A DNA stretch of 64,000 nt from a virus. Both the position numbers and the translations under genes were made by a program. The stretch lies in the UHGV virus genome UHGV-1550212. The stretch is one strand, 5' to 3'. Shown here piece after piece: positions 1 to 64,000 of this stretch; the stretch's first letter is position 1, and each line of letters opens with the position of its first letter. The notes beneath the pieces are model-generated. The model was not told the DNA's origin. It saw nothing but the letters and a program-made list of their open reading frames with translations, and made no database searches.

Positions 1-635
1 CGATACCAAGGGTCAATGAATGCTTTGACAACTTTGTTTTTACCAAGCCACATATGTCGTAATACATGACGTTTAATGAAGCTTAGATATGTTTCATTGC
101 ATTGCAGCCATGTCATTTTGTCATCTGTGCCATCAATGTTTGTGACAAGTCCAAGACCTGTATCTTCGCAAATCTTCTTTATGACATCAATGCTTGTCAT
201 GTCATCAAATGATTGAACCATTGTTTGCTTCAATGCATCATCGACAAACAAATGTGCAGAAATTCGAATGTTGCCATTGTCTTGTTCTGCATTATCAATC
301 AAAAAGTCGGCTTTGATGACCTTAAATTCTGTGTCAGCAGTGTTGCCAATGTAAAGCGTTGCGATGTCATGCACAAGCGGAAAGTCATTGAACATAAAGT
401 TCGCATTGTCATTAAATGACAACTCAAACTGCGGCAAAAAATCTTTGCCATATGACAGCTCAAAGTACTGAATTGACCCAAAGGGCACATTCGTGTTGCA
501 CACATACACAAGTGGCACAAGTTTACCTGCAGACTTCAGCACAGATTTTGTCGAGTCTTCATTGACAGGGTCATAGTTGACCATTATGTCTCGCACTTCA
601 TCAATCAAAGTGCCCTTCAAAACTTCTTTGAGCAT
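1..635 (-). CDS. hypothetical protein, 3' end runs off the window start
   Basis: Minus-strand ATG at 635-633; frame open with no stop down to position 1 (translated by hand: MLKEVLKGTLIDEVRDIMVNYDP...). Not in the supplied track because it is partial. Confidence 0.5.
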   Translation of the reverse strand, partial: MLKEVLKGTLIDEVRDIMVNYDPVNEDSTKSVLKSAGKLVPLVYVCNTNVPFGSIQYFELSYGKDFLPQFELSFNDNANFMFNDFPLVHDIATLYIGNTADTEFKVIKADFLIDNAEQDNGNIRISAHLFVDDALKQTMVQSFDDMTSIDVIKKICEDTGLGLVTNIDGTDDKMTWLQCNETYLSFIKRHVLRHMWLGKNKVVKAFIDPWY

Positions 636-636
636 G

Positions 637-1101
637 TCAGAAGATGATTTTGCCTGCTTGCTGATTGATAATTACATGTGATGTGCTTCGCCTGTTTGCG
701 ACAATTGATGCATTAGATGCTTGTGCTTCAACTTTGTCTGTTGTAGTTTTATTGACTGTCTGTGGAACTGTTTTTGCATCTGCATTCTGCTTGTATGTCA
801 GCACTGTTATGGCATCATATACAGAAGTCTCAGGCACAAGCAAGATGTCATTAGGCTCAAAATCAAATGGGGACTTGCGATTGTTGAATGTCATCAATTG
901 CTCAATGCCGCGTTTATGCGCGTATACGTACTCAGATAAGCCAATAGGATTTGCTGCATACACAGGATGCACAAGAGCAACACCGCCGACACCGACAGTG
1001 TCAAATTGTCTTGATTGCGTAGCTGTTATGGGTTCATCTGAGTGCAATGTAACATTGTCAAGCAATGGCATTGCAACATCATCATAATTATCTGTGACCA
1101 T
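637..1101 (-). CDS. hypothetical protein
   Basis: 154-aa ORF tightly packed in the minus-strand array; no recognisable motif. Confidence 0.5.
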   Translation of the reverse strand: MVTDNYDDVAMPLLDNVTLHSDEPITATQSRQFDTVGVGGVALVHPVYAANPIGLSEYVYAHKRGIEQLMTFNNRKSPFDFEPNDILLVPETSVYDAITVLTYKQNADAKTVPQTVNKTTTDKVEAQASNASIVANRRSTSHVIINQQAGKIIF

Positions 1102-1153
1102 GGTAGATGTGGTTTATGCTTATGAGATTGAGACATGAAATTGAACATCAATG

Positions 1154-1777
1154 TTATGCATTGGCAATTTCAGATGGCATTCTGAACTTGATGTCATTAT
1201 ACACAAATGTCAATGTGAATGTCATCACGTTCTGGTCTACACGAGTTTTGTCATATGTGAGTTCTGAAATTGCAGAAAACACGACATCAATGAAGTCGAT
1301 GCCAAACAATGGTTTCTTTGCACCGCCATATGTCGCTACAAATCTGCAGGGCTGAAAGTAGATAGTTTCGCGTTTATCGTTAGCGTATCTGAACAAACTC
1401 TCTAAGCAACAAAAATAGCTTAAACCACCATTCGTCAATCTGCATGTCACCTGGATTCGCTTATCAAGTGCTTGATGAATTGTCTTGCTGCCCTTATGAA
1501 ACTGTGTAATTGACTTCTTCATGCCACTGTCATCAAGAACTTTATTGACATTCTGAGTAACAATTGGCATCGATATGCCCATCAATGACACAGACTGAAT
1601 TGAATCATGCAACAAGTCATTGATGTCATAAATGATTTGTGTTGGTTGTTGCACAAACACTTTATTGTAAGTATCAGCAATATCTTGCGGAATCAAATCA
1701 ATTGGCAAGTCAAAGCGAAACTGGTCTGACCGTGTATCGAGAATGAGCATATTTTTGATAATTTGTTTATGTACCAT
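1154..1777 (-). CDS. hypothetical protein
   Basis: 207-aa ORF; stop abuts the start of the upstream gene; no motif recognised. Confidence 0.5.
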   Translation of the reverse strand: MVHKQIIKNMLILDTRSDQFRFDLPIDLIPQDIADTYNKVFVQQPTQIIYDINDLLHDSIQSVSLMGISMPIVTQNVNKVLDDSGMKKSITQFHKGSKTIHQALDKRIQVTCRLTNGGLSYFCCLESLFRYANDKRETIYFQPCRFVATYGGAKKPLFGIDFIDVVFSAISELTYDKTRVDQNVMTFTLTFVYNDIKFRMPSEIANA

Positions 1778-2976
1778 TAACTGTCATACGACCAGTGACC
1801 ACAGTCATACACTGGCACAAATCCAGTGTCAAGCATTTCTTGCTCAATAAAGCCATCATCAAGCAAATGTTCACCTGACTTCGTATTGACCCAATGCTTC
1901 TTAATTGTGCATTCATCAACCACAAAGGGATTAAGTGCATTGTCAGTGCAATCAATGAACACATTATTCAAATGCGCGTCAATGACATGCAGCACAATTT
2001 CTGGGTTGTGCCAATCAAATATCATAAGTGGCGTGTAGCCACATACAATTGCAAGTTGTTGCTTCCACCAATGATAGTTTGGCTGTTTTGCTTCTGCGGC
2101 ATTTCGTTTAAAGCCATACACGCTATTATGAGTATGCGTCGGGTTAACGTCAATTAGCAGATTGCCATAATACAGGTCATATGATGTTATGCCAACATCA
2201 TGTTCAAACTCAAAATGCACACCAAGATGTTCTTCAATGTATGATTGCCACCATCTGTTTGGCGCAGATATGATTTGCCCATTTGCTTGCATACATTTAT
2301 TTGTCATGCAAAACCATGGCACACCGTAACGTTCCATACAGGTTTTTGAAATTGCAGCAAGCCATTCATCTTTGTCTCTATGCGGCCATGCATAACCATA
2401 ACGCAGACGACATGTTTGTTGAGCTTTAGCAACGATTGGCGCTAAACGTTCACCGTATATTTCACGTTTAGTTGCGATGGCTTTGCGTGGATTAGTCCAT
2501 CCAGCATCACCCCATCGCTCAAGCTTCGTTTGCTGAGATTTTTCAACAATCAGTTCAAGATTCTCACCATATTTTTGACGACGAGTTTGCATTGCTGCAA
2601 CATAATCTGTAATGCATCTATGGCCATACAAACGTTCTTTTGTCGCACTATGTGCTTTATCGCCATATGAACTGCCGTAGCGTGCAACTTTAGTGGCAAT
2701 TGTTTGCTTGATGTTGCCTGCTTTAGAACCATAACGAGCTTCTTTAGTTGCTACGCATTTTTGTTTGACTTCTGCTCTGTTCCAATTATGCTCAACGCCA
2801 TGTTTACGAAGATGGCCAATTTTCATGTTGTACACGTTTTTGATATGACCATGAGATGTCTTACGTGGTGCATATCGTACAAATGGTGTTTCTGCAAGCA
2901 ACTTATCTCGTTCAGCTTCAAGCTCTTTAATTCGAGCTTCAAGAGCTTCACCAGTCAAATGCTCTACATGTTTCAT
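1777..2976 (-). CDS. tandem-repeat protein (about 8 x TK..RYG-type units) with C-terminal nuclease-like domain; possible homing-endonuclease-like gene
   Basis: N-terminal coiled-coil LTGEALEARIKELEAERDKLL, then ~17-20 aa repeats (ATKEARYGSKAG, ATKVARYGSSYG, KYGENLE, RYGYAWP, ERYGVPWF), C-terminal LLIDVNP...H block. Paralog of 55801..56967 with identical 5' nucleotide stretch. Confidence 0.55.
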   Translation of the reverse strand: MKHVEHLTGEALEARIKELEAERDKLLAETPFVRYAPRKTSHGHIKNVYNMKIGHLRKHGVEHNWNRAEVKQKCVATKEARYGSKAGNIKQTIATKVARYGSSYGDKAHSATKERLYGHRCITDYVAAMQTRRQKYGENLELIVEKSQQTKLERWGDAGWTNPRKAIATKREIYGERLAPIVAKAQQTCRLRYGYAWPHRDKDEWLAAISKTCMERYGVPWFCMTNKCMQANGQIISAPNRWWQSYIEEHLGVHFEFEHDVGITSYDLYYGNLLIDVNPTHTHNSVYGFKRNAAEAKQPNYHWWKQQLAIVCGYTPLMIFDWHNPEIVLHVIDAHLNNVFIDCTDNALNPFVVDECTIKKHWVNTKSGEHLLDDGFIEQEMLDTGFVPVYDCGHWSYDS

Positions 2977-3473
2977 TCGTGTTTGCCAGTTTGAAATAAC
3001 GAATCAATTGGGATGTGAATACCAGGTTTGGATTGAATGTTCCATCCGCGCGCCAAACCATTAAGTACGCAGCTCGTAAGGTAAGAAAACGCGTTTTGAG
3101 TTACTGTTGGGTCAAACATTTGCCACTTTGACGCCAAAATTAACATGGCTTCTGCTGCGACATCTGCTTGTAAGTCTTTGTCCCTGTAGTATAAACGTCT
3201 CTGCACATGTTTGATAAGCAACTCAAACATGTGTATAAGTTTATTTGACAGCTGTCCAGATACTTTGCATGCGCATATTTCTGCACAAAGTTCTTTGCTG
3301 TTGATGTAATAGTTTGATGGCTGACCTCGCTTCTTTGTGTTTGCAGCTTCTTCACGAAGTTGGTCTTCAAGTTGTGTCAACATGTCATCATCTGACACGT
3401 ATTGAATATGCTTGTCTTCTGGTAGTTTAGATTCTATTGGTTGTAAGTTTTGCAGTGGCATAGCAGTGAGCAT
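2973..3473 (-). CDS. hypothetical protein (start trimmed)
   Basis: Track ORF begins at 3518 but would span the promoter at 3490-3518 and approach the terminator at 3523-3550; first ATG downstream of the -10 box is 3473. ATGA overlap with the downstream gene at 2973-2976. Confidence 0.45.
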   Translation of the reverse strand: MLTAMPLQNLQPIESKLPEDKHIQYVSDDDMLTQLEDQLREEAANTKKRGQPSNYYINSKELCAEICACKVSGQLSNKLIHMFELLIKHVQRRLYYRDKDLQADVAAEAMLILASKWQMFDPTVTQNAFSYLTSCVLNGLARGWNIQSKPGIHIPIDSLFQTGKHE

Positions 3474-3489
3474 TAAAATTCCTATATAA

Positions 3490-3518
3490 ATTGTACAACG
3501 CTTTGTGCACATTTGCAA
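3490..3518 (-). promoter_or_regulatory. sigma70-like promoter (TTGCAA-N17-TACAAT on coding strand)
   Basis: Plus-strand ATTGTA at 3490-3495 and TTGCAA at 3513-3518, spacer 17; upstream of 2973..3473. Confidence 0.5.
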
Positions 3519-3522
3519 TCAT

Positions 3523-3550
3523 AAAAAAGCTCAGCCAATTACGGCTGAGC
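3523..3550 (-). terminator. intrinsic terminator
   Basis: Perfect 8-bp stem GCTCAGCC/GGCTGAGC with 6-nt loop, followed on the minus strand by UUUUUU; downstream of 3578..4867. Confidence 0.6.
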
Positions 3551-3577
3551 TTTCATTGAGATGCGTCTTGTCTGCCA

Positions 3578-4867
3578 CTATTCTTTTGGCAGAAGTTCAG
3601 CAATGCGTGACTGCAATTGCTCTTTCTGCTTCAAGTAGCTATCAAGAATTTGCTGATGAGCTGCATAGCCCTCTGATGTCGGGTCCATGCTCTGCATTGT
3701 TACTTGAACTGCAGCAATGTCTGATTCAACATTATTGAGCACTGTTTGATATGCATCAACTTGTGCAGATGCACGAATTGCAGCTTTCATTGCAGTATCA
3801 TAATGTTCACGCCACATTGACTTGATGCATTCGATTTCTGGTGTGCTTACAGAAATTGACTGCAATGCTGCAATGAGTGCAACAATGCCGCCATACACTG
3901 TAATGATGCCAGACTGAGTATCAAGCATATTGAAGTGATTGCCATCAACTGCATATACAATGATAGGCGCAGATTGCAGCTTAACTGAATTGTCGAGAAC
4001 TGCAAGCTTTGTGAACTGCTGTGCTACTGCAATGACTGCATTGCAAATTGCCTCTGCAGTCTCAAATTCGCCAGCAACTTGCATGCTAACTTGATTGAGT
4101 TGCATATAAGTCTTGACTTTCTCAGCGAATTCAAGTGCAGTCATAACTTGTGAATCAAGCTCAACTGCATCTTGGCCAACAATGCGAACATGGCCGACAA
4201 TTGTGTCAGCAAAGAATGCTTCAGTCTTTGGACAATACTGAACAAGTGATATTGCATTCATCAATGCGATAGATTCTGCTGATGGCTCAGATGTTGTAGC
4301 ATACAGCAAATTGCCATCAGACACAGTGAACCACTTGCCAACTACAGGCAGACCCATGATGTCACCTGCAATAATTGCAAGCACATGCTGGCAATCACCT
4401 GTAGCAATGATGTGTTCGGGATTTGCTGCGTAGTAGATGTCTTTTGCCTGCTTAATGAGCGACTTCACCTCAGGGTACATGTCATAATTGTCAAGCACGC
4501 CATCAACTGCAATTGCTCGAATGATTGGCTCATCAGTTGATGCAACATCTACTGCATCTTCGATTGCTGACGCAGCCCTTTGCATATTTGCAGAGCCATC
4601 ACTCATCAAATCCTCCATGACAAGTGATGCTTTGAAGCCAAAGCCATCTGCACCAATTGCTGTTTTCTGTGATTTTGCAAATGCGCGTACAGCAGCATCT
4701 TTGCTATTTGCGGCGCTTTCCAAAATCAATGCAGCTTTTCGAAGAGTCAGACCAGACTTTTTGATTTGTGCAAGTGACTCATTGACAAAGTTTGCACCGC
4801 CAAAAGTCAATGCTTTGATGCCTTTGATACCTTGAACAAATGCATCAACGTTTACAGTATGTTTCAT
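3578..4867 (-). CDS. hypothetical protein with C-terminal coiled-coil
   Basis: 429-aa ORF followed by an intrinsic terminator; C-terminal heptad-like region (QQILDSYLKQKEQLQSRIAELL). Confidence 0.55.
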   Translation of the reverse strand: MKHTVNVDAFVQGIKGIKALTFGGANFVNESLAQIKKSGLTLRKAALILESAANSKDAAVRAFAKSQKTAIGADGFGFKASLVMEDLMSDGSANMQRAASAIEDAVDVASTDEPIIRAIAVDGVLDNYDMYPEVKSLIKQAKDIYYAANPEHIIATGDCQHVLAIIAGDIMGLPVVGKWFTVSDGNLLYATTSEPSAESIALMNAISLVQYCPKTEAFFADTIVGHVRIVGQDAVELDSQVMTALEFAEKVKTYMQLNQVSMQVAGEFETAEAICNAVIAVAQQFTKLAVLDNSVKLQSAPIIVYAVDGNHFNMLDTQSGIITVYGGIVALIAALQSISVSTPEIECIKSMWREHYDTAMKAAIRASAQVDAYQTVLNNVESDIAAVQVTMQSMDPTSEGYAAHQQILDSYLKQKEQLQSRIAELLPKE

Positions 4868-4874
4868 AGTCTAC

Positions 4875-6365
4875 TTATGCCTTTTTAGATTTGCGCTTTG
4901 CGGCAACTACGACTTCTGCTACGATAGCTTCTACAGTAGCTTCAGTTACAACAGACTTGTCTGCAACTTTTACAAGAGCTGCATGCAACTTGTAGTTGCC
5001 GACTTTGCTGAAAGTGCACTTGAATTCTGTTGTTGCGTTGTATTCTGCAGGTACTGCAAAACCACTGTCAGGACCCCATACACCAGTGTCTTCAAATGTC
5101 CAAGACTGTCCTTGTGAATCTGTTGCAGCGAATGTCACATGACCATCTTCAGGTGCTTCTACAATTTCATATTGCAGCTGAACGCCATCAACACCTGCTT
5201 TACCAACGACTTCAGTTGCAAGTGTTGCATTGATTGCAACTTCTGTTGTAGGCTGAATACTTGCAGGGACATCTACAGAAATCTTGTATTCTGACACTTC
5301 AGGCTGAACTGGCTCAGCAACAACTACTGTAGACTCTGCTTCAACAACTACACTGTCATCAGCAACCTTGGCAAGAACTGCATGCAACTTGTATGCGCCT
5401 GCCTTGCTAAAGATTACAGTGAACTTTGTAGTTGCATTGTATTCTGCTGGAATGTCAAAGCCTACTGCAGGACCCCAAGTTCCATTATCGACGAATGTGT
5501 ATTCATTGCCAGTTGTGTCAGTAGCCTTGAATGTCACATGACCATCTTCAGGTGCTACGTCCACGCCATAACGGAACTGAACTTTGTCAACGCCGACGTC
5601 GCCAACAGTCTTCGTTTTGAATGTTGCATCAAGCTCAACTTCAGTGTTTTCGATTATTGTTTCAGGTGCAGACATTTCGAACTCGTACTCAGACACTGTT
5701 TGTGCAGCTTGTTCAAGTTTGATGTTCTTTGTCTTGTTTGAACTCATAGTCTCACGACCAGCATGGCTAATGTAGCCCTCTTTAGACACTTCCCATACAA
5801 TTTCTTCGCCTGACAAAACAGTCAACGAATTGCGAACTTCGCCATTCATCTTGATAACTGCATCTGCAGGTTCTACATTAATTGTCAGTGTAGCTTTGCT
5901 AAGCTTAACAAGCTCCACTACTTGAATGACATCATGATTTGTGAGCGTGATTGTGCCCTCCTGAGATTCATAGCCCTCTTTCGACACTTCCCACTTAATT
6001 GGAATGCCTGCGGGCACATTCTCAAGCATCTTTGTAGCCTCACCATTGATTTCTACATGAGCATCTTCAGGCACTGGCTGAATTGTGATGCTGAACTTGT
6101 CTTTACCAGGTTCAGGGTCTGGTCCGGGTCCTGGGTCATCACCAGTAATTGCAGGGATGATAGTGTTTTCGATGACTTTCTGAGCTTCTGCAGTTGTGCC
6201 ATAGAATTTGAGAGTTTTCTTGGCTTCTTCTACAGACATCTTCTCAAGATTATCTGCAAGATATGTCAGACCAGTGACTGCAGCAATTTTCTGCCGCATT
6301 TCTGGGCTAATGACTACACCAGTAGATTTGACTACTGGAGCAGCTTGTTTTTGTTTCTTTGCCAT
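4875..6365 (-). CDS. protein with tandem internal beta-sandwich-like (Ig-like?) repeats
   Basis: Two ~125-aa near-duplicate blocks (VAPEDGHVTFKATD...PAEYNATTKF / VEAPEDGHVTFAATD...PAEYNATTEF) plus shorter WEVSKEGY repeats; start moved to in-frame ATG (MAKKQKQ) at 6365. Confidence 0.55.
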   Translation of the reverse strand: MAKKQKQAAPVVKSTGVVISPEMRQKIAAVTGLTYLADNLEKMSVEEAKKTLKFYGTTAEAQKVIENTIIPAITGDDPGPGPDPEPGKDKFSITIQPVPEDAHVEINGEATKMLENVPAGIPIKWEVSKEGYESQEGTITLTNHDVIQVVELVKLSKATLTINVEPADAVIKMNGEVRNSLTVLSGEEIVWEVSKEGYISHAGRETMSSNKTKNIKLEQAAQTVSEYEFEMSAPETIIENTEVELDATFKTKTVGDVGVDKVQFRYGVDVAPEDGHVTFKATDTTGNEYTFVDNGTWGPAVGFDIPAEYNATTKFTVIFSKAGAYKLHAVLAKVADDSVVVEAESTVVVAEPVQPEVSEYKISVDVPASIQPTTEVAINATLATEVVGKAGVDGVQLQYEIVEAPEDGHVTFAATDSQGQSWTFEDTGVWGPDSGFAVPAEYNATTEFKCTFSKVGNYKLHAALVKVADKSVVTEATVEAIVAEVVVAAKRKSKKA

Positions 6366-6452
6366 AAGATATTGTGAATTTGGTTGTTTATTCTTAACAA
6401 AATATGTACATACAGATGCAACAGATGATATGTCAGATACACAAAGCTGCAT

Positions 6453-6494
6453 AAAATGACCAGACTTGCAAATAAATTTAAGCAAGTCTGGTCA
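6453..6494 (-). terminator. intrinsic terminator
   Basis: 13-bp stem TGACCAGACTTGC/GCAAGTCTGGTCA, 12-nt loop, U-tract on minus strand; just downstream of the polymerase C-terminal ORF. Confidence 0.6.
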
Positions 6495-6509
6495 TCAGTT
6501 TTGATTGCA

Positions 6510-7802
6510 CTACAACAATGACGGCACTCGTTGAGTTTCAAGTGGGTCGCTGACATTGATGCCTGTGTATGCAACAAGTCGTTGTATTGGGCCAAGTACG
6601 AGTTTTTCGAACATGAGTCGTTTGTTCATTGGCGGCACATCTGGCATATACTTCGGTGTCGGCATTTCGCCTGGTGCAAAGCCAAATGCATCGCAATATT
6701 GACGAGAGCCAATTGGTATATTTGACAAATCTGACTTTGCTCTGTCAACAAAGTAGTAGAACACTCGACCGCCTTCAATCAATGGGTATCGTGTTTCCAA
6801 TCCATGTGCTTTGACAAGACAGTTATGCCAACAACATGCTCTATATTGAGGCAGTACACCTTTTGCTAACTGCCATTCACCATCATAGCTTAGCACATAG
6901 TCATGATACTTGTTTGCATTGACATATGCACAAAGTTTCTCCAAGTCTTGCTCGGCTTCAAAGCGTTTCCATAATTTCTGTATGAGCTTTGGATATGTCG
7001 CAGAAGTTAATTCGCCTCTGAACATTTTCTTGAATGCATAATCAAGCATTTGTCTAACAAGCATTGACGAGCCTGTTTGAATAAGTTCGATGCCTTTGCC
7101 TTGAATGTGCTCAGTAGGGTCTTCGAATACTCGACCATCTACATATATTTGAGCCTTTAAGTACTTTTTCTTTTGGGCAAATAATGCAGTGTCAGAAATC
7201 GTTTCGAGGTCAAATAGCAAAATTGAATTGCCGTGGCGTTTTGCGAGGTCTGCTGCATATGCACCATTGAATAACTCTTCCATACGATATTTGAATATCG
7301 CAAGAATCAAGTCATACCAATTTTTGCCTATGTAGCCAATTGATTTGACAGTTGGCTCAAAGTGAATGTACAAAGAGTCTGTATCAATGTACAACACTTT
7401 GTCTTCATAAGGCTCTTGCTTTGGCGACACAGACAAATCAAAATTGCCCTTCAATTGTGGGTCATTACGCAGCTTTTCATGCAATTCATAATCACACCAC
7501 CACTTATTGTTGAGATAGTCATTTGCTACTCGTTCACCAAAGTGAATGAAGTTGCGGCCTTCAGCAGTAATTGATTCTGCAACTGCCATATTAAAGAAGT
7601 GATAGAAACGATTGCTTGTAGCGCCATATATTGAGTTTCGACAACATTTTGCTGAGACTTGCAGTCCTGCATGCTTTAGTGATTCTTGCATTGCAAAATC
7701 TCTCAATTCAAATAGACGTTCAGTAGACAACTGGCTTAAATCACCAGTCAAATCTACTCCATCTATTTCAATTTTTGACATATCTATCTGAGCTTCTGCC
7801 AT
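6510..7802 (-). CDS. family B DNA polymerase, C-terminal part (motifs B and C)
   Basis: Contains K-x3-NSxYG (KCCRNSIYGATSN), YIDTDS and KKKY motifs; has its own promoter (7824-7853) and terminator (6453-6494). Confidence 0.85.
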   Translation of the reverse strand: MAEAQIDMSKIEIDGVDLTGDLSQLSTERLFELRDFAMQESLKHAGLQVSAKCCRNSIYGATSNRFYHFFNMAVAESITAEGRNFIHFGERVANDYLNNKWWCDYELHEKLRNDPQLKGNFDLSVSPKQEPYEDKVLYIDTDSLYIHFEPTVKSIGYIGKNWYDLILAIFKYRMEELFNGAYAADLAKRHGNSILLFDLETISDTALFAQKKKYLKAQIYVDGRVFEDPTEHIQGKGIELIQTGSSMLVRQMLDYAFKKMFRGELTSATYPKLIQKLWKRFEAEQDLEKLCAYVNANKYHDYVLSYDGEWQLAKGVLPQYRACCWHNCLVKAHGLETRYPLIEGGRVFYYFVDRAKSDLSNIPIGSRQYCDAFGFAPGEMPTPKYMPDVPPMNKRLMFEKLVLGPIQRLVAYTGINVSDPLETQRVPSLL

Positions 7803-7823
7803 AAGTTGTTTATTTTTGATTAA

Positions 7824-7853
7824 ATTGTACTACACATGTTGCAATTTTTGCAA
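7824..7853 (-). promoter_or_regulatory. sigma70-like promoter (TTGCAA-N18-TACAAT)
   Basis: 22 nt upstream of the polymerase C-part ATG (7802). Confidence 0.5.
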
Positions 7854-7866
7854 TACACATGTTAAA

Positions 7867-7899
7867 CCAAAATGCAGCAGCAGATGTTCTGCTGCTGCA
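7867..7899 (-). terminator. intrinsic terminator
   Basis: 11-bp stem TGCAGCAGCAG/CTGCTGCTGCA with 5-nt loop, U-rich tail on minus strand; downstream of 7944..8771 and upstream of the polymerase C-part promoter. Confidence 0.6.
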
Positions 7900-7943
7900 T
7901 CGGCAGGTATCTTCACAATTGTTTGAGTTGATTGCAATGCGAT

Positions 7944-8771
7944 TTAGAATGGCAGGTCGCCATCATCACCTACAGCATCAAAATCAGCAGCAATGTCATA
8001 TACCAACGTCATTGCGATTCGCAAATCACGTTTCTTAGATTTCAGACGCATGATGTCATGACCTGAATTGTTTGTGATGACTGAGCATTCAAACTCTTCA
8101 TTGCCGTCGATGAATGACAGCATTGATTTGTGAATTGTGATTGGCGACAAATCTGACGGATATGACGAATCAATCACATATTCAAAGTTGTTGTTCTTGG
8201 CAATTAGGCCTCGTTCAGTTGTGCGAATCTCAATGCCGGGCAGTTCCTTGTCACCTGTATTCAATGAGCCATACGATGACATGATGCCAAAGTGATTTGA
8301 CGTCAAATCGAGCTTTCTCAGATTTGTTGTGCTATCAAACAGCATTGACATATCATTGTCAGACAGCTCAAAGTAGCCAAGTGATGGCATTGAACAAACC
8401 TGATTGATTTTGAGCTGATTGTTTGAGATTACAATGAGCTCTGCAATTGTATCTGTACCAATTTGTTTGACATAGATTTCAATCATTGCATATGAGCCAA
8501 ATGCAGCAAGTACTCGATTGTTGAATTGCGTGCCATTGTAAATAAGCGCCTTGACTGTGACATCTTTGAGTGTAGACTCATAATGTTCGCAAATGTCAAG
8601 CACATTAAGTGTCTGCGACTTTACAAAGCTACTATTGCCAGCATCAGTTCTGATTCGCTGGTCATTGAGTGAAAAGCTAAGCTTGCCATCGCATTTTAAT
8701 GATGATGCAAACAATGCTCGCAGCATATCAATGTTTGCATTGCGTAACGTAATTTTGTTCAGATTTTCCAT
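7944..8771 (-). CDS. putative replisome/ssDNA-binding protein with SSB-like acidic C-terminal tail
   Basis: Ends ...DFDAVGDDGDLPF, resembling the polymerase-interacting acidic tip of SSBs (DDDIPF). No OB-fold evidence seen by eye, so function is tentative. Confidence 0.4.
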   Translation of the reverse strand: MENLNKITLRNANIDMLRALFASSLKCDGKLSFSLNDQRIRTDAGNSSFVKSQTLNVLDICEHYESTLKDVTVKALIYNGTQFNNRVLAAFGSYAMIEIYVKQIGTDTIAELIVISNNQLKINQVCSMPSLGYFELSDNDMSMLFDSTTNLRKLDLTSNHFGIMSSYGSLNTGDKELPGIEIRTTERGLIAKNNNFEYVIDSSYPSDLSPITIHKSMLSFIDGNEEFECSVITNNSGHDIMRLKSKKRDLRIAMTLVYDIAADFDAVGDDGDLPF

Positions 8772-8805
8772 CTTGTATCTATGTTGTTGATTTTCAATTT
8801 AATAT

Positions 8806-8834
8806 ATTGAACAACATTTGTTGACATTTTGCAA
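8806..8834 (-). promoter_or_regulatory. sigma70-like promoter (TTGCAA-N17-TTCAAT)
   Basis: Upstream of 7944..8771. Confidence 0.45.
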
Positions 8835-8839
8835 CATTG

Positions 8840-9214
8840 TCATCGATTGTCGCCTGACCCATGCAATACACCTCGCAATTTTCGAGACTGCAGTTTCTGA
8901 ATGTTAAGCTGACAAATGTCAGTTAAGCTGTAGCCCAAATCATGTGCAAGAGTTGCAGCATACCACATGACATCGCTGAGCTCTTTTGCGATTTCCTTGC
9001 GAATGTCTTCATTATCAAAATCACCATTCTTGTCTCGAATGACTTTTTTGACTTTGTCTGCAACTTCGCCTGCTTCACCCGTTAAGCCAAGTGTTGGATA
9101 GATAATTGCAGCTGATTTAGGATATACTGCGCTATCAAGCGCAGCAGTCTGATATTCATCAATAGTTGAAATCCAAGTGTGGTCGATTACGCCGTGTTCA
9201 TCTCGTTTAAGCAT
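8840..9214 (-). CDS. mazG: MazG-like nucleoside triphosphate pyrophosphohydrolase
   Basis: LGLTGEAGEVADKVKK ... EIAKELSDVMWYAATLAHDLGYSLTD is the typical all-alpha NTP-PPase pattern. Confidence 0.75.
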   Translation of the reverse strand: MLKRDEHGVIDHTWISTIDEYQTAALDSAVYPKSAAIIYPTLGLTGEAGEVADKVKKVIRDKNGDFDNEDIRKEIAKELSDVMWYAATLAHDLGYSLTDICQLNIQKLQSRKLRGVLHGSGDNR

Positions 9215-9215
9215 A

Positions 9216-9707
9216 TCATTTACGTTTTTGTTTGACTCTTAATCGTTTTTGCATAAATGCTCTTGTAGCTTCACCAAAAGCCATCTCGTCTCGTTCGCCA
9301 CCACAAAGCTTTGCAAGCTTATTGAATGTGTCTTGGTCAATCATTGTGTACGTTGAGTTGTTGACCACATGCAATGCAAACTGAATCAGCGGTGCGCCTG
9401 GCTGCAAGCAGAATGGCTCTTTACCTGCATTGTACACTGCAAGATGAATCTCGCCATGATAGTCTGAATCTACAAACTCACTTGTTTTGATGATAAGATG
9501 ATTTCGTGAAATGCCCGACTTATTGTAGGCAATCAATGCATGACCGGCAGGCACAAGTGCTTTGATGCCAGATGGAATTGCAATGCCCTCACCAGGTTGC
9601 AGCATTGTTTGCACAAAATCATTGGGTATGCAAAAGTCCCATGCGCCAGATTCTGCTGTTGACTTAAAAGGACTTTCTACATTTCTGCATTTTGCAAAGA
9701 ATAACAT
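9216..9707 (-). CDS. dut: dUTP diphosphatase (dUTPase)
   Basis: dUTPase-like motifs SGAWDF, VDSDYHGEI, LIQFAL and C-terminal GGERDEMAFGEATRAF. Confidence 0.7.
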   Translation of the reverse strand: MLFFAKCRNVESPFKSTAESGAWDFCIPNDFVQTMLQPGEGIAIPSGIKALVPAGHALIAYNKSGISRNHLIIKTSEFVDSDYHGEIHLAVYNAGKEPFCLQPGAPLIQFALHVVNNSTYTMIDQDTFNKLAKLCGGERDEMAFGEATRAFMQKRLRVKQKRK

Positions 9708-9730
9708 ATTAAGTATGTGTTTGTATGTTG

Positions 9731-10081
9731 TTAGTACATTTCTCGTTTAACAAGAGCTTTGCGTTTTGAGCGTAGCCCTGCCCTATTACGTAATTCTACT
9801 GACCAATCACGAATCATTTGCCATGCAATCCCACCACGTTGAATACCACCGTGCTTGAACATTTCATTGCAAATACCTTGAATAAACACCGCATCAGACT
9901 TTGTCAATGCGTCAACAATTTGACCATGGTTGTCTTCTGTCTTGACATCATTGCAAAGCTTAAGCTCATCTACTGAAAGTTCGCCAAGCAGCTCATAGTA
10001 GTATATGAGAGCTTTGCGTGCGGCAATTGCTTTTCTTGAATTGCCAGAATAAGACAAAGTCACATGTTTGCTCATATTCAA
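9731..10081 (-). CDS. hypothetical protein
   Basis: 116-aa ORF lying inside the insert that splits the polymerase; no motif recognised. Confidence 0.45.
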   Translation of the reverse strand: MNMSKHVTLSYSGNSRKAIAARKALIYYYELLGELSVDELKLCNDVKTEDNHGQIVDALTKSDAVFIQGICNEMFKHGGIQRGGIAWQMIRDWSVELRNRAGLRSKRKALVKREMY

Positions 10082-10095
10082 TTATTGTTATGGTG

Positions 10096-11601
10096 TTACA
10101 ATTTGATTGCGCCTCTACGAGCAAGCTCTTCTTCAATCAATCGAACATGATTGTTAGCATACCAAAATTGCAATTTTTTGTGATAATTGCGAACGTTGCC
10201 AAGCTGTTCTTGAGTTTCTTTATACATTGAAGGCTCTCTGTTGTCATACAGACAATTGTTGACTGACACAAAGTAATTTGGGTCTGCTTTGTAATGCTCA
10301 ATTTCATCAGGATTTGTTAAACGTCTAATAAAGTTGTCTGGTGAAATATTCGCCGAGCGCATACTTGACGGATACAATGAGTTTGCGTCAACACAGACAA
10401 CCATACGAGCCCAATGGTTAAATGGTTGCTTAACAAAGCCGCCCTCAAATGAATGTACTACATTCTCTGGGCCACCTTGAGCACATACAACTTTGCCGCC
10501 ATATTTGTTGTATAAGTATGTCATCATGACGCCCTCAGATTGCTTAACTGGTCCTTGGCAGTGATTCATGTCAATATTTGTCATATTTGACAATGACATC
10601 ACATTTGATATCAAGTCAGTTTTTGCAGCAATCATTGCATTGACCATAGTATCGACAGCATTGTATGCAATGAATGTGCATGGATGATACAAATACAGCT
10701 CTTTAAGTGTGCAATCATAGGGCAACTTACCTACGCCGAACATACGATGTGCAATGTAGTCAAGTCGCAATGATTCCTTTTGCCACACTGAATAGTCGTA
10801 TGTGTCCATGAGCTGCATGTAGTCATCAATGTACTTGTGATATGGCATACCATTGCCCCAGACAGTTCTGCCAACTGGAGATGCCAATGCTAAATCAATA
10901 TTGTGCATTGCGCATCGATTTTTGACATAGATGTTATCGAAGTCATTGATGTTCCAGCCTGTCAATGCAGGAATGTTTTTGAAGAGCTTAGTCACCCAAA
11001 AATGCAACAATTCATGCTCATTTGCATGTTGAAAAATTTTGACAGTTGGATGTTCTTTCAAATACGCAGCAAAGCAATGTTGACCCATATACTCTTGAAT
11101 GATGCCATTGACAAACTCAAATGCATCATCCAATGTTGGGTTTTGTTTGCCGCAGCTTTTGCGCAAATCATCATCATTCAACAAGTCAACAGTAGTCTGA
11201 ATGACACAATTGCATTGTTCATCGCATGTACTTATTGCATTAATGGGCATTTCAGCTTTGTCAGGCTTTGGAAAGCCATTGCCAATTTCAGTCTCAATAT
11301 CGTAAAAGTACAACTTTGGTCTACGATAAGCAAACAATTCAGCTTTGTCAGCTTCAGGCAATTCAAATAAGAATTGCAGCAAGTCAAATTGATTGAATCG
11401 TTTTGCTGTGACTCGAGTCACTGGCAATTTACGCCAATCTTGAATATCTGCATATTGAGGCTCTACGTGGTCTGATATTTGCCACACTGGAAATTGATAT
11501 GGCTGTTCACAGACTGGGTATGTTTTGATGTCAATGCCACCTTGCTCATTAACATATGAGACTTCAATGCCATGTGACAAATATGCTACGTCAACAATCA
11601 T
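10096..11601 (-). CDS. family B DNA polymerase, N-terminal part (3'-5' exonuclease domain and motif A)
   Basis: Exo I FYDIETE, Exo II NINDFD, Exo III YNAVDT, polymerase motif A DANSLYPS; stops ~100 aa after motif A; own promoter at 11630-11658. Confidence 0.85.
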   Translation of the reverse strand: MIVDVAYLSHGIEVSYVNEQGGIDIKTYPVCEQPYQFPVWQISDHVEPQYADIQDWRKLPVTRVTAKRFNQFDLLQFLFELPEADKAELFAYRRPKLYFYDIETEIGNGFPKPDKAEMPINAISTCDEQCNCVIQTTVDLLNDDDLRKSCGKQNPTLDDAFEFVNGIIQEYMGQHCFAAYLKEHPTVKIFQHANEHELLHFWVTKLFKNIPALTGWNINDFDNIYVKNRCAMHNIDLALASPVGRTVWGNGMPYHKYIDDYMQLMDTYDYSVWQKESLRLDYIAHRMFGVGKLPYDCTLKELYLYHPCTFIAYNAVDTMVNAMIAAKTDLISNVMSLSNMTNIDMNHCQGPVKQSEGVMMTYLYNKYGGKVVCAQGGPENVVHSFEGGFVKQPFNHWARMVVCVDANSLYPSSMRSANISPDNFIRRLTNPDEIEHYKADPNYFVSVNNCLYDNREPSMYKETQEQLGNVRNYHKKLQFWYANNHVRLIEEELARRGAIKL

Positions 11602-11616
11602 ATATCATTATCTTTT

Positions 11617-12027
11617 TTAGAATAGAGATATTGTACAACAATTTGATTCAGGTTGCCATTCTACAATATGCGCATCAAAGTGTTTGTTAAGCCAATGTGC
11701 AAGTATGTGTCTATGACAAAATGCAGATAGTCTGCACCAACATAACAATACAATGTCTCGTTCGCCTGCAAGAATCTTTATGCGATGCAGCATCAAACTT
11801 ATCTGTGACAATGCAGCGTCAAGTTTTGCTGCATATTGCTCTGCATATTGTGCATTGTCAAGCAAGCCTGCTTTATGCAAACGAACAAGTGACATGTAAT
11901 CAGGCATGACGTCAGTCCATGTAAAATCTGCTATGAAGCCCTTAGGCTTTGTTGCAGACACTTGAACAAGAAATGCGTTATCAGGCAGATGCCTGCATGC
12001 ATAATATGAAGTTAAGATTCTTGTCAT
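11617..12027 (-). CDS. hypothetical protein
   Basis: 136-aa ORF with Cys/His-rich C-terminal segment (LLCWCRLSAFCHRHILAHW). Confidence 0.45.
   Translation of the reverse strand: MTRILTSYYACRHLPDNAFLVQVSATKPKGFIADFTWTDVMPDYMSLVRLHKAGLLDNAQYAEQYAAKLDAALSQISLMLHRIKILAGERDIVLLCWCRLSAFCHRHILAHWLNKHFDAHIVEWQPESNCCTISLF
11630..11658 (-). promoter_or_regulatory. sigma70-like promoter (TGGCAA-N17-TACAAT)
   Basis: 29 nt upstream of the polymerase N-part ATG (11601); lies inside the 3' end of the preceding gene. Confidence 0.5.
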
Positions 12028-12947
12028 TCTACAATAATTGTTGCAAGTTTGTTAATTGGCTGTATGAACACATCAAAACCCTTAACAGTGCCGAACGCGT
12101 TTCGTTTGACTGCATATAACATTGCAGTGTTCACATCATGCTTTGCATAACGAGTTTCAATGACTTGACTGATGTAGCCTTTTGAGTCTCGAATGTATTC
12201 TATGCTTGTAGCAATTTTGTTTGCTTTGATAGAATTTACTGTTATCAATGCATCATTCTGACCATACGCATATTGCATTGTTGCTGTAGATGGCTTTGCA
12301 GCATTTACACTTAACTGCTGAATGACTTGCATTTTGCGACCATGCGAATCATAGTAATATGTGAATGTGCATGGAAACTTGCCAACCAAACTGTTCAAAT
12401 GATGCAACTGCTCATAATGATAGCTGAACTGCACTACACTGCTATTAGATTCGCAAATGCTGCTTGGTCTATAGTAGCCATTGAAGTACCCATACTGAAT
12501 TGAGTATGTTTCAAAACGACCTCTACGATACAAACTCAACAAACTAAGCATATTCGTCGCTTCATCAATATGCAAGAACTTGATGTCTGCGCATGCATTG
12601 CTCTTGGCATAATCAGCTGCATTCCACTTATCAACGACTTTCCAAGAGTAGCATTTGATGCTTTGATTGCGCTCATTGACAAAGTGTATACCATTTGACT
12701 GCACCTTTACAATGTCATAGCAATTCAAATGCCCATTACTGTCAATGAATTTTTGCAGCCAATTTAAAGCCATGATGTTTGTTGCAAATGTCTGTGCAAA
12801 TGCAATTTGGCCATCTGCAAATGCTGCAGTGTATGTCTTGTTCTTATCGTAGATTGGCAATGTCGCATCTGCATATGATGCTGCTACAAATGCATAGCCA
12901 ATCACATTATTCTCAGAACTCAAATTAGAGTGTCTTAACTGTTCCAT
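12024..12947 (-). CDS. hypothetical protein
   Basis: 307-aa ORF; 4-nt overlap with downstream gene. Confidence 0.5.
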   Translation of the reverse strand: MEQLRHSNLSSENNVIGYAFVAASYADATLPIYDKNKTYTAAFADGQIAFAQTFATNIMALNWLQKFIDSNGHLNCYDIVKVQSNGIHFVNERNQSIKCYSWKVVDKWNAADYAKSNACADIKFLHIDEATNMLSLLSLYRRGRFETYSIQYGYFNGYYRPSSICESNSSVVQFSYHYEQLHHLNSLVGKFPCTFTYYYDSHGRKMQVIQQLSVNAAKPSTATMQYAYGQNDALITVNSIKANKIATSIEYIRDSKGYISQVIETRYAKHDVNTAMLYAVKRNAFGTVKGFDVFIQPINKLATIIVE

Positions 12948-13144
12948 GTGCCATTACGCTTACGACGTTCAATTTCTGCTTCAACGTCATCAATGTCGTG
13001 ATTTATTTGAGCAAGACGAATGTCATTGTCGTACTCTTTAAGCAATTGTTCAAACAAATCTTCTTTGAACTGCTTCAAACGTTCATTTGAAAATGCTCTT
13101 ACATTCATATCAAAGTCTACAGTCTTTTTCAAGTTTCTTGTCAT
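12935..13144 (-). CDS. hypothetical small protein
   Basis: 69-aa charged ORF in the gene array. Confidence 0.35.
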   Translation of the reverse strand: MTRNLKKTVDFDMNVRAFSNERLKQFKEDLFEQLLKEYDNDIRLAQINHDIDDVEAEIERRKRNGTWNS

Positions 13145-13679
13145 TTATGACTGCATTCAACAAATAATTGACATGCTTACATGAATGACGATACATAAAG
13201 CCTGGGCAATCACAATATGCTTGCATTGATTCAGGATATAACACAAGTACATGTGAATTGCCTCGTGAGCCAAAGACCTTGTACTTGACTGGCGCTGTTG
13301 GCATGCCAATCAAATTGTTAATGTCTTGTGAATGCCTGATATTATGCAGTTGTTTAAGTGAAACCCAGTGTTCTGCGGCTTCAGTAGCAGACATCAAATC
13401 AATGCCAAATGCTTGTTTGTATTGTTGTTTGCAAAACAATTGCCATTTGTGTGCATATACAGAGTTCTTTTGCAGCATCTCTTTATGCAACAAATACTCT
13501 TCAATGTATCTTGGCTGCCAACGAGTTGACCATGACACAAATTCAGGCACAAACTGAATGTCTTCAAGAGTTGTGCCTGCTGGTACAGAATGCCAAGCAT
13601 CACCTGTGCATGCATAAGTACCGGTCGTTGTTACAATTATTGCCGGATTACATTTGCCAATGATTTGAATCTTGTCCAT
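13110..13679 (-). CDS. SWIM zinc-finger protein
   Basis: C-terminal CDCPGFMYRHSCKH fits the C-x-C-xn-C-x-H SWIM pattern; promoter at 13723-13751. Confidence 0.5.
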   Translation of the reverse strand: MDKIQIIGKCNPAIIVTTTGTYACTGDAWHSVPAGTTLEDIQFVPEFVSWSTRWQPRYIEEYLLHKEMLQKNSVYAHKWQLFCKQQYKQAFGIDLMSATEAAEHWVSLKQLHNIRHSQDINNLIGMPTAPVKYKVFGSRGNSHVLVLYPESMQAYCDCPGFMYRHSCKHVNYLLNAVINDKKLEKDCRL

Positions 13680-13722
13680 CTTATTTATGATTTGATGTCT
13701 TGTTATATTATTATATGTTGAT

Positions 13723-13751
13723 ATTGTACAACGCTAAGTGTCATTTTGCAC
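13723..13751 (-). promoter_or_regulatory. sigma70-like promoter (GTGCAA-N17-TACAAT)
   Basis: Upstream of 13110..13679. Confidence 0.5.
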
Positions 13752-13891
13752 TATCGCCGCCAATTTTTATTGATGGCGTTGCAAACAATGCAAGCAAACA
13801 CCAGCCACTTTTAGTAACTGCACAAGCAACTGCTATTGCAGCAAAGAAGCTTGCATAAATGATTGCTGCAGCAAGCCAACTTGTTTTATCG

Positions 13892-14143
13892 CTACATTTG
13901 TTGTTCGATGAGTTCTCCATTGATAATGTCTTTTCTGATGTAAACGCCCTTTAATGTTGGATGCTGCTGTACAAATGTCATGTGACCAATAACATGCACT
14001 TTGTGATTTTTGGGCAGTACAATGCCATACTCGAATATGGCATGAGTATCTGTAAATCGTAACAGTTTTACTGGAGATGTAACACAATTGACGAAGTATA
14101 GCTTGCCAACTTGCGCATCTGCTGCTTTGATTTTGTCTTTCAT
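13892..14143 (-). CDS. hypothetical protein
   Basis: Start trimmed to ATG at 14143 (MKDKIKAAD), immediately after the upstream stop at 14146. Confidence 0.35.
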   Translation of the reverse strand: MKDKIKAADAQVGKLYFVNCVTSPVKLLRFTDTHAIFEYGIVLPKNHKVHVIGHMTFVQQHPTLKGVYIRKDIINGELIEQQM

Positions 14144-14145
14144 TG

Positions 14146-14424
14146 TTATGCAATTTGAGTGCTGGCGTATTTTACTAGCCAAGCGTACACGTCATAATGA
14201 AAAATCTTCACATAATGTGGCATGCTAAAGCATTCACCGCAGCTACAATGAGCGTCAATATTACCTGTAATGACATTGTACGTCAGCCGAACAATTTCAT
14301 ATGACTCAGAACCCATTTGACAATGCTGCTTAATGTCAATTGTTCTGCCAAATCGCTTACGAAACCATATTACAAGCTGAGCATACAACTCATCAACGTT
14401 TGATGTCATTGAGCAATCTTTCAT
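14146..14424 (-). CDS. hypothetical Cys-rich protein
   Basis: 92-aa ORF with CSCGEC motif. Confidence 0.4.
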   Translation of the reverse strand: MKDCSMTSNVDELYAQLVIWFRKRFGRTIDIKQHCQMGSESYEIVRLTYNVITGNIDAHCSCGECFSMPHYVKIFHYDVYAWLVKYASTQIA

Positions 14425-14896
14425 ATGCGCAAGGATATTCAGGATTTGTCAGTATATGTTTGATGAACTGTTTAAGCTGCATTTTGCTGTCGAATGCTTG
14501 AACTGCAGGCTTGCCAACAAATTTGAGATATTTAATTGCTTCTTTAGCAAATTTGCCTGCAGAATTGCTGTCAAGCATTATGTATGATGTCAGAGTATCA
14601 ATCATAAAAATGCTTCGCCAACTTGGTGCGCCGCAAATGACTTCTACTGCATTTCTGTTAGGAATGCGTCGTACACGCACATTAAGAATAGTCATCAAGT
14701 CATTCCAAGATGCATCTCTGCATGTACATGGCTGCAAGTTCCGCTGACGTGTCATATGACACCAATACAAAATTGTGTTTGCAGGCAATTCTGCTCGTTC
14801 AGCTTTGCTAAGCTTATGGCCATCTGCTGCATAGACTGCTTGTCTGCTAATTTGAACAGAGCTAAGCTTGCCTCGTTTGTGCGTAACTGCTACCAT
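14393..14896 (-). CDS. hypothetical protein
   Basis: 167-aa ORF. Confidence 0.45.
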   Translation of the reverse strand: MVAVTHKRGKLSSVQISRQAVYAADGHKLSKAERAELPANTILYWCHMTRQRNLQPCTCRDASWNDLMTILNVRVRRIPNRNAVEVICGAPSWRSIFMIDTLTSYIMLDSNSAGKFAKEAIKYLKFVGKPAVQAFDSKMQLKQFIKHILTNPEYPCAYERLLNDIKR

Positions 14897-15288
14897 GTCT
14901 TTGCGTAGTTAATGAGCTGCTTAATATCACAGAATACAGGATTGTCGTACGCAGACTTGTTGTAATCGAAGATGACACAAATGTTGTTGCCAAGCAATCT
15001 GCAGTTGCCATAGATTTTTGCAATCTTTGTGTTACGTTTATTGTCAACGCAAATATTGATTGCTCGTACTTTCATGACATCAAGCCACTGACCAGTACAT
15101 TCATTCTGAACTGCAGATGGTTCACAAGTTGGCAATGCAAGCACATATGTCTTACCACTGTCAAGTCGTTCAATGACTTCACCATGATATTGAGGTTCAA
15201 GAATGTTGATGCCATTGACATCAGGATTTGCTGTTCGTAATGCAACTTTCAATTCTTCTGTAGTTGCGTTGTAATTTATTCTGTACAT
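14890..15288 (-). CDS. hypothetical protein
   Basis: 132-aa ORF. Confidence 0.45.
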   Translation of the reverse strand: MYRINYNATTEELKVALRTANPDVNGINILEPQYHGEVIERLDSGKTYVLALPTCEPSAVQNECTGQWLDVMKVRAINICVDNKRNTKIAKIYGNCRLLGNNICVIFDYNKSAYDNPVFCDIKQLINYAKTW

Positions 15289-15303
15289 ATCTATTGATAT
15301 TTG

Positions 15304-15540
15304 TTATTCGAAATCCGTGTCATCTGCATTTTCATTAGGGTCATAGATAAGCCATACAAATGCTGCACAGCCAAGTATGAATAAGCCTCCGCCAATGATT
15401 GTCGTAAAAACCGAACCAATCCAATGCTTCATAATATCACCGAGCGGATTCAATGTTTCATAGCCAATCATAAATGCGACAAATACAACTATTATTGCTG
15501 CTATTGCTTTGTTTGTGGTATTTCGTTTTATTGTTGCCAT
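15304..15540 (-). CDS. small membrane protein (2 predicted TM helices)
   Basis: Track ORF trimmed to ATG at 15540 (MATIKRNT...); the longer form would run through the conserved leader element and promoter; hydrophobic segments AIAAIIVVFVAFMIGY and TTIIGGGLFILGCAAFVWLIY. Confidence 0.45.
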   Translation of the reverse strand: MATIKRNTTNKAIAAIIVVFVAFMIGYETLNPLGDIMKHWIGSVFTTIIGGGLFILGCAAFVWLIYDPNENADDTDFE

Positions 15541-15567
15541 TGTAGTAGAGGTTTGTTGTGTTCTGTA

Positions 15568-15600
15568 TATTATGTTCGAATATATGAGGACATATATTAT
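15568..15600 (-). promoter_or_regulatory. conserved structured leader element, copy 3 (core only)
   Basis: Core TTATGTTCGAATATATGAG(G/A)ACATATATTAT with inverted repeat TATGTTC/GAACATA; in the 5' leader of 15304..15540. Confidence 0.45.
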
Positions 15601-15608
15601 ATATAGAT

Positions 15609-15637
15609 ATATTACAACACGCAAATCATTTTTGCAC
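15609..15637 (-). promoter_or_regulatory. sigma70-like promoter (GTGCAA-N17-TAATAT)
   Basis: Upstream of 15304..15540; the conserved leader element lies between -10 and the ATG. Confidence 0.45.
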
Positions 15638-15663
15638 ACTTTTATAAACCAAATTTCACAAAA

Positions 15664-15969
15664 ATGCAAACACAAGAAGTTTTAGATGCAATTGACATGT
15701 CGCAGTCAGCTCGCAATTATGCGCTTGGCACTGTATGCGATGCAGAAGAGCATGAAGATGCTGTTGAAGCAGTTATCGAAGATTACATGCAAGGCGCAAG
15801 AGAAATGTACGTCAAGCTGACTACATTTGTCAATGTTAATGATGCAGTGCCTGCAAACAACTACCCAGTCATTGCAAAGCTTGCAAATGACTCATATGCA
15901 GTTGCAACGTTTGAAAATGACATGTGGTCTGTCGACAACGTAGTTGCATGGCGCAAGTTGCACATTTAA
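15664..15969 (+). CDS. hypothetical acidic protein
   Basis: One of only three plus-strand genes; followed by a bidirectional hairpin terminator. Confidence 0.5.
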   Translation: MQTQEVLDAIDMSQSARNYALGTVCDAEEHEDAVEAVIEDYMQGAREMYVKLTTFVNVNDAVPANNYPVIAKLANDSYAVATFENDMWSVDNVVAWRKLHI

Positions 15970-15981
15970 GCCCTACAGCAC

Positions 15982-16015
15982 AAAAAAAGTCCGAGCATTG
16001 CTCGGACTTTTTTTG
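15982..16015. terminator. bidirectional intrinsic terminator
   Basis: Stem GTCCGAGC/GCTCGGAC with 4-nt loop, flanked by A7 and T7; sits between convergent genes 15664..15969 (+) and 16032..19373 (-). Confidence 0.65.
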
Positions 16016-16031
16016 TTGTGCATTGATTGGC

Positions 16032-19000
16032 CTATCGAACAATCGATGTAATTGATGCTACTGGTATCGTACCAATGATTGATGTAGTTGAGCGGAAGTC
16101 TGCATAGACTTTAATGTCAAATGTGAACTCCTTGCCACCAATGTAGCATATGAAATTCATTGTTTTTGTGTATGACAGCTTATTTTGCTGAGCATTGCTA
16201 TCAATATCAGATGAACCAACTGCATCAGTCATACGAGCTTGGAACAGCAATGGTATCAACAATGCATTATTTTCGCCAGGCTTAACTACATAAGCTGCAG
16301 AATCAGTGCTATTCGAAACTTGCATTTGATTGACTGCAGTTGGATTCAACAACAAGAATGCACCACGACTATTTGCACCAACTGCATAGACATCATTGTC
16401 TGTGAATGCACATTTAGGTGCGTTTTCTGCAGTAAGTTCAAGTGGCAGAATCTGCTGATACTTTGATTTGATGACAGAATTGAACTTAGCAAGCTCTGCA
16501 AATGCTGCAGTCAATGTTGCTTTTGTTTGTTCATTCTTATTTGCTGAGTATGCAATCCATGCTGGATGCTGAACAGACATCAGATTGTATGCATCTGGTG
16601 ATACTGTCGACTTCAATGCGATTGCTTCATAATCATCGCCATTCTTATGAACGAACTTGCGATTTGCTGCTTGTGCAGAAGTATCAATGTTTTGTGTTTC
16701 TACAGTAGACGATGATGGTGTTTCTGCAGCAACGTACAGCTTTTCTGTGCCTGCTACGTTTTTCAAGCCAGCATACAATGTTTGACCCATGTATTGACGA
16801 GTGCCATACGGTGCTAAGATGTCATTGCTGTCATATGCATCGCTGTTAAGTACAACAGGTACGTCATAGACATCTGCGAAATCTTGCAGCTTGTCTGTAA
16901 TATGCTGTGACAAGTCGCCATGATATCGTGGGTACAATGAGATGTTTTCTGCACCAATGTTGTAGAACTTCAACCAATATTGTCGAGTAAGCACTTTGCC
17001 ATAGTTGTCTGCTGAAGTGATGTCAAACTTATCTGCATAAGTGCCTGCAAACAAAACATTGCTTGACCCATTCAGAATTTCTGTTTGATTGCCCTCATCA
17101 TCTACAATTGCGACTCGAAGCATTGAGCCTTGATTCAAAATGATGTCTTTGAGCTGCGCAACTTCATTGCTAAGCGACAGTAGTTTTTCATATGTAGTCA
17201 CTTTTGCAAGCTCTGATGTGAAGAAGCCTGATGCAATGTTTTGAGCATTGTGGGCGTAGTAGATGTTGTTTTCTGAGAATGCATCTGCAATATGCTTGAT
17301 AAGTCCTTTGTTCTCAAGCATATTTTCAAGAGCCACATTTTGCTTATCAATTGCAAGTTCATCTTTAAGCGTGACGAACATTGCAGAAGCTGCAAGACTT
17401 TCTGGGAACTGAATGCTGACAATGTTTGACCACTCAGACTCATTGAGCACGTTTGGATAGCCTGCTTCACCAATCGCCTTAACGCGGAACTGAACAATCT
17501 CATTAGCAGAAATTGGAATTTCAAGCTGATTGCATGAGATTGCGTCAATTGATTCTGAATTGATTGGCTCCCATTGAATGCTACCATCGACAATGATTTT
17601 GCGACGAAGTGGCGTAAATACTTCATTCCATGTGCTAAATGCTGCTGTCGTAATTGTGCCTGCTGCATTTTCGATGTCAAATGTGTCTGCCTTTGCTACT
17701 GTGCCATTCAATGATGCATATCTGTACTGCACCTTGAATTGCACAATGTTTTGTGCTGCAGTAAACCTACTGATTGCAGGGTCTTGTACCGGTAAGAAGC
17801 CTCGAACTCTGAACTTTGGATTGTACAATGCGTCATATGCAGCACCATTGATATTCAGCATCTCATCAATGATATTTGTGAGTGTTTGCAGTCGTTCTGC
17901 TCTTTGCTGAGTCAATGTAACATATTGTGTAGATGCTTTTTGACGTTCAACGTCATTCTTGAAATTATTTGTATTGAGCTTTGACATCACAGATGCGATA
18001 TCAGAGTCAAGTACCGACATTTCTTGCTGAACTGCTCGTTTTTGATTGTACAATGACAAAATTCGAGATTTGTCAGTGTTGTCAATCAAATGCGTGTTAA
18101 GTTGAATGACTTTGAATGCTTCTGCTGACAATTGTAGACGATTTGGCTTAATTGCATATTGCGATGGCGCAAGCATATCAGTAGTCAATGCTGCAATATA
18201 AGCGCCAATTGATGCGTCGCCATGTGACAACATATACGAGTTTGCATTGACAAGCTCATTTGTTGCAGTACGAATTGTAAGTGTTGCAGTGTCAATCAAA
18301 ACTGCTGGGCTGTACTGAGCTACTGTGTTGTATGCATCATGCACAGGCGACAAGAACAGCACGAATTTTTCAGAATGTCGAAGTGGCACTTCAACGACTT
18401 TTCTAACAACAGGCTCTACAAAGACGAGGTCAGTGACTTCTACATTCAATGCATTCAAGCCTGCAGTACGCTGCAGTATGCATGTTTGTGACAGTTTGTC
18501 AATTGAGACAATTTGCAGTAATACTGAACCAGTCGGGTCTGATAACGTGTCACCGACTTTCAATGTCAGTGAACCGGCAGCCTTTGCGTCAATTGCATCA
18601 TATACAATGCTGTCAAGTTTGACAGCGATTGTGCCATTGTTCGCATTTTGCTTCTTGAGAATTTTGAAGCTGCCACTTGATGCTGCTCGTCGTGGTCGCA
18701 AATTAACTGTGAAGTCTTCAAGAGTATAGTCATCATCAGTATGCCAGCCATGCGCATCAATTTCAGCAAGCAATGCAGCATGGCTCATTTCAATGCCTGT
18801 TTGTGCCACAATTTGCTGCAATGCAGCAAACATGGCGTCTGAGCATATGTACTTTGTAACTTGACATTGTTTAAGATACGATGATGCTTGACCAGTCACA
18901 TCAATTTGCACGTGCATACCAAGCGCTGTTGTGCGTTCAAGCATATCATTGCCAAGTGCGACAACATTGTTATCTTCTGCTATCGTGCCTTGCAAAGTTT

Positions 19001-19373
19001 TCAAAGTCTCAGGCTGATTCAACAAGCTCATATGCACCATTGTACGCATATTGTTGTTTGCATCTACAAGTTGTGCATACAACTGCTCGCCATTATTTAA
19101 GCCTGTCAAGACTTTCATGTTTTGCTCAATGACAGCCATGCGACGTTGAATTGACGCAAAGCTTGGTACAGTAATGCTTGTTGTGCTGCCATCGTCATTT
19201 GTCAATGTTATTGTGACTGTATCTTCTGATGATGACACTGCAGCTTGCAGCACATCAAGGTATTGCAGACTATTGTCATACAGTTGCTTAATGTCTGACA
19301 GCAATTGTTGCATTGCATTTGTTGAAACTTCTGACATATGCTTAAAATGTGGTGTTTGAATATGTACAAACAA
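16032..19373 (-). CDS. large hypothetical protein (1113 aa), possibly virion-associated
   Basis: Long uninterrupted ORF, Ser/Thr/Asn-rich with a central coiled-coil-like stretch; no P-loop or catalytic motif recognised. Confidence 0.6.
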   Translation of the reverse strand: MFVHIQTPHFKHMSEVSTNAMQQLLSDIKQLYDNSLQYLDVLQAAVSSSEDTVTITLTNDDGSTTSITVPSFASIQRRMAVIEQNMKVLTGLNNGEQLYAQLVDANNNMRTMVHMSLLNQPETLKTLQGTIAEDNNVVALGNDMLERTTALGMHVQIDVTGQASSYLKQCQVTKYICSDAMFAALQQIVAQTGIEMSHAALLAEIDAHGWHTDDDYTLEDFTVNLRPRRAASSGSFKILKKQNANNGTIAVKLDSIVYDAIDAKAAGSLTLKVGDTLSDPTGSVLLQIVSIDKLSQTCILQRTAGLNALNVEVTDLVFVEPVVRKVVEVPLRHSEKFVLFLSPVHDAYNTVAQYSPAVLIDTATLTIRTATNELVNANSYMLSHGDASIGAYIAALTTDMLAPSQYAIKPNRLQLSAEAFKVIQLNTHLIDNTDKSRILSLYNQKRAVQQEMSVLDSDIASVMSKLNTNNFKNDVERQKASTQYVTLTQQRAERLQTLTNIIDEMLNINGAAYDALYNPKFRVRGFLPVQDPAISRFTAAQNIVQFKVQYRYASLNGTVAKADTFDIENAAGTITTAAFSTWNEVFTPLRRKIIVDGSIQWEPINSESIDAISCNQLEIPISANEIVQFRVKAIGEAGYPNVLNESEWSNIVSIQFPESLAASAMFVTLKDELAIDKQNVALENMLENKGLIKHIADAFSENNIYYAHNAQNIASGFFTSELAKVTTYEKLLSLSNEVAQLKDIILNQGSMLRVAIVDDEGNQTEILNGSSNVLFAGTYADKFDITSADNYGKVLTRQYWLKFYNIGAENISLYPRYHGDLSQHITDKLQDFADVYDVPVVLNSDAYDSNDILAPYGTRQYMGQTLYAGLKNVAGTEKLYVAAETPSSSTVETQNIDTSAQAANRKFVHKNGDDYEAIALKSTVSPDAYNLMSVQHPAWIAYSANKNEQTKATLTAAFAELAKFNSVIKSKYQQILPLELTAENAPKCAFTDNDVYAVGANSRGAFLLLNPTAVNQMQVSNSTDSAAYVVKPGENNALLIPLLFQARMTDAVGSSDIDSNAQQNKLSYTKTMNFICYIGGKEFTFDIKVYADFRSTTSIIGTIPVASITSIVR

Positions 19374-19400
19374 AAAGACTGCTGCAAATTATTGCAGCAG
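19366..19400 (-). terminator. intrinsic terminator
   Basis: 11-bp stem GACTGCTGCAA/TTGCAGCAGTC with 4-nt loop, then UUUUUGUUU on the minus strand. Confidence 0.6.
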
Positions 19401-19423
19401 TCTTTGATAATTGCTTGTTTATG

Positions 19424-20317
19424 CTATGTCAATGCAATAAAGACATCACCAGATTGCTCAGCCTCAAGCTCTTTTTCAACTGTCTGTTGCATTGTTTGAC
19501 CTTTTGACGCAAGTCTATCAAAGTTAATGCGAACATTGCCGGGCAACTTGAAGTCATATGTGCCAATGATATCTGCAAGTTCTTGCATGCATTGACCAGT
19601 GCAGTATCTCAAGAAACGTCTGTCTTCATACAATGACTGCAGTGGCACTCTTACCCAACACATCAACACCAAATCAGACCCTTCATTGTCACCAAGAATG
19701 TTCAGCTTATGACTAAATCTGTTGAAGTTATACGTGATTGTTCGTTGCAAAATGCTTTCATACGTGCCAATTTCATACATTGTCACCCACAAGTCATCTG
19801 CAATTGATGCATTTTGAGAACCTGCAGGCCCAGCGTAGTTAAATGACACACCGTTTGCTTCACTGTAAAAGTTAATTGAGTTGCTAAGCAGTCGTTCAAG
19901 ATAAAAGTTTGCACGACGCATTGACAGCTTATGCTGTGATTCAAGCAACTGCACATCTGATACAGCCCAGATTTGTGGCGGCAATTTGACAATTTTGTTT
20001 GCACCATCAGTCATGTCAATATCGCGAACAACAAACCAGCGCTCTTCAAGAGCAGACTCAGAATGTTCAAAAAACCATTCTGCGCATGTTTCAATGATTT
20101 GCGGCATACGAGTCTTCGGAATTGCAAAGGGCAATGCACAGCCTCGTGTGACTTCTTGAACAAGTCGCTCAATGAATCGCAAGTCTACACTGTAGTCGTA
20201 TTTAGAATTGATATTTTCGACTTCAGGCTTATTGCACTCATTTGTTGTTGCGCCTTCGACTTTCCAAGAAGTTGCGCCGTCATTGATTGGTGGCGCTGGT
20301 TTACGTTGAACTTTCAT
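19424..20317 (-). CDS. hypothetical protein
   Basis: 297-aa ORF followed by a terminator at 19366-19400. Confidence 0.5.
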   Translation of the reverse strand: MKVQRKPAPPINDGATSWKVEGATTNECNKPEVENINSKYDYSVDLRFIERLVQEVTRGCALPFAIPKTRMPQIIETCAEWFFEHSESALEERWFVVRDIDMTDGANKIVKLPPQIWAVSDVQLLESQHKLSMRRANFYLERLLSNSINFYSEANGVSFNYAGPAGSQNASIADDLWVTMYEIGTYESILQRTITYNFNRFSHKLNILGDNEGSDLVLMCWVRVPLQSLYEDRRFLRYCTGQCMQELADIIGTYDFKLPGNVRINFDRLASKGQTMQQTVEKELEAEQSGDVFIALT

Positions 20318-20375
20318 GCTTGATAACGTTGAACTTTCATGTGTCTTGTCTATGGTCTACGGTGTGTGAAACACT

Positions 20376-20933
20376 CTACGGTATGATGTTGAAATTGACT
20401 GCAAGCAACAATGATGTGACATCTTCGCCCAATGGAAATGAACCTGTAGTAAAACCAACTGTTTTTGTTTGTGTATATTGGCTGCTCAAATCGAAGTAGT
20501 ATTGTGATGGCGACAATTCTGGTGTAGCATGCGGCTCAGTTTGACCATTTCGAACAACCATCAATCGTACTGGACCATTGAATGTTGCTTTATGATTCGG
20601 CAATGCAGAACCGTTGTAGTTAAGCGACATGTATTGCATCGTAATTCGAATCTGCTCAGCATATGATTTGCTAAGGTCAAGTTGCTGAGTGCCTTGAACA
20701 CGTAGAATACTTGATTGTCCAGATGACTGCCAATTTGCATACACAGATTGCTCGTTGGTCGTTATGATGGCATTGCCATCAATATCGAGTAGTTCAACAG
20801 TCATCTGACCTGTCAAGCTGATTCGATTGCCAAGATTGTTGCCTACTACTGCAATGCTAACTGAAACGGGCTTCAAAGACCCCCCCTGCGCCACATTTTG
20901 TGAACGATAGTGGTCTTGTGTAACTGTTGACAT
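20376..20933 (-). CDS. hypothetical protein with 5' poly-G tract (paralog 1)
   Basis: Track start is a TTG; first ATG at 20933 gives MSTVTQDHYRSQNVAQGGS; a G7 run (coding strand) at 20880-20886 encodes the Gly-Gly. Confidence 0.5.
   Translation of the reverse strand: MSTVTQDHYRSQNVAQGGSLKPVSVSIAVVGNNLGNRISLTGQMTVELLDIDGNAIITTNEQSVYANWQSSGQSSILRVQGTQQLDLSKSYAEQIRITMQYMSLNYNGSALPNHKATFNGPVRLMVVRNGQTEPHATPELSPSQYYFDLSSQYTQTKTVGFTTGSFPLGEDVTSLLLAVNFNIIP
20880..20886 (-). repeat. homopolymeric G7 tract (coding strand) in 5' coding region
   Basis: C7 on plus strand; codons for Gly-Gly at residues 16-17 of 20376..20933. Confidence 0.8.
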
Positions 20934-20980
20934 ATCATAAAGTGTTTTGCGATGATGCAATCCACTTTATGAATGCATCA

Positions 20981-21352
20981 TCAGTTAAATAATGTTTGAA
21001 TTTTTATTGTAACGTCATTGCAGCCTTTTAGCAAGTCGACTTGAATCATATCGACAAATGCTGAACGATAACTTAAACCATTGCTGTACTGAACGTAAAA
21101 GTACTTGATATGCTCCCAATCATTTACGCAAGCTTTCGTAAAGTTATCTGACAACTGAATGCTTGTTGCTGATAGAGTCGTACATGCAACGTACGAATCA
21201 ACAAATATATGCAAGTCATTTACATTGATGTAACCAACGACATCAAGTTGATTTGTAAACGTGCTCAGCGGCAATGTCAGTATGATGTGGCCTAACTTAA
21301 CAGAGCCCCCCGCGTTTTGTGAACGATAGTGGTCTTGAGTAACGTGTGACAT
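20981..21352 (-). CDS. hypothetical protein with 5' poly-G tract (paralog 2)
   Basis: ATG at 21352 gives MSHVTQDHYRSQNAGGS; G6 run at 21306-21311; 5' nucleotides near-identical to 20376..20933. Confidence 0.5.
   Translation of the reverse strand: MSHVTQDHYRSQNAGGSVKLGHIILTLPLSTFTNQLDVVGYINVNDLHIFVDSYVACTTLSATSIQLSDNFTKACVNDWEHIKYFYVQYSNGLSYRSAFVDMIQVDLLKGCNDVTIKIQTLFN
21306..21311 (-). repeat. homopolymeric G6 tract (coding strand) in 5' coding region
   Basis: C6 on plus strand; residues 15-16 of 20981..21352. Confidence 0.8.
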
Positions 21353-21383
21353 ACTGTAATGAAATTGTTTGTTTGAATATGTA

Positions 21384-21995
21384 TTATGGTGTAATAATCG
21401 GTCCACCGCCAGGCAAACTTGAACATGTTTGCATATATGTGTACAACAAGTTACCTGCATTTTGCATAATGTTTGCAAACATCAATGTGATGCCTCGCAA
21501 ATCTGCTTCGCCTTCAAATGTGTTGATGAACGCTTGCTGTGCACATGCAAACATTACTGGCACAGTCGATGCACTTGTCATTGCAATCACAGGACCGCCA
21601 GGCGACAAGGGCAACACTGGTGGCGATGCAGGCACAGTTAAGTTTGTTGGAATCCATGCTGCAACTGCTGCAGCATAAGGCTTAAAGCCATTGCCAAACT
21701 TTATTGCAATGTTCTTTGGGTCTGCTTCACCTTGAAACGTTTCTATAAGTGCTTGTCTGCCTGCTTCAAATAAAGATTGCTCAAGTGCAGCAGTTGGACC
21801 TGCAGTTATTGGACCGCCAACAGGCAATCCTGTGCAAGTTGCAATGTAGCTTGCTACGCCTGTTGCAAACAATTGACTGAACTTGTTGGCAAACTTTGTC
21901 GCAATTTGTGGTCTATCATGCTCACCTTGAAAAGTTGCAGTATATGCTTGATATGCAATAGGCTGCACAGCAGCTTGCAATGTGGCACCTGGCAT
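21384..21995 (-). CDS. protein with three tandem ~70-aa repeats
   Basis: Repeats TFQGEHDRPQIATKFANKF / TFQGEADPKNIAIKFGNGF / TFEGEADLRGITLMFANIM, each followed by a PxGGP segment; start set to the ATG abutting the upstream stop. Confidence 0.5.
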   Translation of the reverse strand: MPGATLQAAVQPIAYQAYTATFQGEHDRPQIATKFANKFSQLFATGVASYIATCTGLPVGGPITAGPTAALEQSLFEAGRQALIETFQGEADPKNIAIKFGNGFKPYAAAVAAWIPTNLTVPASPPVLPLSPGGPVIAMTSASTVPVMFACAQQAFINTFEGEADLRGITLMFANIMQNAGNLLYTYMQTCSSLPGGGPIITP

Positions 21996-21996
21996 A

Positions 21997-22281
21997 TCAA
22001 TCCAACAATTGAGCAGCAGCAATTGCGCCAAGTGCTGCAGATATAAATGATTGCACAATGTATGATAAACTCCAGCAACGTTCTATTGCATAGAGTTTTG
22101 ACAAGCCACATGCAATGATATCAAGTGCGACTGCACACAATGTAACTGCAAGCAAATGTGTTCGCAATGGCACTTCAATTGTGTCGTATGTCATTAGTGT
22201 TGTTGCAAATGCAATGAATGCGATTATTACGCAGTGCAGCAGTGCAAACATCAAGCGTTCAATGAAATGTTGACTGTTCAT
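21997..22281 (-). CDS. small membrane protein
   Basis: 94 aa, three hydrophobic helices. Confidence 0.4.
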   Translation of the reverse strand: MNSQHFIERLMFALLHCVIIAFIAFATTLMTYDTIEVPLRTHLLAVTLCAVALDIIACGLSKLYAIERCWSLSYIVQSFISAALGAIAAAQLLD

Positions 22282-22283
22282 AT

Positions 22284-23162
22284 TTAGTCTTGGCCTTTAT
22301 CAATTGTTGCGATTTTTGATAGTGTCTCAGGCAAAAAGTCTGAGTCTTTTTTGTGTGTGTTGTTTGATGGTTGCTGCACTTTTGCAGGATATGTGCCAAA
22401 TACAGGTGCAAGTGGGCTTGTGTATGGGTTGCTTTGCGCAGTTGTTTGCAATTGCTTCATGACTTTTGCAAGATTGTCAACAACTTCTTTCACGTAATCA
22501 AGAACATTTTGATGCGCAGTTTTGTTGTCATCTCCAACTACACAAGGCTGTTCTGATTTATCTGTGCTGCCAAAGCTTAAGTGACCATCAGCAGTCATAT
22601 GAATGACACCATTTTTGTCAGCGTCAGTAGTCATATGAATTGATTTATCCTTACGCAAATTGATGTCTGTGCCATTGTAGTAAATGTGCCAGCCTTGTTC
22701 AGGTGTCCACCATATGCCAAACTTACCCTCTGCACCATATCGTTCAGCGTCATCGTAGACAACAATCTTTGCTTTGGCGTTTTCATCACCAATGACATCT
22801 TTTACTATATCTGAGCGAGAATCAAGATGCATCCAAGTCATATTATAGACGCCTCGACTCAAATCAAGCATAACCCAGTCACCCACAATTGGCGCATCAT
22901 ACATGTTCATCATGCTGCTATCTGCATAGCACCATGGCAGCTTGTCTGCAGCAATTTCATTGTCAGCAAATCGAGTAAAGCCGTCAATTTGACAGCGGAT
23001 GCGACATTGCAACATGTCATCATCAACATCAACAACTTCACCAATAAGCTTAACTGGCATGCCCTCTGTCAAAGACCCAATTGATGATGCAGTTATTGAT
23101 GCATTGTATGCTGATATCTTTTCAAACAGCTCTTCTTGAGTAACAAGCAACATATCAGACAT
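22284..23162 (-). CDS. hypothetical protein
   Basis: 292-aa ORF with repeated IHMT.D segments; 1-nt overlap with upstream gene. Confidence 0.5.
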   Translation of the reverse strand: MSDMLLVTQEELFEKISAYNASITASSIGSLTEGMPVKLIGEVVDVDDDMLQCRIRCQIDGFTRFADNEIAADKLPWCYADSSMMNMYDAPIVGDWVMLDLSRGVYNMTWMHLDSRSDIVKDVIGDENAKAKIVVYDDAERYGAEGKFGIWWTPEQGWHIYYNGTDINLRKDKSIHMTTDADKNGVIHMTADGHLSFGSTDKSEQPCVVGDDNKTAHQNVLDYVKEVVDNLAKVMKQLQTTAQSNPYTSPLAPVFGTYPAKVQQPSNNTHKKDSDFLPETLSKIATIDKGQD

Positions 23163-24592
23163 TACATTGAATCTTCATACACATTGATACGACCAAGCTT
23201 TGGCGACTTTTCTTGGTCAGGCTCATACACAGGATTTGCAAGTGCTTTCTGTGATAAGCTGTCATCATATTTTGCTACTGCAGACCCTTTGAGCAATTGC
23301 TTTGCTCTTGAATATGCAAACTGTGGATTTGTCAATGCTGCAATTTCAACAGCATTCAAGCCATAGACATTGCCAACAGTCTTGCCAACAAGTATTCGAC
23401 TTGCTTGCATATTAATTTCAGCCAACGCATTTGCTGCAGTTGACAATGCAAACTCTTTTGCATACTCAAGCGCTTCTTTAGCGGCTTTGTTGACTGCGTC
23501 TTTGAGTAGCTGTTTGACTGACTGGCCTTTCATTGTCGACACAACTTGCTGTGTAATCTTGCCATACTTGCTATCTTTTGCAAGCTTGACAAATTGCTGG
23601 CCATATGTCTCTTTCTTTTTCTCAACTGTTTCTGATGTGTCAGTGTCACTAAGAATTTTTTGAGACTGCACTACAAGACCCTTATGACTGTCTTTCATTG
23701 CTGCAAATGCAGACGAAATTGACAATGTGCCATATGACACTTTGATGTTGTTTGTCGCCATTGTAGGCTCAGCAGTGTTATCTATGTCTTGCACAAAGTT
23801 TGCACCAGAATCGGGCATAAATGCGCATTGACCAAAATTGAAGAGCACATACTGACCAGCGTTAATTACGACTGCGATGTCATCTGGTCTTGCCATTTGA
23901 GTTGATGATGACACGCCTTCTATACGTGCTTGCTGAATTGCTTTGATGTCTTCACCGTAGTTTGCAACTTCTGTTCTCGTATCACCAAAACTGTGCTCTG
24001 ACATACCAAGCATTTGCTCAACTTCATTGTCAAGTTTTAATGACTTGTCATCTGCAAGCTCTTCTTGGAATATGCGAACTTCTGTTACATACACAAACAT
24101 GTTGAAGCGTTGCAAGTTCAGTGGTAGCACATAGACCATGCGGTCGTAGTCATATAACACTTGCTTGAGCAGCGTGTTAATTGTCGCAAATCGCCAGTCA
24201 ACGCTTTCTGTCACAGTAAGCCCAATGGTTTTGTCATTCAAAATGACTTCTTTCATTGTTCGCTTATACGCATCAGCAAGCCCTTGAATGCCTGTAAAGC
24301 AATGAAACGCAGAGTCCTGAATTGCTTGCAGCATCTTTATGACAATTTCAAGCTGTGCATATCGCGTGTCATCACCAATTCGCTTCAAATATGCCAATGC
24401 GCTGTTCTTAAACTTAGCATCTGCAAGTAAACCCATTTCAGAGTCAAAGTTAAAGAACACTCTAAATGTCAAATACGTTGGGTCTTGATATGCATTGCAC
24501 AACACACCATTTATGACCTCTGGGTCAAGTGACATGAATTGGTATACACCATTGAACATGTCTATGCGTGAAGTTGCGTGATTTGATGGCAT
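23162..24592 (-). CDS. hypothetical protein
   Basis: 476-aa ORF with Lys-rich coiled-coil-like C-terminal region. Confidence 0.5.
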   Translation of the reverse strand: MPSNHATSRIDMFNGVYQFMSLDPEVINGVLCNAYQDPTYLTFRVFFNFDSEMGLLADAKFKNSALAYLKRIGDDTRYAQLEIVIKMLQAIQDSAFHCFTGIQGLADAYKRTMKEVILNDKTIGLTVTESVDWRFATINTLLKQVLYDYDRMVYVLPLNLQRFNMFVYVTEVRIFQEELADDKSLKLDNEVEQMLGMSEHSFGDTRTEVANYGEDIKAIQQARIEGVSSSTQMARPDDIAVVINAGQYVLFNFGQCAFMPDSGANFVQDIDNTAEPTMATNNIKVSYGTLSISSAFAAMKDSHKGLVVQSQKILSDTDTSETVEKKKETYGQQFVKLAKDSKYGKITQQVVSTMKGQSVKQLLKDAVNKAAKEALEYAKEFALSTAANALAEINMQASRILVGKTVGNVYGLNAVEIAALTNPQFAYSRAKQLLKGSAVAKYDDSLSQKALANPVYEPDQEKSPKLGRINVYEDSM

Positions 24593-24648
24593 ATTGTGTG
24601 TAGTTTGCTTTCTTAATTTTTGGATATATACACATACTCAAACAGCAC

Positions 24649-24681
24649 AAAAAAACTTCGCATCAATAACTTGATGCGAAG
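24649..24681 (-). terminator. intrinsic terminator
   Basis: 11-bp stem CTTCGCATCAA/TTGATGCGAAG, loop TAAC, U7 on minus strand; downstream of the secreted-protein gene. Confidence 0.65.
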
Positions 24682-24699
24682 TGTACTCAATACAATATG

Positions 24700-26361
24700 C
24701 TAACGACCGTAGCTGTATGCATTCGCCTTATCAGCATTTGCTTTGCGTGCATTGTTTCGTTGAGTTTGACTACGAATTGCTTTCTTATTGCCAGACGCTT
24801 CAAGTGCAGTATTGTACTGCTTAACTGCTGCATTGAGCTCATTCACAAATTGCTGTGTATTGCATTGTTCAAGCAGCAGCATGTTAGATGTCAATTGAGC
24901 AGACTCAGTATTGTCATTGAGCTGCTCCAAATCACGACAATTGTAATATGTGGTGACGTCATCATCTGTAATGCTGACACAAGTTGATGCAAATGCCACT
25001 GTAGGCTTAGCAATGTTGCATTCATATTCATAGTATTTGACGTCTTGATAGTCATATCCACCACTCAAGCGCTTAACTTTGACATTATTGCGAACTTTTT
25101 CTACTTTCTGAATGTTTGCTATCTGTGCAAGCTGTGCATACTTAGACGCATCAATGGTTGCAACTCCAAGCGATTCAGATGCTTTAATGTCTTCAAGCAA
25201 TTCATAAATTGCTGCAGCAATGTTTGACTTGATGCCTACATAATTTGCTGTTAGCTGCTGAGGCGTACGAGCTTGTTCAACAATCTTTACATTTTGACGA
25301 AGCTTAGCAAAGTTGTCAGTGCTTGTTAGCAATGCATTGTAGAGCAAAGTGTCATTTGCAGGCTCACCACCGTATTTGGCGCATAATGCATCATTAGGCT
25401 TGCCAAAAATGTCTTCAATGCGCTTTGCATAGATACCAGTTGGAATTCGTGCAACACTTCTGTTTGTCACATAGATTTCATTACCAGCTTCATCACAAAT
25501 TGCTAAATACTGGTTGTCTTCTGTGTACACTCTGTAAGTTTTGCCTTTGATGTTTTTGAGCTTGTATTTGCGATTGCTATTGTCAAACCACACACTATCG
25601 CTTTTGATGACATTGCCATCGGTGTCATAGTTTGCAAACCACTGAAAAGTTTTAGAATTGAAACTCTTAGACTGCACTGCATCGTTAGGTTCCCAAGTTG
25701 CATTTGGCAGCTGACGAGCATGCGTAGTCAATTCATATCGTCCATCGTCAGCATTCCATGTTTTTGTAATGATATGCGCCTTTGTTTTGTCTGTCCATAC
25801 AGTGCAAGTGCCATCAGATGTTCGCTCAGAATACATTTCACCAATAGGACTGATTTCCCAAAAGATGTCACCAGTTTTGCCAGCAGTCTGTACAAACTTG
25901 CGATTGTCTTCACCAGTGATTCTATCGATGCGACCAACAAGTTCATATTTGCTTACAGTGTATTCATAGCCATTGTCGTCATATGCAATAGTGTGTTTGA
26001 GTCTGCACTGATATTTGCCATTGTCGGTATACAACTCCTGATAAACTTCACGGCCTTTGCTGTCATATGACCACTTGCCTAACAGTTGACCAAGTGAATT
26101 GTATTCAAGCCAAGTGCCTGACTGCTTGCCATCATTGTCCCAAGTTCGAATCATAGCAAGTTGAGCGTTATCGAACCACTGTTCGTCTTTAATGACAACG
26201 CCTGCAGCATTCGTAGTAGTTCTACTACGCAAGCATTTGTCTACAAGACTTCCGTCTTTAAGTGTTTGCCAATGCGTCGTCGTGACTTTTTGTGCGTCTG
26301 CGTTTACATGCATAAGCACACTTGCCGCTAATACAAGCAGCAACATTTTTAGTGTTTTCAT
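24700..26361 (-). CDS. secreted repeat protein (MORN/YD-like repeats) with N-terminal signal peptide
   Basis: Signal-peptide-like MKTLKMLLLVLAASVLMHVNADAQ; repeated W/Y-x-x-Y-D/N-x-x-G-K units; terminator at 24649-24681. Confidence 0.6.
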   Translation of the reverse strand: MKTLKMLLLVLAASVLMHVNADAQKVTTTHWQTLKDGSLVDKCLRSRTTTNAAGVVIKDEQWFDNAQLAMIRTWDNDGKQSGTWLEYNSLGQLLGKWSYDSKGREVYQELYTDNGKYQCRLKHTIAYDDNGYEYTVSKYELVGRIDRITGEDNRKFVQTAGKTGDIFWEISPIGEMYSERTSDGTCTVWTDKTKAHIITKTWNADDGRYELTTHARQLPNATWEPNDAVQSKSFNSKTFQWFANYDTDGNVIKSDSVWFDNSNRKYKLKNIKGKTYRVYTEDNQYLAICDEAGNEIYVTNRSVARIPTGIYAKRIEDIFGKPNDALCAKYGGEPANDTLLYNALLTSTDNFAKLRQNVKIVEQARTPQQLTANYVGIKSNIAAAIYELLEDIKASESLGVATIDASKYAQLAQIANIQKVEKVRNNVKVKRLSGGYDYQDVKYYEYECNIAKPTVAFASTCVSITDDDVTTYYNCRDLEQLNDNTESAQLTSNMLLLEQCNTQQFVNELNAAVKQYNTALEASGNKKAIRSQTQRNNARKANADKANAYSYGR

Positions 26362-26668
26362 TGTTTGTTGTTATTTGAGATGGTTTTGGACAATTAGCAA
26401 AGAATGGATTGCATTTGTAGTTGTTCAGTCGCAAATCATCATACTGTGACTTGTCAATGTATTGCACTGTGACTTTGTTAAACGCTAGTTTAACGCCAAA
26501 TCGAGCAGCACATTGACCATACAACATATAACGATAATTGACGTTCTTACGAGATATGCTGCTGTCCTTATTAAAGGCTATTTTTCGTGTGCTTATGTAT
26601 GCAAATGTAACATCGCCATCAAGACATGTAAACTTGCGTGCATACACATATACTCGAACAGTTTTCAT
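26258..26668 (-). CDS. hypothetical protein (uncertain)
   Basis: Fills an otherwise non-coding 310 bp; start trimmed to the ATG after the upstream stop; 3' end overlaps the 5' end of 24700..26361 by ~100 nt in another frame. Confidence 0.3.
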   Translation of the reverse strand: MKTVRVYVYARKFTCLDGDVTFAYISTRKIAFNKDSSISRKNVNYRYMLYGQCAARFGVKLAFNKVTVQYIDKSQYDDLRLNNYKCNPFFANCPKPSQITTNNENTKNVAACISGKCAYACKRRRTKSHDDALANT

Positions 26669-26672
26669 AGCA

Positions 26673-27938
26673 TTACCGATATTTGATGTGCCATGGCCGC
26701 ATAAATGCACATACATTGATGCGGTTTGCATACACATATCGAAGCATTGCAACTGCATTGCTGACATCACTTACTGCAGCAGGTTCATAATTTGCATGCC
26801 CGCCAATCTTGGCATTCAAAGCATCACGAGTAACTGGCGTAAGACTGCCATTTCTGAGTTCAGGCCATAATTGTGCTGCAAGTGATGCATTGTTTACAAT
26901 GGCTTGCTTATGAAAGATTGCGTTTTCTCGTGCGTTCTTTTTGCAATTTGACTGCCACATGCCATATACGAAGTATGGCTGATGCATAACCACACAATTG
27001 CCAGATAACTGCAAAATTGCATGTACAAAGTCGATTGCAGTATCTGCGTCAAGACCCTTTGTTTTGCAGTCATTGTAGTCAATATTGTACAGCTTCAGCC
27101 ACTCTGCATCGAACAACTCATACGGGTCATTGATGTAAATGTGCTTGAACCACAGCAGCTCTGCATCAGAAGACATCACTGCAATATCTACTTGTGCAAT
27201 ACGCTGCCAGTCATTGTCAAATATGCTGCTTGGGATGTTGTCATGCTTTGCGCCACTGTAGCATGTCATTGCTGCTGTACAATGCAGCATTGGCCAAACT
27301 TGAAGTCGCTTGCAACATTCAGCAAAGACATCTGCACATGCATTGACATCAGCAAGAGCATCATGAGCGGATTCAAAGTCATGACCAAACAAGCCTCGAT
27401 ATGCATCTACAAGTTTTGCAGACCCATTGCTCAAATGCTTTGCAAAGCCTTTGTACAGAAACTTCGTGTCAATGACGGGGTATTGAGTCATAAAGTTTGC
27501 AGTTTTGCAACGCTGACATTCATAATCAAGAATCGTCAAGTCATACGGCGCATTGTGTGCAATGAGATGTGTTACGCCAAAACGTTCCAAGTCAAGTCTG
27601 AACTGGTCAAGCACTTTTTGCATGGGCTCTCCATGTTCATACAACTGCTCCATAGTATGACCATGCACAGCAAGAGCTTCTGCTGGCATATCATCAAAAC
27701 TGCTGTTGAATCTGCCAAGTGGCATTACAAGCATGTTGTTTCGATGCAGTTCTATAATGTTGCCCGCATAGTCAAGTCTGAAGATTTTGTATGCAAGCTG
27801 AACTACAAATGACATCTCTCGCAAGTCAATGACATCTTGCTTGTGATAATAGTCAACTGCTAAGCCTGTTGACTCAGTATCTATGCATGCGCATATCAGC
27901 TCTGTGATATGCTCTTTACTTTTATTGATATGTTCCAT
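26673..27938 (-). CDS. DEDDh-type 3'-5' exonuclease domain protein (DnaQ-like) with extra C-terminal domain
   Basis: Exo I CIDTESTGL, Exo II HNAPYDL, Exo III HDALADV. Confidence 0.7.
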   Translation of the reverse strand: MEHINKSKEHITELICACIDTESTGLAVDYYHKQDVIDLREMSFVVQLAYKIFRLDYAGNIIELHRNNMLVMPLGRFNSSFDDMPAEALAVHGHTMEQLYEHGEPMQKVLDQFRLDLERFGVTHLIAHNAPYDLTILDYECQRCKTANFMTQYPVIDTKFLYKGFAKHLSNGSAKLVDAYRGLFGHDFESAHDALADVNACADVFAECCKRLQVWPMLHCTAAMTCYSGAKHDNIPSSIFDNDWQRIAQVDIAVMSSDAELLWFKHIYINDPYELFDAEWLKLYNIDYNDCKTKGLDADTAIDFVHAILQLSGNCVVMHQPYFVYGMWQSNCKKNARENAIFHKQAIVNNASLAAQLWPELRNGSLTPVTRDALNAKIGGHANYEPAAVSDVSNAVAMLRYVYANRINVCAFMRPWHIKYR

Positions 27939-27940
27939 GC

Positions 27941-28606
27941 TTATGAGATTTTTTCTGCAATCAAGCCAGATGTAAAATCAGGATGGAACTGCAGAGGCCC
28001 ATTATCAATGACATTGATTTCAATATGGTTGCCATCGATGTCTATGACAGATGCTTTGTCAAAGCCTACAGGGCTATTGTAGATGTATGCAGTGCCTGAT
28101 TTGTCAATGACAATGTCACCATGAACAAAGTACTCACGTTCAGTTACTGCAAAGCCTCCGCAAGTTGCAGCATTGTTTGAATCTTGTTCGACATCGTAGT
28201 CAGCTTTCAATGCTTGTGCAAGTATAATGACATTTTTGTTGTACTTTCTGCGGCCAATAGGTGTGTCAATCATATTGATGAGCGACACAATCTTATCTTG
28301 CGGCGACATGTTCATAGCAGCATATTGCAATGCAGACACATAATACAACAATGTTTCAGTGCCATCATTGTCAATGCGAATTTGACAAATATCGCCAATT
28401 GCGATGTCATCAATATTGATGCAGACAACATGTTTAACATTGAATGTTTCATTACGATGCATTGACTTGACTACAATTTTCGTAATTACATTGTCATAAT
28501 CTCTTTCGATATGTGCTACTGTACAAATGTACATATCGTCATGCTCTGTAAAGCGATATTGTTTACTCATATGTGTAAGTGTGAAGTTGTTCAAAAACGT
28601 CTTCAA
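27941..28606 (-). CDS. hypothetical protein
   Basis: 221-aa ORF. Confidence 0.5.
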   Translation of the reverse strand: MKTFLNNFTLTHMSKQYRFTEHDDMYICTVAHIERDYDNVITKIVVKSMHRNETFNVKHVVCINIDDIAIGDICQIRIDNDGTETLLYYVSALQYAAMNMSPQDKIVSLINMIDTPIGRRKYNKNVIILAQALKADYDVEQDSNNAATCGGFAVTEREYFVHGDIVIDKSGTAYIYNSPVGFDKASVIDIDGNHIEINVIDNGPLQFHPDFTSGLIAEKIS

Positions 28607-28784
28607 TCAAGTTTGTTTCAAATGCAAACTCATTTTTTGATATGCAAGTGACCATATAAATGCCATCAATGTTTACGATGCTGCAATCATGACCATCTGG
28701 ACTAAATTTTCTGTCTTTGTACAGAATTTCAGCCATGATGAGTCGTTGATTAAGCATAAGTGGATTGCTATAGAATCGTTTCAT
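28563..28784 (-). CDS. hypothetical small protein
   Basis: 73-aa ORF; overlaps the downstream gene by 44 nt, so the start is uncertain. Confidence 0.35.
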   Translation of the reverse strand: MKRFYSNPLMLNQRLIMAEILYKDRKFSPDGHDCSIVNIDGIYMVTCISKNEFAFETNLIEDVFEQLHTYTYE

Positions 28785-28788
28785 ATCA

Positions 28789-29010
28789 TTAAGCTTCTTT
28801 GAAATTCAAGCAATTATTGAACCAGAGTTCTTCTGAAATCGTAAGCTCCAATTCAAAGCAGTTATTCTTGATGAAGTCGGTCGGGTCATAATTGAAATAC
28901 ACATATTCACCTGAATAGTGAAAAGGCTGTTCCATAGCAATCAATGCGAACATTAAACGGTCAATGTCCTTTTTATTGCCGTATGCTACGTAAACTTTAA
29001 TCTGTTTCAT
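28789..29010 (-). CDS. hypothetical small protein
   Basis: 73-aa ORF with promoter at 29040-29068 and the shared AAAACCTCTACAACA-ATG initiation context. Confidence 0.4.
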   Translation of the reverse strand: MKQIKVYVAYGNKKDIDRLMFALIAMEQPFHYSGEYVYFNYDPTDFIKNNCFELELTISEELWFNNCLNFKEA

Positions 29011-29039
29011 TGTTGTAGAGGTTTTATATTATATATTAA

Positions 29040-29068
29040 TATATTACAACATTTGTTGTCAATTTGCA
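29040..29068 (-). promoter_or_regulatory. sigma70-like promoter (GTGCAA-N17-TAATAT)
   Basis: Upstream of 28789..29010. Confidence 0.45.
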
Positions 29069-29100
29069 CAATTGTTGTTAACAAAATGCATTACATTGAC

Positions 29101-29135
29101 AAAAAAATAAAGGCTCAGTTTGTATAACTGAGCCT
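29101..29135 (-). terminator. intrinsic terminator
   Basis: 8-bp stem AGGCTCAG/CTGAGCCT with 9-nt loop, U-rich tail; downstream of thyA. Confidence 0.55.
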
Positions 29136-29155
29136 CTTGAAATGACACGAACTTA

Positions 29156-30214
29156 TTACTGCTTCAAGCCTGTGAACAGTTCATACTTGAATGCAGGCCC
29201 TGCTGTGTAAGCCTCAAAGTAGAAGTCACCAATATTGATGCTTGCAATAGCGTCATCGACAGCTTTCTTGTAGCCTACACGTTCAATTGTCTGCTTATCG
29301 CATTTACGCCAATATGTGCTGTGCATCATAAGCGTGGGTGATGCAGCATAGTCTACTGCAAGCTGTTGTTTTGCAGTGTCAATGTGATGTTCATAGATGT
29401 GCACATCATTGCCAGTCCAAATGAACTCTCTTGCCACACAGTTAGTCAATGTTGCAACAATATGTGTAAGCAATGCATATGATGCGATATTGATGGGCAC
29501 ACCAAGACACATGTCACAGCTACGCTGAGTAAGCGCACAGTCAAGCCACATGCTTGGTACTTGAGCAGAATCAAGGCATTCTGCAGAACCATCATGCACA
29601 AGCATGCTATCATTAGCAATCTGAATTCGTTCTTCAAGAGTCATTGGCTGACAATTGAACTGAAACAGCATATGACATGGCGGCAATGCCATCTGAGACA
29701 TTTGCGCAGGATTCCATGCAGACACGACTTTGTAGCGGCCAGTTGGATTGATGACAATGTCTTTAATGCAAGTTGCAAGTTGGTCAAATCCACTGTCATT
29801 GAAGTTGCGCCACTGATACCCATAGATAGGTCCGCAATCACCATACTCAGGTTTGCTGAATTTTGTGTTGTGCAGTTCTGTGCACCAAGTGTCAAAGTCG
29901 ACATCTTCACCTGGATGCAGCTTTTGCCAATGACGATATGCATCCTGATGCCAGAACTTTGTAATGCCAAGCGTGTCAAGCGTTTTGACATTAGTGTCAC
30001 CTGACATAAACCACAGAAGTTCTCCAATGACGCCTTTGACAAACATTCTCTTGGATGTCAACAGTGGAAAGCCTTTACGCAAATCAAATCGCATTGATTC
30101 TACAAACAATGACTTTGTGCGAGGCATGTTTTCACGAGCAGGTTCCTTAAATCTGCCATGCTCAATAACATTATTAAGTACTCTCAAGTACTCAGTGTCG
30201 TGTTTGATATTCAT
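29156..30214 (-). CDS. thyA: thymidylate synthase (ThyA family, dUMP-specific type)
   Basis: ThyA blocks GELLWFMSGDTN, GPIYGYQWR, SAWNPAQMSQMALPPCH, QRSCDMCLGVPINIASYALL (Asn retained), WTGNDVHIY; ~60-aa C-terminal extension. Confidence 0.85.
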   Translation of the reverse strand: MNIKHDTEYLRVLNNVIEHGRFKEPARENMPRTKSLFVESMRFDLRKGFPLLTSKRMFVKGVIGELLWFMSGDTNVKTLDTLGITKFWHQDAYRHWQKLHPGEDVDFDTWCTELHNTKFSKPEYGDCGPIYGYQWRNFNDSGFDQLATCIKDIVINPTGRYKVVSAWNPAQMSQMALPPCHMLFQFNCQPMTLEERIQIANDSMLVHDGSAECLDSAQVPSMWLDCALTQRSCDMCLGVPINIASYALLTHIVATLTNCVAREFIWTGNDVHIYEHHIDTAKQQLAVDYAASPTLMMHSTYWRKCDKQTIERVGYKKAVDDAIASINIGDFYFEAYTAGPAFKYELFTGLKQ

Positions 30215-30875
30215 GAATGGGATGTTTATGAGTGTCTAATGATATGTCTGAGAATTCATATGCATACTTTGATATTGCAACACCATTTGCGTCTTCAAAT
30301 GCTTCTGTAAAGTTGCTGTCAATCCATCGTTTGACAGACTTAACTCCGCCTAAATGACATGCTGCAAGCAATGATGCTTCGGTTATTATAAATGCGCTAT
30401 CATTGTATGTCGCTTTACGCCCAATTGCGTCATAGCAATTGTAGTGCTGCAGCAATTCTTGTTGACGTTCAAGTAGCATATGCTGTGCCGCAATCTGCTT
30501 TGTAGAATCTTTGGCAATTTCTTGCAGTGACCAAGTCAATCCTTTGTATCGTACCAAGTCATCATGAGCAATCTTTGTTAGCTGCCATCGCCCTGTTGCG
30601 CCAAATCGATTTGTGATATGCCAACGATTACGAGATTCAAGATAGCCCAGCTTGTCTAAGTATTCTGCAAAGCTGCAAGTTTCTGGTTCAGTGACGTCTA
30701 ACAAGACGTGTACATTTGACAAATTTGCGACTGGCGCATATGTGACATGTTTTGTTGCAGTGCAATCACATAATGTCGGCCATGCAATGATAAAAGCAAC
30801 ACCAATTTTGATGAGCGATTCACATAATCTTATCATTTGTTTGAAATTAGTGAAGAGCACTTGCAGGCAGCTCAA
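30192..30875 (-). CDS. membrane-anchored lytic transglycosylase-like (SLT domain) protein
   Basis: YLESRNRWHITNRFGATGRWQL resembles the SLT motif ES..N..A.S..GA.GLMQ; N-terminal hydrophobic anchor. Confidence 0.5.
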   Translation of the reverse strand: MSCLQVLFTNFKQMIRLCESLIKIGVAFIIAWPTLCDCTATKHVTYAPVANLSNVHVLLDVTEPETCSFAEYLDKLGYLESRNRWHITNRFGATGRWQLTKIAHDDLVRYKGLTWSLQEIAKDSTKQIAAQHMLLERQQELLQHYNCYDAIGRKATYNDSAFIITEASLLAACHLGGVKSVKRWIDSNFTEAFEDANGVAISKYAYEFSDISLDTHKHPIHEYQTRH

Positions 30876-30901
30876 TCTCCTGACAGTACACTGTCATGCA
30901 A

Positions 30902-32779
30902 TCAAAAGCCTGCAAAGAAATCAGCATCAGCAGCATCTTGCTGAGGTGTCGACTCTTGTTCAATCACAAATCGACTGTGCAACTTTTGATTATGTTTTAT
31001 GTATGGCATAATGCGCCGGATTGATTCGTCAATGACAAATGTTTCACACCAGTCATTTGCATGTCGAATGCCTCGACCAACTGACTGTACGAAGCTTTGA
31101 TAGCACTTGTTGCGATACCAGCTTTCGTGATTTGCAGCCTTTGTTTTTACTACGATATCACCAAGTGACTGCCAAGGTAATTTTGCAACAATTTGACATC
31201 TACAACGATTGTCTGGTAAGTCAACGCCTTCAGTAATGCTAAAGCCTACAAGTACGTAGTTAGTGCCATCAGCAAGCATTGCAAGTTTATTTTGTTTGTC
31301 TTCAGCATTGACATATGTCAGCATTCTGCGTTTGTGCTTGCTGTTGTTGATGATATAGTTTGCAATGTCTCGTGTTGATGTGTGTATGATACAGTTGCAG
31401 TCATGTGTATCAAGAATGCTGTCAATCTTCTCAACAAGTCGAGGCATATTTGCTGCTTTATTCTTGTAGCTCAATGACAACGCAGGTTTGCACAGTACAA
31501 TGGGCGATTTGCTAAAATCCCAATCAGGCTCCATGTAGAATGCTACATAGTTTTTGATGCCATTGAGCGTAGCAAATGTATCAATGTCACCAATTGTCGC
31601 TGACATCCACAATTGTGCATGCGTAGCATCACTATGATGCACCAGTGTATTTGCAAGAAGCTCATCATTGACACATTTGAATTGCAAGCTGTTTGTTGCA
31701 GCATCAAGTACTACAAGCATGTCACCAGGTGATTGTTCAGTTGCATCAAGCATTGTAATGATTGAATATGACAACGTATCACAGCTGGCAACAAAGCGAA
31801 TGAACGCTTTCTCAAATTGACCAAGCATTTTGCCTGAATCCTGAAGTTCACGTAGCTTTTCATATGCAGTATGCAAAAAGTCTACAAGTTCTGACAACTG
31901 CTGTGCAAGCACTCTTGCTTCTGCTCGCATTGTTGCAATGTCATATTGTGTTGTTGCAAGCTTAATGACTGCTTTGACTTGTGCAAACACATTGTTGCGA
32001 AGTTCTACATATTTGTTCTGATTTTCAAGAGTCATGATACCTGCAATCAGTGACTCGGCCTTTGTGCAATTCTGAATGAATCGAGGACCAATTGACGTGT
32101 CAAGAAAGCCTGACAAAATGTCATCAATCTTATGGCACTCATCGAATATCGTCAATTCACGAGGCCCAAACAAGTTTTTGACGCAATTAACTTGTATCAA
32201 CCAGTACGCATAGTTAAGCACTGTGCAATTTGCTGCGGCAGCCTTTTGACGAGTCTGCAAATATGCGCATTTAGGTCCACATGGCAATGCAAGAGCTTTC
32301 TTTGATGACAACCCGTCTTGTTGGCATTTGCCCATACTGAATGGCAGACCATTGACATGACAAATGTAATTGTCTCGACCTTTGAGCATTACACAACTTC
32401 TGAATGCTGAAGTAGTTGTGTCTGCTTTAGCATTGTTGTCGTACAAATATTGTTGAATGAACTTGTCATACTGGTCTTGCAGCAGTTTATCAGAAGTCAG
32501 CACATACGACTTGAAGAATGTTGCGCAAAACATCGCAACCACAGATTTTCCCGTTCCAGTCGCTCCCTGCAATATGACATGTTGCCCATTTGCAATTGCT
32601 CGAATAATGTCGATGATTAGATGACGCTGAGTTGCATCAAAACGCGCTTGGTCCCACTTGCATGTCTTTGATTGCGCAAGATATGCTGAGAATTTATCAA
32701 TATGTGCTACAATAAGCTCATCAAGTTCTTGCTGAGATTGCTCTTCTGTCTTATGTTCTGCTGGTGTTAGTCTACCCAT
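30902..32779 (-). CDS. Rad3/XPD/DinG-like SF2 DNA helicase (Fe-S type)
   Basis: Walker A GATGTGKS, DECH box, four-Cys cluster between motifs (CHVNG...C...C...C), motif VI QSVGRGIRH; preceded by promoter and conserved leader element. Confidence 0.75.
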   Translation of the reverse strand: MGRLTPAEHKTEEQSQQELDELIVAHIDKFSAYLAQSKTCKWDQARFDATQRHLIIDIIRAIANGQHVILQGATGTGKSVVAMFCATFFKSYVLTSDKLLQDQYDKFIQQYLYDNNAKADTTTSAFRSCVMLKGRDNYICHVNGLPFSMGKCQQDGLSSKKALALPCGPKCAYLQTRQKAAAANCTVLNYAYWLIQVNCVKNLFGPRELTIFDECHKIDDILSGFLDTSIGPRFIQNCTKAESLIAGIMTLENQNKYVELRNNVFAQVKAVIKLATTQYDIATMRAEARVLAQQLSELVDFLHTAYEKLRELQDSGKMLGQFEKAFIRFVASCDTLSYSIITMLDATEQSPGDMLVVLDAATNSLQFKCVNDELLANTLVHHSDATHAQLWMSATIGDIDTFATLNGIKNYVAFYMEPDWDFSKSPIVLCKPALSLSYKNKAANMPRLVEKIDSILDTHDCNCIIHTSTRDIANYIINNSKHKRRMLTYVNAEDKQNKLAMLADGTNYVLVGFSITEGVDLPDNRCRCQIVAKLPWQSLGDIVVKTKAANHESWYRNKCYQSFVQSVGRGIRHANDWCETFVIDESIRRIMPYIKHNQKLHSRFVIEQESTPQQDAADADFFAGF

Positions 32780-32827
32780 TCTAAATGAGATTTAGATTAT
32801 GTTCGAATATATGAGAACATATATTAT
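32779..32827 (-). promoter_or_regulatory. conserved structured leader element, copy 1
   Basis: ~48-bp element with two inverted repeats (ATGTTC-N10-GAACAT and CTAAAT-CTC-ATTTAG) ending at the ATG of the Rad3/DinG-like helicase. Confidence 0.5.
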
Positions 32828-32837
32828 TTGTAAAAAT

Positions 32838-32866
32838 ATAATACTACAATCAGCATACATTTGCAC
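32838..32866 (-). promoter_or_regulatory. sigma70-like promoter (GTGCAA-N17-TATTAT)
   Basis: Upstream of the Rad3/DinG-like helicase; leader contains the conserved element. Confidence 0.45.
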
Positions 32867-33018
32867 TTTGACATAACTGATTGATACTCAATCAGTTATG
32901 AGTTTATAAAAGTTTTCAAAAGTAGGGTGTTGTTGTTTGAGTAGAGTGTTGCTGATTCTGTCAGCTGTCTTGTTTGCGTTATCGATTGCTTGCAAACTGT
33001 CAGCTGTCATAGAACATC

Positions 33019-33056
33019 ACAAAAGCAAGCAGACTACAATTGCAGTCTGCTTGCTT
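33019..33056 (-). terminator. intrinsic terminator
   Basis: 13-bp stem AAGCAAGCAGACT/AGTCTGCTTGCTT, then UUUUG; near-identical palindrome recurs at 49383-49410. Confidence 0.55.
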
Positions 33057-33077
33057 TGACATAGTTGTAATGTGAGT

Positions 33078-33434
33078 CTACTTGCGCATAAACAATGCAG
33101 CAAGCCAATTCACTGGCTTGTCAATAAGCTGCTTCCACATAGTCCAATTGTACATGCCATGCGCAAACATTGTAAGAGCAAACAACAGCATGCACATTGA
33201 TACAAGCCAATCAGCAAATGGCATATTGCCCCATCGAATGTACTCGAAAATGCCAACTTTAACAAGCTGAGCAAACAAAATGAGCATTACAGCCATTGCA
33301 AGTCGCATCCAGACTACATATTGCTGAGTCTTATCTACAAACTTTGCAATCAATGCTGGCACAAAGTACATAATGTACGCAAACAGCAACAAGCAAAAGC
33401 CTGCATACAGCAGATTAGAAATAAAAGCTCCCAT
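33078..33434 (-). CDS. multi-pass membrane protein (holin-like?)
   Basis: 118 aa, 3-4 hydrophobic helices; terminator at 33019-33056. Confidence 0.5.
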   Translation of the reverse strand: MGAFISNLLYAGFCLLLFAYIMYFVPALIAKFVDKTQQYVVWMRLAMAVMLILFAQLVKVGIFEYIRWGNMPFADWLVSMCMLLFALTMFAHGMYNWTMWKQLIDKPVNWLAALFMRK

Positions 33435-33437
33435 ATT

Positions 33438-34319
33438 TTATCGTTTGAATTTGATGAAGTGTTCAGCATCAAGGCCCTCAAATATGTACGGGTCAAGAGT
33501 TTCCCAGAAGTTTGAGTATGTCGTTGTCTTTGCAATACTTGTCTGCTTTGACAAGTTCATGTTTGGATAGCCAAGCATTGCATAGTGTCGCTCATATATG
33601 TGCATTGACGTTGCATTATGCATATAAGCGCCAAGCTTAAGACCAAGTTCATTTGCGACAAGTTCTTGCAACAAAGTGAATGCAAACTGGTCGTTACAGA
33701 AGCCCCAAATGACATCATTGCTTCGCATATATGTTGTCAAGTACAGCTTATCACCACGAACATTGAAAACAAGATTCAATGTGCACGGCATATCTTTGCC
33801 AGTGTAGTTTGCATATTGCGGCTCATAAATGCTAATAACTGCTCGTCTTGTGCATTCATGATTTCGCAAACGTTCAATGACATCTGCAATCTGCTTGTGC
33901 CAAATTGCGCCATACTGTGAATTGACATTGACGCCATCATCACTGAACTGCTTCCAACGAGGCAAATAACGTTCAATGCATTCAACTGCAGGATTGGCTG
34001 TCATATACCATGCAAATTCTGCAGCAGCATTGAGCTTTTTCCATGGTCGTACATCAATCTTGATTTGTCGCTGTGAAGGGTCCTGAATAACTACAGACAC
34101 ATTCAGCAATTCTTTTGTTCGAGTCACTGTTTGTGCATTGTTGCCCTTTGATTCTACAAACTCACCTCTACAATGAAGTTCATACAAAATTGAGCGAAAT
34201 GCTTCTGTTGCAGTGTTTTCAACGATTGTCGTCTGTTGATAGCATAAATTTGACGACAATGCTTCAGCATCATTGTACTTTATGCTGTCATTGTCATAAG
34301 GTGAATTTTTTGTGTGCAT
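33438..34319 (-). CDS. ThyA-family pyrimidine hydroxymethylase/methylase, cytosine-specific type (dCMP hydroxymethylase-like)
   Basis: ThyA-like blocks EFAWYMTANP, YGAIWHKQ, TRRAVISIYEP, DMPCT (catalytic Cys), YMRSNDVIWGFCNDQFAF where the ThyA Asn aligns with Asp; start trimmed to 34319 to avoid a 116-nt overlap. Confidence 0.55.
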   Translation of the reverse strand: MHTKNSPYDNDSIKYNDAEALSSNLCYQQTTIVENTATEAFRSILYELHCRGEFVESKGNNAQTVTRTKELLNVSVVIQDPSQRQIKIDVRPWKKLNAAAEFAWYMTANPAVECIERYLPRWKQFSDDGVNVNSQYGAIWHKQIADVIERLRNHECTRRAVISIYEPQYANYTGKDMPCTLNLVFNVRGDKLYLTTYMRSNDVIWGFCNDQFAFTLLQELVANELGLKLGAYMHNATSMHIYERHYAMLGYPNMNLSKQTSIAKTTTYSNFWETLDPYIFEGLDAEHFIKFKR

Positions 34320-34344
34320 ATTTTGGGATGTTTGTTTTTTATTA

Positions 34345-35439
34345 TCATACAACGATAGTATCTCGTTTGCAATCTGTTTTGTCAAATATTGAACAACAAT
34401 ACGATGCAGATTGTTCTTTGATTTCAAGAGCTTCATCATTATCAAGTGATGAAATGCCATCTATGTATGCTTTTGCATTGCCAGCAATGTCATCATTTGT
34501 TAACAACGCTGCACGACGTTCAGTGCCAAAGAAGCCAAAGCACAATTGATGTTGCAGTGCTTCACGAGAAGTCTTGTCATCAAACTCTGATTTCATGTGT
34601 TGCATAAATTCGACAATATCATCAATGTCGCATTGAGTAAAGTCAATGCACAATTTATGCATGTACTTGAATCGTTTGTAGTCTGTTGCAAGAATTTCTG
34701 GGTGCACAATGAACAACGTCTTTTTGCTGTCTATTGGATTTGCAATGACTGATGCTTGAACATAATCGACAAGCATACCAGATTCACGAAGTTGCTCAAT
34801 TGTTTTGCCAAACACATGCCCAAGCGTGTCATCAAACCACTTCAAGTATGCTTCACTGTCTTCATCTTTTGACGCGCCAACAATGTAAATCTCATTGACT
34901 CCAAGTGCTTTGAGACGAGTATCAGACAACATAGTATTCAATTGATGCTGCACGTACAGCATTGGGCTGCTATGCAAAACCGTTTTAACAATCTCACAAG
35001 CAATGTCCATATATGCATAGTCAAGCTTTGCAGATTTTGACACATACACTGCACGTTGCTGCAATGGCTCAATTGCCGAGCATGTAGTTACAAAGTTGCC
35101 AACACATTCTGCTACTGCAATGTCATGCAAGTCATCTGCAATGTACACAATACTTGACAAGTCATCAAATGTTTGAACAAGTTGCTGAAGCTTTGTTTTG
35201 TAATTGCAGAGCATCAATGACTTGATGTTGCAATTACTTAGCATTGTCTTGATGAGTCGTTGACCTGCTTCAGTGCTGTCACCAGAAATGACATGCACAT
35301 CGCAGTCAAACCAGTTCAGCATGTCAATTGCATGCCGAACACCATATTGCATTTGTTTTGCAAACTTACCAGATTCATTGAACAGCATTTCACCTGACAT
35401 AATGCCGTCAAAGTCACATACGATTTGAAGTCTGTCCAT
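34345..35439 (-). CDS. HAD-superfamily (KdsC-like) sugar-phosphate phosphatase domain protein with unknown C-terminal domain
   Basis: IVCDFDGIMSGEMLFNESGKF (DxDG motif I), VHVISGDS, YIADDLHDIAV (motif IV), resembling KdsC/YrbI-type phosphatases. Confidence 0.5.
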   Translation of the reverse strand: MDRLQIVCDFDGIMSGEMLFNESGKFAKQMQYGVRHAIDMLNWFDCDVHVISGDSTEAGQRLIKTMLSNCNIKSLMLCNYKTKLQQLVQTFDDLSSIVYIADDLHDIAVAECVGNFVTTCSAIEPLQQRAVYVSKSAKLDYAYMDIACEIVKTVLHSSPMLYVQHQLNTMLSDTRLKALGVNEIYIVGASKDEDSEAYLKWFDDTLGHVFGKTIEQLRESGMLVDYVQASVIANPIDSKKTLFIVHPEILATDYKRFKYMHKLCIDFTQCDIDDIVEFMQHMKSEFDDKTSREALQHQLCFGFFGTERRAALLTNDDIAGNAKAYIDGISSLDNDEALEIKEQSASYCCSIFDKTDCKRDTIVV

Positions 35440-35443
35440 GCTG

Positions 35444-35749
35444 CTACAATTTTGAAGTTAAGTCAATTCGAATTTTGTCTGCATTGCTTTGGTCTACAAA
35501 TCTGTCATCAAAGAAACATTCAACTACGACAAGCTTCTTTGAATTCACAAATTCAATTAGCGATTTTTGCATTGCATCAAGCTGTTTCATGCATTTGCAA
35601 AAACTGCTGTATGACATGATTTGCTTTGGTGACATATCAAATGCATCCGCAATTCGCTGATGAGCAATCTTTTTTGATGTTGCAATAATGACATCTGCTT
35701 TGTTATCATTTGCATGATTGCCAAATATCGCAATATGATAAACTTTCAT
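35444..35749 (-). CDS. hypothetical protein
   Basis: Start set to ATG at 35749 (MKVYHIAIFG...); alternative start at 35776. Confidence 0.4.
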   Translation of the reverse strand: MKVYHIAIFGNHANDNKADVIIATSKKIAHQRIADAFDMSPKQIMSYSSFCKCMKQLDAMQKSLIEFVNSKKLVVVECFFDDRFVDQSNADKIRIDLTSKL

Positions 35750-35803
35750 TGTATGAGTGATTTTACTGTTATACATTTATGTTATATATGCACATTGTGC
35801 CAG

Positions 35804-38800
35804 TTAACAAATTGATGATGTGCCATCAGTGTTTGCTACAACTGTCAATGCGCTATCAAACTCATCTTGCTGTAACACATGGTCAACTATGAGTGTTTTG
35901 CGAATTGCAGAAAGCTTAGTAAGCAACTGCATCAACACTTGCTGATAATTGATGGTGTTGACGTCATGCTCAGCGCCAACAATCTGCCCGTTGCTAAGCT
36001 TGCCGCTAATTTCATCAATGAGCAAGATGTTGCCAACTTTGTTTAAGCGTTGAGTCAAAATGAGATGCACGATTGCAAGACCTGCGAAAGTCCCTTCCAT
36101 ACCAGACATTTGACTTACACTTCGAATTGACTTCGAGCCCATCAAGTCAATCATCTTTAGCACATTGTTGTCATTGATGTCAAAGAACACTCGGTAGTTC
36201 AATGAATCAAGCAAATCATTGAGCTGTGCATTCAGTGATGTTGCAATTGCTGCAAAGACATATGAAACTAAGCCTCGTTTGCTTGTGCACTGCTTATATG
36301 CATTGTACACCAAGTTTGCAATGTTCCACTTTTTCGAAGCTTGCAAATCTTTCTTGAGAGCTTCAATTCGCACATTGTTTGCTGACAAGTCTGCTTGCAT
36401 TGTTGCAATTTCTGCATTGATGCTTAGCAGTTTTGAGTTTGCTTCAGTTTCATGCTGCTTAGCATCATCAATGTCGACTTGCAATGCAGCGTTTGCCACA
36501 ATATGCTGCTGAGTTTGCTGTGCATGTTCAAGTGCAAATGCTGCAGCAGTCTTGTCAATCTCAAGTTGTTTAAGAGTAGACTCATATGATGCTTTCTTAT
36601 CATATTCTGCTTGAGCAATTTCAAGTTCAGCATTTATTGCAGCCAGTTCTGATTCTACTGCAGATTTTGATTGCAATACATCTTGCTTTGCTTGTTCAGC
36701 TTTACGTTTGATGTCTGCAAGTTGATTTGTGATATCTGCAATTTGCGTTTTGACTGCTTCAACTTCAAGCAATGTTGCTGCAGTAGCCATTGGCTGTGCA
36801 ATGAATGCATCCAAGTCTCTTTGCGCATTGACTACAGTTCTTTGCAAGTCATTAAGCTTTTCTGCATGCATATCATATGCAGCTTTATGTGCTGTATTCA
36901 GTGCAGCAATTATTGCATTTGAATCTGTGACATCAATGATTGCTGCTTGCAATTGCTCAATCTCATACTTCAAATTGCCAATTTTGACAACATTCTCATT
37001 GAATTGCTCTGTCTTTTGCGCGTATTCTTGACGCAACTTAGCAAGCTCAGTTGACAACCACAGCTTGTATGCTTGCCCTGTGCCAGATGTCAAATCATTT
37101 GTGCACACAGGACATTTATCATTTTCAAGTTGCTTTTGCTTGTCTATAACATTGTCGATGTTTGTTTTTGCAGCAGATACTTCTGTTCTAAGTGCATTTT
37201 GAACAGTGTTGATGTCTTCAATTTGCTTTTGCAAAGCATCTATTTTTGCCCGAGTGTCTGCATTATATGACTTGCCAAGATTTACCAGCACAGAATCAAT
37301 GCGCTGCTTTGCTGCATCATATGCAAGCTTTGATTCATCAAGCTTTGTTCTGTACAATGATTCTGCATGCGCAACTTCTTTCTGCACTTTTGCAGATAGC
37401 TCATTCTGTTTTGTAAGCAGCTCAGCATATGTATTGTGCAGCTGTGAGCCAGATGCTATGACATTTGTGTATGCTGCATTAGCTTCATTGTCAATATTAG
37501 TGAGTTGTTGCTCAATCTGCGCTTTTACTGTTTGCAATTTAGACATGTCTTGCAATGCAAGTGCAGCAATGTCAAGCTCAACTTTGCGAATCTTTGCAAC
37601 GATGCTATCGACATTTGCTGTTGCATCTTCTACAGTTAAAATATCTGCAGGAATTTGATGCAGTCTTTTTGAGAGCTCTTCTACTTTTGCACGTGCTTTT
37701 GTAAGTTTTGCAGACCATTCCCTTTGATTATCTTGTCGTAACTGCAAAGAGTCATTGAGTTCATTGCAAGTTGTATTGAGAGACTCAAGTTCTGCTTTTA
37801 TTGCGACATCAGTCAATGCGGGCTTACTAAGGCCATCAAACAATGCGGCCTTTGCAGCATCATTAGAATTGCCCAGTTGCACGAATGTGTTGATGCCAAG
37901 AGTATCAAGCAACCAGTCATTCAATGAATTTGAATCCATTGCAATGATTTGGTCAAGTAATGTCTGATTGATGCAGACATATCGCGACAATTCCCAGATA
38001 GAACCAAAGATTGCGTATAGCGTGTCTTTGATTTCATGCTGTGGCACTACGTAGTCATCTGACAATCTTACAAGCTGCACAGTCTCATTGACTGCTGACA
38101 CGTTATCTCGCCATGAGCCATCTGCATTTATTCGAGAGCCCCGTTTGAATCTACGTTCAAGTGTTCGAGTTAATTTGTAGTGAACATTTTGACCAGCTAC
38201 TACATGTACAAATACACAAGATGCTTCAAGCTTATCATATGACTCATTGTCAATCAATTTGTCATTGAAGTATGTCAAAGCGTTCTGCTTTGTTGCTGCA
38301 GAAGACTGTCCAGCGTCAATAAAGCCAGTCAGCAGCCATTTAATGAGTCTGAAGATTGTTGTTTTGCCATTGCCGTTGTTGCCTCTAACTTGTGTAAGCT
38401 GTGCAAGATTGTCAAAGCTGACATCGACATCTTTCAATGCCATGAACTGATTTGCTTTGACATTTTGAATGACGTATTTTGCAACTTCAGTGTCAAAAGA
38501 CAATTTATCAATTTGCTCATCAATCAATGACTTGAACATGTCAACAAACTGCTGAGCGTCTTCAGTAGCAACTATAGCATTGCGTTCAATGTACGCATTG
38601 ACCCAGTCAAGTGCAGCATCTTTAAGCCATTCAGCAGTTTGAACTTTTTGCAGCAAATTGTCGCCATTTGCATCTACAGCATTGATTGAATCAATGACAG
38701 CAGAATCATACAGAATGTCAATTGCGGCAACAACGTATGAACTTACAAGATTCTGTGCAATGCGCTCAACAATGCCAGACAGTTCGGGCTTTGTGACCTT

Positions 38801-39730
38801 TGACTTGATTTTGATTTTGTTGATGCGACCAGGATTGATGAGTGCAATCTTATCTGTTTTGATGTCATTGTCAATTGTGATTGTATGATAATGCACAAGC
38901 TGCTCAAGCGAATGCCACTCTACTACAATTCGCTTGTTGTCAATATCGATGTCAAGCAAGTTGTAGCCATGTTCTGCAGTGCCCTGTTGCGTTGCAGTGT
39001 CATTCAACAAATAGTCGCCTTCACCAAAATCTCTGACAATTGGCGAGCCGCAGTATGTCAATGTCTTGGTGCCAGAAGTCCATATTGCATGTTTGTGAAT
39101 ATCACCCATTGCAACAAAGTTGCTGTGAAACTGTGTTGCATCTATACGACTGTCATTGTCACCACGAACAATGCAGTCATCAAAGTTGACGCAATTCTTT
39201 ACAGGGTCATGGAACAGCTCAATAACACACATTGATGACAATGCAGCAATCTGCGATTCGTCAAGTGATGCCCAAGGCGAATATGTGCCACCAGACCACT
39301 TCTCATTTTGAGCCCATACTGCAGCAGCAAAACCAGGTGCAAGCAGTTCAACTCTTGAACTGTTGATATACTTGATTCGCTTGTCATCAATTGCAGTTAC
39401 AAGCTTGTCAATGCTATCTGTCCACTGCATTTGTGAACCATCACCAGCATCAAATGTGTTATCACGTTGCTTCAAATCATGATTGCCAGCAGTAATGACA
39501 ATTTGAAGCTTGTCATTGACTTCAAGCATGCCTTTGAGCAGCTTAACAAACAGCGACTCTTCAAGTGAATTGCTGTTCCACTGCTCAAACACATCGCCAA
39601 CAATAAACACAAACTCAACCGACTTTGCTTTGTCAATTAGTTGTTTGTTGATGTGCTCATATTCTACGAAACGTCGTAAATGCCCTTGTCGAACATTATA
39701 TTGAATGTCTGCTATGTGAAGTGCTTTCAT
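35804..39730 (-). CDS. fused SbcD-SbcC (Mre11-Rad50-like) nuclease/ATPase
   Basis: N-terminal calcineurin-like phosphoesterase motifs (HIADIQ, IVGDVFE, TAGNHD, GDIHKH); Walker A GNNGNGKTT; long coiled coil with CPVC zinc hook; C-terminal LLIDE Walker B. Confidence 0.8.
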   Translation of the reverse strand: MKALHIADIQYNVRQGHLRRFVEYEHINKQLIDKAKSVEFVFIVGDVFEQWNSNSLEESLFVKLLKGMLEVNDKLQIVITAGNHDLKQRDNTFDAGDGSQMQWTDSIDKLVTAIDDKRIKYINSSRVELLAPGFAAAVWAQNEKWSGGTYSPWASLDESQIAALSSMCVIELFHDPVKNCVNFDDCIVRGDNDSRIDATQFHSNFVAMGDIHKHAIWTSGTKTLTYCGSPIVRDFGEGDYLLNDTATQQGTAEHGYNLLDIDIDNKRIVVEWHSLEQLVHYHTITIDNDIKTDKIALINPGRINKIKIKSKVTKPELSGIVERIAQNLVSSYVVAAIDILYDSAVIDSINAVDANGDNLLQKVQTAEWLKDAALDWVNAYIERNAIVATEDAQQFVDMFKSLIDEQIDKLSFDTEVAKYVIQNVKANQFMALKDVDVSFDNLAQLTQVRGNNGNGKTTIFRLIKWLLTGFIDAGQSSAATKQNALTYFNDKLIDNESYDKLEASCVFVHVVAGQNVHYKLTRTLERRFKRGSRINADGSWRDNVSAVNETVQLVRLSDDYVVPQHEIKDTLYAIFGSIWELSRYVCINQTLLDQIIAMDSNSLNDWLLDTLGINTFVQLGNSNDAAKAALFDGLSKPALTDVAIKAELESLNTTCNELNDSLQLRQDNQREWSAKLTKARAKVEELSKRLHQIPADILTVEDATANVDSIVAKIRKVELDIAALALQDMSKLQTVKAQIEQQLTNIDNEANAAYTNVIASGSQLHNTYAELLTKQNELSAKVQKEVAHAESLYRTKLDESKLAYDAAKQRIDSVLVNLGKSYNADTRAKIDALQKQIEDINTVQNALRTEVSAAKTNIDNVIDKQKQLENDKCPVCTNDLTSGTGQAYKLWLSTELAKLRQEYAQKTEQFNENVVKIGNLKYEIEQLQAAIIDVTDSNAIIAALNTAHKAAYDMHAEKLNDLQRTVVNAQRDLDAFIAQPMATAATLLEVEAVKTQIADITNQLADIKRKAEQAKQDVLQSKSAVESELAAINAELEIAQAEYDKKASYESTLKQLEIDKTAAAFALEHAQQTQQHIVANAALQVDIDDAKQHETEANSKLLSINAEIATMQADLSANNVRIEALKKDLQASKKWNIANLVYNAYKQCTSKRGLVSYVFAAIATSLNAQLNDLLDSLNYRVFFDINDNNVLKMIDLMGSKSIRSVSQMSGMEGTFAGLAIVHLILTQRLNKVGNILLIDEISGKLSNGQIVGAEHDVNTINYQQVLMQLLTKLSAIRKTLIVDHVLQQDEFDSALTVVANTDGTSSIC

Positions 39731-39731
39731 A

Positions 39732-39781
39732 TTCTAAATGAGATTTAGATTATGTTCGAAATATATGAGAACATATATTAT
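39732..39781 (-). promoter_or_regulatory. conserved structured leader element, copy 2
   Basis: Near-identical to the 32779-32827 copy (one A insertion); immediately upstream of the SbcD-SbcC ATG. Confidence 0.5.
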
Positions 39782-39789
39782 ATGTTGAT

Positions 39790-39818
39790 ATTGTACAACA
39801 TATGTTATCATTTTGCAA
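39790..39818 (-). promoter_or_regulatory. sigma70-like promoter (TTGCAA-N17-TACAAT)
   Basis: Upstream of the SbcD-SbcC gene; leader contains the conserved element. Confidence 0.55.
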
Positions 39819-40155
39819 GCATTTTGATGATTGCATCTATCACAGTTTCACTGAGCAAGTAGTAGACAACGCTTATCAGCAATGATATCAGTACTGCAGC
39901 TGTGATAAATTGCAACGCATTCACAATTGCACGCACAAATGTTATCTGCGTGTTGTATGCAAGCACTATGCAGCATAGCACAATAATGACACACCAGACT
40001 ACAATTGCATATGCAGGCATCAATGAATTTGTCCATATGCAGTACAATACAGTAATTAGCATCAAAAATGCTATTGCTCTGATAACTGACACAATGATGT
40101 CTATGTAAGGCTTCATTGCACGCAAATGAACTCTTGGTTTATGTTGCTTCATCAT
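39808..40155 (-). CDS. multi-pass membrane protein
   Basis: 115 aa, highly hydrophobic. Confidence 0.5.
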   Translation of the reverse strand: MMKQHKPRVHLRAMKPYIDIIVSVIRAIAFLMLITVLYCIWTNSLMPAYAIVVWCVIIVLCCIVLAYNTQITFVRAIVNALQFITAAVLISLLISVVYYLLSETVIDAIIKMLAK

Positions 40156-41390
40156 GACTTTATGTACAATTCTGCAAGTTGTCTGGTGTACAGTCGTGGA
40201 TTATGATATGCTTTCCAATACGCAGTAGACTTTATTGCAGCAAGAATTTCATCATAATGTTTGACTGCTTCTGCTACAACTTCATCAAGCACGCTCAAAT
40301 CTTCTACACTGACAAGCAACCATTTTTCTACAATATCAATGAACTCCTGATTGCAATTGAAGCCATACTTGTAGTTGCAAGTATCAAGTACAAGTGGAAT
40401 GCAATCATTTGTCAATGCTTCAAAAAATCTACGAAGACTGAAACAATTCTCATCATATGATGGAATGCTCAATGTAAACTTGGCAGTCTTGATGAGTTGC
40501 AAATACTCTTCGTATGGAATCAGAGGACCATTGTGCTTCCATTGATTATTGTGTCGTCTTGTCGTGTACTTGAACAAAAACTTTGAATTGTCAAGTTCAC
40601 AAAGATGGTCCATGCGTAAAATGTAGTTATAGCGGTCTCTTCTGTCAGGCCAACTGTCAGTCATCGCAAACACAAAGTCTCTTTGCTTGTCACATTTTGC
40701 TGACATACCTCTATGCTGACACATGCAATACCAATATTGCTGCGATGGGCTGAACTCAAACTTTGAATGATGCTCACTTCCATCTTTGCATTGCTGAACA
40801 TAAATGTTGTCAGGCACAAAGTGAAAATAAAAGTGTCGAATTTGCAAGTCATTGATGTAGTCAAGCTTATGCTGCAATGGGTCTTCACAGAAATTGTAAC
40901 ACTGAATATGCTTTGCTGCTGCGTACTCAGCAACTATGAACGTGCACATCCATTGCAATGCAATATCTTCACTCTTCAAAAAGTTTACAAGCGGCTCATT
41001 TGGATGCGCTTTGCATTCATTGAACATTTTGTACCACTTGCATTGCTCCATATCGTACTTTGATACTGTATTGCCATTAAAGAACGACACAGTGTCAATT
41101 TTGAATGCATCAAGTTGTTTATGCACAATGTCAAGTGCTTGTGCGTATGTGATTGTCTCATCAGACATTATCTGCGCAAACTTGATTGGATGCGCATGCA
41201 AATTTGCGATAGTGTCTGCCGACATTTTACGCTGTGTGTGATAATCGACATACAAAAACTGACACTTGTCTGTAAGCAATTCAAGCATTGCTACAGATTT
41301 CCATCGAATTGCTTGAAAGAAATTGAAGTGTGCAGTTTGAAAGATGAGATGCGTAGGTTTATCAGAATGAGTCAAAGTTTGCATGGACAA
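40152..41390 (-). CDS. putative glycosyltransferase-like protein (cassette copy A1)
   Basis: Paralog of 44432..45988 (shared EDPLQHKL, PSQQYWY, FTLSIPSYDENCFSLRRFFEAL...CIPLV); the last block resembles a GT-B C-terminal motif. Confidence 0.4.
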   Translation of the reverse strand: MSMQTLTHSDKPTHLIFQTAHFNFFQAIRWKSVAMLELLTDKCQFLYVDYHTQRKMSADTIANLHAHPIKFAQIMSDETITYAQALDIVHKQLDAFKIDTVSFFNGNTVSKYDMEQCKWYKMFNECKAHPNEPLVNFLKSEDIALQWMCTFIVAEYAAAKHIQCYNFCEDPLQHKLDYINDLQIRHFYFHFVPDNIYVQQCKDGSEHHSKFEFSPSQQYWYCMCQHRGMSAKCDKQRDFVFAMTDSWPDRRDRYNYILRMDHLCELDNSKFLFKYTTRRHNNQWKHNGPLIPYEEYLQLIKTAKFTLSIPSYDENCFSLRRFFEALTNDCIPLVLDTCNYKYGFNCNQEFIDIVEKWLLVSVEDLSVLDEVVAEAVKHYDEILAAIKSTAYWKAYHNPRLYTRQLAELYIKS

Positions 41391-42547
41391 ATGTCGCAGT
41401 TATGTTGATGTTTGTGTTTATTTATGAAGTCATATGTCACTGCAAAAAAGTGCTTTGCAATGTCATATCGAGTTTTCAAATATGCTGCTTGGCGTTCACA
41501 AAACGCTGCATAAATGTCTGGGTGTCGTTTGAATGCAGCAATGCGTTGCTGTACTTGTTCTGCAGAATGTACATATGACACTTTGCTCAAATATGCATCA
41601 TCTGCAAATAATCGTCTGTCTTTGTCAACTGCGCAATCAACAAAAGTTGCAATTCGTGCAACAATGGCTTCACCAACACGATTTGGCATCAACCCATATT
41701 GCTCATATTGTTGGTCACCGATAGCAATGTGCGCTGCTGCATATGACATTGCATATGGCACACTATAAAATGGCACACTAAAATCAAATGAGCAATTTGA
41801 CTGTAGTAGTTGCGTTTGTGCATCAGACAATCTACTTGTCAAGTTGCCTGTATGTTTGTGCTCACCAAGAAAACTTGAGCGACAACCTGAATCTACATAG
41901 TATCGAATGACTTTGTTTATGCGACTGTCAGATAGCATATGCCAATCTCTTGTAGCATATATCAAGTCTACTGTTTTTGCACCAATATGACGAGGCTCTA
42001 TCGCAACATTGCTGTATGTTGGCAGCATGAACAATGGCAGCCATTTGACATTGTTGAACACTGAATGTTCATTTGACAAATTCATGCACTGGCTAAGTTC
42101 AAGTACTGGCTCATCATACACGCCATGCAGTTCAACTCTGCCTGCATGCACAAAGTTGACACGCTTAAATGGAAATCGCATATCAGTGCAAACCGTCATT
42201 CTTGCTGCAGTAGACATTCGCCACATAGCATGCAGCTTAACAACTGCTTCGGCTTGAGGTCGAGGCAGCATATTTAGCAAATCAATCCAGCCACCCCACA
42301 AAATCCAAACATCATTTGAACAGATGTTGAATTGCAAACTCAATATGTCTTCTACTGTTGCAGCAATGATGTCATGCCCATTGATGCTTGCAAGGTGCTT
42401 TCGTTGATTTGCAATAAGAATGACTTGACTGAACGGAGACTCTGGAAATGACACAAGCGCCTTTGCAAACAACACGGGTTCTTGTGATACCAAGTTGTTT
42501 GAGTATGGGTCGATTATGCAATCAAGCTTGTGTATGAAAAGTCTCAT
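41372..42547 (-). CDS. hypothetical enzyme-like protein (cassette copy B1)
   Basis: Paralog of 45985..47151 (shared N-terminus LFI.K.D, TDxRF.F, L.PNR). Confidence 0.45.
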   Translation of the reverse strand: MRLFIHKLDCIIDPYSNNLVSQEPVLFAKALVSFPESPFSQVILIANQRKHLASINGHDIIAATVEDILSLQFNICSNDVWILWGGWIDLLNMLPRPQAEAVVKLHAMWRMSTAARMTVCTDMRFPFKRVNFVHAGRVELHGVYDEPVLELSQCMNLSNEHSVFNNVKWLPLFMLPTYSNVAIEPRHIGAKTVDLIYATRDWHMLSDSRINKVIRYYVDSGCRSSFLGEHKHTGNLTSRLSDAQTQLLQSNCSFDFSVPFYSVPYAMSYAAAHIAIGDQQYEQYGLMPNRVGEAIVARIATFVDCAVDKDRRLFADDAYLSKVSYVHSAEQVQQRIAAFKRHPDIYAAFCERQAAYLKTRYDIAKHFFAVTYDFINKHKHQHNCDICPCKL

Positions 42548-43278
42548 TTTGCAGACGATTCAAAAAATTTGTAGACATCACAGTTAGCAATGTGGTCATT
42601 CCAAGCATCTTCAGAGTCTGCAACAAAGCCACAATGACAGCGTTTTGGCTGCCAAACTGGTTCAACTACTGCAGGCATTGCTTCTTCAATAGTGTTTGCA
42701 GGTTCATTATCTGCTGGCAATACTTCAACGTCTTCAACTTGTGCTGCATCTTGTTGTGCACGCTGCTCAATGACATTGCCCTCAAAGTCAAACTGAATGC
42801 CAGCTTGTTCTGCTTTTGTACGATTGTTACGAGCTACGAACAAATACGCAAAGATGAATTCGACAAGCGCTATGGCAAGTGACTTCAGTGCATTGACAAG
42901 AAGCATGATGCCCGTTGACAAGTGGCCGTCAAAGCTCAAAAATACGAACACGCATGTAAAGCATGACATAAACACTGCAATCAGTGGAATGTTCTTGTAT
43001 TTTGGCAACAAATCAGAGTTGACTGATGTAAGCAACACAACGAATTGATAACCTATTGCAAGCCAATAGTCGCCAAACACTGCATAGATATGCGTAGTGA
43101 TGCCAATAAGAAATGTGATAGTCACAATCATAATGAGCAACACACTTGTCAGAAAGTCTGCAATAGAATTGCTGAGCTTGTCATACCAGTGTTTGTTGAC
43201 AATTGATGTGTTGGCTACGCGCACTTTACTAAGTGCATCTATGCCGCTTTTGATATTTGATTGTGCTTTCATACACAT
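42544..43278 (-). CDS. membrane protein with cytoplasmic acidic C-terminal domain
   Basis: 244 aa, about four TM helices, then Cys/His-containing tail (CHCGF...HIANCD). Confidence 0.5.
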   Translation of the reverse strand: MCMKAQSNIKSGIDALSKVRVANTSIVNKHWYDKLSNSIADFLTSVLLIMIVTITFLIGITTHIYAVFGDYWLAIGYQFVVLLTSVNSDLLPKYKNIPLIAVFMSCFTCVFVFLSFDGHLSTGIMLLVNALKSLAIALVEFIFAYLFVARNNRTKAEQAGIQFDFEGNVIEQRAQQDAAQVEDVEVLPADNEPANTIEEAMPAVVEPVWQPKRCHCGFVADSEDAWNDHIANCDVYKFFESSAK

Positions 43279-43284
43279 ATAATG

Positions 43285-43422
43285 TTATATCATATCTACA
43301 CACAAAGCAAATGCTACTGCAAGTGCAGCCATAATTGCATATACGACTATCGATGCAATATAATCTGATTCAGGATTCCACTTATCAGGTGTGTTAAGCT
43401 TGTGATACTTGTCTCGTCTCAT
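43285..43422 (-). CDS. possible small membrane protein (45 aa)
   Basis: Hand-translated MRRDKYHKLNTPDKWNPESDYIASIVVYAIMAALAVAFALCVDMI; sits just downstream of a terminator-like hairpin; below the track length cutoff. Confidence 0.25.
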   Translation of the reverse strand: MRRDKYHKLNTPDKWNPESDYIASIVVYAIMAALAVAFALCVDMI

Positions 43423-43430
43423 CTTGAGTC

Positions 43431-43481
43431 AAAAAATGATGGCTGCTGCTACATTTTGTGAAATCATGTGCAGCAGCCATC
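43431..43481 (-). terminator. terminator-like hairpin (possible attenuator or sRNA 3' end)
   Basis: 12-bp perfect stem GATGGCTGCTGC/GCAGCAGCCATC with 20-nt loop, followed by UUUUUU on the minus strand; lies ~55 nt downstream of a promoter. Confidence 0.5.
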
Positions 43482-43530
43482 TGGCAGGTTTCTTGCTTTG
43501 TAAAGCTTGGATAGAGGATGGATTTTATAT
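43431..43530 (-). ncRNA. candidate ~100-nt small RNA or transcription attenuator (speculative)
   Basis: Defined only by promoter (-10 at 43537-43542) upstream and a strong hairpin/U6 terminator at its 3' end; no sequence family recognised. Confidence 0.2.
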
Positions 43531-43536
43531 GTTGAT

Positions 43537-43565
43537 ATTGTACAACATGCAAAATGCATTTGCAT
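43537..43565 (-). promoter_or_regulatory. sigma70-like promoter (ATGCAA-N17-TACAAT) with adjacent 17-bp tandem repeats
   Basis: Followed ~55 nt downstream by the terminator-like hairpin 43438-43481. Confidence 0.4.
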
Positions 43566-43594
43566 TTTGATACAACATGCATTTTGATACAACA
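43561..43594. repeat. perfect 17-bp tandem direct repeat x2 (TGCATTTTGATACAACA)
   Basis: Read directly; overlaps the -35 region of promoter 43537-43565, next to an AAAATGCA-TT-TGCATTTT palindrome. Confidence 0.7.
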
Positions 43595-43601
43595 TATATT
43601 G

Positions 43602-43817
43602 TCATTTTGCACAGTCTGAGGCAATCAAATCTTTGTCAAAGCATTCATCTATAATGTCTTCAATAAGATACGCTTCGACATTGTTAAGCTTCAAGATATC
43701 TACGAGTTTTGCTTTGATATCGCAAGCTAATGCAGATTCAACTGTATGCAATATGACTGATGATGCGACATGCTTGTCTGTCATCATTTGTAATTGCTGT
43801 GGTGTTACTCTACTCAT
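43602..43817 (-). CDS. hypothetical small protein
   Basis: 71-aa ORF with 4-nt overlap to the upstream kinase gene. Confidence 0.35.
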   Translation of the reverse strand: MSRVTPQQLQMMTDKHVASSVILHTVESALACDIKAKLVDILKLNNVEAYLIEDIIDECFDKDLIASDCAK

Positions 43818-44386
43818 GCGCCAAGTTCAGCTAAGCATTTTAGCACATTGTCTTGCAGACTTACATTGTTGTCGATTTCGACAATATGCAATGGTGAGTT
43901 CTTTCGCCACTCATCATATGCAGCAATCATTTTATTGCGTTTGTTGACATCAATGTTGACATCGCCACAAAAGTTATCAACAAAATCTGGTGCAACATCA
44001 CGCTTGCATAAGAACACTATATGCGGCAATGTTGCAAGCTTCTTTTCATATGCTTCAAAGAATGCTTGATGCTTATCAGTGTGCAACTCTTTGTAAAGCG
44101 TTGTGTTAAAGATTTGATGTGTGATGAACGAACGGTCACACAAAAATGTTGCTTTGCCAAAGCCTTTAGAGTCATTTCCAATGAACTCTAAGAAGAAGCG
44201 CCAATCATAAAAGAACGCTTCATTGAGGTCCCAAGGTTCGGGCATTGGGTCATCACCTGACTCATGCTGTTGCCACCAAGAACGAGATGTTCGTTTGCAA
44301 TTGATAAACCATGGGCGCCACTTCATCAATTCATTGATGAGTGTTGTTTTGCCTGAAGCTTCTACACCTTCAAATATCGCTATCAT
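43814..44386 (-). CDS. P-loop deoxynucleoside monophosphate kinase-like protein
   Basis: Walker A IFEGVEASGKTT and a CDRSF (DRY/DRS-like) motif as in thymidylate/dNMP kinases. Confidence 0.6.
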   Translation of the reverse strand: MIAIFEGVEASGKTTLINELMKWRPWFINCKRTSRSWWQQHESGDDPMPEPWDLNEAFFYDWRFFLEFIGNDSKGFGKATFLCDRSFITHQIFNTTLYKELHTDKHQAFFEAYEKKLATLPHIVFLCKRDVAPDFVDNFCGDVNIDVNKRNKMIAAYDEWRKNSPLHIVEIDNNVSLQDNVLKCLAELGA

Positions 44387-44411
44387 TGTGTATTATGTTT
44401 GATTTTTGATT

Positions 44412-44440
44412 ACAGTACAACGTAGTTATGCTCATTGCAC
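44412..44440 (-). promoter_or_regulatory. weak sigma70-like promoter (GTGCAA-N17-TACTGT)
   Basis: Upstream of the dNMP kinase gene; -10 is a poor match. Confidence 0.3.
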
Positions 44441-45988
44441 TTCTACGAATGGCTCTTTCAACACAAAGCTGTCACCATTGCAACATGCGGCTGAGCCATC
44501 GTCTGCATCAAGTGCACATGACATATCAGACTTGCAGAACTTGCAATATAAACATGACCATGCATGACTCATGAAGTTGTTTGCTTCACAAATTGCGCAA
44601 CGCTCATGCATAAGTGCATTGTCGCAATTATCACAAGACTTCTTGATTGGCACAGTTTTGTTGATGTATGCAAGATGCAATGCAATATCATACACAAAGT
44701 CACCCGTATATTGCTGAATGAAATCAGTATGCCACAACTCTTTTAACAATTGTGCATGTCTATATGGCTGAACAATGTCTTCAAGATGCTGCAAGTCATC
44801 ATCGCTAACCATGAGCTTCTTAATGACAAATTGTTTGAACTGTGGCCATCTGTCAAACATATAGAGTTTGCATGAGTTGTGCACAAGTGGAACACAGCCA
44901 AGCACAATGCTTTCACAGAATCTACGCAAACTAAAACAGTTTGCATCATATGACGGCACAATCAATGTGAATCTGCTATGCTTGATGAGTTCAAGGTATG
45001 TGTCATATGGCAGTAGCTTATCTGACAATTGCTGTTGTTGTTTGTCTCTGCTGAAAAATCTGAACACAATACCCTTGTCAATTGCATCTTGATTGTGCAG
45101 ATGCATGAGTTTGTTGATGAGTTCTGTGCGTTCAGTTTTGTCTCGCCAAGTATTCGTCAATGCAAATGCAAAATTCAGTCGCTTGTCATCAAACGTCGCT
45201 TCAATATCATTCCAAGTTTTGTCATGCAAATACCAGTATTGCTGTGATGGGCACCATCCATAATATGCAATAGCATCTTGTTCTGCTGTAACGTCATACA
45301 CATATGCAGAATTGTATTCAAGGCCAAGCCTTTTGACGTTGTTGCAGTCATGAAAGTACCAATGCTGCACTTTGAATATCTTTGATGCACTGAATGCGCT
45401 TTCATATGGCCCTGAATAGCGATAGTCAATGTAATTGAGCTTGTGCTGCAATGGGTCTTCGACAAAGTTGTTTATGACTGTGCCTTGTTGTTTGCCCTTA
45501 GTCTTGCGAGCATTCAATGCAACATTGTATTGCATGATGACTGACAGCATCTCATACACTACATACATGAGTGCTTTGTAGACTGAGCCTGCTGCGTCAA
45601 TTAGTGGCAAATCACGTTTGACTGATGTAGCGCCAAATGTCTTGCAATATGCAGAAAATGTGTCAAGTTCTGCTTGCTGAAATGAATTGCATGCACCATT
45701 GAATATGTTGAATGTTGCAATGTAGCTCATATTGCAAGATGTCATTGACATATCAAGACGCTTCATAATGTCGACAATGCGACATTGAGCAAAATCTGAC
45801 ACATCAACATATTTGACATGATGGCCTGATGTAGTCAAGCCATCTGCGACATCTTTCATCTGTGGCACAAAGCCTACAACAATGAATAAGTCATCTTTGT
45901 TTGCTCGTTCAAACATTGCTGCACTTTTCCAAGTCAATGAATTGAAAAAGTCTATGTAGCCAGTTTGAGTGATTATATGCGTTCTCAT
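44432..45988 (-). CDS. putative glycosyltransferase-like protein (cassette copy A2) with Cys-rich C-terminal extension
   Basis: Paralog of 40152..41390 (EDPLQHKLNY, PSQQYWY, FTLIVPSYDANCFSLRRFCESIVLGCVPLV); extra CDNCDN...C cluster. Confidence 0.4.
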   Translation of the reverse strand: MRTHIITQTGYIDFFNSLTWKSAAMFERANKDDLFIVVGFVPQMKDVADGLTTSGHHVKYVDVSDFAQCRIVDIMKRLDMSMTSCNMSYIATFNIFNGACNSFQQAELDTFSAYCKTFGATSVKRDLPLIDAAGSVYKALMYVVYEMLSVIMQYNVALNARKTKGKQQGTVINNFVEDPLQHKLNYIDYRYSGPYESAFSASKIFKVQHWYFHDCNNVKRLGLEYNSAYVYDVTAEQDAIAYYGWCPSQQYWYLHDKTWNDIEATFDDKRLNFAFALTNTWRDKTERTELINKLMHLHNQDAIDKGIVFRFFSRDKQQQQLSDKLLPYDTYLELIKHSRFTLIVPSYDANCFSLRRFCESIVLGCVPLVHNSCKLYMFDRWPQFKQFVIKKLMVSDDDLQHLEDIVQPYRHAQLLKELWHTDFIQQYTGDFVYDIALHLAYINKTVPIKKSCDNCDNALMHERCAICEANNFMSHAWSCLYCKFCKSDMSCALDADDGSAACCNGDSFVLKEPFVEVQ

Positions 45989-47151
45989 GATTTGAATGTT
46001 TGTTCAAGAATTGTATAGCACTGTGCAATCATTGTTGCAAGAGCTTTTTGCTGAAGCTGTTTGCAATTTGAAGATATTGTGTATTGCTGACGCTCAGTTG
46101 TAGTACTGCTTAATGTCGCAAATTGCAGGTACTCATCTTCTGACATGATATCAGCAAACAATGCAGACAATTCATAATCTACAATGACATTTGAGCAGTT
46201 TGCAAGTACGCCTTCAACCCATCGATTTGGCAACAAACATGCTTGCACATACAATGAATCGCCGACTACAAGATTGCACATTGACTGCGACATTACATAC
46301 GTCATCATGTCATATGGCACTTTGTACTTAAGTGTGAAGTTTTGTGCTGCTGACTTAATTGCTTGCAGAATTGTGTCATCAAGATATGATGTTATAAGGC
46401 AAGTATTGTATGCCTGCATAATGTAACGCTCAATCACGCTTCTACGATACTCGTCAAGATATGTGAAACCTGCACAACTTGCACAACATGCATATTGCTG
46501 CTTTATGTCAGCAAAGCTACACACATGCGCTTCAATTGCATTTTGCATTGTTGCTTGTCGTTTGAGCAATCTTGGCTCTTTAATGCATTGAAGCTTCAAT
46601 GCATTGACTGCTGCAATGATTTGCAATGGCACAAACACGCATTGAGACTCATCAAGCCAAGCATACTTGAGATTTTTATGTTGACACAGATGCGTAATGT
46701 TGTCTTTTTGTGATTCTAAGTACTCTTTGTAATTATGCAATCGCTTTGTCAATGTGCACTCTTTGTCAAAATCAAATCGCAAATCAGTTGTTAGTGTAAA
46801 TTTGCGAACATTTGACAAGCACCATGCTTTGAATGCATTCCACAGAACATCTTGCTGAAATTCTGAACAATGTTCAAGAGCAGCCTTTGAGCCCTGCCAG
46901 AATATTGCGCAATCATCTGATTTTGCACACTTCAGCATATCTTGCCATGCATGTATGCTATTGATGATATGCACTTTATTATGCACAAGCTCATTAAGTG
47001 TTGCATGCTTGTTCTCAGGGTCGCCAAACACGTATACTGTATCAAACATTGTTTGAACAAACCCTGCAAATGCAATGGGTTCTGTATGTTTAAGATGCTG
47101 TATGTCTGAACGCACACATGTGTCAAATTTCAAAATGAAGAGTTTGCTCAT
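45985..47151 (-). CDS. hypothetical enzyme-like protein (cassette copy B2)
   Basis: Paralog of 41372..42547; promoter at 47181-47210. Confidence 0.45.
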   Translation of the reverse strand: MSKLFILKFDTCVRSDIQHLKHTEPIAFAGFVQTMFDTVYVFGDPENKHATLNELVHNKVHIINSIHAWQDMLKCAKSDDCAIFWQGSKAALEHCSEFQQDVLWNAFKAWCLSNVRKFTLTTDLRFDFDKECTLTKRLHNYKEYLESQKDNITHLCQHKNLKYAWLDESQCVFVPLQIIAAVNALKLQCIKEPRLLKRQATMQNAIEAHVCSFADIKQQYACCASCAGFTYLDEYRRSVIERYIMQAYNTCLITSYLDDTILQAIKSAAQNFTLKYKVPYDMMTYVMSQSMCNLVVGDSLYVQACLLPNRWVEGVLANCSNVIVDYELSALFADIMSEDEYLQFATLSSTTTERQQYTISSNCKQLQQKALATMIAQCYTILEQTFKS

Positions 47152-47848
47152 ATGCTTTGCAATTATCTATTACATGTTGATATTGTACTTCATCTATGAT
47201 GTGATTTGCAATGACACCATATGACGTGTCATACATTGGCATCTTCTCATATGACAATGCTGCGTCAAGATTGCATATCACATAATTGCAATGCACAATG
47301 TCATCTACATTGTCACTAACTGCTACGATATTGACGCAATTTGCAAGAAATGCATCATCAAAGTCTACTTGATTGCATGCAACCTCATAATCTGCAGCAC
47401 TTCTTGGGTACCAATATAACTCAATGCCGGCACTACTAAGTAGTCGCAAGCCATCTATGTGATGATACAAGTCAACAAAATGCACTTGCTTAACGCCTGC
47501 TTGCAAAATAAGCTTTGCGCAATCAATGCATGGACTATATGTTACATATAGCACTGCGTCATTTGCAGTCGCATTGCCATATTTGCACAGCTTCATCAAT
47601 GCATTTGATTCTGCATGCAAAACTTCTTTGTTGGTTTTGATGCCTGCTGATGTTGCATGTTCACAACAATTTGACATGCCAGTTGGCATGCCATTGTAGC
47701 CATCTGAAATTATGCAGCCATCTTTTACAAGCAATGCGCCGACTTTTGCTCGCTGAGCATGTGAATTTAATGACCAGAGCTCAGCCATTTTAAGATATAT
47801 GAGATTTCGTTGAAACCACTTTGTTTCAGACCAAGTTAGCCATTTCAT
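47123..47848 (-). CDS. dCMP deaminase (zinc-dependent cytidine/deoxycytidylate deaminase family)
   Basis: HAESNAL and YSPCIDCAKLI zinc-binding motifs; ~90-aa C-terminal extension. Confidence 0.8.
   Translation of the reverse strand: MKWLTWSETKWFQRNLIYLKMAELWSLNSHAQRAKVGALLVKDGCIISDGYNGMPTGMSNCCEHATSAGIKTNKEVLHAESNALMKLCKYGNATANDAVLYVTYSPCIDCAKLILQAGVKQVHFVDLYHHIDGLRLLSSAGIELYWYPRSAADYEVACNQVDFDDAFLANCVNIVAVSDNVDDIVHCNYVICNLDAALSYEKMPMYDTSYGVIANHIIDEVQYQHVIDNCKAYEQTLHFEI
47181..47210 (-). promoter_or_regulatory. sigma70-like promoter (TTGCAA-N18-TACAAT)
   Basis: Upstream of 45985..47151, inside the 3' end of the dCMP deaminase gene. Confidence 0.45.
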
Positions 47849-47852
47849 ATGC

Positions 47853-49235
47853 TTATAGTGAATTTATGATTTTGCTGAAGTCTGTTACAATGTTTGAATG
47901 CAACTCAATGAGATAGTTGTCTTGCAATGTCATAAGCTCATCAAGTTCATCTACACTTAATGACTTGAAGACTTCTGCACAATGCTTGGCATTTTTGATG
48001 TGTGCGACTTTATGATACTTGATAAAGTCAGGACACACACAATTATTCACGTACATACAAGGCAAGCCTGCAAGCATTGATTCAGTTGCTCTGAATGTAA
48101 TTGCGTTGCATTGTTTCATATTCTCTTCACACACAATGTATGCAAAATCGAACTGTGACAAGTATGTTAACATGTCAAAATACTTGATTGTGCCATCATA
48201 GACATGTGGCATATCAATGTCAATATTGCCGACAACATGAGTTTCGATGTCTGCGCAGCCAAGCAAATCAATGACTTCTTGTTTGCGTTCAGCACACATG
48301 TCATTCCAAGCCACCATCGGCATTGCAGTAGTCAACTTGCCTGATTGCAATTTTGCTAAACGTTTTTCATTATGTGATGCATACAATGGAATGCCTTCAA
48401 GTCTTGCATGCTGAATTGCGTTGACATTGATTTCTGTCAACATTGACAACGCATTATGTATGTTCTGCGCTTGTGTGACAACTGTCATCTTTTTGCAGTG
48501 CAATCTAAAGTTTGCAATGTGTGGCACGAGTCGTAAATCATACCATAGCCATACAATGTCGCCCTTCCATGATTCAATGAGCTGCTTGTGCTGTTTGTAG
48601 ATGACTGACTGACTCATCGAGTCATTCATTGCTGAGCATACAATGTACAACACACCATATTTGTCAATTGAGTGCTGCACATAGTCAGCTGAGCAGCATA
48701 GCACATCTTTGTCGAAAAGTTTTGGGTCATGCACTTCTGCATCATCTACAATAAGATGCGCCTTGTATTGATGCCGCTTTGTTACATCAATGATGCGAGC
48801 AATTGCGAAACATTCTCTGCTTTGAATGTCTGTCTTGTCTTGTCGCAGCTGGTCTTGTGTTCGTACTGGATACGCAGGTTTCAGTATTACAGGCACAAAA
48901 TGTGTTTTTGCAGAATATGGTGCATCTACTGCAGCAAACTCCGCGTTGCATCGTTGTGAATGCAGATGTCGTGCATATGATTGCAACAATTCATGAATCA
49001 TTGCAATATACTCTTCCAATTCAAACAGCTCGTGTTCAGTTGCGTTTGTTATGTCAACTACGACAGTTTGTCGCACAATTGGATACACACAAATAACGTA
49101 ATCATTATATGGCAGTGGAATGCCTATAAATGTTGAGCATCTGTTTCGAAGCCATGCAATGCAATCAACATCAAACACAATTTCATATTGCTGCTGCAAA
49201 GCATTTAATTGCGCTATAATCAAATCATTGTGCAT
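47853..49235 (-). CDS. putative GT-B fold glycosyltransferase
   Basis: C-terminal ...YIVCEENMKQCNAITFRATESMLAGLPCMYVN resembles the E-x7-E / G.P donor-binding motif of GT1/GT4 enzymes; two tandem promoters upstream. Confidence 0.45.
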   Translation of the reverse strand: MHNDLIIAQLNALQQQYEIVFDVDCIAWLRNRCSTFIGIPLPYNDYVICVYPIVRQTVVVDITNATEHELFELEEYIAMIHELLQSYARHLHSQRCNAEFAAVDAPYSAKTHFVPVILKPAYPVRTQDQLRQDKTDIQSRECFAIARIIDVTKRHQYKAHLIVDDAEVHDPKLFDKDVLCCSADYVQHSIDKYGVLYIVCSAMNDSMSQSVIYKQHKQLIESWKGDIVWLWYDLRLVPHIANFRLHCKKMTVVTQAQNIHNALSMLTEINVNAIQHARLEGIPLYASHNEKRLAKLQSGKLTTAMPMVAWNDMCAERKQEVIDLLGCADIETHVVGNIDIDMPHVYDGTIKYFDMLTYLSQFDFAYIVCEENMKQCNAITFRATESMLAGLPCMYVNNCVCPDFIKYHKVAHIKNAKHCAEVFKSLSVDELDELMTLQDNYLIELHSNIVTDFSKIINSL

Positions 49236-49264
49236 GTTCGTATTGTTTTATCATATATGAATAT

Positions 49265-49293
49265 ATTGTACAACATGTATTGAGCTTTTGCAC
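49265..49293 (-). promoter_or_regulatory. sigma70-like promoter, proximal of a tandem pair (GTGCAA-N17-TACAAT)
   Basis: 29 nt upstream of the GT-B gene ATG (49235). Confidence 0.5.
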
Positions 49294-49317
49294 AACACTT
49301 GTTGTTAAAATATCGTC

Positions 49318-49346
49318 ATTGTACAACATAAAGTGCATACTTGCAC
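49318..49346 (-). promoter_or_regulatory. sigma70-like promoter, distal of a tandem pair (GTGCAA-N17-TACAAT)
   Basis: ~53 bp upstream of the first copy; a third, degenerate unit overlaps the terminator palindrome. Confidence 0.45.
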
Positions 49347-49374
49347 TTTGTGTTGCTAAAAATATCGTTATTGT

Positions 49375-49410
49375 ACATAAAACAAGCAGACTGCAATTGC
49401 AGTCTGCTTG
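49375..49410 (-). terminator. intrinsic terminator
   Basis: 28-bp perfect palindrome CAAGCAGACTGCAATTGCAGTCTGCTTG followed by UUUUAUG on the minus strand; downstream of 49456..50001. Confidence 0.55.
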
Positions 49411-49455
49411 CACTTTACTAACCCTTAAAATCAATGACACTATGTCAATGTCATT

Positions 49456-50001
49456 TTAATTTGCGTCTGCTTCCTGCAATTCAGCTTCAGCAGTCTTTTC
49501 AGCAAGTTCGGCTTGCTTACGCTTGTCGATTTCCTGCAAACATGCGTCAAGTGCAGTGGCGTTTTCACGATACTGCTCATCGAACTTCTGTACTTCTGCT
49601 GCAGGTGCCTCAAGCAGATTGTTGAGTGAATCAAGTGCTGCAGCAACCTGAGCACCCTTGAACTTCGTCGTCGATACAGCACGAACAATGTACTTGAACT
49701 CGAAGATGCCCATGGTGCTTCGTCCTTTTGCAGCGCCCGTAGCCCATGCAGCAAATGCGACAACATCACGCATAAGTTGCATATCAAACTCAAGCTGCGG
49801 CAAAACAAGTTCGCACACATTACGTGCAACAGACTTGAGCAATTCGCCATCAGTCGTGACAATCATCTGCATTGACTGCGATTTGTCTTCGAGTTCTTTT
49901 CGAGCTTCACTGAGCGACTTTTTGAGTGCTTCCAGTTGCTCCATTGTCATGTCTTTGAGTTCAGTTGCAGGCTTTGCTGCAACAGCATTTTTCTTTGCCA
50001 T
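49456..50001 (-). CDS. hypothetical Lys/Ala/Glu-rich protein
   Basis: Start set to ATG at 50001 (MAKKNAVAAKP...); coiled-coil-like; locally GC-richer coding sequence. Confidence 0.45.
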   Translation of the reverse strand: MAKKNAVAAKPATELKDMTMEQLEALKKSLSEARKELEDKSQSMQMIVTTDGELLKSVARNVCELVLPQLEFDMQLMRDVVAFAAWATGAAKGRSTMGIFEFKYIVRAVSTTKFKGAQVAAALDSLNNLLEAPAAEVQKFDEQYRENATALDACLQEIDKRKQAELAEKTAEAELQEADAN

Positions 50002-50015
50002 ATGAATAAATTGTG

Positions 50016-50576
50016 TTATGAGATGATTTTGATGATTGCTAATGCTAATGCTGCTAAGCACAATGCACTTAACAGAATCTTCCATATTGCAGCGGAACAT
50101 CTTAACAATCGTAAGGGCTGTTCTTCTGCATATGCAAGATATTCAAGTTCAGCAACATTTGACATCACAGTTCTAATGATGCCATTACCAGTGTAGTTAT
50201 GTCGAAGCGTTACGACATCAAGCAGATTGTTTTGCACAAGTTGATTGAAGACAGGTTCCATGCGTTCATGCATGATGTGCTCAACAATTGCAACTGAGTC
50301 AAGTGCTTCAAATTCTGTACCTTGTATTGTTGCAATGACTTCAGCAGGGAGCTGCGTATGCACAATGAGACATCGTTGTTCATTGAACAATGCAAATCCA
50401 CTGTTCTTCAAAAATGTCAAAAAGTACTCATGCTCAGGGTCATTAAGATAGTCAAGCAGATATTGATGCCACTTGTTAGCTTCTGCATCAAGCTTGTTTA
50501 GACGTCGAATGACACCAAATGGCCATAAAGCCAATTTGACGTTGTGGAGGATGGTTTTATATTTCATATGCATCAA
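50016..50576 (-). CDS. hypothetical protein with C-terminal membrane anchor
   Basis: 186 aa ending in hydrophobic LSALCLAALALAIIKIIS. Confidence 0.45.
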   Translation of the reverse strand: MMHMKYKTILHNVKLALWPFGVIRRLNKLDAEANKWHQYLLDYLNDPEHEYFLTFLKNSGFALFNEQRCLIVHTQLPAEVIATIQGTEFEALDSVAIVEHIMHERMEPVFNQLVQNNLLDVVTLRHNYTGNGIIRTVMSNVAELEYLAYAEEQPLRLLRCSAAIWKILLSALCLAALALAIIKIIS

Positions 50577-51571
50577 TGTTCAAGATGACATGCGCCATTC
50601 TGACAGCCTGTATTGCCATCTGACACGCTTGCAAGATTTGCATTGTTGCTGCCGCCAGCAGCTTGACCAGCATTGCCAGATGAGCCTACAATGCTTATGA
50701 GTCTGCTATCAGACATTGCAGAGCCTACATTAGCTGAACCTGATTTGCTTGGCAATGATATTCTGGCTTCATCATAGTTGCCACCAAATGTGATGTTCAA
50801 ATCAAGTGTAGAATCATCACCATCAATGTCAATGTCGTGCTCGTAGTCTGTAATGATGTCATCGCCAGCCCATATATTATCGCCAGAATTAATTGCAGGA
50901 TATTGCAAGTGTAATGTCAATGGAAGCTTGATGACTGCATCAATGTCTTCTTTGCCATGCGCAATTGTATGCTGAGCATCCATAGAAGACACATCAAATT
51001 CATATGATGCGCCATGCATGGTGCCTGCCCAGACAAAGCCATACATGTTCAACTGATACAGCTTGCTAAGCAAATACTCGTAAGTCTCAAGCGCAGTTAG
51101 CCAATCTGTTGAAAACACTTGAGCATTGATTGCAAAGTCTACTGGTATTCGTCTCATTGTGCTATACAATGCAACAGGCACGCCGTCAATTGTAGCAATC
51201 AAACGAATCTGTGTATCTTGCATGCCAAGTGCTTGTTTGTTGATTCGATGCGACTCTACTTCAACAACACATCGTGGCACAGTTTGAACAAAGTTCTTCG
51301 CGTCAACTAATGCATTTTCAAGTGAATTTGTTGGTGTATTGCCAACTGGGCTTGAGCCTTTACCAACAAGTTCACCTGACCAATATCGTTGGTCGCCAGT
51401 GCTCAGCATGTATGTTGGCATATTCAGACGAGCATACAAATCAGACAGCAGACCAATAAATGCATTACGAAAGAAGTGCTGAAATGTCACGTCTTTTGCA
51501 TTGACTTGCTGTTTGATTGCAGCTTGAGCTGATTTCAGCTCAGCTGAGCCTCTGTTCAGTGAATCTTTCAT
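50573..51571 (-). CDS. hypothetical protein with Gly/Ser/Asn-rich C-terminus
   Basis: 332-aa ORF; 4-nt overlap with upstream gene. Confidence 0.5.
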   Translation of the reverse strand: MKDSLNRGSAELKSAQAAIKQQVNAKDVTFQHFFRNAFIGLLSDLYARLNMPTYMLSTGDQRYWSGELVGKGSSPVGNTPTNSLENALVDAKNFVQTVPRCVVEVESHRINKQALGMQDTQIRLIATIDGVPVALYSTMRRIPVDFAINAQVFSTDWLTALETYEYLLSKLYQLNMYGFVWAGTMHGASYEFDVSSMDAQHTIAHGKEDIDAVIKLPLTLHLQYPAINSGDNIWAGDDIITDYEHDIDIDGDDSTLDLNITFGGNYDEARISLPSKSGSANVGSAMSDSRLISIVGSSGNAGQAAGGSNNANLASVSDGNTGCQNGACHLEH

Positions 51572-52002
51572 TGGTCAAGCATGTCATTAGCTGCTTTTTG
51601 CTGCATAACAAGTTTTAGCAAAGCGTCATTACCCTGTGATTCAAGCATGTCTTTAGCTATGATGAGCTTGTTTGTGTATGACAACTGGTCCCAACAAAGC
51701 TTTGTGTCAAGCTCATAGTATGTGTTGATTGCATCAAACACATCAATAAGCTGCAAAGCATTTCTTGTTAACGCAGCGCATTTTGCGATGCACTCATTGT
51801 ATTTTGTAGGCTCAATGAACTTGTATTTGCGAAGTCTTATTCTAATGTACCTGTGATACGAAGACTTTTGCAAAAACTGTTCTATTGTAGATGTTGCTGA
51901 TGCTACTACAGTGTCGTCATTGATTGAAAGCTTGTCGTATTTGATTTCAAACCGCTCAAGTTCCGTAGATAGCCATTCATTGTCAAATATCGACTTGCCC
52001 AT
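51568..52002 (-). CDS. hypothetical protein
   Basis: 144-aa ORF. Confidence 0.45.
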   Translation of the reverse strand: MGKSIFDNEWLSTELERFEIKYDKLSINDDTVVASATSTIEQFLQKSSYHRYIRIRLRKYKFIEPTKYNECIAKCAALTRNALQLIDVFDAINTYYELDTKLCWDQLSYTNKLIIAKDMLESQGNDALLKLVMQQKAANDMLDQ

Positions 52003-52026
52003 AGCGTATGAACTGCTTATAGTGTG

Positions 52027-52344
52027 TTATTGCATATTGTCGACAATCAGCTGTTCAAGTGCAATAGCTGACAATGCACCAGTAGCACGACCAACTTCAA
52101 TGCAATCACGAAAGACAATTGTCGTTGGCACTGAACGAACATTGTGAGTGCTATCAAGTTCATCGCACTCTTCAACATTCACTTCAGCAAATGTCACCTT
52201 GCCATTGAATTTCTTTTCAGTTGACTCGAAAATTGGCGCATAGCCTTGACAAGGCACGCACCATGGCGCACTGAACTTCACTACAACGAGCGGATTGTTT
52301 GCAAGCGCTCGAGCCATTTCGGCTTTATGTTTGAGTTGCAACAT
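52027..52344 (-). CDS. thioredoxin
   Basis: Active-site WCVPC within a thioredoxin-like context (VVVKFSAPWCVPCQGYAPIFE). Confidence 0.8.
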   Translation of the reverse strand: MLQLKHKAEMARALANNPLVVVKFSAPWCVPCQGYAPIFESTEKKFNGKVTFAEVNVEECDELDSTHNVRSVPTTIVFRDCIEVGRATGALSAIALEQLIVDNMQ

Positions 52345-52384
52345 ATCTTTGTATTTTTGTTATTGCAGTTATATTTATACGCAA

Positions 52385-52825
52385 TCATGCATTGTCTTCT
52401 ACAGCAAGAACAACTTCAAGCAATCTTGCGGTGCTTTTGCTAATGTTCTTATCTTTGACGTTGGTGAGCTTTTTAAGGTCATACTGCATGATACGCTCAA
52501 GCTTCTTTGCAGACTTGACTATGTCAACATCTTCAGCACGCATTGCTTTTGCAATTTGTGCTGCAAAGATGCGCTTATAGATATCAAGTTCTACGAAATC
52601 TACTGCTTTGATGCCCTGTTCTTTGTACAGCTCAGTCAATGCTAAGCCAAACTGATTTGACGCTCTGTCAAAATCAACTTTTGTTGCGGGCTGTTGTGTT
52701 GCATTTGCTGCAGCTTGAATTCGCTTTGTGACAAGCAAATAAGTGTCAAACACACCTTTGAGGTCTCGCTGCTCAACTATAGGCCGCAGCATTTCTTTGA
52801 TTTCAGTAGAAGTGTATGGTTGCAT
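52385..52825 (-). CDS. hypothetical protein
   Basis: 146-aa ORF with promoter at 52845-52873. Confidence 0.45.
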   Translation of the reverse strand: MQPYTSTEIKEMLRPIVEQRDLKGVFDTYLLVTKRIQAAANATQQPATKVDFDRASNQFGLALTELYKEQGIKAVDFVELDIYKRIFAAQIAKAMRAEDVDIVKSAKKLERIMQYDLKKLTNVKDKNISKSTARLLEVVLAVEDNA

Positions 52826-52844
52826 ATTGTTTTGTTATATGATT

Positions 52845-52873
52845 AATGTACTACGTAGCATCAACTTTTGCAC
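52845..52873 (-). promoter_or_regulatory. sigma70-like promoter (GTGCAA-N17-TACATT)
   Basis: Upstream of 52385..52825. Confidence 0.45.
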
Positions 52874-52878
52874 AAATG

Positions 52879-54474
52879 TCAAAGCTTGAATTTTTGCACT
52901 TTTGCATCTACTGGCATCTTTTCAGCGTCATAGATTCGTTTTCGAGCAGCAAAGTGTTGCATGTCATAATTGCAGTAGCAATAGCCTTTGCGAAGCTTGA
53001 CAAGCATATCACTGTGAATTGTAAGCTTATGTGCAATATCAATAATGATTGCTTTCTGCTTAAGTGGATGCTTACGCAACAGTCGCCCAATTGACTGCAA
53101 TGTTACGTTGTCAGATTTGCCAATCATCAAGAATGCAGCATAAAACCAAGCATGCACAGATACGCCTGTAGATAATGTACCAGTTGTTGCAATCATGATG
53201 TGTCTGTCAGGCTCTGCTTCCATCATTGCAAGCATGTCTTTGCGTTCATGCAAGGGTACATCACCTCTAATGATGTGAACAACCTTGTCAACACCAGACT
53301 GCTGTATGAATGTTTGACAAGCATCATAGATGTTCTGCACATGGTCTCGTCGTTTGCAAAGTACAAGAGCATTTTTGTCAAGCGAACAAATGATTTTTGC
53401 AATGAGCTTGTTAGCATCGACATAGTTCATGCAATGATGTTGTTCTGCTGGAAGCAGTCTTGCAGTGTTATCAAACACTTCAGGATGCTCTTCAAGATAC
53501 TGCACAAATGGCGCATCATATTCTGCTGAATGCTCAATGACTACTCGTTTGATTTCAAAGTCAGACACAATGTTCTTTTCAAGTGCTTGAGCTACGCCAA
53601 ATGTGCCCAATATTGGCCCAATGTATGATTCAATTGTCAAACGAGCTGCAGTATGCTCAAGTGGCAATGAACCAGACACTCCAAGACGATAATGAGCTTT
53701 TGTGCAATGACTGAAGATTTCACGAATTGATGCTGCAGGTGCACCATGAGCTTCATCAGTTACAATGAAGTCAAACTGTTCGAAAAAGTCTGCTGGCATA
53801 TTGACAAGACTTTGATATGTGCCGACAACCATATCTGCATCTTGCATCTTGTACTCATTGCGAACACCTGAATGGATTTTGTAGAGTTTGTAATTCTTGT
53901 TTGCTAAATCTGACTCATTTTGTTGATAGCTGACAACAATATCGTCAAACGCTTGTGACACGAGATGCACCGAGGGCACAATCATAAGTGTTTTGCCATT
54001 GATTCTCTTGCTGTCTTTTAAGAAGCGACTAATTACATAAACAAGAGCTGTTTTGCCATAAGAAGTCGCAAGGCGCAAACAACATTTCTTGAATTTGCAA
54101 GCAGTCAAAATGAATTTGAGCTGGTCATCACGCATGTCAAATGGCATATCAAGACATTCTGACCATTGCTCAAGCTCTTCAAGTGACACAATGCGGTCAA
54201 AGTTGTCAATGAGGCCCTCAATCTTGACTTCATATGGAATTGGCTTACGCAATTGTAGGTCCCAGATACGCTTCCATAAGCCAAATGGCAGGTATACGCC
54301 ATTGAACACATAGCAAATTTGCCCATTCCAATCTGTTTTGCGTCCTTTGCGCTTATTGACTGCTGCTGCAACAAAGTTTGGCACTTCTGCAGTAGCTTCA
54401 GCATACAATTGCTTGACTTCCAAATCATTTGCTTCGACAATCTGAAGCAAATCGCCTATGACTTTAAGTCTCAT
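52879..54474 (-). CDS. SF2 DEAH-box helicase (UvsW-like)
   Basis: Motif I LATSYGKTA, motif II IVTDEAHGA, motif VI QSIGRLLR; start trimmed to the ATG at 54474 downstream of the terminator hairpin at 54491-54528. Confidence 0.75.
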   Translation of the reverse strand: MRLKVIGDLLQIVEANDLEVKQLYAEATAEVPNFVAAAVNKRKGRKTDWNGQICYVFNGVYLPFGLWKRIWDLQLRKPIPYEVKIEGLIDNFDRIVSLEELEQWSECLDMPFDMRDDQLKFILTACKFKKCCLRLATSYGKTALVYVISRFLKDSKRINGKTLMIVPSVHLVSQAFDDIVVSYQQNESDLANKNYKLYKIHSGVRNEYKMQDADMVVGTYQSLVNMPADFFEQFDFIVTDEAHGAPAASIREIFSHCTKAHYRLGVSGSLPLEHTAARLTIESYIGPILGTFGVAQALEKNIVSDFEIKRVVIEHSAEYDAPFVQYLEEHPEVFDNTARLLPAEQHHCMNYVDANKLIAKIICSLDKNALVLCKRRDHVQNIYDACQTFIQQSGVDKVVHIIRGDVPLHERKDMLAMMEAEPDRHIMIATTGTLSTGVSVHAWFYAAFLMIGKSDNVTLQSIGRLLRKHPLKQKAIIIDIAHKLTIHSDMLVKLRKGYCYCNYDMQHFAARKRIYDAEKMPVDAKVQKFKL

Positions 54475-54490
54475 GACATGACTTGTTATG

Positions 54491-54528
54491 AAAAAGAGGC
54501 TCAGACAGACATTGTTTGTCTGAGCCTC
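54491..54528 (-). terminator. intrinsic terminator
   Basis: 11-bp stem GAGGCTCAGAC/GTCTGAGCCTC, U5 on the minus strand; downstream of 54554..55684. Confidence 0.6.
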
Positions 54529-54553
54529 GAGCATCTTTGATGCGTTTGTGCTA

Positions 54554-55684
54554 CTACTTGAGCCCGTTGATGAATGCTTCAGTTTCAGCATCCATCGTTG
54601 CTGCTGCAGGTGCTGCTGCCGGAGCTGCTGCAGGTGCAGGTTCTGGTGCAGGCGCTAAAGCTGCTGCAAACGGGTCAATGGCTGTCTGAGCTGCTGGTGC
54701 AGTAGCAGGCGCAGCTGCCTGAGCTGTTGCAGGTGCAGGCTGAGTAGTCTGTGCCTGCTGAGCTGCTGACGAATTGATGACAATGTCAGGCCAGATATCC
54801 GACACATCCTTGTAGTTAGCAAGGCGCATCTTAACCTGACGCTTGATGTCATCAGAAGCTTCGTGGTAGCCCCACTCCTTTTCGACATTCGGGTACTCCT
54901 TGAGCATGTCGACAATCTGCTGCATAATTTGCTGCTTGTATGCAGGGTCAGTGTCATACTTCGCCTGGTCAACAAGCGTGCCATCTGCAAGCAGCATCGA
55001 CGATACGTTGGGCGAAATCGTCGAAGTCTCGTAGTCACGCATTTCAACGCCATTGACGTCTTTCAGCGTAATCTTCAAGAGAATGTCGTGGCCCTTAACG
55101 GGATGGAACATGTCCATAGGCTGAGCACCCATCTGGATGTCTTCGTCGGTAGGCTTCATTGCAGACATGCAACGCTTGTAGATGGCTGCAGGGAGTCGAT
55201 ATGGGAGTACTTTCCCAACGTTCTCAGGGTGCACTGAATCAGCCTTGATTTGCACGAGGCAAGTGTACTGACTCTGCATGCTGAACTCTCGCTTTGCAAG
55301 CGCTTCCTGCTGAGCATCCTTGGTATTGATGAGTTCCCAGTAGAATGCCGAAATGGGACACCATCCATAGGGCTTCATCAAATTTTCAGGATTTTCAGGA
55401 TGCGGATTCGGCGAGCTCGGCGAATTGTAGCGGAAGCCCTGATTAGCGCCAGTGCCAAACCAGTAGTAACGGACGATTGAAATCGGCACCGCGGGGTCAT
55501 TCAAGTTCGGCAGAATTCGAATGACTGCTCGATAGATTCGGTCCTTACTTTCGGAAGGCTTAGGATTAAAAAACTCAGGTCCTGCAGAACGTTCCGGCTT
55601 AGCAAAGCTTGCTACATTGTCCGGCTGGACATCAAAGATTGACAGCGGCTGATTACCGGTCTGCCCATTTTCAATTTGTGACAT
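54554..55684 (-). CDS. hypothetical protein with Ala/Pro-rich low-complexity C-terminal region
   Basis: 376 aa; visibly GC-richer codon usage than neighbours; C-terminal (AP/AAP)n linker then a short conserved-looking tip; possible abundant DNA-binding protein. Confidence 0.5.
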   Translation of the reverse strand: MSQIENGQTGNQPLSIFDVQPDNVASFAKPERSAGPEFFNPKPSESKDRIYRAVIRILPNLNDPAVPISIVRYYWFGTGANQGFRYNSPSSPNPHPENPENLMKPYGWCPISAFYWELINTKDAQQEALAKREFSMQSQYTCLVQIKADSVHPENVGKVLPYRLPAAIYKRCMSAMKPTDEDIQMGAQPMDMFHPVKGHDILLKITLKDVNGVEMRDYETSTISPNVSSMLLADGTLVDQAKYDTDPAYKQQIMQQIVDMLKEYPNVEKEWGYHEASDDIKRQVKMRLANYKDVSDIWPDIVINSSAAQQAQTTQPAPATAQAAAPATAPAAQTAIDPFAAALAPAPEPAPAAAPAAAPAAATMDAETEAFINGLK

Positions 55685-55771
55685 CGCAATAAAATTTTAG
55701 AAAGTTTAACAAAAAGTTTGAAATGAACTCTTCAGAAAAGCTTCAGAAGTTTATTTGTTATTTGTATATGT

Positions 55772-55800
55772 ATTGTATAACATGCAAAGTACTTTTGCAC
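55772..55800 (-). promoter_or_regulatory. sigma70-like promoter (GTGCAA-N17-TACAAT)
   Basis: Upstream of 54554..55684 with ~87-nt leader. Confidence 0.5.
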
Positions 55801-56967
55801 TTATCTTGCATGACCACAGTCATCTGCAAGCAGTTTAGCATGACCGCAGTCATATACTGCAACATAACCGACGTCAATCATCTCTTGTTCATCTTGACCG
55901 ATATCTTCAATATGTTCTTTTGTCTTCAAATGACACCAGTGCTTATGAATGGTTGACTTGTCATCTGACAACTGCGGGTTGAGCGCGAAGTCAGCTGAGT
56001 CTACTTGTTCACCTGCAAGATGCTTTCTAATGGCGTCAATGACTTCGTTGTCATCCATCCATTCGAATATTGTAATGCAAGTGTAGCCATGCTTAAGAGC
56101 AAGTTGAGTTTTGTCGAAGTGGTAGAATTTGCCAACTGGCTTATTGTGTTTTGTGCGCCCAGTTAAATATGCAAAGCCATATGTTGCATTGTGTGACCAA
56201 AGAGGATTAACTTCAATCAAAAGTTTGCAGTATTCATTACAATAGTCAAGGTCATATGACCATCGCCCAAGATTGACATTATCAAGCCCGCAATCAATAC
56301 CAAGTTCTTGCAGCAATTTGTCGTGCCACCAATGGTTTGCTCGTGATTTTACATGACCTTGAGCATCACGGCATTTAGTAGTCATACAAAACCATGGCAC
56401 ACCATGTCGTTCCATATTGACTTCTTGAACGCGTTCAAGATTGCCGCTCTTATTGCCATAACGTTGCTGTTTTGTTTGCAATGCAGCATCAATATTGCCC
56501 CATGCATTGCCATATCGTTTTACAACAGTTTGTTTGCGTTTTTCAACATCACAGCACTTATTGCCATATTTACGCAATTTAGTGTCAAATGCTTTTTGTG
56601 TATTGCCTATGCCACGTTTGCCCCATTTGCGCTCTTTGCCTTGTTGACATCGTTCTTGGTCACCCCATGTGCTGCCATATCGTTCTAAATTTGTTTGTCT
56701 ACGTTTTTCAACATTGCCTGCTTTGCATCCATGTCGTGCTAAATTTGTTTGTTGTTGTTTAGCTACGCAATCTTTGTTACGTGCAGGAAATTCAACGCCT
56801 AATGAACGTAGACAGCCAATTCTACGATTATAATTACGTTTAATATTGCCGTGTGATGTTTTACAAGGCCCATATCTTACAAACTCAGTTGTTCTCAACA
56901 ACTCATCTCGCTCTTGCTCAAGCTCTGCAATGCGCTTCTCAAGAGCTTCACCAGTTAGTGGCGTCAT
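55801..56967 (-). CDS. tandem-repeat protein (RYG/KYG units) with C-terminal nuclease-like domain; paralog of 1777..2976
   Basis: Same architecture: LTGEALEKRIAELEQERDELL coiled coil, repeats (ARHGCKAG, ERYGSTWG, KYGNKCC, RYGNAWG, RYGNKSG), C-terminal LLIEVNP...H. Confidence 0.55.
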   Translation of the reverse strand: MTPLTGEALEKRIAELEQERDELLRTTEFVRYGPCKTSHGNIKRNYNRRIGCLRSLGVEFPARNKDCVAKQQQTNLARHGCKAGNVEKRRQTNLERYGSTWGDQERCQQGKERKWGKRGIGNTQKAFDTKLRKYGNKCCDVEKRKQTVVKRYGNAWGNIDAALQTKQQRYGNKSGNLERVQEVNMERHGVPWFCMTTKCRDAQGHVKSRANHWWHDKLLQELGIDCGLDNVNLGRWSYDLDYCNEYCKLLIEVNPLWSHNATYGFAYLTGRTKHNKPVGKFYHFDKTQLALKHGYTCITIFEWMDDNEVIDAIRKHLAGEQVDSADFALNPQLSDDKSTIHKHWCHLKTKEHIEDIGQDEQEMIDVGYVAVYDCGHAKLLADDCGHAR

Positions 56968-57719
56968 TTCACTTCAGGTTTTGCTTGCTTGGCCAACTCA
57001 GCTTCAGCATTGAACTCTTTGCCCTCAGCTTTCATTGTTTCAGCATAAGTCTTTTCATCAGTGTAACGTTCTACGCCATCACCAAGCAGTTTTGCAACTT
57101 CATCATCTGCTTCAAACAATGGCTGTGGATTGTCATCATTGTCATCTTTGAGTTGCTCAAATGTGCTGTTATGCTTTTCTGCAATTTTGATGAGGTCAAC
57201 GATTGAACGAGTTACGAGTTCACCATTGATGCCTGACTGTTGTTCAGATTGACCAGTGCCTTGTTGCAATTCTGCTTGAGTTGCTCGAACATTATTATTG
57301 AGTGATGCAAGTACATTGGGAAGAGTTCGACAATATGATATATATTGCTGAACCAACGACATTGCATCATTCTGCAGTTTGATGAGAAACGCAAACTCAC
57401 CCATGCCTCCGCCTTGTGCATCAATGCGCTCGAATACTGAATCAAGTGCATGCATTGCATAGAACACTTGTTTGCAAAGTAAATTGATGTTTGTCTTCTC
57501 CATCTCAATTGATGCATCGATAAATGGCGACTTAACATCTGCTGCTATGCACAATTTGCGAACTTCATCAACGTATTTTGAACACTTGTCAAGTGTCTTG
57601 TCAAGTTTGCTTCGGTCAAACTGCTTGTAAACTTCTAACGCATCGCTTACTTCTGCAGCATCCAATATTGCATTTGCTGCAGCCAATTCTGATTCTCTGC
57701 TCATCTCAAAATGGTCCAA
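56964..57719 (-). CDS. hypothetical acidic protein
   Basis: 251-aa ORF with ATGA overlap to the upstream gene. Confidence 0.45.
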   Translation of the reverse strand: MDHFEMSRESELAAANAILDAAEVSDALEVYKQFDRSKLDKTLDKCSKYVDEVRKLCIAADVKSPFIDASIEMEKTNINLLCKQVFYAMHALDSVFERIDAQGGGMGEFAFLIKLQNDAMSLVQQYISYCRTLPNVLASLNNNVRATQAELQQGTGQSEQQSGINGELVTRSIVDLIKIAEKHNSTFEQLKDDNDDNPQPLFEADDEVAKLLGDGVERYTDEKTYAETMKAEGKEFNAEAELAKQAKPEVK

Positions 57720-58315
57720 GCTTCAATAATTGCTGAAAAATCTTCAAATGACATCGTAGTATAGCCTGCGTCGCCCCAAGATACACCCCAGCTATTCTTG
57801 ATGATGAATGCGTCTTTTGTGTAGCCCACAATTGACACTGCATGACCACCAAAATTACCATCGCCTTTCCAGAAATGCTCAGCTTCAATGTCTTTTACGA
57901 GCATGCCAACAAATACAGGCCCATTTGCCACAACAGCAGATTTGACTTCATCAATTGTGTAACAACGTCTATATGCAGTTATTGGCAATTGCTCTGAGCC
58001 CTTTGACATCTTGATTGGCTGCGCTTTGAGCAACTTAAAGACGTCACGTGGAATCATGCCCTCTTGAGGCGCATTTGAACGACGCTCATACAATGCTTTG
58101 ATGTCAAGCTTGCCTTGCATAGACAGCACAGAAGACCACCAGTCAATCATTGTTGCTGCTGTGTAAGCTGCACACATTGATGTACTGCCTTGGTCTTCTA
58201 CTTGAAGTTGAGCCAACTTGTACACAAGTGGCAAATCAGTTTTTGCATCAAAACGCAAGTCTCTGTCATCTTTAGGTGACTGGATGTAGCCCAGTCCATA
58301 TGTTGTATGTTTCAT
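57701..58315 (-). CDS. papain-like (C1 family) cysteine peptidase
   Basis: Catalytic-triad contexts QGSTSMCAAY (Cys), GGHAVSIVGY (His), IKNSWGVSWGDAGY (Asn-Ser-Trp). Confidence 0.65.
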   Translation of the reverse strand: MKHTTYGLGYIQSPKDDRDLRFDAKTDLPLVYKLAQLQVEDQGSTSMCAAYTAATMIDWWSSVLSMQGKLDIKALYERRSNAPQEGMIPRDVFKLLKAQPIKMSKGSEQLPITAYRRCYTIDEVKSAVVANGPVFVGMLVKDIEAEHFWKGDGNFGGHAVSIVGYTKDAFIIKNSWGVSWGDAGYTTMSFEDFSAIIEAWTILR

Positions 58316-58330
58316 ATCAGATAATGTATC

Positions 58331-58603
58331 TCATTGCTCATGCCAGTGCCTTGTCAAGTCAAACATTGCTTCACGTTGCGCCTTTGTGCATTTCGTAGTA
58401 CCTTCCACAGCTGTAATATCGAATGTAGCATAATTGCTCAAGTTCTGCAACTGGGTCATATGCAAGACTAATTGGCATATTGTATGCGTCAACAACTCTG
58501 GTTTGAGCTTTTGCAACAATATGTCAGCAGTTTTGCTATGTTCAGCAAAGTCACAGTAGGTGACTTGGCCTGATGGGCTTAACCAGCAAGATTGCATTGT
58601 CAT
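58331..58603 (-). CDS. hypothetical small protein
   Basis: 90-aa ORF. Confidence 0.35.
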   Translation of the reverse strand: MTMQSCWLSPSGQVTYCDFAEHSKTADILLQKLKPELLTHTICQLVLHMTQLQNLSNYATFDITAVEGTTKCTKAQREAMFDLTRHWHEQ

Positions 58604-58974
58604 TCATTTGGTTGAGGCTCAATTCGCATAACTACACGCACAGAATCTCTGTAAGGATACACTGATGCGACAATCAAATACCAACGTTTGTTGTCAACTT
58701 TGCCATTTGACTTAATGTATGGCGCTGAAGTAGTAATGTATCGAGCATGTTTGAATGTCGTATCTACTCTTGCAACAAGACAGGTAGAATCAGTCACTTG
58801 AGCATGCCACACATCAATTTCTGGTAAATACGTGTTATGAGCATTGCATACACTATCAACAAATTCTCGTGGTTGCAAAGTGACAGTTGACACATATGTT
58901 GGCTTAACTGCAGCGCATGCAATGCATACAATTGCAATGAACAACAATGTAAATCGTTTCATATTCTTAGACAT
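58600..58974 (-). CDS. putative lipoprotein
   Basis: N-terminal MKRFTLLFIAIVCIACAA signal with lipobox-like Cys. Confidence 0.45.
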   Translation of the reverse strand: MSKNMKRFTLLFIAIVCIACAAVKPTYVSTVTLQPREFVDSVCNAHNTYLPEIDVWHAQVTDSTCLVARVDTTFKHARYITTSAPYIKSNGKVDNKRWYLIVASVYPYRDSVRVVMRIEPQPNE

Positions 58975-59236
58975 TTTGTAGTTCTACAATATCATATCGC
59001 TTATGCAATTCAGACCAGTCATGAACGTAGCCTGTCATAAAGACGTGCAACATGTGTGGCTTGTTGTCAGCATACTTGACTGCACCTGCAGCATCTTTGA
59101 TTTGCTTGGCTGTTAGCCAAACTTCTGCATTGTTGTTTGCATACACGCAACGATACACCGGTTCTGATAATTCAGTCACTGTGATTTTCTTGCCATTGCG
59201 AAGTATGCATCGTACTTGTTTGTCCATTGCTTGCAA
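58967..59236 (-). CDS. hypothetical small protein
   Basis: 89 aa; shares a C-terminal GYV..W.EL...Y pattern with 59551..59745. Confidence 0.4.
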   Translation of the reverse strand: MQAMDKQVRCILRNGKKITVTELSEPVYRCVYANNNAEVWLTAKQIKDAAGAVKYADNKPHMLHVFMTGYVHDWSELHKRYDIVELQNV

Positions 59237-59257
59237 TTTATGATATTGTTAAGATAT

Positions 59258-59554
59258 CTACAAAAAGCAATACACCATAAAACCCAAGAACATAATTATT
59301 GCAGGCTGCATGATGCAATACATAAAGAAGTGTGCAGCAATCGGCAATTCACTGAACTTGTTAAATGCGTCATGATTCTTGAACAATGTCAGTACAAATG
59401 ATATCCCAATTGCATGCTTAAGCGATAACGCAGTCAATGCGGGCCACACAGGCATCACAAACCACTCCCAGAAGTTCATAATAATGCAGCCATTCAGAAT
59501 GTAGCCTAACAGCATGAACATAATGCATGCAACAGTTGTCAGAAAGTTTTTCAT
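59258..59554 (-). CDS. membrane protein
   Basis: 98 aa, three hydrophobic helices. Confidence 0.4.
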   Translation of the reverse strand: MKNFLTTVACIMFMLLGYILNGCIIMNFWEWFVMPVWPALTALSLKHAIGISFVLTLFKNHDAFNKFSELPIAAHFFMYCIMQPAIIMFLGFMVYCFL

Positions 59555-59745
59555 ATACGCTCAAGTTTTATGATGTCAGTTCTTAATGATTTGTATACAG
59601 CAAATAATTCAGTCCAGCCTCGTACATAACCAACGCCGATTACATGCAATGCGTGTGCATCTGGTTTTGTATGGCAATGTCTTGCATGAGGCTGCTGTTC
59701 AAGTTCTGCTTGTGTAAGATAAACCTTTGATGTGTCATCATACAC
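59551..59745 (-). CDS. hypothetical small protein
   Basis: 64-aa ORF; track start is GTG, true start uncertain; weak paralog of 58967..59236. Confidence 0.3.
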   Translation of the reverse strand: MYDDTSKVYLTQAELEQQPHARHCHTKPDAHALHVIGVGYVRGWTELFAVYKSLRTDIIKLERI

Positions 59746-59972
59746 AAAGCATGGAAATACTGGCTATGCAAGTTCTGTTATGTCAATGTCTTGGCCATTA
59801 GATAGCCTTGCAAGATATAATGTGTTAGTTTGCATATTACATTGAGATATTAAGAATTCGCTTGACTACAGAATCGATATCATTGTTTACAGAATTGCGC
59901 AGTTACATGTGAACATTAGAATCAATGAACAAGTTATGAAACGTTGACGCAGCTTGAACAACTTGTTCGATT

Positions 59973-60263
59973 TTATGCTCGTACGAGTTTGATGACACAG
60001 TGCCGACAAGCTGCAAAAGTACTCAATATTGTTTCTACTTTGACACTGTACTGCACGTCAATGACACGATATGTGCCACACAATGCAGACATTTCTTGAC
60101 GACGTTCTGCAGGTACATTGACACTGTCTGTCAAATTGATGATTGCGCCAATCTGCATAGATGACATGACTGCAAATTGTTCGGGACCTACTTCTGCTTT
60201 GCGATATGCGACTTGTTTGTTGTTTTCGCAAATGCTGAATGCTACTATATAATCTGGTGTCAT
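59973..60263 (-). CDS. hypothetical small protein
   Basis: 96-aa ORF. Confidence 0.35.
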   Translation of the reverse strand: MTPDYIVAFSICENNKQVAYRKAEVGPEQFAVMSSMQIGAIINLTDSVNVPAERRQEMSALCGTYRVIDVQYSVKVETILSTFAACRHCVIKLVRA

Positions 60264-60275
60264 GATAGTCGCGTT

Positions 60276-60755
60276 TTATTCATTATCGTCATCATATCCT
60301 ATGCAATCTTCAAGACTTGCAAAGTCATCATCAAAGTCATCGAATTCAGGCTCTTTATTGCACCATTTGTAAGGTGGATTGTTGAGCAATTCAAGCTCTA
60401 TTGCATTTGACTGTGCAGAAATCGGAACATATTCGAATGCTTTGACTGACATGTTAAATTTGATACAATGCAGCCACGGAAACATATCAGTGTCCTCATG
60501 CACAATTGGCTGACGAACGTAGTCTTTCATTGCAATGAACTTGCTGCTGTCGTCCCAGTCTTCAATAGGTATTTCAAACTGCGATATGACAGTATGACAG
60601 CTTTCAAAGAAATTGCAGGATACACCTACAATAACATGAGAGTCTGTACGTTGGCGTTCTATTGCAAGAAAGTCATATTTCTTAGAAAGACGAACTTCTC
60701 CATGCTTCTCTAAGAAGATTTTAAGAAGCTCTTTGTTAATGTCGTTGATGTTCAT
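60276..60755 (-). CDS. hypothetical protein with strongly acidic C-terminus
   Basis: 159 aa ending EFDDFDDDFASLEDCIGYDDDNE. Confidence 0.45.
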   Translation of the reverse strand: MNINDINKELLKIFLEKHGEVRLSKKYDFLAIERQRTDSHVIVGVSCNFFESCHTVISQFEIPIEDWDDSSKFIAMKDYVRQPIVHEDTDMFPWLHCIKFNMSVKAFEYVPISAQSNAIELELLNNPPYKWCNKEPEFDDFDDDFASLEDCIGYDDDNE

Positions 60756-60777
60756 TGTTGTAGAGATTTTAAGTTGT

Positions 60778-61089
60778 TTAATGCCGAGTTTTTGCAGATA
60801 TAGCTACTTTAATTGTTGCTTTAATTTGTTCGATTGCATCTTGTGAGAACAATTCTGACACTGCTAAATAGTGATACCATGATGTTGGCGCTGCCTGCAT
60901 ATCAGTTCGTTTAATTGCGAACCGAAGTTCTTTTGGTGAACCAAGGCAACCCATATATTGGCAGCTTATTAGCTTAACTTGCACATTGTTAATGCTGCTA
61001 TGAATAGCAAGATGAGACAGATTTATTCTGTCATAGAATTTTAGATGCTTGAGTTGTTTTTCAATTGCTTTGAATGTGTTTGTGTTCAT
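60778..61089 (-). CDS. hypothetical protein
   Basis: 103-aa ORF with promoter at 61128-61156 and the shared initiation context. Confidence 0.4.
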   Translation of the reverse strand: MNTNTFKAIEKQLKHLKFYDRINLSHLAIHSSINNVQVKLISCQYMGCLGSPKELRFAIKRTDMQAAPTSWYHYLAVSELFSQDAIEQIKATIKVAISAKTRH

Positions 61090-61127
61090 TGTTGTAGAGG
61101 TTTTATATCATATATTGATATATGATA

Positions 61128-61156
61128 ATTATACTACAACAATCATAAATTTGCAC
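61128..61156 (-). promoter_or_regulatory. sigma70-like promoter (GTGCAA-N17-TATAAT)
   Basis: Consensus -10; upstream of 60778..61089, in the divergent region shared with the plus-strand genes. Confidence 0.5.
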
Positions 61157-61255
61157 TAATTTAATATATATAATATGTCAATAAATTTCACATACAAAAG
61201 TCTTTTCGCTTATGAAAACTACTCAACTCTGGTTTGAACGCCAGCAGTCAATCGC

Positions 61256-61262
61256 GGGGGGG
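61256..61262 (+). repeat. homopolymeric G7 tract separating upstream ATG from the main ORF
   Basis: ATG at 61212 and ORF 61280..61912 are in different frames across this tract. Confidence 0.8.
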
Positions 61263-61279
61263 CTCTTCGTGACACAGGC

Positions 61280-61912
61280 GTGCACATATATGTGCGTGAC
61301 AATGCTGATAACATTGTTAATGGGTTAGCTTGCTATTTACACTGTATTGAAACAGGGCGAACACTTCAAAGAGGCTTGTATACAAGCAATAATGGTGATG
61401 GCGTCACATTTTACATAACTGGTGATGACTATAAGCAATTAGTCGGTTCAACAAAAGATGCACAGTTTTATCTTATTGACACACCTGATGCTGCAAATAT
61501 GTCTTGGTTATCTGTAGCATTTACACTTAGATATGGCGCAGATATTGCTAACAACACACTAAATGTCAATATTGAAGCGTTCAAATCATGCGAAGTAACA
61601 ATAACTAACAGTGGCAATACATGCAGTTGCACCGCAATGCTTGAATGCAAGTTGCCAGCGGCAATTAAACTGTCAACAATTTGCAATACATCAGTAGCAT
61701 CTAATGTCAATGTGTCAGTTAATATAACAGCAAATAGCTTGGCTGCTAATTTTAGAGTTGGCAATAGCTTATCTGCAAAATTGACACATGTCGGCATATG
61801 GTCTATTGCTAATGCTTCTTATGTTTCACCAATATATGAGGGCGCTATAATTGTAAGAACACTGTCTGACATATTTCATGTGTTCATAACAGATAATACA
61901 ACACTTGCCTAA
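61280..61912 (+). CDS. hypothetical protein; likely phase-variable (5' ATG at 61212 is out of frame across a G7 tract)
   Basis: Track ORF starts at a GTG; an upstream ATG (61212) reads MKTTQLWFERQQSIAGG through the G7 run at 61256-61262 and stops at 61328; one extra G would fuse it to this ORF. Confidence 0.4.
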   Translation: MHIYVRDNADNIVNGLACYLHCIETGRTLQRGLYTSNNGDGVTFYITGDDYKQLVGSTKDAQFYLIDTPDAANMSWLSVAFTLRYGADIANNTLNVNIEAFKSCEVTITNSGNTCSCTAMLECKLPAAIKLSTICNTSVASNVNVSVNITANSLAANFRVGNSLSAKLTHVGIWSIANASYVSPIYEGAIIVRTLSDIFHVFITDNTTLA

Positions 61913-61937
61913 GTTTTTAACATAAACTCCTCAAATC

Positions 61938-62435
61938 ATGAACATTACAATGAACTGGGGGGGCTCTAAATTAGTCTACCTGCAGCTTGTTATTGGTGAT
62001 GCTTCATTGTACAACTTTGGCACTACTGAAACAATGGCGATACAAGGTACAATATCGCTTGACAATGTGGCAGTTAACATACCAACGTCAGGCTTTCCTA
62101 TCAAAATGATGGAATGCCGCGGTGGTGAAACTTACGCCATTGGTGCGTTAATGATGCCAAAAGCTTATGACTACTCAAACTTTGCTGCAAAAATTGGCTT
62201 TGGCTGTTATGCAGCAGATGGCCGTGGCACCGGCAATATTTACAACATCAATGCGTATGCCAACATCAACAGCACAAGCCCTGGTGGCAATCCTATACTG
62301 TTAACTTCTATGGCATGGCAGTATCCATTGGGTGTTGGTGATAAGTTTACATTGCCAATGTCAAACCCATCTGTCAAAGTTAACAATGGAGATATCGTGT
62401 CAATCATACTTAAGAATGCAAAGAAAGTCAGCTAA
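61938..62435 (+). CDS. hypothetical protein with 5' poly-G tract (in frame)
   Basis: MNITMNWGGS...; G7 run at 61957-61963 in codons 7-9; followed by a plus-strand terminator. Confidence 0.5.
   Translation: MNITMNWGGSKLVYLQLVIGDASLYNFGTTETMAIQGTISLDNVAVNIPTSGFPIKMMECRGGETYAIGALMMPKAYDYSNFAAKIGFGCYAADGRGTGNIYNINAYANINSTSPGGNPILLTSMAWQYPLGVGDKFTLPMSNPSVKVNNGDIVSIILKNAKKVS
61957..61963 (+). repeat. homopolymeric G7 tract in 5' coding region
   Basis: Codons 7-9 (W-G-G) of 61938..62435. Confidence 0.8.
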
Positions 62436-62461
62436 CTGACAAACGCATCACATATAAGCAA

Positions 62462-62495
62462 TGCACCACTGAGATTTCTCAGTGGTGCATTTTTA
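62462..62495 (+). terminator. intrinsic terminator
   Basis: 13-bp stem TGCACCACTGAGA/TCTCAGTGGTGCA with 2-nt loop, followed by TTTTT; downstream of 61938..62435. Confidence 0.65.
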
Positions 62496-62500
62496 TGTTA

Positions 62501-62552
62501 TTTGCAAGTGGAGTTGTCACCCACCTCAGCACAATTTGGCGACCTCATTGAT
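62501..62552. repeat. 52-bp direct repeat, copy 1
   Basis: TTTGCAAGTGGAGTTGTCACCCACCTCAGCACAATTTGGCGACCTCATTGAT; identical except one base to 62586-62637. Confidence 0.75.
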
Positions 62553-62585
62553 GTTAATAAACATCATTCAGTGGTTGATGACTTG

Positions 62586-62637
62586 TTTGCATGTGGAGTT
62601 GTCACCCACCTCAGCACAATTTGGCGACCTCATTGAT
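62586..62637. repeat. 52-bp direct repeat, copy 2
   Basis: TTTGCATGTGGAGTTGTCACCCACCTCAGCACAATTTGGCGACCTCATTGAT; period 85 bp; in the convergent intergenic region 62496-62737. Confidence 0.75.
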
Positions 62638-62737
62638 AGTGCGTTGATGGCGAATTTTACACGACATCTATATACTTTAATGTACCAACCTAAGCATACG
62701 ATGATCTATATGCAAAAGTAAGAATTTTAAGTATTTA

Positions 62738-62771
62738 TACAATAAAAGCGACCCAAATCATTAGGTCGCTT
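62738..62771 (-). terminator. intrinsic terminator
   Basis: 8-bp stem AAGCGACC/GGTCGCTT with 10-nt loop and U-rich tail on the minus strand; downstream of the BNR lipoprotein gene. Confidence 0.5.
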
Positions 62772-62797
62772 CTTATATATTCCACCATTAAAACTGG

Positions 62798-63799
62798 CTA
62801 TTTTGCTGGCACAGCAATTATTCCACTTGGAACAGTTGTTATAATGCCTCCATTTTCATCTTTAACTATTTCTGTGGGTGTCCATGTTTCACCATCTATT
62901 GATGTTGTTATCATATTAACATATTTGGAATAACTATTATTCCAAGAACGGCCGACAGCAATAAACATTTCACCATTATATATGACATCCATCCAATTAC
63001 CATTAACATCTGTGGTGAATTTTGTCCAAGTTTGTCCATCATTGGATGTAAAAATATGCCCGTTAGAACTACTACATACGAATTTACCATTGCCAAACGC
63101 CATTCCATATCCTATAAGCATACTCGACGGTACTGCATATTTTGACCAAGTTGTACCATCAGTAGACACTCCAATATATGTACTACCATTGCCCATTGTA
63201 ACAAACCTGCCATTGCCATACGCAATTGACAACAAACCGTGACTTGAATCAAACCATTTCGGCGTTGTCCAACTTGTCCCATTGGCGGAGGTTGATATAC
63301 GGCCACTACTACCAACCACTACGAATTTACTATTACCGTATGCAATATCAGCCCAATTATATGTAGCAGAGGAATCTACTTTATAAGTTGTCCAATTTGT
63401 ACCATCAGTGGATACTGCGATATAACTATATTGGCCACAGACAACAAATTTTCCATTCGCATATATAATTCCATTCCATGTATAAGAAGAACCTGCTATT
63501 TGTTTCGGCGTTGTCCAATTCACGCCATCGGTTGACGTTGTTACATATCCATTCGCACCAACAGCTACGTATTTTCCATTACCATATGCAATGGCATTCC
63601 AACCATTTGTACCAACTACTGCCATAATGTTTTCTTCGATTTTAATTGTTCTTAAATCTTCGGTCAACGGCGGAGTAGTCGGTTCTTCCGGCTTTTCAAT
63701 AGGTGGTTCTACCGGCTCATCAAATCCCCCCCCGTCATTTTTCTCGCAGGATGCACACATCCAAGCACATACCGCAATGCAAATCATCTTTTTAATCAT
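62798..63799 (-). CDS. BNR/Asp-box repeat (beta-propeller-like) lipoprotein with 5' poly-G tract
   Basis: Lipoprotein-type signal MIKKMICIAVCAWMCASC; six repeats each with S-x-D-G-x-x-W-T (STDGVNWT, STDGTNWT, VSTDGTTWS...); G8 run at 63726-63733 encodes NDGGGF. Confidence 0.6.
   Translation of the reverse strand: MIKKMICIAVCAWMCASCEKNDGGGFDEPVEPPIEKPEEPTTPPLTEDLRTIKIEENIMAVVGTNGWNAIAYGNGKYVAVGANGYVTTSTDGVNWTTPKQIAGSSYTWNGIIYANGKFVVCGQYSYIAVSTDGTNWTTYKVDSSATYNWADIAYGNSKFVVVGSSGRISTSANGTSWTTPKWFDSSHGLLSIAYGNGRFVTMGNGSTYIGVSTDGTTWSKYAVPSSMLIGYGMAFGNGKFVCSSSNGHIFTSNDGQTWTKFTTDVNGNWMDVIYNGEMFIAVGRSWNNSYSKYVNMITTSIDGETWTPTEIVKDENGGIITTVPSGIIAVPAK
63726..63733 (-). repeat. homopolymeric G8 tract (coding strand) in 5' coding region
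   Basis: C8 on plus strand; encodes GGG just after the lipoprotein signal peptide of 62798..63799. Confidence 0.8.
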
Positions 63800-64000
63800 A
63801 ACTGCGTTTTTTAAGGTTTGTATAAATCGACATTAAAAGTAGTCATTTCAGATGATATTGCAAAATCGGAATTTCAGCAATCATTTCGGTTGTACGGTCG
63901 TTTTTACAATCGTGCCCTTTGTTCCGACAATAATTACATCCACAGTTTTTTTCGTCTTGGCTGCATTCTGTGCCCAATACCAAAGTGTCGTTACATTCAT

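What the first reader, a model, noticed from the sequence alone, without database searches (positions are those of the whole stretch)
21384..21995. Protein built from three tandem ~70-aa repeats, adjacent to the poly-G paralog pair
Each repeat has TF(Q/E)GE(A/H)D...I(A/T).KF(A/G)N and a following PxGGP segment. The gene sits in a block (19424-24592) of unknown, structural-looking genes embedded among replication genes.
Basis: seen in the sequence. Interest (0 to 1): 0.35.

Follow-up and report, generated by a model that had tools for sequence, protein, structure and literature searches.

The report
Three-repeat protein beside phage tail spike
A 203-residue protein of an uncultured giant phage is built from three copies of a small helical unit that related phages encode as a separate ~95-residue protein beside the tail-spike gene, so it is probably one chain imitating a three-subunit complex that works with the trimeric spike.

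Summary
The minus-strand gene 21384-21995 encodes 203 aa made of three units of 65, 73 and 65 aa. Pairwise scores lie 14-16 SD above shuffles, and a unit HMM hits three times. AlphaFold (pLDDT 91.6) gives each unit as helix, 10-residue loop, helix, then a short beta-hairpin around LPxGGP. Pfam, PHROGs, NCBIfam, PDB and BFVD give no match.

The family is small: about 22 clusters, all from uncultured relatives of the Bacteroidota jumbo phages PAU, PTm1 and MA9V-1. Every full-length member has exactly three units.

A second family of 94-114 aa proteins has exactly one unit (hhalign 96%, E 2.5e-9). It includes PTm1 gp233, PAU gp262 and MA9V1_120. In PTm1 this gene lies 3 nt after the gp5-like central-spike gene. 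The triple-repeat gene holds that position here and in four other lineages.

The inter-helix loops of the three units co-evolve, and one homologue shows gene conversion between them.

Best reading (inferred, about 0.45): a triplicated, fused version of a homotrimeric partner of the trimeric spike or hub. It would act as a cap, plug or trimerisation template. It is not PAAR. Function is unproven, and 4 of 9 loci lack spike adjacency. I rate it a new family and a new variant of a known kind, of moderate interest.

The parts
21384..21995 (-). Gene for the 203-aa three-unit protein (ATG 21995, stop 21384-21386)
   Evidence: ORF and translation. Homologues of 198-209 aa align end to end. AlphaFold pLDDT 91.6, pTM 0.86. 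No Pfam, PHROG, NCBIfam or PDB match.
21801..21995 (-). Unit 1 (aa 1-65): helix 4-20, loop FQGEHDRPQ, helix 31-53, then a beta-hairpin around C54-x-GLPVGGP
   Evidence: F35 and G60-G61 are invariant in 24 sequences.
21582..21800 (-). Unit 2 (aa 66-138): helix 69-86, loop, helix 96-117, then a Pro-rich insert PASPPVLPLSPGGP. This unit is the closest to the single-unit proteins.
   Evidence: F100 is invariant and G133-G134 nearly so. hhalign places the single-unit family on residues 65-137.
21387..21581 (-). Unit 3 (aa 139-203): helix 142-159, loop, helix 169-188, then C191-SSLPGGGPI
   Evidence: F173 and G197-G198 are invariant.
21997..22281 (-). 94-aa ORF with 2-3 hydrophobic, membrane-like segments. 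It lies between the spike gene and the target, with a 2-nt gap upstream and a 1-nt gap downstream.
   Evidence: No family match. Whether it is expressed was not tested.
22284..23162 (-). gp5-like baseplate central spike protein (292 aa) with an N-terminal OB domain
   Evidence: PHROG 37871 'baseplate protein', E 1.7e-29. Pfam Phage_base_V matches 5 of 5 family members, best E 7.8e-5. The profile hits PDB Gp5 9vzk_q at E 0.0026 and T4-type gp5 entries. It is homologous to PTm1 ORF-234, annotated 'baseplate hub subunit and tail lysozyme'.
23162..24592 (-). Conserved 476-aa protein that always precedes the spike gene (homologues: PAU gp255, PTm1 ORF-235). Its stop overlaps the spike gene's start (TAATG). 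Candidate hub component, unproven.
   Evidence: phmmer E 1e-17 to 1e-31 against PAU, MA9V-1, PTm1, L001 and L009. No Pfam or PDB match. Junction sequence.
19424..20317 (-). T4 gp13-like neck / head-tail adaptor protein (297 aa)
   Evidence: PHROG 211 'head-tail adaptor Ad2', E 4e-9. Homologues in L001, L009, L011, L012, L014 and L015 carry Pfam Phage_T4_gp13. Homologue of PAU gp263.
20981..21352 (-). Next gene downstream (123 aa from ATG 21352) and first of the paralogue pair. It is listed as context only.

Best explanation
The gene encodes a single-chain pseudo-trimer.

A small ancestral protein of about 95 aa consisted of helix, loop, helix and then a Pro/Gly-rich strand ending in GGPV. Phages such as PTm1, PAU and MA9V-1 still encode it as a separate gene. 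That gene was triplicated in tandem and fused. One 203-aa chain now supplies the three helical hairpins, a six-helix bundle with three GGP beta-hairpins at one end and three acidic loops at the other. In the short form, three separate subunits would have to supply these.

The protein most likely acts on the three-fold axis of the baseplate centre, together with the trimeric gp5-like spike encoded just upstream. It may also act with the conserved 476-aa protein that precedes the spike gene. Possible roles are a cap or tip, a plug inside the hub-spike complex, or a template that holds three spike chains in register.

Shown: the repeats, their fixed number, the confident predicted secondary structure, homology to single-unit proteins, gene adjacency to the spike in several lineages, and loop co-evolution with gene conversion.

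For: 1. Three units are statistically solid (z 14-16).
2. Copy number is quantised. All 22 full-length long-family members have exactly 3 units. The short-family proteins (18 found) have one: the unit HMM detects exactly 1 unit in the 15 it matches, and none has more. No protein has 2 or 4 units. This fits a closed C3 assembly better than an open solenoid.
3. AlphaFold with 24 sequences gives pLDDT 91.6 and pTM 0.86, with all five models at 89.8 or higher and the same helix-loop-helix-hairpin pattern three times.
4. The short and long families are homologous. hhalign of A6 against the unit profile A4 gives 96.2%, E 2.5e-9. A5 against A4 gives 94.3%, E 9.7e-8. Both share the motif PAAP..L.(A/S)P..GGPV.
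5. Position. In PTm1 an isolated island reads 476-aa homologue, then spike homologue, then the 94-aa single-unit gene after a 3-nt gap. The triple-unit gene follows the spike gene in the window, L001, L009, L011 and L013. In the window the four genes are packed with gaps of -1, 2 and 1 nt.
6. The neighbour is a gp5/VgrG-type OB-fold spike. By established knowledge these spikes are homotrimers.
7. The helix-loop-helix junction co-evolves among the three units of one protein. Within-protein cross-unit identity is 46%, against 36% for cross-unit comparisons between proteins and 37% for the same unit between proteins (permutation z 9.9). In the P0013 gene a 68-nt stretch is 94% and 85% identical among the units, synonymous sites included, while the other direct-repeat families elsewhere in the gene are only 63-79% identical between units. 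This shows gene conversion keeping the three loops alike, as expected if they face three equivalent partner subunits.
Against: - No direct evidence of binding, of virion incorporation, or of the oligomeric state of the short form.
- Spike adjacency is not universal. The upstream gene is the major capsid protein in L004, a PAU gp269-like protein after the portal gene in L012, and an unknown protein in L015 and L018.
- The P0039 clade of short proteins has no recognisable spike neighbour.
- PAU gp262 and MA9V1_120 lie 3 and 8 genes from the spike gene. Taken singly they match the unit profile only weakly: hhalign 43% and 21%.
- Two members (P0021, P0023) carry an insert of roughly 75-90 aa in the loop of unit 1 only, which breaks the equivalence of the loops.
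- Gene conversion between similar repeats can be neutral.
- The permutation z-score ignores relatedness among the proteins.
- A gp13-like neck gene lies 0-9 genes downstream in all long loci, so a neck or head role is also compatible with the synteny.
Confidence: 0.45

Rival explanations
1. It is a non-virion assembly chaperone. The three-fold helical bundle would transiently template trimerisation or folding of the spike, or of another trimeric tail protein, and then be released. T4 gp57A, a small all-alpha oligomer, does this for the trimeric fibre proteins gp12, gp34 and gp37 (established knowledge).
For: The symmetry arguments are the same as for the main explanation. The protein is small, helical and charge-poor. 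The gene is translationally coupled to the spike gene. Several loci also encode Peptidase_S74 fibre proteins nearby.
Against: No sequence or fold similarity to any known chaperone. A fixed covalent pseudo-trimer is not needed for a catalytic chaperone. The C-terminal coiled-coil tails of P0014 and P0015 look more like structural or cargo extensions.
Confidence: 0.22
2. It is a structural protein at some other three-fold or quasi-three-fold site. Examples are a capsid cement or decoration protein, or a neck or collar component linked to the gp13-like adaptor. Its position next to the spike gene would then be incidental.
For: In L004 the gene directly follows the major capsid protein gene. In L012 it follows the portal gene and a gp269-like gene. 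In L011 and PAU it directly precedes the gp13-like gene, and a gp13-like gene lies within 0-9 genes downstream in every long locus.
Against: Five independent lineages plus PTm1 and PTm5 place it immediately after the spike gene. The PTm1 three-gene island contains no head or neck gene at all. Structural genes are scattered in these jumbo genomes, so any morphogenesis neighbour is likely by chance.
Confidence: 0.18
3. It is a helical repeat protein with no role in a symmetric assembly, for example an ejected internal protein or a host-directed factor. The three units would simply build one globular bundle.
For: No functional evidence exists. The fold has no known relatives. The loop insert in P0021 and P0023 and the tails in P0014, P0015 and P0019 show that asymmetry is tolerated.
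Against: This does not explain the 1-or-3 copy-number rule, the single-unit relatives at the same genomic position, or the homogenisation of the loops.
Confidence: 0.12

Closest known systems
PAAR-repeat spike-tip proteins (T4 gp5.4; T6SS PAAR, Pfam PF05488)
   Same: A small protein encoded right after a gp5/VgrG-type spike gene. One chain carries three internal repeats, so its pseudo-three-fold symmetry matches a trimeric partner. Some members carry C-terminal extensions (here P0014 and P0015).
   Different: PAAR is an all-beta cone with PAAR motifs and a Zn site. This protein is predicted to be three helical hairpins plus GGP beta-hairpins. No PAAR Pfam hit appears in any of 24 members even at E <= 1. 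PAAR has no single-repeat homotrimeric counterpart, whereas this family has one.
T4 gp57A-type chaperones of trimeric tail proteins
   Same: Small, all-alpha, oligomeric, and acting on trimeric tail components. These properties of gp57A are established knowledge and were not tested here.
   Different: No similarity was detected in the Pfam and PHROG scans. The gene position differs. No fused pseudo-trimer form is known for gp57A.
Antiparallel six-helix bundles (CAP1 helical folded domain 6rsw/6rsq; designed sc-apCC-6 8qae)
   Same: These are the best Foldseek matches. They are about 170-210 residues long and built of six helices.
   Different: The matches are not significant: E 0.12-0.3, TM 0.27-0.38, about 10% identity. 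They lack the three-fold repeat and the GGP hairpins.
Symmetry-adapting internal duplications in tail hubs (T4 gp27 tandem tube-like domains; VgrG)
   Same: The same evolutionary device: duplication and fusion inside one chain changes the effective symmetry of a component on the tail axis (established knowledge).
   Different: These are beta-barrel domains that give a pseudo-six-fold ring from a trimer. Here a pseudo-three-fold monomer would derive from a presumed trimer. There is no sequence relation.

Membership tests
PAAR-repeat proteins (PF05488) | Sequence match to the PAAR motif model | tested here: not met
   Pfam scan of the target at E <= 0.01 and of all 24 family members at E <= 1: no PAAR hit.
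PAAR-repeat proteins (PF05488) | All-beta conical fold with three beta-strand repeats | tested here: not met
   The AlphaFold model (pLDDT 91.6) is mainly helical, with six long helices. No PAAR structure appears among the Foldseek PDB hits.
PAAR-repeat proteins (PF05488) | Binds the blunt end of the trimeric spike as a monomer | not testable with these tools
   Needs complex prediction or experiment. Only gene adjacency to the spike is shown.
WD40 repeat proteins | About 40-aa beta-propeller blades and a consistent model match | tested here: not met
   The full-length profile picked up WD40 proteins through the motif SPDGxxIASGS...TFxGHxD. The Pfam scans returned no WD40 family, the unit HMM does not hit those proteins, and the predicted structure is helical.
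gp5/VgrG OB-fold spike (PF04717 Phage_base_V), for the neighbour 22284-23162 | N-terminal OB domain with the LPW motif | tested here: met
   5 of 5 family members match PF04717, best E 7.8e-5. The window protein alone scores 16.6 bits, below the 23.8-bit curated cut-off. The profile hits PDB Gp5 and T4 gp5 N-termini. PHROG 37871, E 1.7e-29.
gp5/VgrG OB-fold spike, for the neighbour 22284-23162 | Homotrimeric assembly on the tail axis | not testable with these tools
   Assumed from established knowledge of gp5, VgrG and gpV. Not tested for this protein.
T4 gp13 neck protein (PF26809), for 19424-20317 | Sequence match to the family | tested here: inconclusive
   The window protein matched only PHROG 211 (E 4e-9) and no Pfam family at E <= 0.01. 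Its homologues (phmmer 1e-34 to 1e-46) carry precomputed PF26809 hits.
Single-unit family (PTm1 gp233 / PAU gp262 / P0039), newly delineated here | One helix-loop-helix unit followed by (A/S)PxxGGPVxG, homologous to each unit of the target | tested here: met
   hhalign 96.2%, E 2.5e-9 and 94.3%. The unit HMM gives one domain per protein in 15 short proteins. Taken singly, PAU gp262 and MA9V1_120 are weak.

The most novel reading that the evidence does not exclude
Bacteroidota-type jumbo phages of the PAU/PTm1 lineage use a non-PAAR, alpha-helical cap or tip on their gp5-like spike. It exists in two interchangeable architectures: a homotrimer of about 95-aa subunits, and a fused single-chain pseudo-trimer. 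Fusion frees the three units to diverge. Examples are the loop insert in unit 1 of P0021 and P0023 and the C-terminal coiled-coil tails of P0014 and P0015. This would parallel the way PAAR proteins carry extension or effector domains.
Probability: 0.2. Interest if true: 0.65.

Novelty: new variant of a known kind. Interest (0 to 1): 0.42.

Why it matters
If the reading is right, it gives a natural matched pair of one assembly: a homotrimer and its single-chain pseudo-trimer. The assembly would sit at the cell-puncturing centre of a contractile tail, in a phage lineage (PAU, PTm1, MA9V-1, distantly the Lak phages) whose baseplate is uncharacterised.

It would show a second, structurally unrelated way besides PAAR to put a pseudo-three-fold monomer on a trimeric spike. 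It also offers a clean case of oligomer-to-repeat evolution with ongoing gene conversion.

In practice it assigns a testable role to PTm1 gp233, PAU gp262 and MA9V1_120, all of which belong to cultured phages. If the reading is wrong, this is still a new, confidently predicted fold family, but one of limited reach: about 20 sequence clusters, all in uncultured phages.

Tried and rejected
1. Known families. Pfam, PHROGs and NCBIfam on the target gave nothing. The scans were extended to the whole family (Pfam) and to the short family (PHROGs), also with no result.

2. GenBank phages. tblastn of the target found nothing at E <= 0.01. Megablast of the 6-kb region found nothing.

3. PDB sequence profiles. 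Only spurious hits appeared: WD40 PkwA, and tau through its PGGG repeat ends.

4. Foldseek. No hit had E < 0.1.

5. WD40 relationship. This was suggested by 19 hits in the exhaustive search. I rejected it as a short-motif coincidence multiplied by WD40 repetition.

6. Membrane protein. This was suggested by the low charge and by weak Foldseek hits to rhodopsins. I rejected it because the maximum 19-residue hydropathy is 1.41 and several homologues are 16-22% charged.

7. Capsid association. In L004 the upstream gene is the major capsid protein. In L012, however, the upstream 626-aa protein is not a capsid protein but a PAU gp269 homologue. I kept this only as a rival explanation.

8. Identity of the 476-aa upstream protein as a gp27-like hub. 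No Pfam or PDB support was found.

9. Spike neighbours in the P0039 clade. None could be recognised.

10. Virion proteomics in the literature. The MA9V-1 paper (PMC10537231) reports SDS-PAGE only. The PTm1 and PAU primary papers are not in the library. A search for PDB code 9VZK returned nothing relevant.

11. Model coordinates are not exposed, so the bundle geometry and its pseudo-symmetry could not be measured.

Full report
**The observation**

The finding sits on the minus strand. The ORF runs from ATG 21995 to the stop at 21384-21386 and encodes 203 aa. A longer TTG-initiated reading frame (to 22058) would overlap the upstream ORF. It is also not supported by homologues, which all start at the equivalent Met.

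The protein splits into units of 65, 73 and 65 aa. Local alignment scores between units are 81-95, against 23 +/- 4 for shuffled sequences (z 14-16, 0 of 1000). An HMM of the unit hits three times, best single-domain E 1.7e-28 (whole protein 4.6e-75). At DNA level the register is 195 and 219 nt.

Across 24 family members the only invariant residues are the initiator Met, one Phe in each of the three units, and the Gly-Gly pairs of units 1 and 3. The Gly-Gly pair of unit 2 is conserved in at least 90% of members.

**The gene's surroundings**

All genes here are on the minus strand. In order of transcription they are:
- a 476-aa conserved protein (23162-24592);
- a 292-aa protein (22284-23162);
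- a 94-aa hydrophobic ORF (21997-22281);
- the target;
- two small paralogues;
- a gp13-like neck or adaptor protein (19424-20317; PHROG 211, and Pfam Phage_T4_gp13 in its homologues);
- a 1113-aa homologue of PAU gp264.

The first four genes are packed tightly, with a 1-nt overlap, a 2-nt gap and a 1-nt gap.

The 1113-aa protein places the window among relatives of Sphingomonas (Sphingobacterium) phage PAU, Chryseobacterium phages MA9V-1 and MA9V-2, and Tenacibaculum phages PTm1, PTm5 and pT24. The Lak phages are more distant relatives. The source is therefore an uncultured jumbo phage of the Bacteroidota-infecting lineage. No near-identical DNA exists in GenBank phages.

The 292-aa neighbour is the baseplate central spike. 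It matches PHROG 37871 'baseplate protein' at E 1.7e-29. All five aligned family members match Pfam Phage_base_V, the gp5/VgrG OB domain, with best E 7.8e-5. The family profile hits the N-termini of PDB Gp5 (9vzk_q, E 0.0026) and T4-type gp5. Its PTm1 homologue is annotated 'baseplate hub subunit and tail lysozyme'.

**What the protein looks like**

With a 6-sequence alignment AlphaFold gave pLDDT 82.5. With 24 sequences it gave pLDDT 91.6 and pTM 0.86, with all five models at 89.8 or higher.

Each unit is a 17-18-residue helix, a 9-10-residue loop (FQGExDxxx), a 20-23-residue helix, and two short strands bracketing LPxGGP. The protein is charge-poor (9% D/E/K/R, GRAVY 0.26). It is not membrane-like: the maximum 19-residue hydropathy is 1.41, and several homologues are 16-22% charged.

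Foldseek found no significant relative in the PDB or BFVD. The best hits have E about 0.12 and TM <= 0.38, and they are generic six-helix bundles. I could not inspect coordinates, so the six-helix bundle with three-fold pseudo-symmetry is an inference. It rests on the thrice-repeated secondary structure and on those weak hits.

**The family**

A word-indexed search of 5.8 billion proteins found 5 homologues. An exhaustive HMM search of 1.84 billion cluster representatives found about 20. The remaining hits of that search are WD40 proteins, picked up through a short motif coincidence. The unit HMM does not match them.

Members are 198-209 aa long, with these exceptions:
- P0014 and P0015 have C-terminal K/E/A-rich coiled-coil tails.
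- P0019 has an N-terminal extension.
- P0021 and P0023 have an insert of roughly 75-90 aa in the loop of unit 1.

All 22 full-length members have exactly three units. Units are orthologous by position. Same-unit identity between proteins is 36%, against 26% for cross-unit identity. This points to a single triplication before the family radiated.

**Single-unit relatives**

The exhaustive search also returned a 97-aa protein, P0039, that aligns to unit 2. The family HMM weakly picked out PAU gp262 (94 aa) and MA9V1_120 (97 aa) among the ORFs of the syntenic regions. tblastn with PAU gp262 then found PTm1 ORF-233, also 94 aa.

A profile search with these sequences gathered 18 proteins of 80-114 aa. 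The unit HMM matches 15 of them, each with exactly one unit. They share the motif PAAPQ..L.AP..GGPVTG, which mirrors unit 2's PAxPP..P.SPGGPVIA.

Profile-profile comparison supports homology. The mixed single-unit alignment gives 96.2% at E 2.5e-9 against the unit profile. The P0039 clade alone gives 94.3% at E 9.7e-8. Taken singly, PAU gp262, MA9V1_120 and PTm1 gp233 reach only 43%, 21% and 69%.

**Position of the single-unit and triple-unit genes**

In PTm1 three genes form an isolated island between genes on the opposite strand. ORF-235 is the 476-aa homologue (E 1.5e-31). ORF-234 is the spike homologue (E 4.7e-34). ORF-233, the single-unit gene, starts 3 nt after the spike gene. That is exactly the slot the triple-unit gene occupies in five loci:
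- the window, with the 94-aa ORF in between;
- L001;
- L009, with a 2-nt gap;
- L011, where the order is spike, target, gp13-like;
- L013, with a 42-aa ORF in between.

The adjacency is not universal:
- In L004 the major capsid protein gene is upstream.
- In L012 the order is portal gene, a PAU gp269-like gene, then the target.
- L015 and L018 have unidentified upstream genes.
- PAU gp262 and MA9V1_120 lie 3 and 8 genes from the spike gene.
- The P0039 clade has no recognisable spike nearby.

A gp13-like gene lies 0-9 genes downstream in every long locus.

**Co-evolution of the units**

In the 15 residues spanning the end of helix A, the loop and the start of helix B (TF...KF), units within one protein are 46% identical. 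Different units compared between proteins are 36% identical, and the same unit compared between proteins is 37% identical. The permutation z-score is 9.9, with 0 of 5000 permutations reaching the observed value. In the rest of the unit the excess is small.

P0013 has 21 identical residues in all three units. Its gene (L009) shows a 68-nt tract that is 94% and 85% identical among the units, synonymous sites included, while the other direct-repeat families elsewhere in the gene are only 63-79% identical between units. This is gene conversion confined to the loop region. The z-score ignores phylogenetic relatedness among the proteins, so it overstates significance. The direction of the effect is still clear.

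**Interpretation**

Four facts point to a closed three-fold assembly:
- The copy number is either one or three, never two or four.
- A single-unit gene sits in the same genomic slot.
- The fold is confidently predicted and repeats three times.
- The loops are kept alike among the three units.

The assembly would be made either from three small subunits or from one fused chain. The most frequent neighbour is the gp5-like spike. By established knowledge of gp5, VgrG and gpV, such spikes are homotrimers on the tail axis.

I therefore think the protein most likely works on that axis, with three equivalent faces towards three spike or hub chains. It could be a cap or tip, a plug, or a trimerisation template. 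It works like PAAR in logic: a pseudo-three-fold monomer encoded after the spike gene. It is not a PAAR protein, because both the sequence test and the fold test fail.

The rivals are:
- a released chaperone, gp57A-like in logic;
- a protein at another three-fold site in the head or neck, which the L004, L012 and gp13 synteny keeps alive;
- a non-symmetric role.

Confidence in the descriptive claims is about 0.9. These are a real gene, three units, a new family, and triplication of a single-unit ancestor. Confidence in the spike-axis function is about 0.45.

**Novelty and verdict**

The family is unannotated and has no Pfam or PHROG entry. In cultured phages its only relatives are 'hypothetical proteins'. 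The evolutionary device and the genomic logic are known, but the protein is not. I rate it a new variant of a known kind, of moderate interest (0.42). The main value is a concrete, cheap set of experiments on PTm1, PAU and MA9V-1.

Noticed in passing
window 21997-22281 (-): A 94-aa ORF with 2-3 strongly hydrophobic, transmembrane-like segments lies between the spike gene and the target, with 2-nt and 1-nt gaps. It has no family match. A 42-aa ORF occupies the same slot in L013, and PAU has a membrane-like gp258 just upstream of its spike gene.
   Followed up: partly
window 20376-20933 (-) and 20981-21352 (-): The paralogue pair shares the N-terminus MS(H/T)VTQDHYRSQN. Each gene has a G6 or G7 run about 45 nt into the ORF (C6 at 21306-21311 and C7 at 20880-20886 on the + strand). 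These could be slippage or phase-variation sites. The rest of the two proteins is barely similar.
   Followed up: partly
L009 10040-10521 (gene of P0013): A 68-nt tract is repeated three times at 85-94% DNA identity inside a gene whose units are otherwise much less alike. This indicates recent intragenic gene conversion restricted to the helix-loop-helix junction.
   Followed up: yes
proteins P0014 (378 aa), P0015 (283 aa), P0021 and P0023: Some family members carry a long K/E/A-rich coiled-coil C-terminal tail. Others carry an acidic insert of roughly 75-90 aa in the loop of unit 1 only. Fusion into one chain therefore seems to have allowed asymmetric elaboration.
   Followed up: partly
window 24700-26361 (-): A 553-aa protein with an N-terminal signal-peptide-like sequence (MKTLKMLLLVLAASVLMHVNADAQ) and recurring W-x-DN / Y-D-x-x-G motifs lies just upstream of the spike block. 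It has no family match, but a 548-aa protein occupies the same position in L001.
   Followed up: no
window 6510-7802 (-) and 10096-11601 (-); 29156-30214 (-) and 33438-34460 (-): The family-B DNA polymerase appears split into two separate genes about 2.3 kb apart. PTm1 is similarly annotated with a split, intein-containing polymerase. Two different thymidylate-synthase-like genes lie within 5 kb of each other.
   Followed up: no
(database behaviour): The full-length profile attracts WD40 proteins (motif SPDGxxIASGS...TFxGHxD) and tau (PGGG repeat ends) with seemingly significant summed E-values, as low as 2e-12. These are motif coincidences multiplied by repetition. They would mislead an automated annotation.
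   Followed up: yes
window 23162-24592 (-); PAU gp255; PTm1 ORF-235: A conserved protein of about 400-480 aa always sits immediately upstream of the spike gene across PAU, MA9V-1, PTm1 and metagenomic relatives. It has no detectable family. By position it is a candidate gp27-like hub, which is worth a structure prediction.
   Followed up: partly

Follow-up and report, generated by a model that had tools for sequence, protein, structure and literature searches.

Bacteriophage T4 carries td plus gene 42 (PDB 1B49/1B5E), one Asn177-type and one Asp177-type gene of the thymidylate synthase family, so that both gene types in one phage are a textbook arrangement, accompanied in T4 by a beta-glucosyltransferase (BGT), the gp56 dCTPase, the gp1 dNMP kinase and the dCMP deaminase cd. 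Other described relatives are the dUMP hydroxymethylases (SPO1 gp29, ViI-like, M6-like), the CMP 5-hydroxymethylase MilA of mildiomycin biosynthesis (PDB 5JNH/5B6D), the dCMP methyltransferases of Xp12 and PaMx74, and the 5-hydroxy-dCMP synthases RB69 gp48, DLP3 gp80 and HY126 AfhB (PDB 9IQU/9IQC), which use flavin and O2 and carry D169N. Asn177 versus Asp is an experimentally established pyrimidine-specificity switch, as cited in three papers (PMC13326640, PMC8670742, PMC5175136). Among the diagnostic positions, N177D indicates dCMP, L143D/E hydroxymethyl transfer and D169N a 5-hydroxy-dCMP synthase (PMC13326640), and cytosine-modified metavirome contigs are told apart best by positions 177 and 147 (PMC8670742). 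A deoxyribo substrate is indicated by S167 and R126’, where MilA has A176 and K133’ (PMC5175136); the hydration residues of T4 dCMP hydroxymethylase (dCH) are S94, Y96 and D145, with W82 binding PABA (PMC6400193). For L143 the rule is correlative: at this position PaMx74, an enzyme of the 5mC type, has Asn and no hydrophobic residue.

The 64,000-nt stretch of the virus genome UHGV-1550212 analyzed here (the window) holds two genes of this family, gene A (29156..30214, 352 aa) and gene B (33438..34319, 293 aa). A preliminary description made from the sequence had placed both at exactly these coordinates without stating the strand, which is minus for the two of them, and every motif it quoted was recovered. 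LPPCH, QRSCD, GVPINIASY and DVHIY occur in the gene A protein, KDMPCT, MRSNDV and GFCNDQFAF in that of gene B. The longest gene B reading frame reaches 34460, but in doing so it runs into the upstream gene, whose end lies at 34345. An ATG at 34319 sits 25 nt past the stop of that gene, is the start used by the database protein P0001 (293 aa, 98% identical to gene B) and fits the length of the homologue P0002 (283 aa). The pair, described as divergent and 3 kb apart, is indeed separated by 3.2 kb with three genes inside (encoding a 214-aa protein, a DinG-like helicase and a 118-aa hydrophobic protein), and the proteins share about 19% identity across 249 aligned columns (BLASTP, 23.9 bits, E 0.005). 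Judged from their sequences, genes A and B are ancient members of one family and not a recent duplication. They probably split pyrimidine C5 chemistry in the manner of T4 td and gene 42, gene B acting as a folate-dependent dCMP hydroxymethylase.

By family models and residues, gene A is a bona fide, canonical ThyA, from which we infer conversion of dUMP to dTMP. It matched Pfam PF00303 with E 3.6e-76 and 256.3 bits (cut-off 24.3 bits), the NCBIfam thym_sym equivalog TIGR03284 with 239.2 bits (cut-off 108.35) and thymidylate synthases in the PDB with E down to 3.7e-55. Leu143, Cys146, His147, Asp169 and Asn177 of E. coli ThyA are all kept (L177, C180, H181, D234, N242), as are Gln165, Arg166, Ser167, Glu58, Tyr94, His207 and Tyr209 (Q230, R231, S232, E65, Y131, H272, Y274), and R160, C233 and G238 complete the ThyA signature. 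Its one exception is Tyr161 in place of Arg127; the Trp80 region is ambiguous in the alignment owing to an insertion, the protein having two of them at about residues 84-106 and 190-223. The earlier reading of gene A as a full dUMP-type enzyme with the Asn and the catalytic Cys retained is thus borne out by N242, C180 and model scores above the cut-offs. Gene B was tried as an ordinary ThyA and rejected: its 340-aa form matches PF00303 (E 9.3e-24, 84 bits), but all eight matches to NCBIfam thymidylate synthase equivalogs fell below their cut-offs (best 79.1 bits versus 174.55), and Asn177, Leu143 and His147 are replaced by Asp210, Asp176 and Thr180.

Gene B has a thymidylate synthase fold and is a predicted dCMP hydroxymethylase (5hmdCMP synthase). 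Its AlphaFold model (pLDDT 90.9) was matched by Foldseek to MilA (E 1.3e-19), T4 dCH (1B49, TM 0.72) and AfhB. The active site was described by an 18-position signature (E101, W122, S134, Y136, R158, R159, D176, C179, T180, M198, R199, S200, N201, D202, G206, D210, H240, Y242), of which 17 positions, hydration residues included, are equal between the gene B family and T4-type gp42 in an alignment of 132 sequences (gene B homologues plus reference enzymes, 130 of them validly aligned). Asp210, in GFCND, aligns with Asn177 of E. coli ThyA and Asp179 of T4 gp42, whereas gene A has Asn there; Asp occupies the 177-equivalent in 125 and the 169-equivalent in 129 of the 130 sequences, the sole Asn at the latter being that of RB69 gp48. 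The T4 hydration residues S94, Y96 and D145 correspond to S134, Y136 and D176, all three invariant across a 47-sequence alignment, and the PABA-binding W82 to W122. The preliminary description had named missing folate- and nucleotide-binding residues as a point that would speak against its view of gene B. On alignment these residues are present: the folate-handling positions Glu58/60, Trp80/82 and Asp169/171 are Glu101, Trp122 and Asp202, and R158, R159, R199, S200, H240 and Y242 of the nucleotide-binding set are kept together with the catalytic C179. Over positions 165-177, gene B (MRSNDVIWGFCND) matches T4 gp42 (MRSNDVVFGFRND) at 11 of 13 positions; the same segment reads MRSQNCAVVMQLD in RB69 gp48, MRSNNAVKTICFD in PAU gp182 and LRSSDVFVGLPYD in the PaMx74 enzyme. 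Asp210 indicates a cytosine substrate, in agreement with the cytosine type proposed earlier, Asp176 and Ser134 indicate addition of water and hence hydroxymethyl over methyl transfer, and Ser200 and Arg158, other than in MilA, indicate a deoxyribo substrate.

In overall similarity, gene B forms a separate clade and is not closest to the characterized dCMP hydroxymethylases. In BLASTP comparisons, its highest scores were obtained with hydroxymethylases of the ViI-like (115 bits), SPO1-like gp29 (104 bits) and M6-like (89 bits) kind, followed by the 5mC-type PaMx74 enzyme (72 bits), and E. coli ThyA reached 55 bits. T4 gp42 (60.8 bits), the 5hoC-type RB69 gp48 (63.2 bits) and PAU gp182 (62.0 bits) scored about alike, and the call for gene B therefore rests on signature residues, not on orthology. 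Relative to T4 gp42, identity is only about 25–27% and gene B has a conserved C-terminal extension that the T4 enzyme lacks.

Further genes in the window, likewise on the minus strand, partly resemble the T4 set in predicted function. X1 (41372..42547) matched the PHROG 7922 beta-glucosyltransferase family (E 5e-8), and X2 (45985..47151) is its paralogue (24% identity, BLASTP E 1e-15), contained in the same alignment (A3) that matches T4 BGT. Searched against the PDB, the X family profile had T4 BGT (1bgt, E 1.8e-5) as its sole significant match, and hhalign paired it with T4 b-gt at 94.4% probability (E 9.5e-8, 228 columns). CTDMRFPF of X1 aligns with FTD(100)IRLPF of T4 BGT, and the GD..Y and R..E motifs are conserved; T-D-x-R-x-P-F, G-D..Y and R-V-x-E are invariant within A3. 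We take the Asp100 motif of T4 BGT to be catalytic and its Arg269 and Glu272 to bind UDP. X1 and X2 are thus homologues of T4 BGT and candidate glycosyltransferases for DNA containing 5-hydroxymethylcytosine (hmC). Each is overlapped at its 3’ end by a putative glycosyltransferase of the GT47/exostosin type, X1 by Y1 (40152..41384, 13 nt) and X2 by Y2 (44432..45988, 4 nt), the two being paralogues (30% identity, BLASTP E 6e-48). The Pfam matches behind this putative assignment (Exostosin_GT47, E 8.7e-5, and Glyco_trans_1_2, E 2e-4, for Y1; Exostosin_GT47, E 5.6e-6, for Y2) lie under the curated cut-offs; Y1 homologues beside an X gene at two further loci (L007 and L008) gave the same weak matches, and Y1 had no match among PDB sequences. 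Directly upstream of gene B, a HAD (KdsC-like) phosphatase that carries an orphan alpha/beta domain as a C-terminal fusion (34345..35439) is a candidate for sugar-donor preparation.

Nucleotide metabolism is represented by a dCMP deaminase analogous to T4 cd (47123..47848; PF00383 E 6e-21, MafB19-deam E 5e-16, PHROG 174 E 1e-43), a dUTPase/dCTP-deaminase-like protein (9216..9707; PF00692 E 7e-11, PF22769 DCD E 3e-7, TIGR00576 E 2e-13), a MazG-like NTP pyrophosphohydrolase (8840..9214; PF03819 E 8e-9, PHROG 229 E 1e-35) and a P-loop nucleotide kinase-like protein (43814..44386). By analogy, the latter two are candidates for the dCTPase and the hmdCMP kinase, functional counterparts of T4 gp56 and gp1. 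The small MazG is not detectably similar to T4-type gp56 (a direct comparison with RB69 gp56 gave nothing significant), and the kinase is not gp1-like, matching dTMP kinase models at the P-loop level only. MazG, dCMP deaminase, dUTPase-like protein and kinase make up a domain network seen on cytosine-modified contigs (PMC8670742), and the replication genes gp32, UvsW, gp46/47-like and family-B polymerase in the window are T4-like. Compared with T4, two BGT-like and two GT47-like genes are present together with the KdsC-like fusion adjoining gene B, and an alpha-glucosyltransferase was not found here.

Several rival activities have to be weighed for gene B. The preliminary description had left open hydroxymethylation or methylation; a separate C5 modification is supported, but of the two chemistries methylation is disfavored. 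According to cited work, N177D alone converts thymidylate synthase to a dCMP methylase, and a dCMP-deaminase-family gene and MazG occur in the window as around 5mC-type homologues, which would be in line with a dCMP methyltransferase as in Xp12 and PaMx74, with 5-methylcytosine in the DNA and the glycosyltransferases serving another purpose. We nevertheless consider this improbable. An enzyme of that type is expected to show a ThyA-like active-site segment with N177D alone and a non-acidic position 143. In the comparison, made with the PaMx74 enzyme, PaMx74 has RNVPCP and the ThyA-like LRSSDVFVGLPYD, but gene B has KDMPCT, with a hydroxymethylase-like Asp at the L143 position plus Ser134, and a T4 gp42-like segment at 165-177; its scores are 104–115 bits with hydroxymethylases versus 72 with PaMx74. 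Moreover, 5mC phages reportedly bypass the need for a canonical ThyA, which is present here, and T4 BGT homologues require a hydroxyl acceptor. Hydroxymethylation is therefore favored on account of the acidic L143 position, the conserved hydration residues, the highest similarity to hydroxymethylases and the nearby T4 BGT homologues. That the base would be uracil, yielding 5-hydroxymethyluracil-derived thymidine hypermodifications like those of SPO1, ViI and M6, is very improbable, even though dUMP hydroxymethylases give the top BLASTP scores among characterized types, share K-D-x-P-C, R-S-N-D, similar length and C-terminal extensions with gene B, and a P-loop kinase sits in the transferase cluster. 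At the three positions that separate U- from C-type enzymes (147, 165 and 177), dUMP hydroxymethylases have Asn throughout, whereas gene B has the cytosine-type set Thr180, Met198 and Asp210, and about 95% of the 120 gene B homologues agree with it in this; no relatives of enzymes that process 5-hmdU were noticed.

5-Hydroxylation of dCMP is a third chemistry, one that the preliminary description had not raised. RB69 gp48, DLP3 gp80 and AfhB resemble gene B in the thymidylate synthase fold, Asp at N177, the acidic L143 position and the association with DNA glycosyltransferases; the gene B model matches AfhB at TM 0.76–0.77 (9iqc and 9iqu, E about 1e-16), gene B scores equally against RB69 gp48 and T4 gp42, and BGT-like genes flank an Asn169-signature enzyme in the related phage PAU. 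There would then be O-glycosides built directly on 5-hydroxycytosine by the transferases. Little probability attaches to this, since D169N is absent: gene B has Asp202 where RB69 gp48 and PAU gp182 have Asn, and it keeps the folate residues Glu101, Trp122, Asp202, Gly206 and Tyr242, several of which are lost in those two enzymes. With Asp202 kept, gene B is probably not of the flavin-dependent type. The PAU case also means that BGT-like genes alone are no proof of a hydroxymethyl acceptor. Finally, MilA, a CMP enzyme with Asp at the N177 and L143 positions, is the best match of gene B by sequence (E 1.4e-22) and among solved structures (TM 0.70), from which a role in a small-molecule pathway of the nucleoside antibiotic kind, and not in DNA, could be argued. 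This is extremely unlikely, as the ribo-preference residues Ala176 and Lys133’ of MilA are Ser200 and Arg158 in gene B, like in dCMP/dUMP enzymes, gene B sits amid phage replication and nucleotide-metabolism genes whereas MilA belongs to bacterial secondary metabolism, and the dCMP enzyme DLP3 gp80 likewise has MilA as its top match.

The phage belongs to a PAU-like (PAU/MA9V-like) group, not to the Straboviridae. Metagenomic relatives (72% and 51% identity) keep the gene order and content, as does, in part, Chryseobacterium phage MA9V, whose MA9V-1/2 homologue (ORF88/MA9V2_146, annotated 'thymidylate synthase') is the closest cultured-phage relative of gene B (44% identity) and shares its signature D143, T147, M165, D169 and D177. 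In MA9V-2, a kinase gene precedes the thymidylate synthase homologue and a helicase gene follows it; these neighbors are those of gene B, with a KdsC-like protein nearby as well, and the 'thymidylate kinase' directly upstream is 36% identical (E 3e-28) to the kinase described above. MA9V also carries a separate canonical ThyA, like the present phage. Its homologue of gene B is longer (447 versus 293 aa) in the C-terminal region, X- or Y-family transferase homologues were not detected in MA9V by tblastn, and DNA modification is not discussed in the published MA9V papers.

Family membership, fold, signature residues, gene content and synteny are what the analysis shows; with gene B as a dCMP hydroxymethylase, we infer substrates, products and step order as follows. 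Gene A would carry out the folate-dependent methylation of dUMP to dTMP, with dUMP coming from two phage enzymes, the dCMP deaminase and the dUTPase-like one. In gene B, Cys179 would attack C6 of dCMP, Asp210 would protonate and orient the cytosine, and Glu101 would activate methylene-tetrahydrofolate; water held by Ser134, Tyr136 and Asp176 would then capture the exocyclic methylene intermediate without hydride transfer to give the predicted product, 5-hydroxymethyl-dCMP. The MazG-type pyrophosphatase may cut the dCTP level and regenerate dCMP, while the phage P-loop kinase and host NDP kinase would convert hmdCMP to hmdCTP, which the phage family-B polymerase would insert instead of dC. The hmC in DNA would be glycosylated by the two T4-BGT-like transferases and possibly extended by the two GT47-like ones.

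The novelty of a phage carrying both genes should not be overstated, T4 having td and gene 42: the pair is a further member of an established kind and would represent the known T4-type DNA disguise in an unstudied PAU-like phage lineage. If the assignment is correct, glycosylated hmC would shield the phage DNA from host nucleases. It is also possible, if doubtful, that hmC made via gene B anchors a glycan so far undescribed on DNA, with an unusual sugar donor from the KdsC-like fusion. The two X-Y gene pairs could then assemble a disaccharide, an oligosaccharide or two such glycans as alternatives, and the conserved phosphatase-orphan domain fusion could supply the donor, for example a 3-deoxy-ulosonic acid. 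Were this to hold, phages of Bacteroidota would have a DNA hypermodification that is new, and hmC-based chemistry would have a broad reservoir, in the gut and in the environment, in the gene B family.

The two thymidylate synthase-family genes announced in the preliminary description are both present on the minus strand: gene A (29156..30214) encodes 352 aa with the motifs LPPCH, QRSCD, and VPINIASY, and gene B (33438..34319) encodes 293 aa with DMPCT, RSNDV, and GFCNDQFAF. Both match PF00303 far beyond chance and above the 24.3-bit cut-off (E 3.6e-76 for gene A and 9.3e-24 for gene B). The proteins share about 19% identity, which bears out their reported divergence and marks them as old family members, with no recent duplication. 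The longest open reading frame of gene B extends to 34460 and overlaps the upstream gene, whose stop lies at 34345; the ATG at 34319, 25 nt past that stop, is the start of a 98%-identical 293-aa database protein and fits a 283-aa homologue (72% identity).

Gene A is an ordinary ThyA. It scores 239 bits with the NCBIfam thymidylate synthase equivalog (cut-off 108), matches solved thymidylate synthases with E-values as low as 3.7e-55 and, in an alignment with E. coli ThyA, whose numbering is used for family positions throughout, keeps Glu58, Tyr94, Arg126, Leu143, Cys146, His147, Gln165, Arg166, Ser167, Cys168, Asp169, Gly173, Asn177, His207, and Tyr209. The residue identities of the E. coli reference sequence agree with those listed in PMC13326640. 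Tyr replaces Arg127 in gene A, as it does in a 362-aa homologue on contig L007, and there are two insertions, one of 33 residues at about 190–223 (in the hairpin past the catalytic strand) and a second at about 84–106. Insertions and replacement alike recur in a relative. ThyA proteins of sequenced phages reach no more than about 37% identity to it.

Gene B has the thymidylate synthase fold, yet it is no thymidylate synthase: every NCBIfam thymidylate synthase equivalog stays below its cut-off. The AlphaFold model, built with 47 homologues as input (pLDDT 90.9, pTM 0.88), matched the CMP hydroxymethylase MilA (E 1.3e-19, TM 0.70), T4 dCMP hydroxymethylase (TM 0.72 on target), the flavin-dependent dCMP hydroxylase AfhB (9iqc/9iqu), and ordinary thymidylate synthases in Foldseek, and a sequence search of the PDB returned MilA first, followed by N229D mutants of L. 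casei thymidylate synthase. By BLASTP, the closest comparators were hydroxymethylase homologues (115, 104, and 89 bits), followed by the PaMx74 enzyme of the 5mC type (72 bits), T4 gp42 and RB69 gp48 (61–63), and E. coli ThyA (55); T4 gp42, RB69 gp48, and PAU gp182 scored equally. We identified no assayed member in the clade of gene B, and the more distant homologues P0012 and P0009 reside in genomic contexts of other phage types. Since enzymes of such different chemistry all match, fold and overall similarity leave the product type unsettled, and signature residues were used instead.

Published work provides the key to these residues. Replacement of Asn177 by Asp signifies dCMP in place of dUMP as substrate (PMC13326640, PMC5175136, PMC8670742), Asp or Glu instead of Leu143 correlates with hydroxymethyl over methyl products (PMC13326640), and Asn instead of Asp169 is the mark of flavin-dependent 5-hydroxy-dCMP synthases, all natural D169N variants tested having yielded 5hodC (PMC13326640). 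Deoxyribo substrates go with Ser167 and Arg126', compared with Ala and Lys in MilA (PMC5175136). In the T4 enzyme, Ser94, Tyr96, and Asp145 hold the waters proposed for hydration of the methylene intermediate, Trp82 binds the PABA ring of folate, and Glu60 serves in folate activation (PMC6400193). As comparators we retrieved T4 gp42, T4 b-gt, RB69 gp48, a T4-like gp42, an SPO1-like gp29, M6-like and ViI-like dUMP hydroxymethylase homologues, and, to represent the 5mC type in place of Xp12, the PaMx74 enzyme.

Gene B displays Glu101, Trp122, Ser134, Tyr136, Arg158, Arg159, Asp176, Cys179, Thr180, Met198, Arg199, Ser200, Asn201, Asp202, Gly206, Asp210, His240, and Tyr242, and equals T4 gp42 at 17 of the 18 tabulated active-site positions. 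Position 143 was read at the motif level (D-M-P-C), in agreement with the 18-position alignments, one MAFFT run having shifted columns 142/143; the catalytic-Cys motifs of T4 gp42 and PaMx74 were read by eye from their sequences. The same alignments assign Glu143, Asn169, and Asp177 to RB69 gp48, which matches the published residues and thereby validates them. Across residues 165–177, gene B reads MRSNDVIWGFCND and T4 gp42 MRSNDVVFGFRND, with 11 of 13 positions matching, compared with MRSQNCAVVMQLD in RB69 gp48, MRSNNAVKTICFD in PAU gp182, and LRSSDVFVGLPYD in PaMx74. Positions 147, 165, and 177, all Asn in the dUMP hydroxymethylases, are exactly those at which these enzymes differ from gene B. 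The most coherent reading of these residues is that gene B is a predicted dCMP hydroxymethylase, performing hydroxymethyl-transfer chemistry on a cytosine deoxynucleotide. The initially suggested split into thymidylate synthesis and pyrimidine C5 modification was essentially right, and the residues narrow its second half to dCMP hydroxymethylation. As few as three or four alignment positions (143, 169, 177, and 167/126) thus suffice for sorting thymidylate synthase homologues into product classes.

Candidates for modifying a hydroxymethylated base are encoded nearby in two tandem pairs, X1–Y1 (41372..42547 and 40152..41384) and X2–Y2 (45985..47151 and 44432..45988), all on the minus strand and paralogous pair to pair. 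In sequence, the X family shows homology to T4 DNA beta-glucosyltransferase (BGT): a three-sequence profile searched against all PDB sequences had T4 BGT as its sole significant match (E 1.8e-5, BGT residues 97–313), hhalign against the T4 b-gt protein gave 94.4% probability over 228 columns, and PHROG 7922 (beta-glucosyltransferase) was matched at E 5e-8. The invariant CTDMRFPF of the X family aligns with FTDIRLPF of BGT around Asp100, and the G-D..Y and R-V-x-E elements are likewise invariant. In BGT, Asp100 is the catalytic base. Members of the Y family are putative glycosyltransferases, an assignment made at the sub-threshold Pfam level (GT47/exostosin matches in four of four members); Y had no match in the PDB and none to BGT by hhalign.

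Directly upstream of gene B, in the window and always in close relatives, lies a gene for a 364-aa HAD fusion (34345..35439, minus strand) that joins a KdsC-like HAD phosphatase N-terminus to a 215-residue alpha/beta C-terminal domain. For the latter, a search of 1.84 billion representative proteins gave no homologue beyond its own cluster, and a word search returned three relatives only. A HAD phosphatase encoded beside the thymidylate synthase homologue serves for sugar-donor preparation in arabinosyl-5hoC systems, and by analogy a similar role is possible for the HAD fusion. A MilA/MilB-like pair, suspected from the Rossmann-like motif IYIVGA of the upstream protein, gained no support from the KdsC-like N-terminus and a C-terminal domain without outside homologue.

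The arrangement is conserved, and relatives are present in samples SRR14089581 and SRR23379067. A metagenomic contig with the 72%-identical gene B homologue has the same order as the window (X, Y, a small gene, SbcCD, a 154-aa gene, HAD fusion, gene B), continuing past gene B with a 118-aa gene, a 75-aa gene, a helicase, a 209-aa gene, and ThyA; a 51%-identical relative retains Y, SbcCD, HAD fusion, gene B, and the helicase. The closest cultured relative is the 218-kb Chryseobacterium phage MA9V-2, whose gene B homologue (44% identical) has a 'thymidylate kinase' with 36% identity to the window's kinase directly upstream and a helicase downstream; a KdsC-like protein is encoded a few genes upstream, and a separate canonical ThyA is present as well. 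DNA modification does not come up in the MA9V papers, which set these phages beside Sphingomonas phage PAU and Tenacibaculum phage PTm1. The gp182 of PAU (L015, NC_019521, 10613–19258) is a thymidylate synthase homologue of 235 aa that shows the RB69-gp48-type signature (Glu143, Asn169, Asp177) and lacks a Glu58 equivalent; it is flanked by the BGT-like X-family homologues gp179 and gp180, followed by dTDP-glucose 4,6-dehydratase, 3,5-epimerase, and glucose-1-P thymidylyltransferase, enzymes of dTDP-sugar biosynthesis. This suggests that PAU makes 5-hydroxycytosine glycosylated with a dTDP-derived 6-deoxyhexose, of which we found no report in the literature. Judged by these signatures, one phage group thus appears to hold both 5-hydroxymethyl (Asp169; the window and MA9V) and 5-hydroxy (Asn169; PAU) types, so that retention of Asp202 in gene B is informative; BGT-like genes alone, standing beside an Asn169-type enzyme in PAU, are no proof of a hydroxymethyl acceptor. 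Bacteroides phage BF486P2 (L006, 53 kb) has two Asp177-type homologues 2 kb apart (5165–5926 and 7998–8678), both annotated as dCMP hydroxymethyltransferase, one with unusual residues at the Glu58, Trp80, and Gly173 positions.

The genes of the window follow one another on a single strand and come from a large phage whose replication functions resemble those of T4, including a family-B polymerase in two pieces, a gp32-like single-strand-binding protein, a UvsW-like helicase, a fused SbcD-SbcC, thioredoxin, and a DinG-like helicase. The polymerase is split into an exonuclease and a polymerase part (6510–7802 and 10096–11601) with four genes in between, MazG and dUTPase-like genes among them. 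A single 1308-aa protein (35804–39730) has an SbcD-like metallophosphoesterase at its N-terminus and an SbcC/Rad50-like ATPase coiled coil besides; it fuses the functions of T4 gp47 and gp46 and is kept in relatives (1310 and 1401 aa). A pair of DUF7487 paralogues (1777–2976 and 55801–56967), 42% identical across 400 aa, sits near the two window ends, 53 kb from each other. The protein encoded at 57701–58315 has a papain-like cysteine peptidase domain, the one at 62798–63799 is lipoprotein-like and has weak BNR/sialidase-like repeats, and no tRNA genes were found in the whole 64 kb.

Around A and B lie the remaining genes of a T4-style toolkit for cytosine replacement: dCMP deaminase (47123..47848), MazG pyrophosphatase (8840..9214), a dUTPase/dCTP-deaminase-like protein (9216..9707), and a P-loop kinase-like protein (43814..44386), all on the minus strand. 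Kinase and MazG showed no tie past the P-loop to T4/RB69 gp1, gp56, and RB69p045. The same co-occurrence of thymidylate synthase homologue, all-alpha pyrophosphohydrolase, and dCMP/MafB19-type deaminase domains characterizes the MetaGPA network on experimentally cytosine-modified metavirome contigs (PMC8670742). In 5mC phages, dTTP has been reported to derive from deamination of 5-methyl-dCTP, making a second thymidylate synthase unnecessary there, so that the separate canonical ThyA of the window fits better with the T4 layout. In such a T4-like pathway, MazG would hydrolyze dCTP to dCMP, which gene B is predicted from its residues to convert to hydroxymethyl-dCMP with methylene-tetrahydrofolate; alternatively, dCMP would undergo deamination to dUMP, which gene A would then methylate, a well-supported branch. 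Phage kinase and host NDP kinase would phosphorylate hmdCMP, the phage polymerase would incorporate hmdCTP, and, going by T4 BGT homology, X1 and X2 would glycosylate hmC in DNA, with Y1 and Y2 perhaps extending the glycan.

The pairing of genes A and B is that of T4 td and gene 42, and is thus already known in kind. What remains new is the lineage (PAU/MA9V-like large phages, apparently with Bacteroidota hosts), the set of four transferases, and the orphan HAD fusion, which together could signify an undescribed glycan on hmC. None of 50,697 phage records matched 29000..35500 by megablast, placing the phage outside the sequenced isolates. If our reading is true, full cytosine replacement by glycosylated hydroxymethylcytosine would extend beyond the T-even phages of enterobacteria to a lineage of large-genome phages akin to Sphingomonas phage PAU and Chryseobacterium phage MA9V. 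Such genomes would then respond differently to sequencing, restriction digestion, and engineering with CRISPR, studies of host defence would be informed, and the X and Y genes would be new candidate DNA glycosyltransferases usable as tools.

Follow-up and report, generated by a model that had tools for sequence, protein, structure and literature searches.

A candidate 5-hydroxymethylcytosine hypermodification module with five GT-B glycosyltransferase genes in an uncultured phage

The analysis of a 64-kb window (the whole stretch of DNA considered here, part of a 174.6-kb uncultured phage contig) suggests, with a probability of roughly two in three, that this phage swaps the cytosine of its DNA for 5-hydroxymethylcytosine (5hmC) and then adds sugars; the expected product is likely 5hmC bearing one or more sugars. 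A previous sequence-only reading had recognized here the gene logic of T-even phages, and this observation is confirmed: every feature that it listed is present at the coordinates given, all of those described below are on the minus strand, and the T-even logic is supported in silico by profile, residue-level and fold evidence. This logic is deduced from a hydroxymethylase signature, three homologues of the T4 beta-glucosyltransferase, two further GT-B enzymes, a deaminase, a thymidylate synthase (ThyA), a MazG protein and a dUTPase, the product assignments being based on a small number of signature residues and on homologues that share 13–23% identity. No DNA similarity to phage records was found (0 of 50,697), and the gene order of the module is retained among related contigs. 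The T4-type anti-restriction strategy is known, and metagenomic clusters combining a thymidylate-synthase homologue and a GT-B enzyme have already been catalogued (Pyle et al., bioRxiv 10.1101/2023.12.21.572611). With five sugar-transferase genes versus one or two in T4-type phages, this phage would thus carry a richer version of that strategy, not a new one.

Besides a GT-B-like glycosyltransferase (C, 47853..49235), two paralogous pairs of large enzyme-like proteins had been noticed in the module. The members of each pair are indeed related (A1/A2, 30% identity, 2e-46; B1/B2, 24% identity, 5e-14), and both pairs correspond to glycosyltransferases, which brings the total to five GT-B genes. 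Three of these encode proteins of the T4 DNA beta-glucosyltransferase family. The family of B1 (41372..42547) matches T4 b-gt in hhalign comparisons (96.4%, E 1.4e-9, 228 columns), B1 has a PHROG match to beta-glucosyltransferase (5e-8), and the top Foldseek match of its low-confidence model (pLDDT 59) is the T4 BGT structure 1nzd (2.4e-5). B2 (45985..47151) is included in the B-family alignment, in which a catalytic Asp and an Arg/Glu pair are invariant. C, the third and most divergent homologue, is extended by about 110 aa at its N-terminus and, taken alone, has no Pfam or PHROG match. A profile built from 12 relatives of C has T4 BGT (1bgt, 2e-11) as its sole significant PDB match, and the C family aligns by hhalign with both the B family (97.8%) and T4 b-gt (95.8%). 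The catalytic Asp100 of the T4 enzyme (TDIRLPF) pairs with TDMRFPF in B and YDLRLVP in C, and the UDP-binding Arg269 and Glu272 pair with NRVGEA in B and FRATES in C; the Asp and Arg/Glu positions are invariant inside the C family as they are inside the B family. From their profiles and conserved residues, B1, B2 and C are divergent homologues of the T4 DNA beta-glucosyltransferase, with a putative substrate and sugar.

The two other proteins, A1 (40152..41390) and A2 (44432..45988), correspond to GT-B fold glycosyltransferases of a rare GT47-like family. The AlphaFold2 model of A1 (pLDDT 86.8) gave 117 Foldseek matches against the PDB at E<=1e-3, the best 50 of the 117 being all of GT-B fold, and its best viral structural match is named DNA beta-glucosyltransferase (9.9e-11). 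Both proteins match Pfam Exostosin_GT47 below threshold (8.8e-5 for A1, 5.6e-6 for A2). UDP-GlcNAc 2-epimerases have the same fold as the A family. In the cultured Agathobaculum phage AB434P2, an A-family homologue (hhalign 98.5%, E 4e-15) is encoded immediately downstream of the gene for a cytosine-type ThyA homologue, and another one is encoded by Chryseobacterium phage MA9V-2.

It is conceivable, but unlikely, that 5hmC stays bare or lightly modified and that the five GT-B enzymes, or some of them, glycosylate targets other than DNA, such as glycans of the host envelope, proteins of the virion or small molecules. The fold of A1 is as close to natural-product, protein and lipid glycosyltransferases and to 2-epimerases as to any DNA enzyme, the A family shows no relationship with T4 a-gt or b-gt by hhalign, and a membrane protein (42544..43278; 244 aa, with 3–4 hydrophobic segments from hydropathy and a C-terminal Cys/His motif) is conserved just upstream of B1-A1, its homologue in L002 being 47% identical and in the same position. 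Against such targets, three of the five enzymes are members of the T4 DNA beta-glucosyltransferase family and retain its catalytic residues, T4 BGT is the sole significant PDB match of these three, and A-family genes stand beside cytosine-type ThyA homologues in unrelated phages.

The ThyA-family enzyme encoded at 33438..34319 is a predicted dCMP hydroxymethylase (5hm-dCMP synthase). It matches Pfam Thymidylat_synt (PF00303, 9.3e-24, 84 bits versus a cut-off of 24.3), and its best PDB matches are the CMP hydroxymethylase MilA (1.4e-22) and the T4 dCMP hydroxymethylase (2e-11). Its open reading frame extends to 34460, but we prefer the start at 34319, since the N-terminus obtained there (MHTKN) lines up with those of the homologues and the longer frame overlaps the upstream gene by 116 nt. 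The Asp reported at the position equivalent to Asn177 was recovered in the alignment of RSNDVIWGFCND with E. coli RSCDVFLGLPFN and T4 gp42 RSNDVVFGFRND. Following the residue rules for product classes of ThyA homologues (PMC13326640), the diagnostic residues are C146, D143 (L143D), a retained D169 and D177 (N177D). We compared positions E58, W80, Y94, R126, R127, D143, C146, T147, M165, R166, S167, N168, D169, G173, D177 and H207 with controls of known product: T4 gp42 is the same at all of them, whereas E. coli ThyA differs by L143 and N177, SPO1-type gp29 by N177, and RB69 gp48 by N169 and V173. This signature is that of a T4-type dCMP hydroxymethylase, the activity predicted for the enzyme.

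An alternative absent from the sequence-only reading, the 5-hydroxycytosine route, was also tested. The ThyA homologue would then be a flavin-dependent 5-hydroxy-dCMP synthase like those of RB69, DLP3 and RL38JI, phages whose arabinosyl/hexosyl 5-hydroxycytosine systems yield oligosaccharide products (Lee et al., NAR 2026, PMC13326640), and the transferases would assemble ether-linked glycans on 5-hydroxycytosine. The clusters of these phages follow the same logic as ours, with a ThyA homologue (N177D, acidic residue 143), a thymidylate-kinase-like 'nucleotide kinase' and several GT-B, together with a HAD-like phosphatase and a MazG-like dCTPase, and the best PDB match of their synthases is likewise MilA. 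However, the D169N substitution found in all tested 5hodCMP synthases is absent from the window protein, which keeps Asp169, Gly173 and Trp80 like T4 gp42, and RB69 and DLP3 are devoid of T4-type alpha- and beta-glucosyltransferases, whereas our phage encodes three beta-type homologues. Genes for an arabinose-5-phosphate isomerase or a nucleotidyltransferase were not seen in the 64-kb window. We consider this route improbable.

The probability is lower still that the enzyme is a dCMP methyltransferase of the Xp12 type, producing 5-methylcytosine DNA, and that the transferases are unrelated to DNA. N177D sets only the substrate and leaves the transferred group open (PMC13326640), but position 143 is an Asp, as in hydroxymethylases, in place of the water-excluding bulky hydrophobic residue of methyl-transferring enzymes, and the beta-glucosyltransferase homologues encoded by this phage point to an acceptor with a hydroxyl group. 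A MilA-like hydroxymethylation of the ribonucleotide CMP for some small molecule, suggested by MilA being the top-scoring solved structure, is hardly plausible in a phage replication and nucleotide setting with a dCMP deaminase, ThyA, dUTPase and DNA glucosyltransferase homologues.

The dCMP deaminase expected at 47123..47848 was readily identified (Pfam dCMP_cyt_deam_1, 6e-21; PHROG dCMP deaminase, 1e-43); it shows the HAE and PCxxC motifs and has a variable C-terminal extension. The four proteins mentioned elsewhere in the window were each matched by Pfam: a MazG-type NTP pyrophosphohydrolase, candidate dCTPase (8840..9214; 8.2e-9, 36 bits versus a cut-off of 22), a dUTPase (9216..9707; 7e-11, and NCBIfam dut 1.9e-13), a canonical thymidylate synthase converting dUMP to dTMP (29156..30214; 3.6e-76), which keeps L143, D169 and N177, and a thioredoxin (52027..52344; 8e-20). 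The protein encoded at 43814..44386, previously called a P-loop dNMP kinase, contains the P-loop (EGVEASGKTT) and a DRS motif; the dNMP kinase assignment gives way to a weak likeness to thymidylate kinases, with weak family scores (Pfam, PHROG, NCBIfam) and 36% identity to a protein annotated as 'thymidylate kinase' in MA9V-2, whose gene adjoins the ThyA homologue of that phage. It is a candidate 5hm-dCMP kinase.

In the pathway that we propose for 5hmC synthesis, MazG and/or dUTPase would feed dCTP and dUTP back into the monophosphate pool, and the ThyA homologue, as its residue signature suggests, would hydroxymethylate dCMP. The thymidylate-kinase-like protein and a host NDP kinase would take 5hm-dCMP to the triphosphate, to be incorporated by the phage family-B polymerase. 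After replication, C, B2 and B1 may move a sugar from a nucleotide-sugar to the hydroxymethyl group, and A2 and A1 may lengthen the glycan or themselves glycosylate 5hmC. The dCMP deaminase and canonical ThyA would sustain the dTMP supply, like cd and td in T4.

The resemblance to the T-even system (gp42, gp1, gp56, cd, td, alpha-/beta-glucosyltransferase) includes the gp42 active-site signature, the DNA beta-glucosyltransferase homologues with their catalytic Asp and Arg/Glu, dCMP deaminase, canonical ThyA and a pyrophosphohydrolase, and T4-like replication genes (gp32, UvsW-like helicase, gp46/47-like nuclease, family-B polymerase) lie near the module. In contrast to T4, which has one beta-glucosyltransferase, our phage has three very divergent paralogues (13–23% identity), no alpha-glucosyltransferase homologue by hhalign, two additional GT47-like GT-B and a HAD phosphatase. 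Its kinase is thymidylate-kinase-like, and no similarity to gp56 could be detected in its MazG. The 64-kb window yielded no recognizable gp1-type dNMP kinase, nucleotide-sugar synthesis gene or host-DNA nuclease. Metaviromic GT-B structurally akin to the T4 beta-glucosyltransferase add mono-, di- or trisaccharides to 5hmC, a thymidylate-synthase homologue goes together with about 28% of the GT-B contigs, and in one cluster a HAD-like enzyme serves sugar activation (Pyle et al., bioRxiv 10.1101/2023.12.21.572611). In the clusters characterized by these authors, whose text makes no mention of a GT47-like family, 5hmC is made post-replicatively by a methyltransferase and a TET-like dioxygenase, whereas the route predicted here is pre-replicative.

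The closest cultured relatives, the Chryseobacterium jumbo phages MA9V-1 and MA9V-2, are distant (shared proteins 25–44% identical). They share the HAD phosphatase, thymidylate-kinase-like kinase, cytosine-type ThyA homologue, helicase, Mre11-Rad50 fusion and A-family protein; no beta-glucosyltransferase homologue was detected within the 40 kb examined, and we found no literature on DNA modification in these phages.

The HAD phosphatase gene (34345..35439), which adjoins that of the ThyA homologue, had escaped the sequence-only reading. It encodes a KdsC-like domain (residues 6-140; PDB matches 2p9j, 1e-4, and the KDO-8-P phosphatase 3ij5, 2e-3; NCBIfam TIGR01670, 1e-9, sub-cut-off) followed by a poorly conserved C-terminal half. 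The homologues of L002 and MA9V-2 show no variation in the HAD motifs DFDG, SGD, K83 and DDxxD, and in three phage lineages this phosphatase is associated with the ThyA homologue. Its substrate could be a sugar phosphate or a nucleotide.

The 1308-aa protein encoded at 35804..39730, inside the interval, was rejected as a modification enzyme: Pfam (Metallophos and AAA_23) and PHROG (metallo-phosphoesterase, 6e-114; SbcC-like, 3e-18) indicate a Mre11-Rad50 fusion nuclease (SbcCD, T4 gp47/gp46-like). It is followed by a gene for a 110-aa protein without family match (35444..35776), whose position is conserved: in L002, L009 and L010, too, the Mre11-Rad50 gene is followed by a gene of this size. 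A 115-aa protein with three hydrophobic segments in a hydropathy scan is encoded at 39808..40155, with a 4-nt overlap between its start and the end of A1. Finally, an intergenic control region (49265..49411) contains a terminator hairpin with a 13-bp stem (49382..49411), then promoter-like TGCAA...GTTGTACAAT elements just upstream of gene C.

The protein encoded at 33438..34319 is a member of the thymidylate synthase family (Pfam PF00303, 84.4 bits against a cut-off of 24.3), whose best relatives in the PDB are the CMP hydroxymethylase MilA (1.4e-22), a TS chain of L. casei given with Asp at the site equivalent to Asn177 (apparently the N229D mutant), and the dCMP hydroxymethylase of T4 (2e-11). 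We aligned this ThyA homologue with controls of known product, using the numbering of E. coli ThyA. The cysteine of its DMPCT motif aligns with C146, the catalytic residue of the ThyA family (PMC13326640, 2026). The sequence-only reading had placed an Asp at the Asn177 position, and the alignment proves it correct: Asp replaces Asn (RSNDVIWGFCND), indicating a cytosine substrate, and the controls behave as expected. The N177D exchange changes the substrate to dCMP, and replacement of Leu143 by an acidic residue accompanies hydroxymethyl rather than methyl products, water being admitted (PMC13326640); the window protein has Asp at 143, as do T4 gp42 and MilA. E. coli ThyA and the canonical ThyA of the window (29156..30214), both dTMP enzymes, present Leu143, Asp169 and Asn177; the SPO1-type gp29 (5hm-dUMP) presents Asp, Asp and Asn at these three positions, T4 gp42 (5hm-dCMP) three Asp, and RB69 gp48 (5ho-dCMP) Glu, Asn and Asp. 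The window protein, with Asp at all three and 5hm-dCMP as its predicted product, also agrees with T4 gp42 at thirteen further positions (58, 80, 94, 126, 127, 146, 147, 165-168, 173 and 207).

The possibility that the product is 5-hydroxycytosine was taken seriously. The D169N exchange characterises the recently discovered flavin-dependent 5-hydroxy-dCMP synthases (PMC13326640), and RB69 gp48 indeed has Asn at this position in our alignment; the window protein keeps Asp169, and the 5-hydroxycytosine reading was rejected on this test. From its residue signature, the protein is best read as a putative 5hm-dCMP synthase, not as a 5-hydroxycytosine or 5-methylcytosine enzyme. Of the two candidate starts, 34319 is preferred over 34460 as the probable one, because the N-terminus then aligns with those of homologues and the longer ORF would run into the gene upstream of it.

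The two paralogous pairs of large proteins described earlier from the sequence are real and correspond to a duplicated two-gene unit, B2-A2 (45985..47151 and 44432..45988) and B1-A1 (41372..42547 and 40152..41390), whose four products we all read as glycosyltransferases. The B family has only five database relatives, and its profile aligns with the T4 DNA beta-glucosyltransferase (BGT) over 228 columns with a probability of 96.4% and an E-value of 1.4e-9 (hhalign). The AlphaFold model of B1 is poor (pLDDT 59); its top Foldseek match in the PDB is T4 BGT even so, which we count as weak support only, given this low confidence. The fifth transferase candidate, the 460-aa protein C (47853..49235), has no match in Pfam or PHROG, nor any in phage records by tblastn; HMMER, run exhaustively on 1.84 billion representatives, recovered 12 relatives. 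A profile of these relatives has T4 BGT as its sole PDB match (2e-11, hmmsearch), and hhalign relates the C family to the B family (97.8%) and to T4 b-gt (95.8%). Invariant residues of both families, D122, R290 and E293 in B and D233, R382 and E385 in C, align with Asp100, Arg269 and Glu272 of the T4 enzyme, which we take to be, from the BGT structures, the catalytic residue (Asp100) and two residues that bind UDP. The role of D100 is also supported by a recent study (bioRxiv 10.1101/2023.12.21.572611). C, read from the sequence as a GT-B-like glycosyltransferase, is a homologue of T4 BGT, and the profile homology, together with the invariant equivalents of Asp100, Arg269 and Glu272, points to three putative beta-glucosyltransferase paralogues in the window (C, B2 and B1), predicted to transfer sugar to DNA containing 5-hydroxymethylcytosine (5hmC).

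The A family is rare: a search of 5.8 billion protein clusters gave only 12 matches, and the window's own copies are counted among these. A1 and A2 score 22.4 and 26.3 bits against Exostosin_GT47 (Pfam PF03016), below the cut-off of 33.4, and of the 12 database homologues listed, seven, including what is probably A2 itself, carry a precomputed PF03016 match. The sequence profile of the family returned only noise from the PDB, and hhalign detected no relation of the family to the alpha-GT and beta-GT of T4, to the B family or to RB69 gp46/47. The model of A1 is confident (pLDDT 86.8, pTM 0.85) and contains two Rossmann-like domains that match solved GT-B structures: the PDB gave 117 matches at E<=1e-3, and the 50 of these that were listed all have the GT-B fold, UDP-GlcNAc 2-epimerases among them. 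The best viral match of A1 is a protein called DNA beta-glucosyltransferase by its source. In AB434P2 (OP172633), a cultured gut phage of Agathobaculum, a ThyA homologue is directly followed by an unannotated GT-B gene of the A family (3838..5582 for the two genes; hhalign 98.5%, E 4e-15, for the A homologue). The ThyA protein carries the cytosine-type D143/D169/D177 signature despite its annotation as 'deoxyuridylate hydroxymethyltransferase'. Since an A homologue adjoins a cytosine-type ThyA homologue in this phage, a role of the A family in DNA modification is supported independently, and AB434P2 may itself have glycosylated 5hmC in its DNA. No beta-GT homologue was found in the 44-kb AB434P2 record. 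The Chryseobacterium jumbo phage MA9V-2 also has an A-family protein, and there too this distant copy adjoins a cytosine-type ThyA homologue. Literature searches turned up no study of DNA modification for either the MA9V phages or AB434P2.

We propose, with a probability of about one in three, that the A family is an unrecognised family of DNA 5hmC glycosyltransferases, and that the three beta-GT paralogues and the two A enzymes would together build oligosaccharides or mixed glycans on 5hmC made before replication, a modification more complex than in any characterised phage using the ThyA route to 5hmC. The T-even gene logic suggested for this module is upheld, as the ThyA homologue shows the diagnostic residues of T4 gp42, and the three transferases the profile homology and conserved residues of the beta-GT family; the module probably works like the T-even glucosyl-5hmC system. 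Four things set it apart from that system: its five genes for GT-B enzymes, the rare GT47-like A family, a kinase resembling thymidylate kinase, and a HAD phosphatase. Cytosine modifications with several sugars have already been described, and so have clusters from metagenomes that join ThyA homologues to GT-B genes (PMC13326640; bioRxiv 10.1101/2023.12.21.572611). The module of the window leaves the known paradigm unchanged. Sugar-coated cytosines are a main shield of phages against restriction enzymes and CRISPR, and are in turn targeted by type IV restriction and DNA glycosylases. If our proposal is true, this lineage has the largest transferase set yet tied to the thymidylate synthase route to 5hmC, and includes a candidate new DNA glycosyltransferase family with a member beside the ThyA homologue of a cultured phage; DNA glycosyltransferases of this kind are useful 5hmC-labelling reagents.

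Among the accompanying enzymes, the dCMP deaminase (47123..47848, minus strand) is secure (74.7 bits against 25, with the zinc motifs HAE and PCxxC visible), and its gene shares 29 nt with the start of B2. For the putative P-loop dNMP kinase (43814..44386), the P-loop is present and the evidence for a family is weak, with scores below the family cut-offs: the match to TIGR00041 reaches 16.4 bits, against a cut-off of 83.25, in the P-loop region alone. By eye, the protein resembles Tmk in its thymidylate-kinase-like P-loop and DRS motif, and it is 36% identical to a 'thymidylate kinase' of MA9V-2 whose gene adjoins the ThyA homologue of that phage. A PDB search gave no match below E 0.6, T4 gp1 structures (1del and 1dek) being in the database, and the P-loop is all that it has in common with RB69 gp45. 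Comparable kinases are present in the cytosine-glycosylation clusters of RB69, DLP3 and RL38JI (PMC13326640).

The HAD protein (34345..35439), absent from the sequence-only reading, has an N-terminal KdsC-type domain with all four catalytic motifs that aligns to KdsC structures, its score against the KdsC profile TIGR01670 being 38.5 bits (E 1e-9; cut-off 106.95). The motifs DFDG, S/T-G-D, Lys83 and DDxxD do not vary among three homologues, and the C-terminal half is too poorly conserved for assignment. The linkage of its gene to that of the ThyA homologue is seen in three places: the window, the related contig L002 and MA9V-2. The substrate could be a sugar phosphate or, equally, a nucleotide; HAD enzymes for comparison occur in published clusters (PMC13326640; bioRxiv 10.1101/2023.12.21.572611). 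The gene at 35804..39730 encodes an Mre11-Rad50 fusion and is outside the modification chemistry. The canonical ThyA, MazG (8840..9214; 36.1 bits against a cut-off of 22), dUTPase (9216..9707) and thioredoxin (52027..52344) reported elsewhere in the window were all confirmed. As MazG has no similarity to T4 gp56 and its PDB matches are marginal, we only infer that it might act as a dCTPase.

The window represents positions 110,629-174,628, the terminal 64 kb, of the 174,628-bp IMG/VR contig IMGVR_UViG_3300045988_152288, which has a sister contig of 175,564 bp (97% identical). An identical A2 protein is encoded on contigs in ENA and Logan assemblies; on such contigs the deaminase, 241 aa long in the window, was called as 217 and 197 aa, so its C-terminal tail seems variable. 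From 29 to 52 kb every gene is on the minus strand, and the genes are tightly packed, with several overlaps of 4-19 nt. Megablast of the module DNA against 50,697 phage records gave no match, and a tRNA scan found none. The gene order C, deaminase, (B2), A2, kinase ... membrane protein, B1, A1, Mre11-Rad50 ... HAD, ThyA homologue, helicase is preserved in related contigs, which differ in how many transferases they have. Among cultured phages, the Chryseobacterium jumbo phages MA9V-1 and MA9V-2 come closest in protein similarity (25-44% identity) and in local gene order, which suggests a Bacteroidota host.

We leave this host unasserted because a recurrent motif, TGCAA(A)-N13-14-GTTGTACAAT(AT), looks like a sigma-70 promoter whose -10 element is extended. 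Bacteroidota promoters are not known to take this form, and the host phylum is hence uncertain. The core TTGTACAAT occurs 12 times (1.7 expected), and the motif lies on the minus strand at 49272, 49325, 43544, 39797, 13730, 11637 and 3497, mostly just upstream of gene starts; scans for sigma-70 promoters and terminators were at chance level overall. Within the module it precedes gene C (with a strong hairpin before it), the group formed by a 244-aa membrane protein, B1 and A1, and the Mre11-Rad50 gene, which suggests three transcription units. The small ORFs 49225..49440 and 43394..43624 are probably not genes, since they contain the terminator hairpin and/or the promoter motif. Small to medium predicted membrane proteins are scattered through the module (33078..33434, 39808..40155, 42544..43278 and 43285..43422); the 244-aa one (42544..43278) is kept beside B1-A1 and has a Cys/His motif at its C-terminal end. 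They recall T4, where the imm membrane gene adjoins gene 42 and b-gt (PMC13326640), possibly by coincidence.

Elsewhere in the window, a family-B DNA polymerase is encoded in two minus-strand genes, an exonuclease/N-terminal part (10096..11601) and a polymerase C-terminal part (6510..7802), separated by four genes that include those for MazG and dUTPase. A DUF488-N3a protein (11617..12027; Pfam 3.4e-9) is encoded directly upstream of the N-terminal part. The 1113-aa ORF 16032..19373 has no Pfam match. The genes 1777..2976 and 55801..56967, 53 kb apart, encode two paralogues (42% identity, 2e-91) that show similarity to DUF7487. Finally, the Bacteroides phage BF486P2 (OP172667) encodes two ThyA homologues (19770..20531 and 22603..23283), both with Asp at 143 and 177, one of them atypical in having Leu at 58 and 173.
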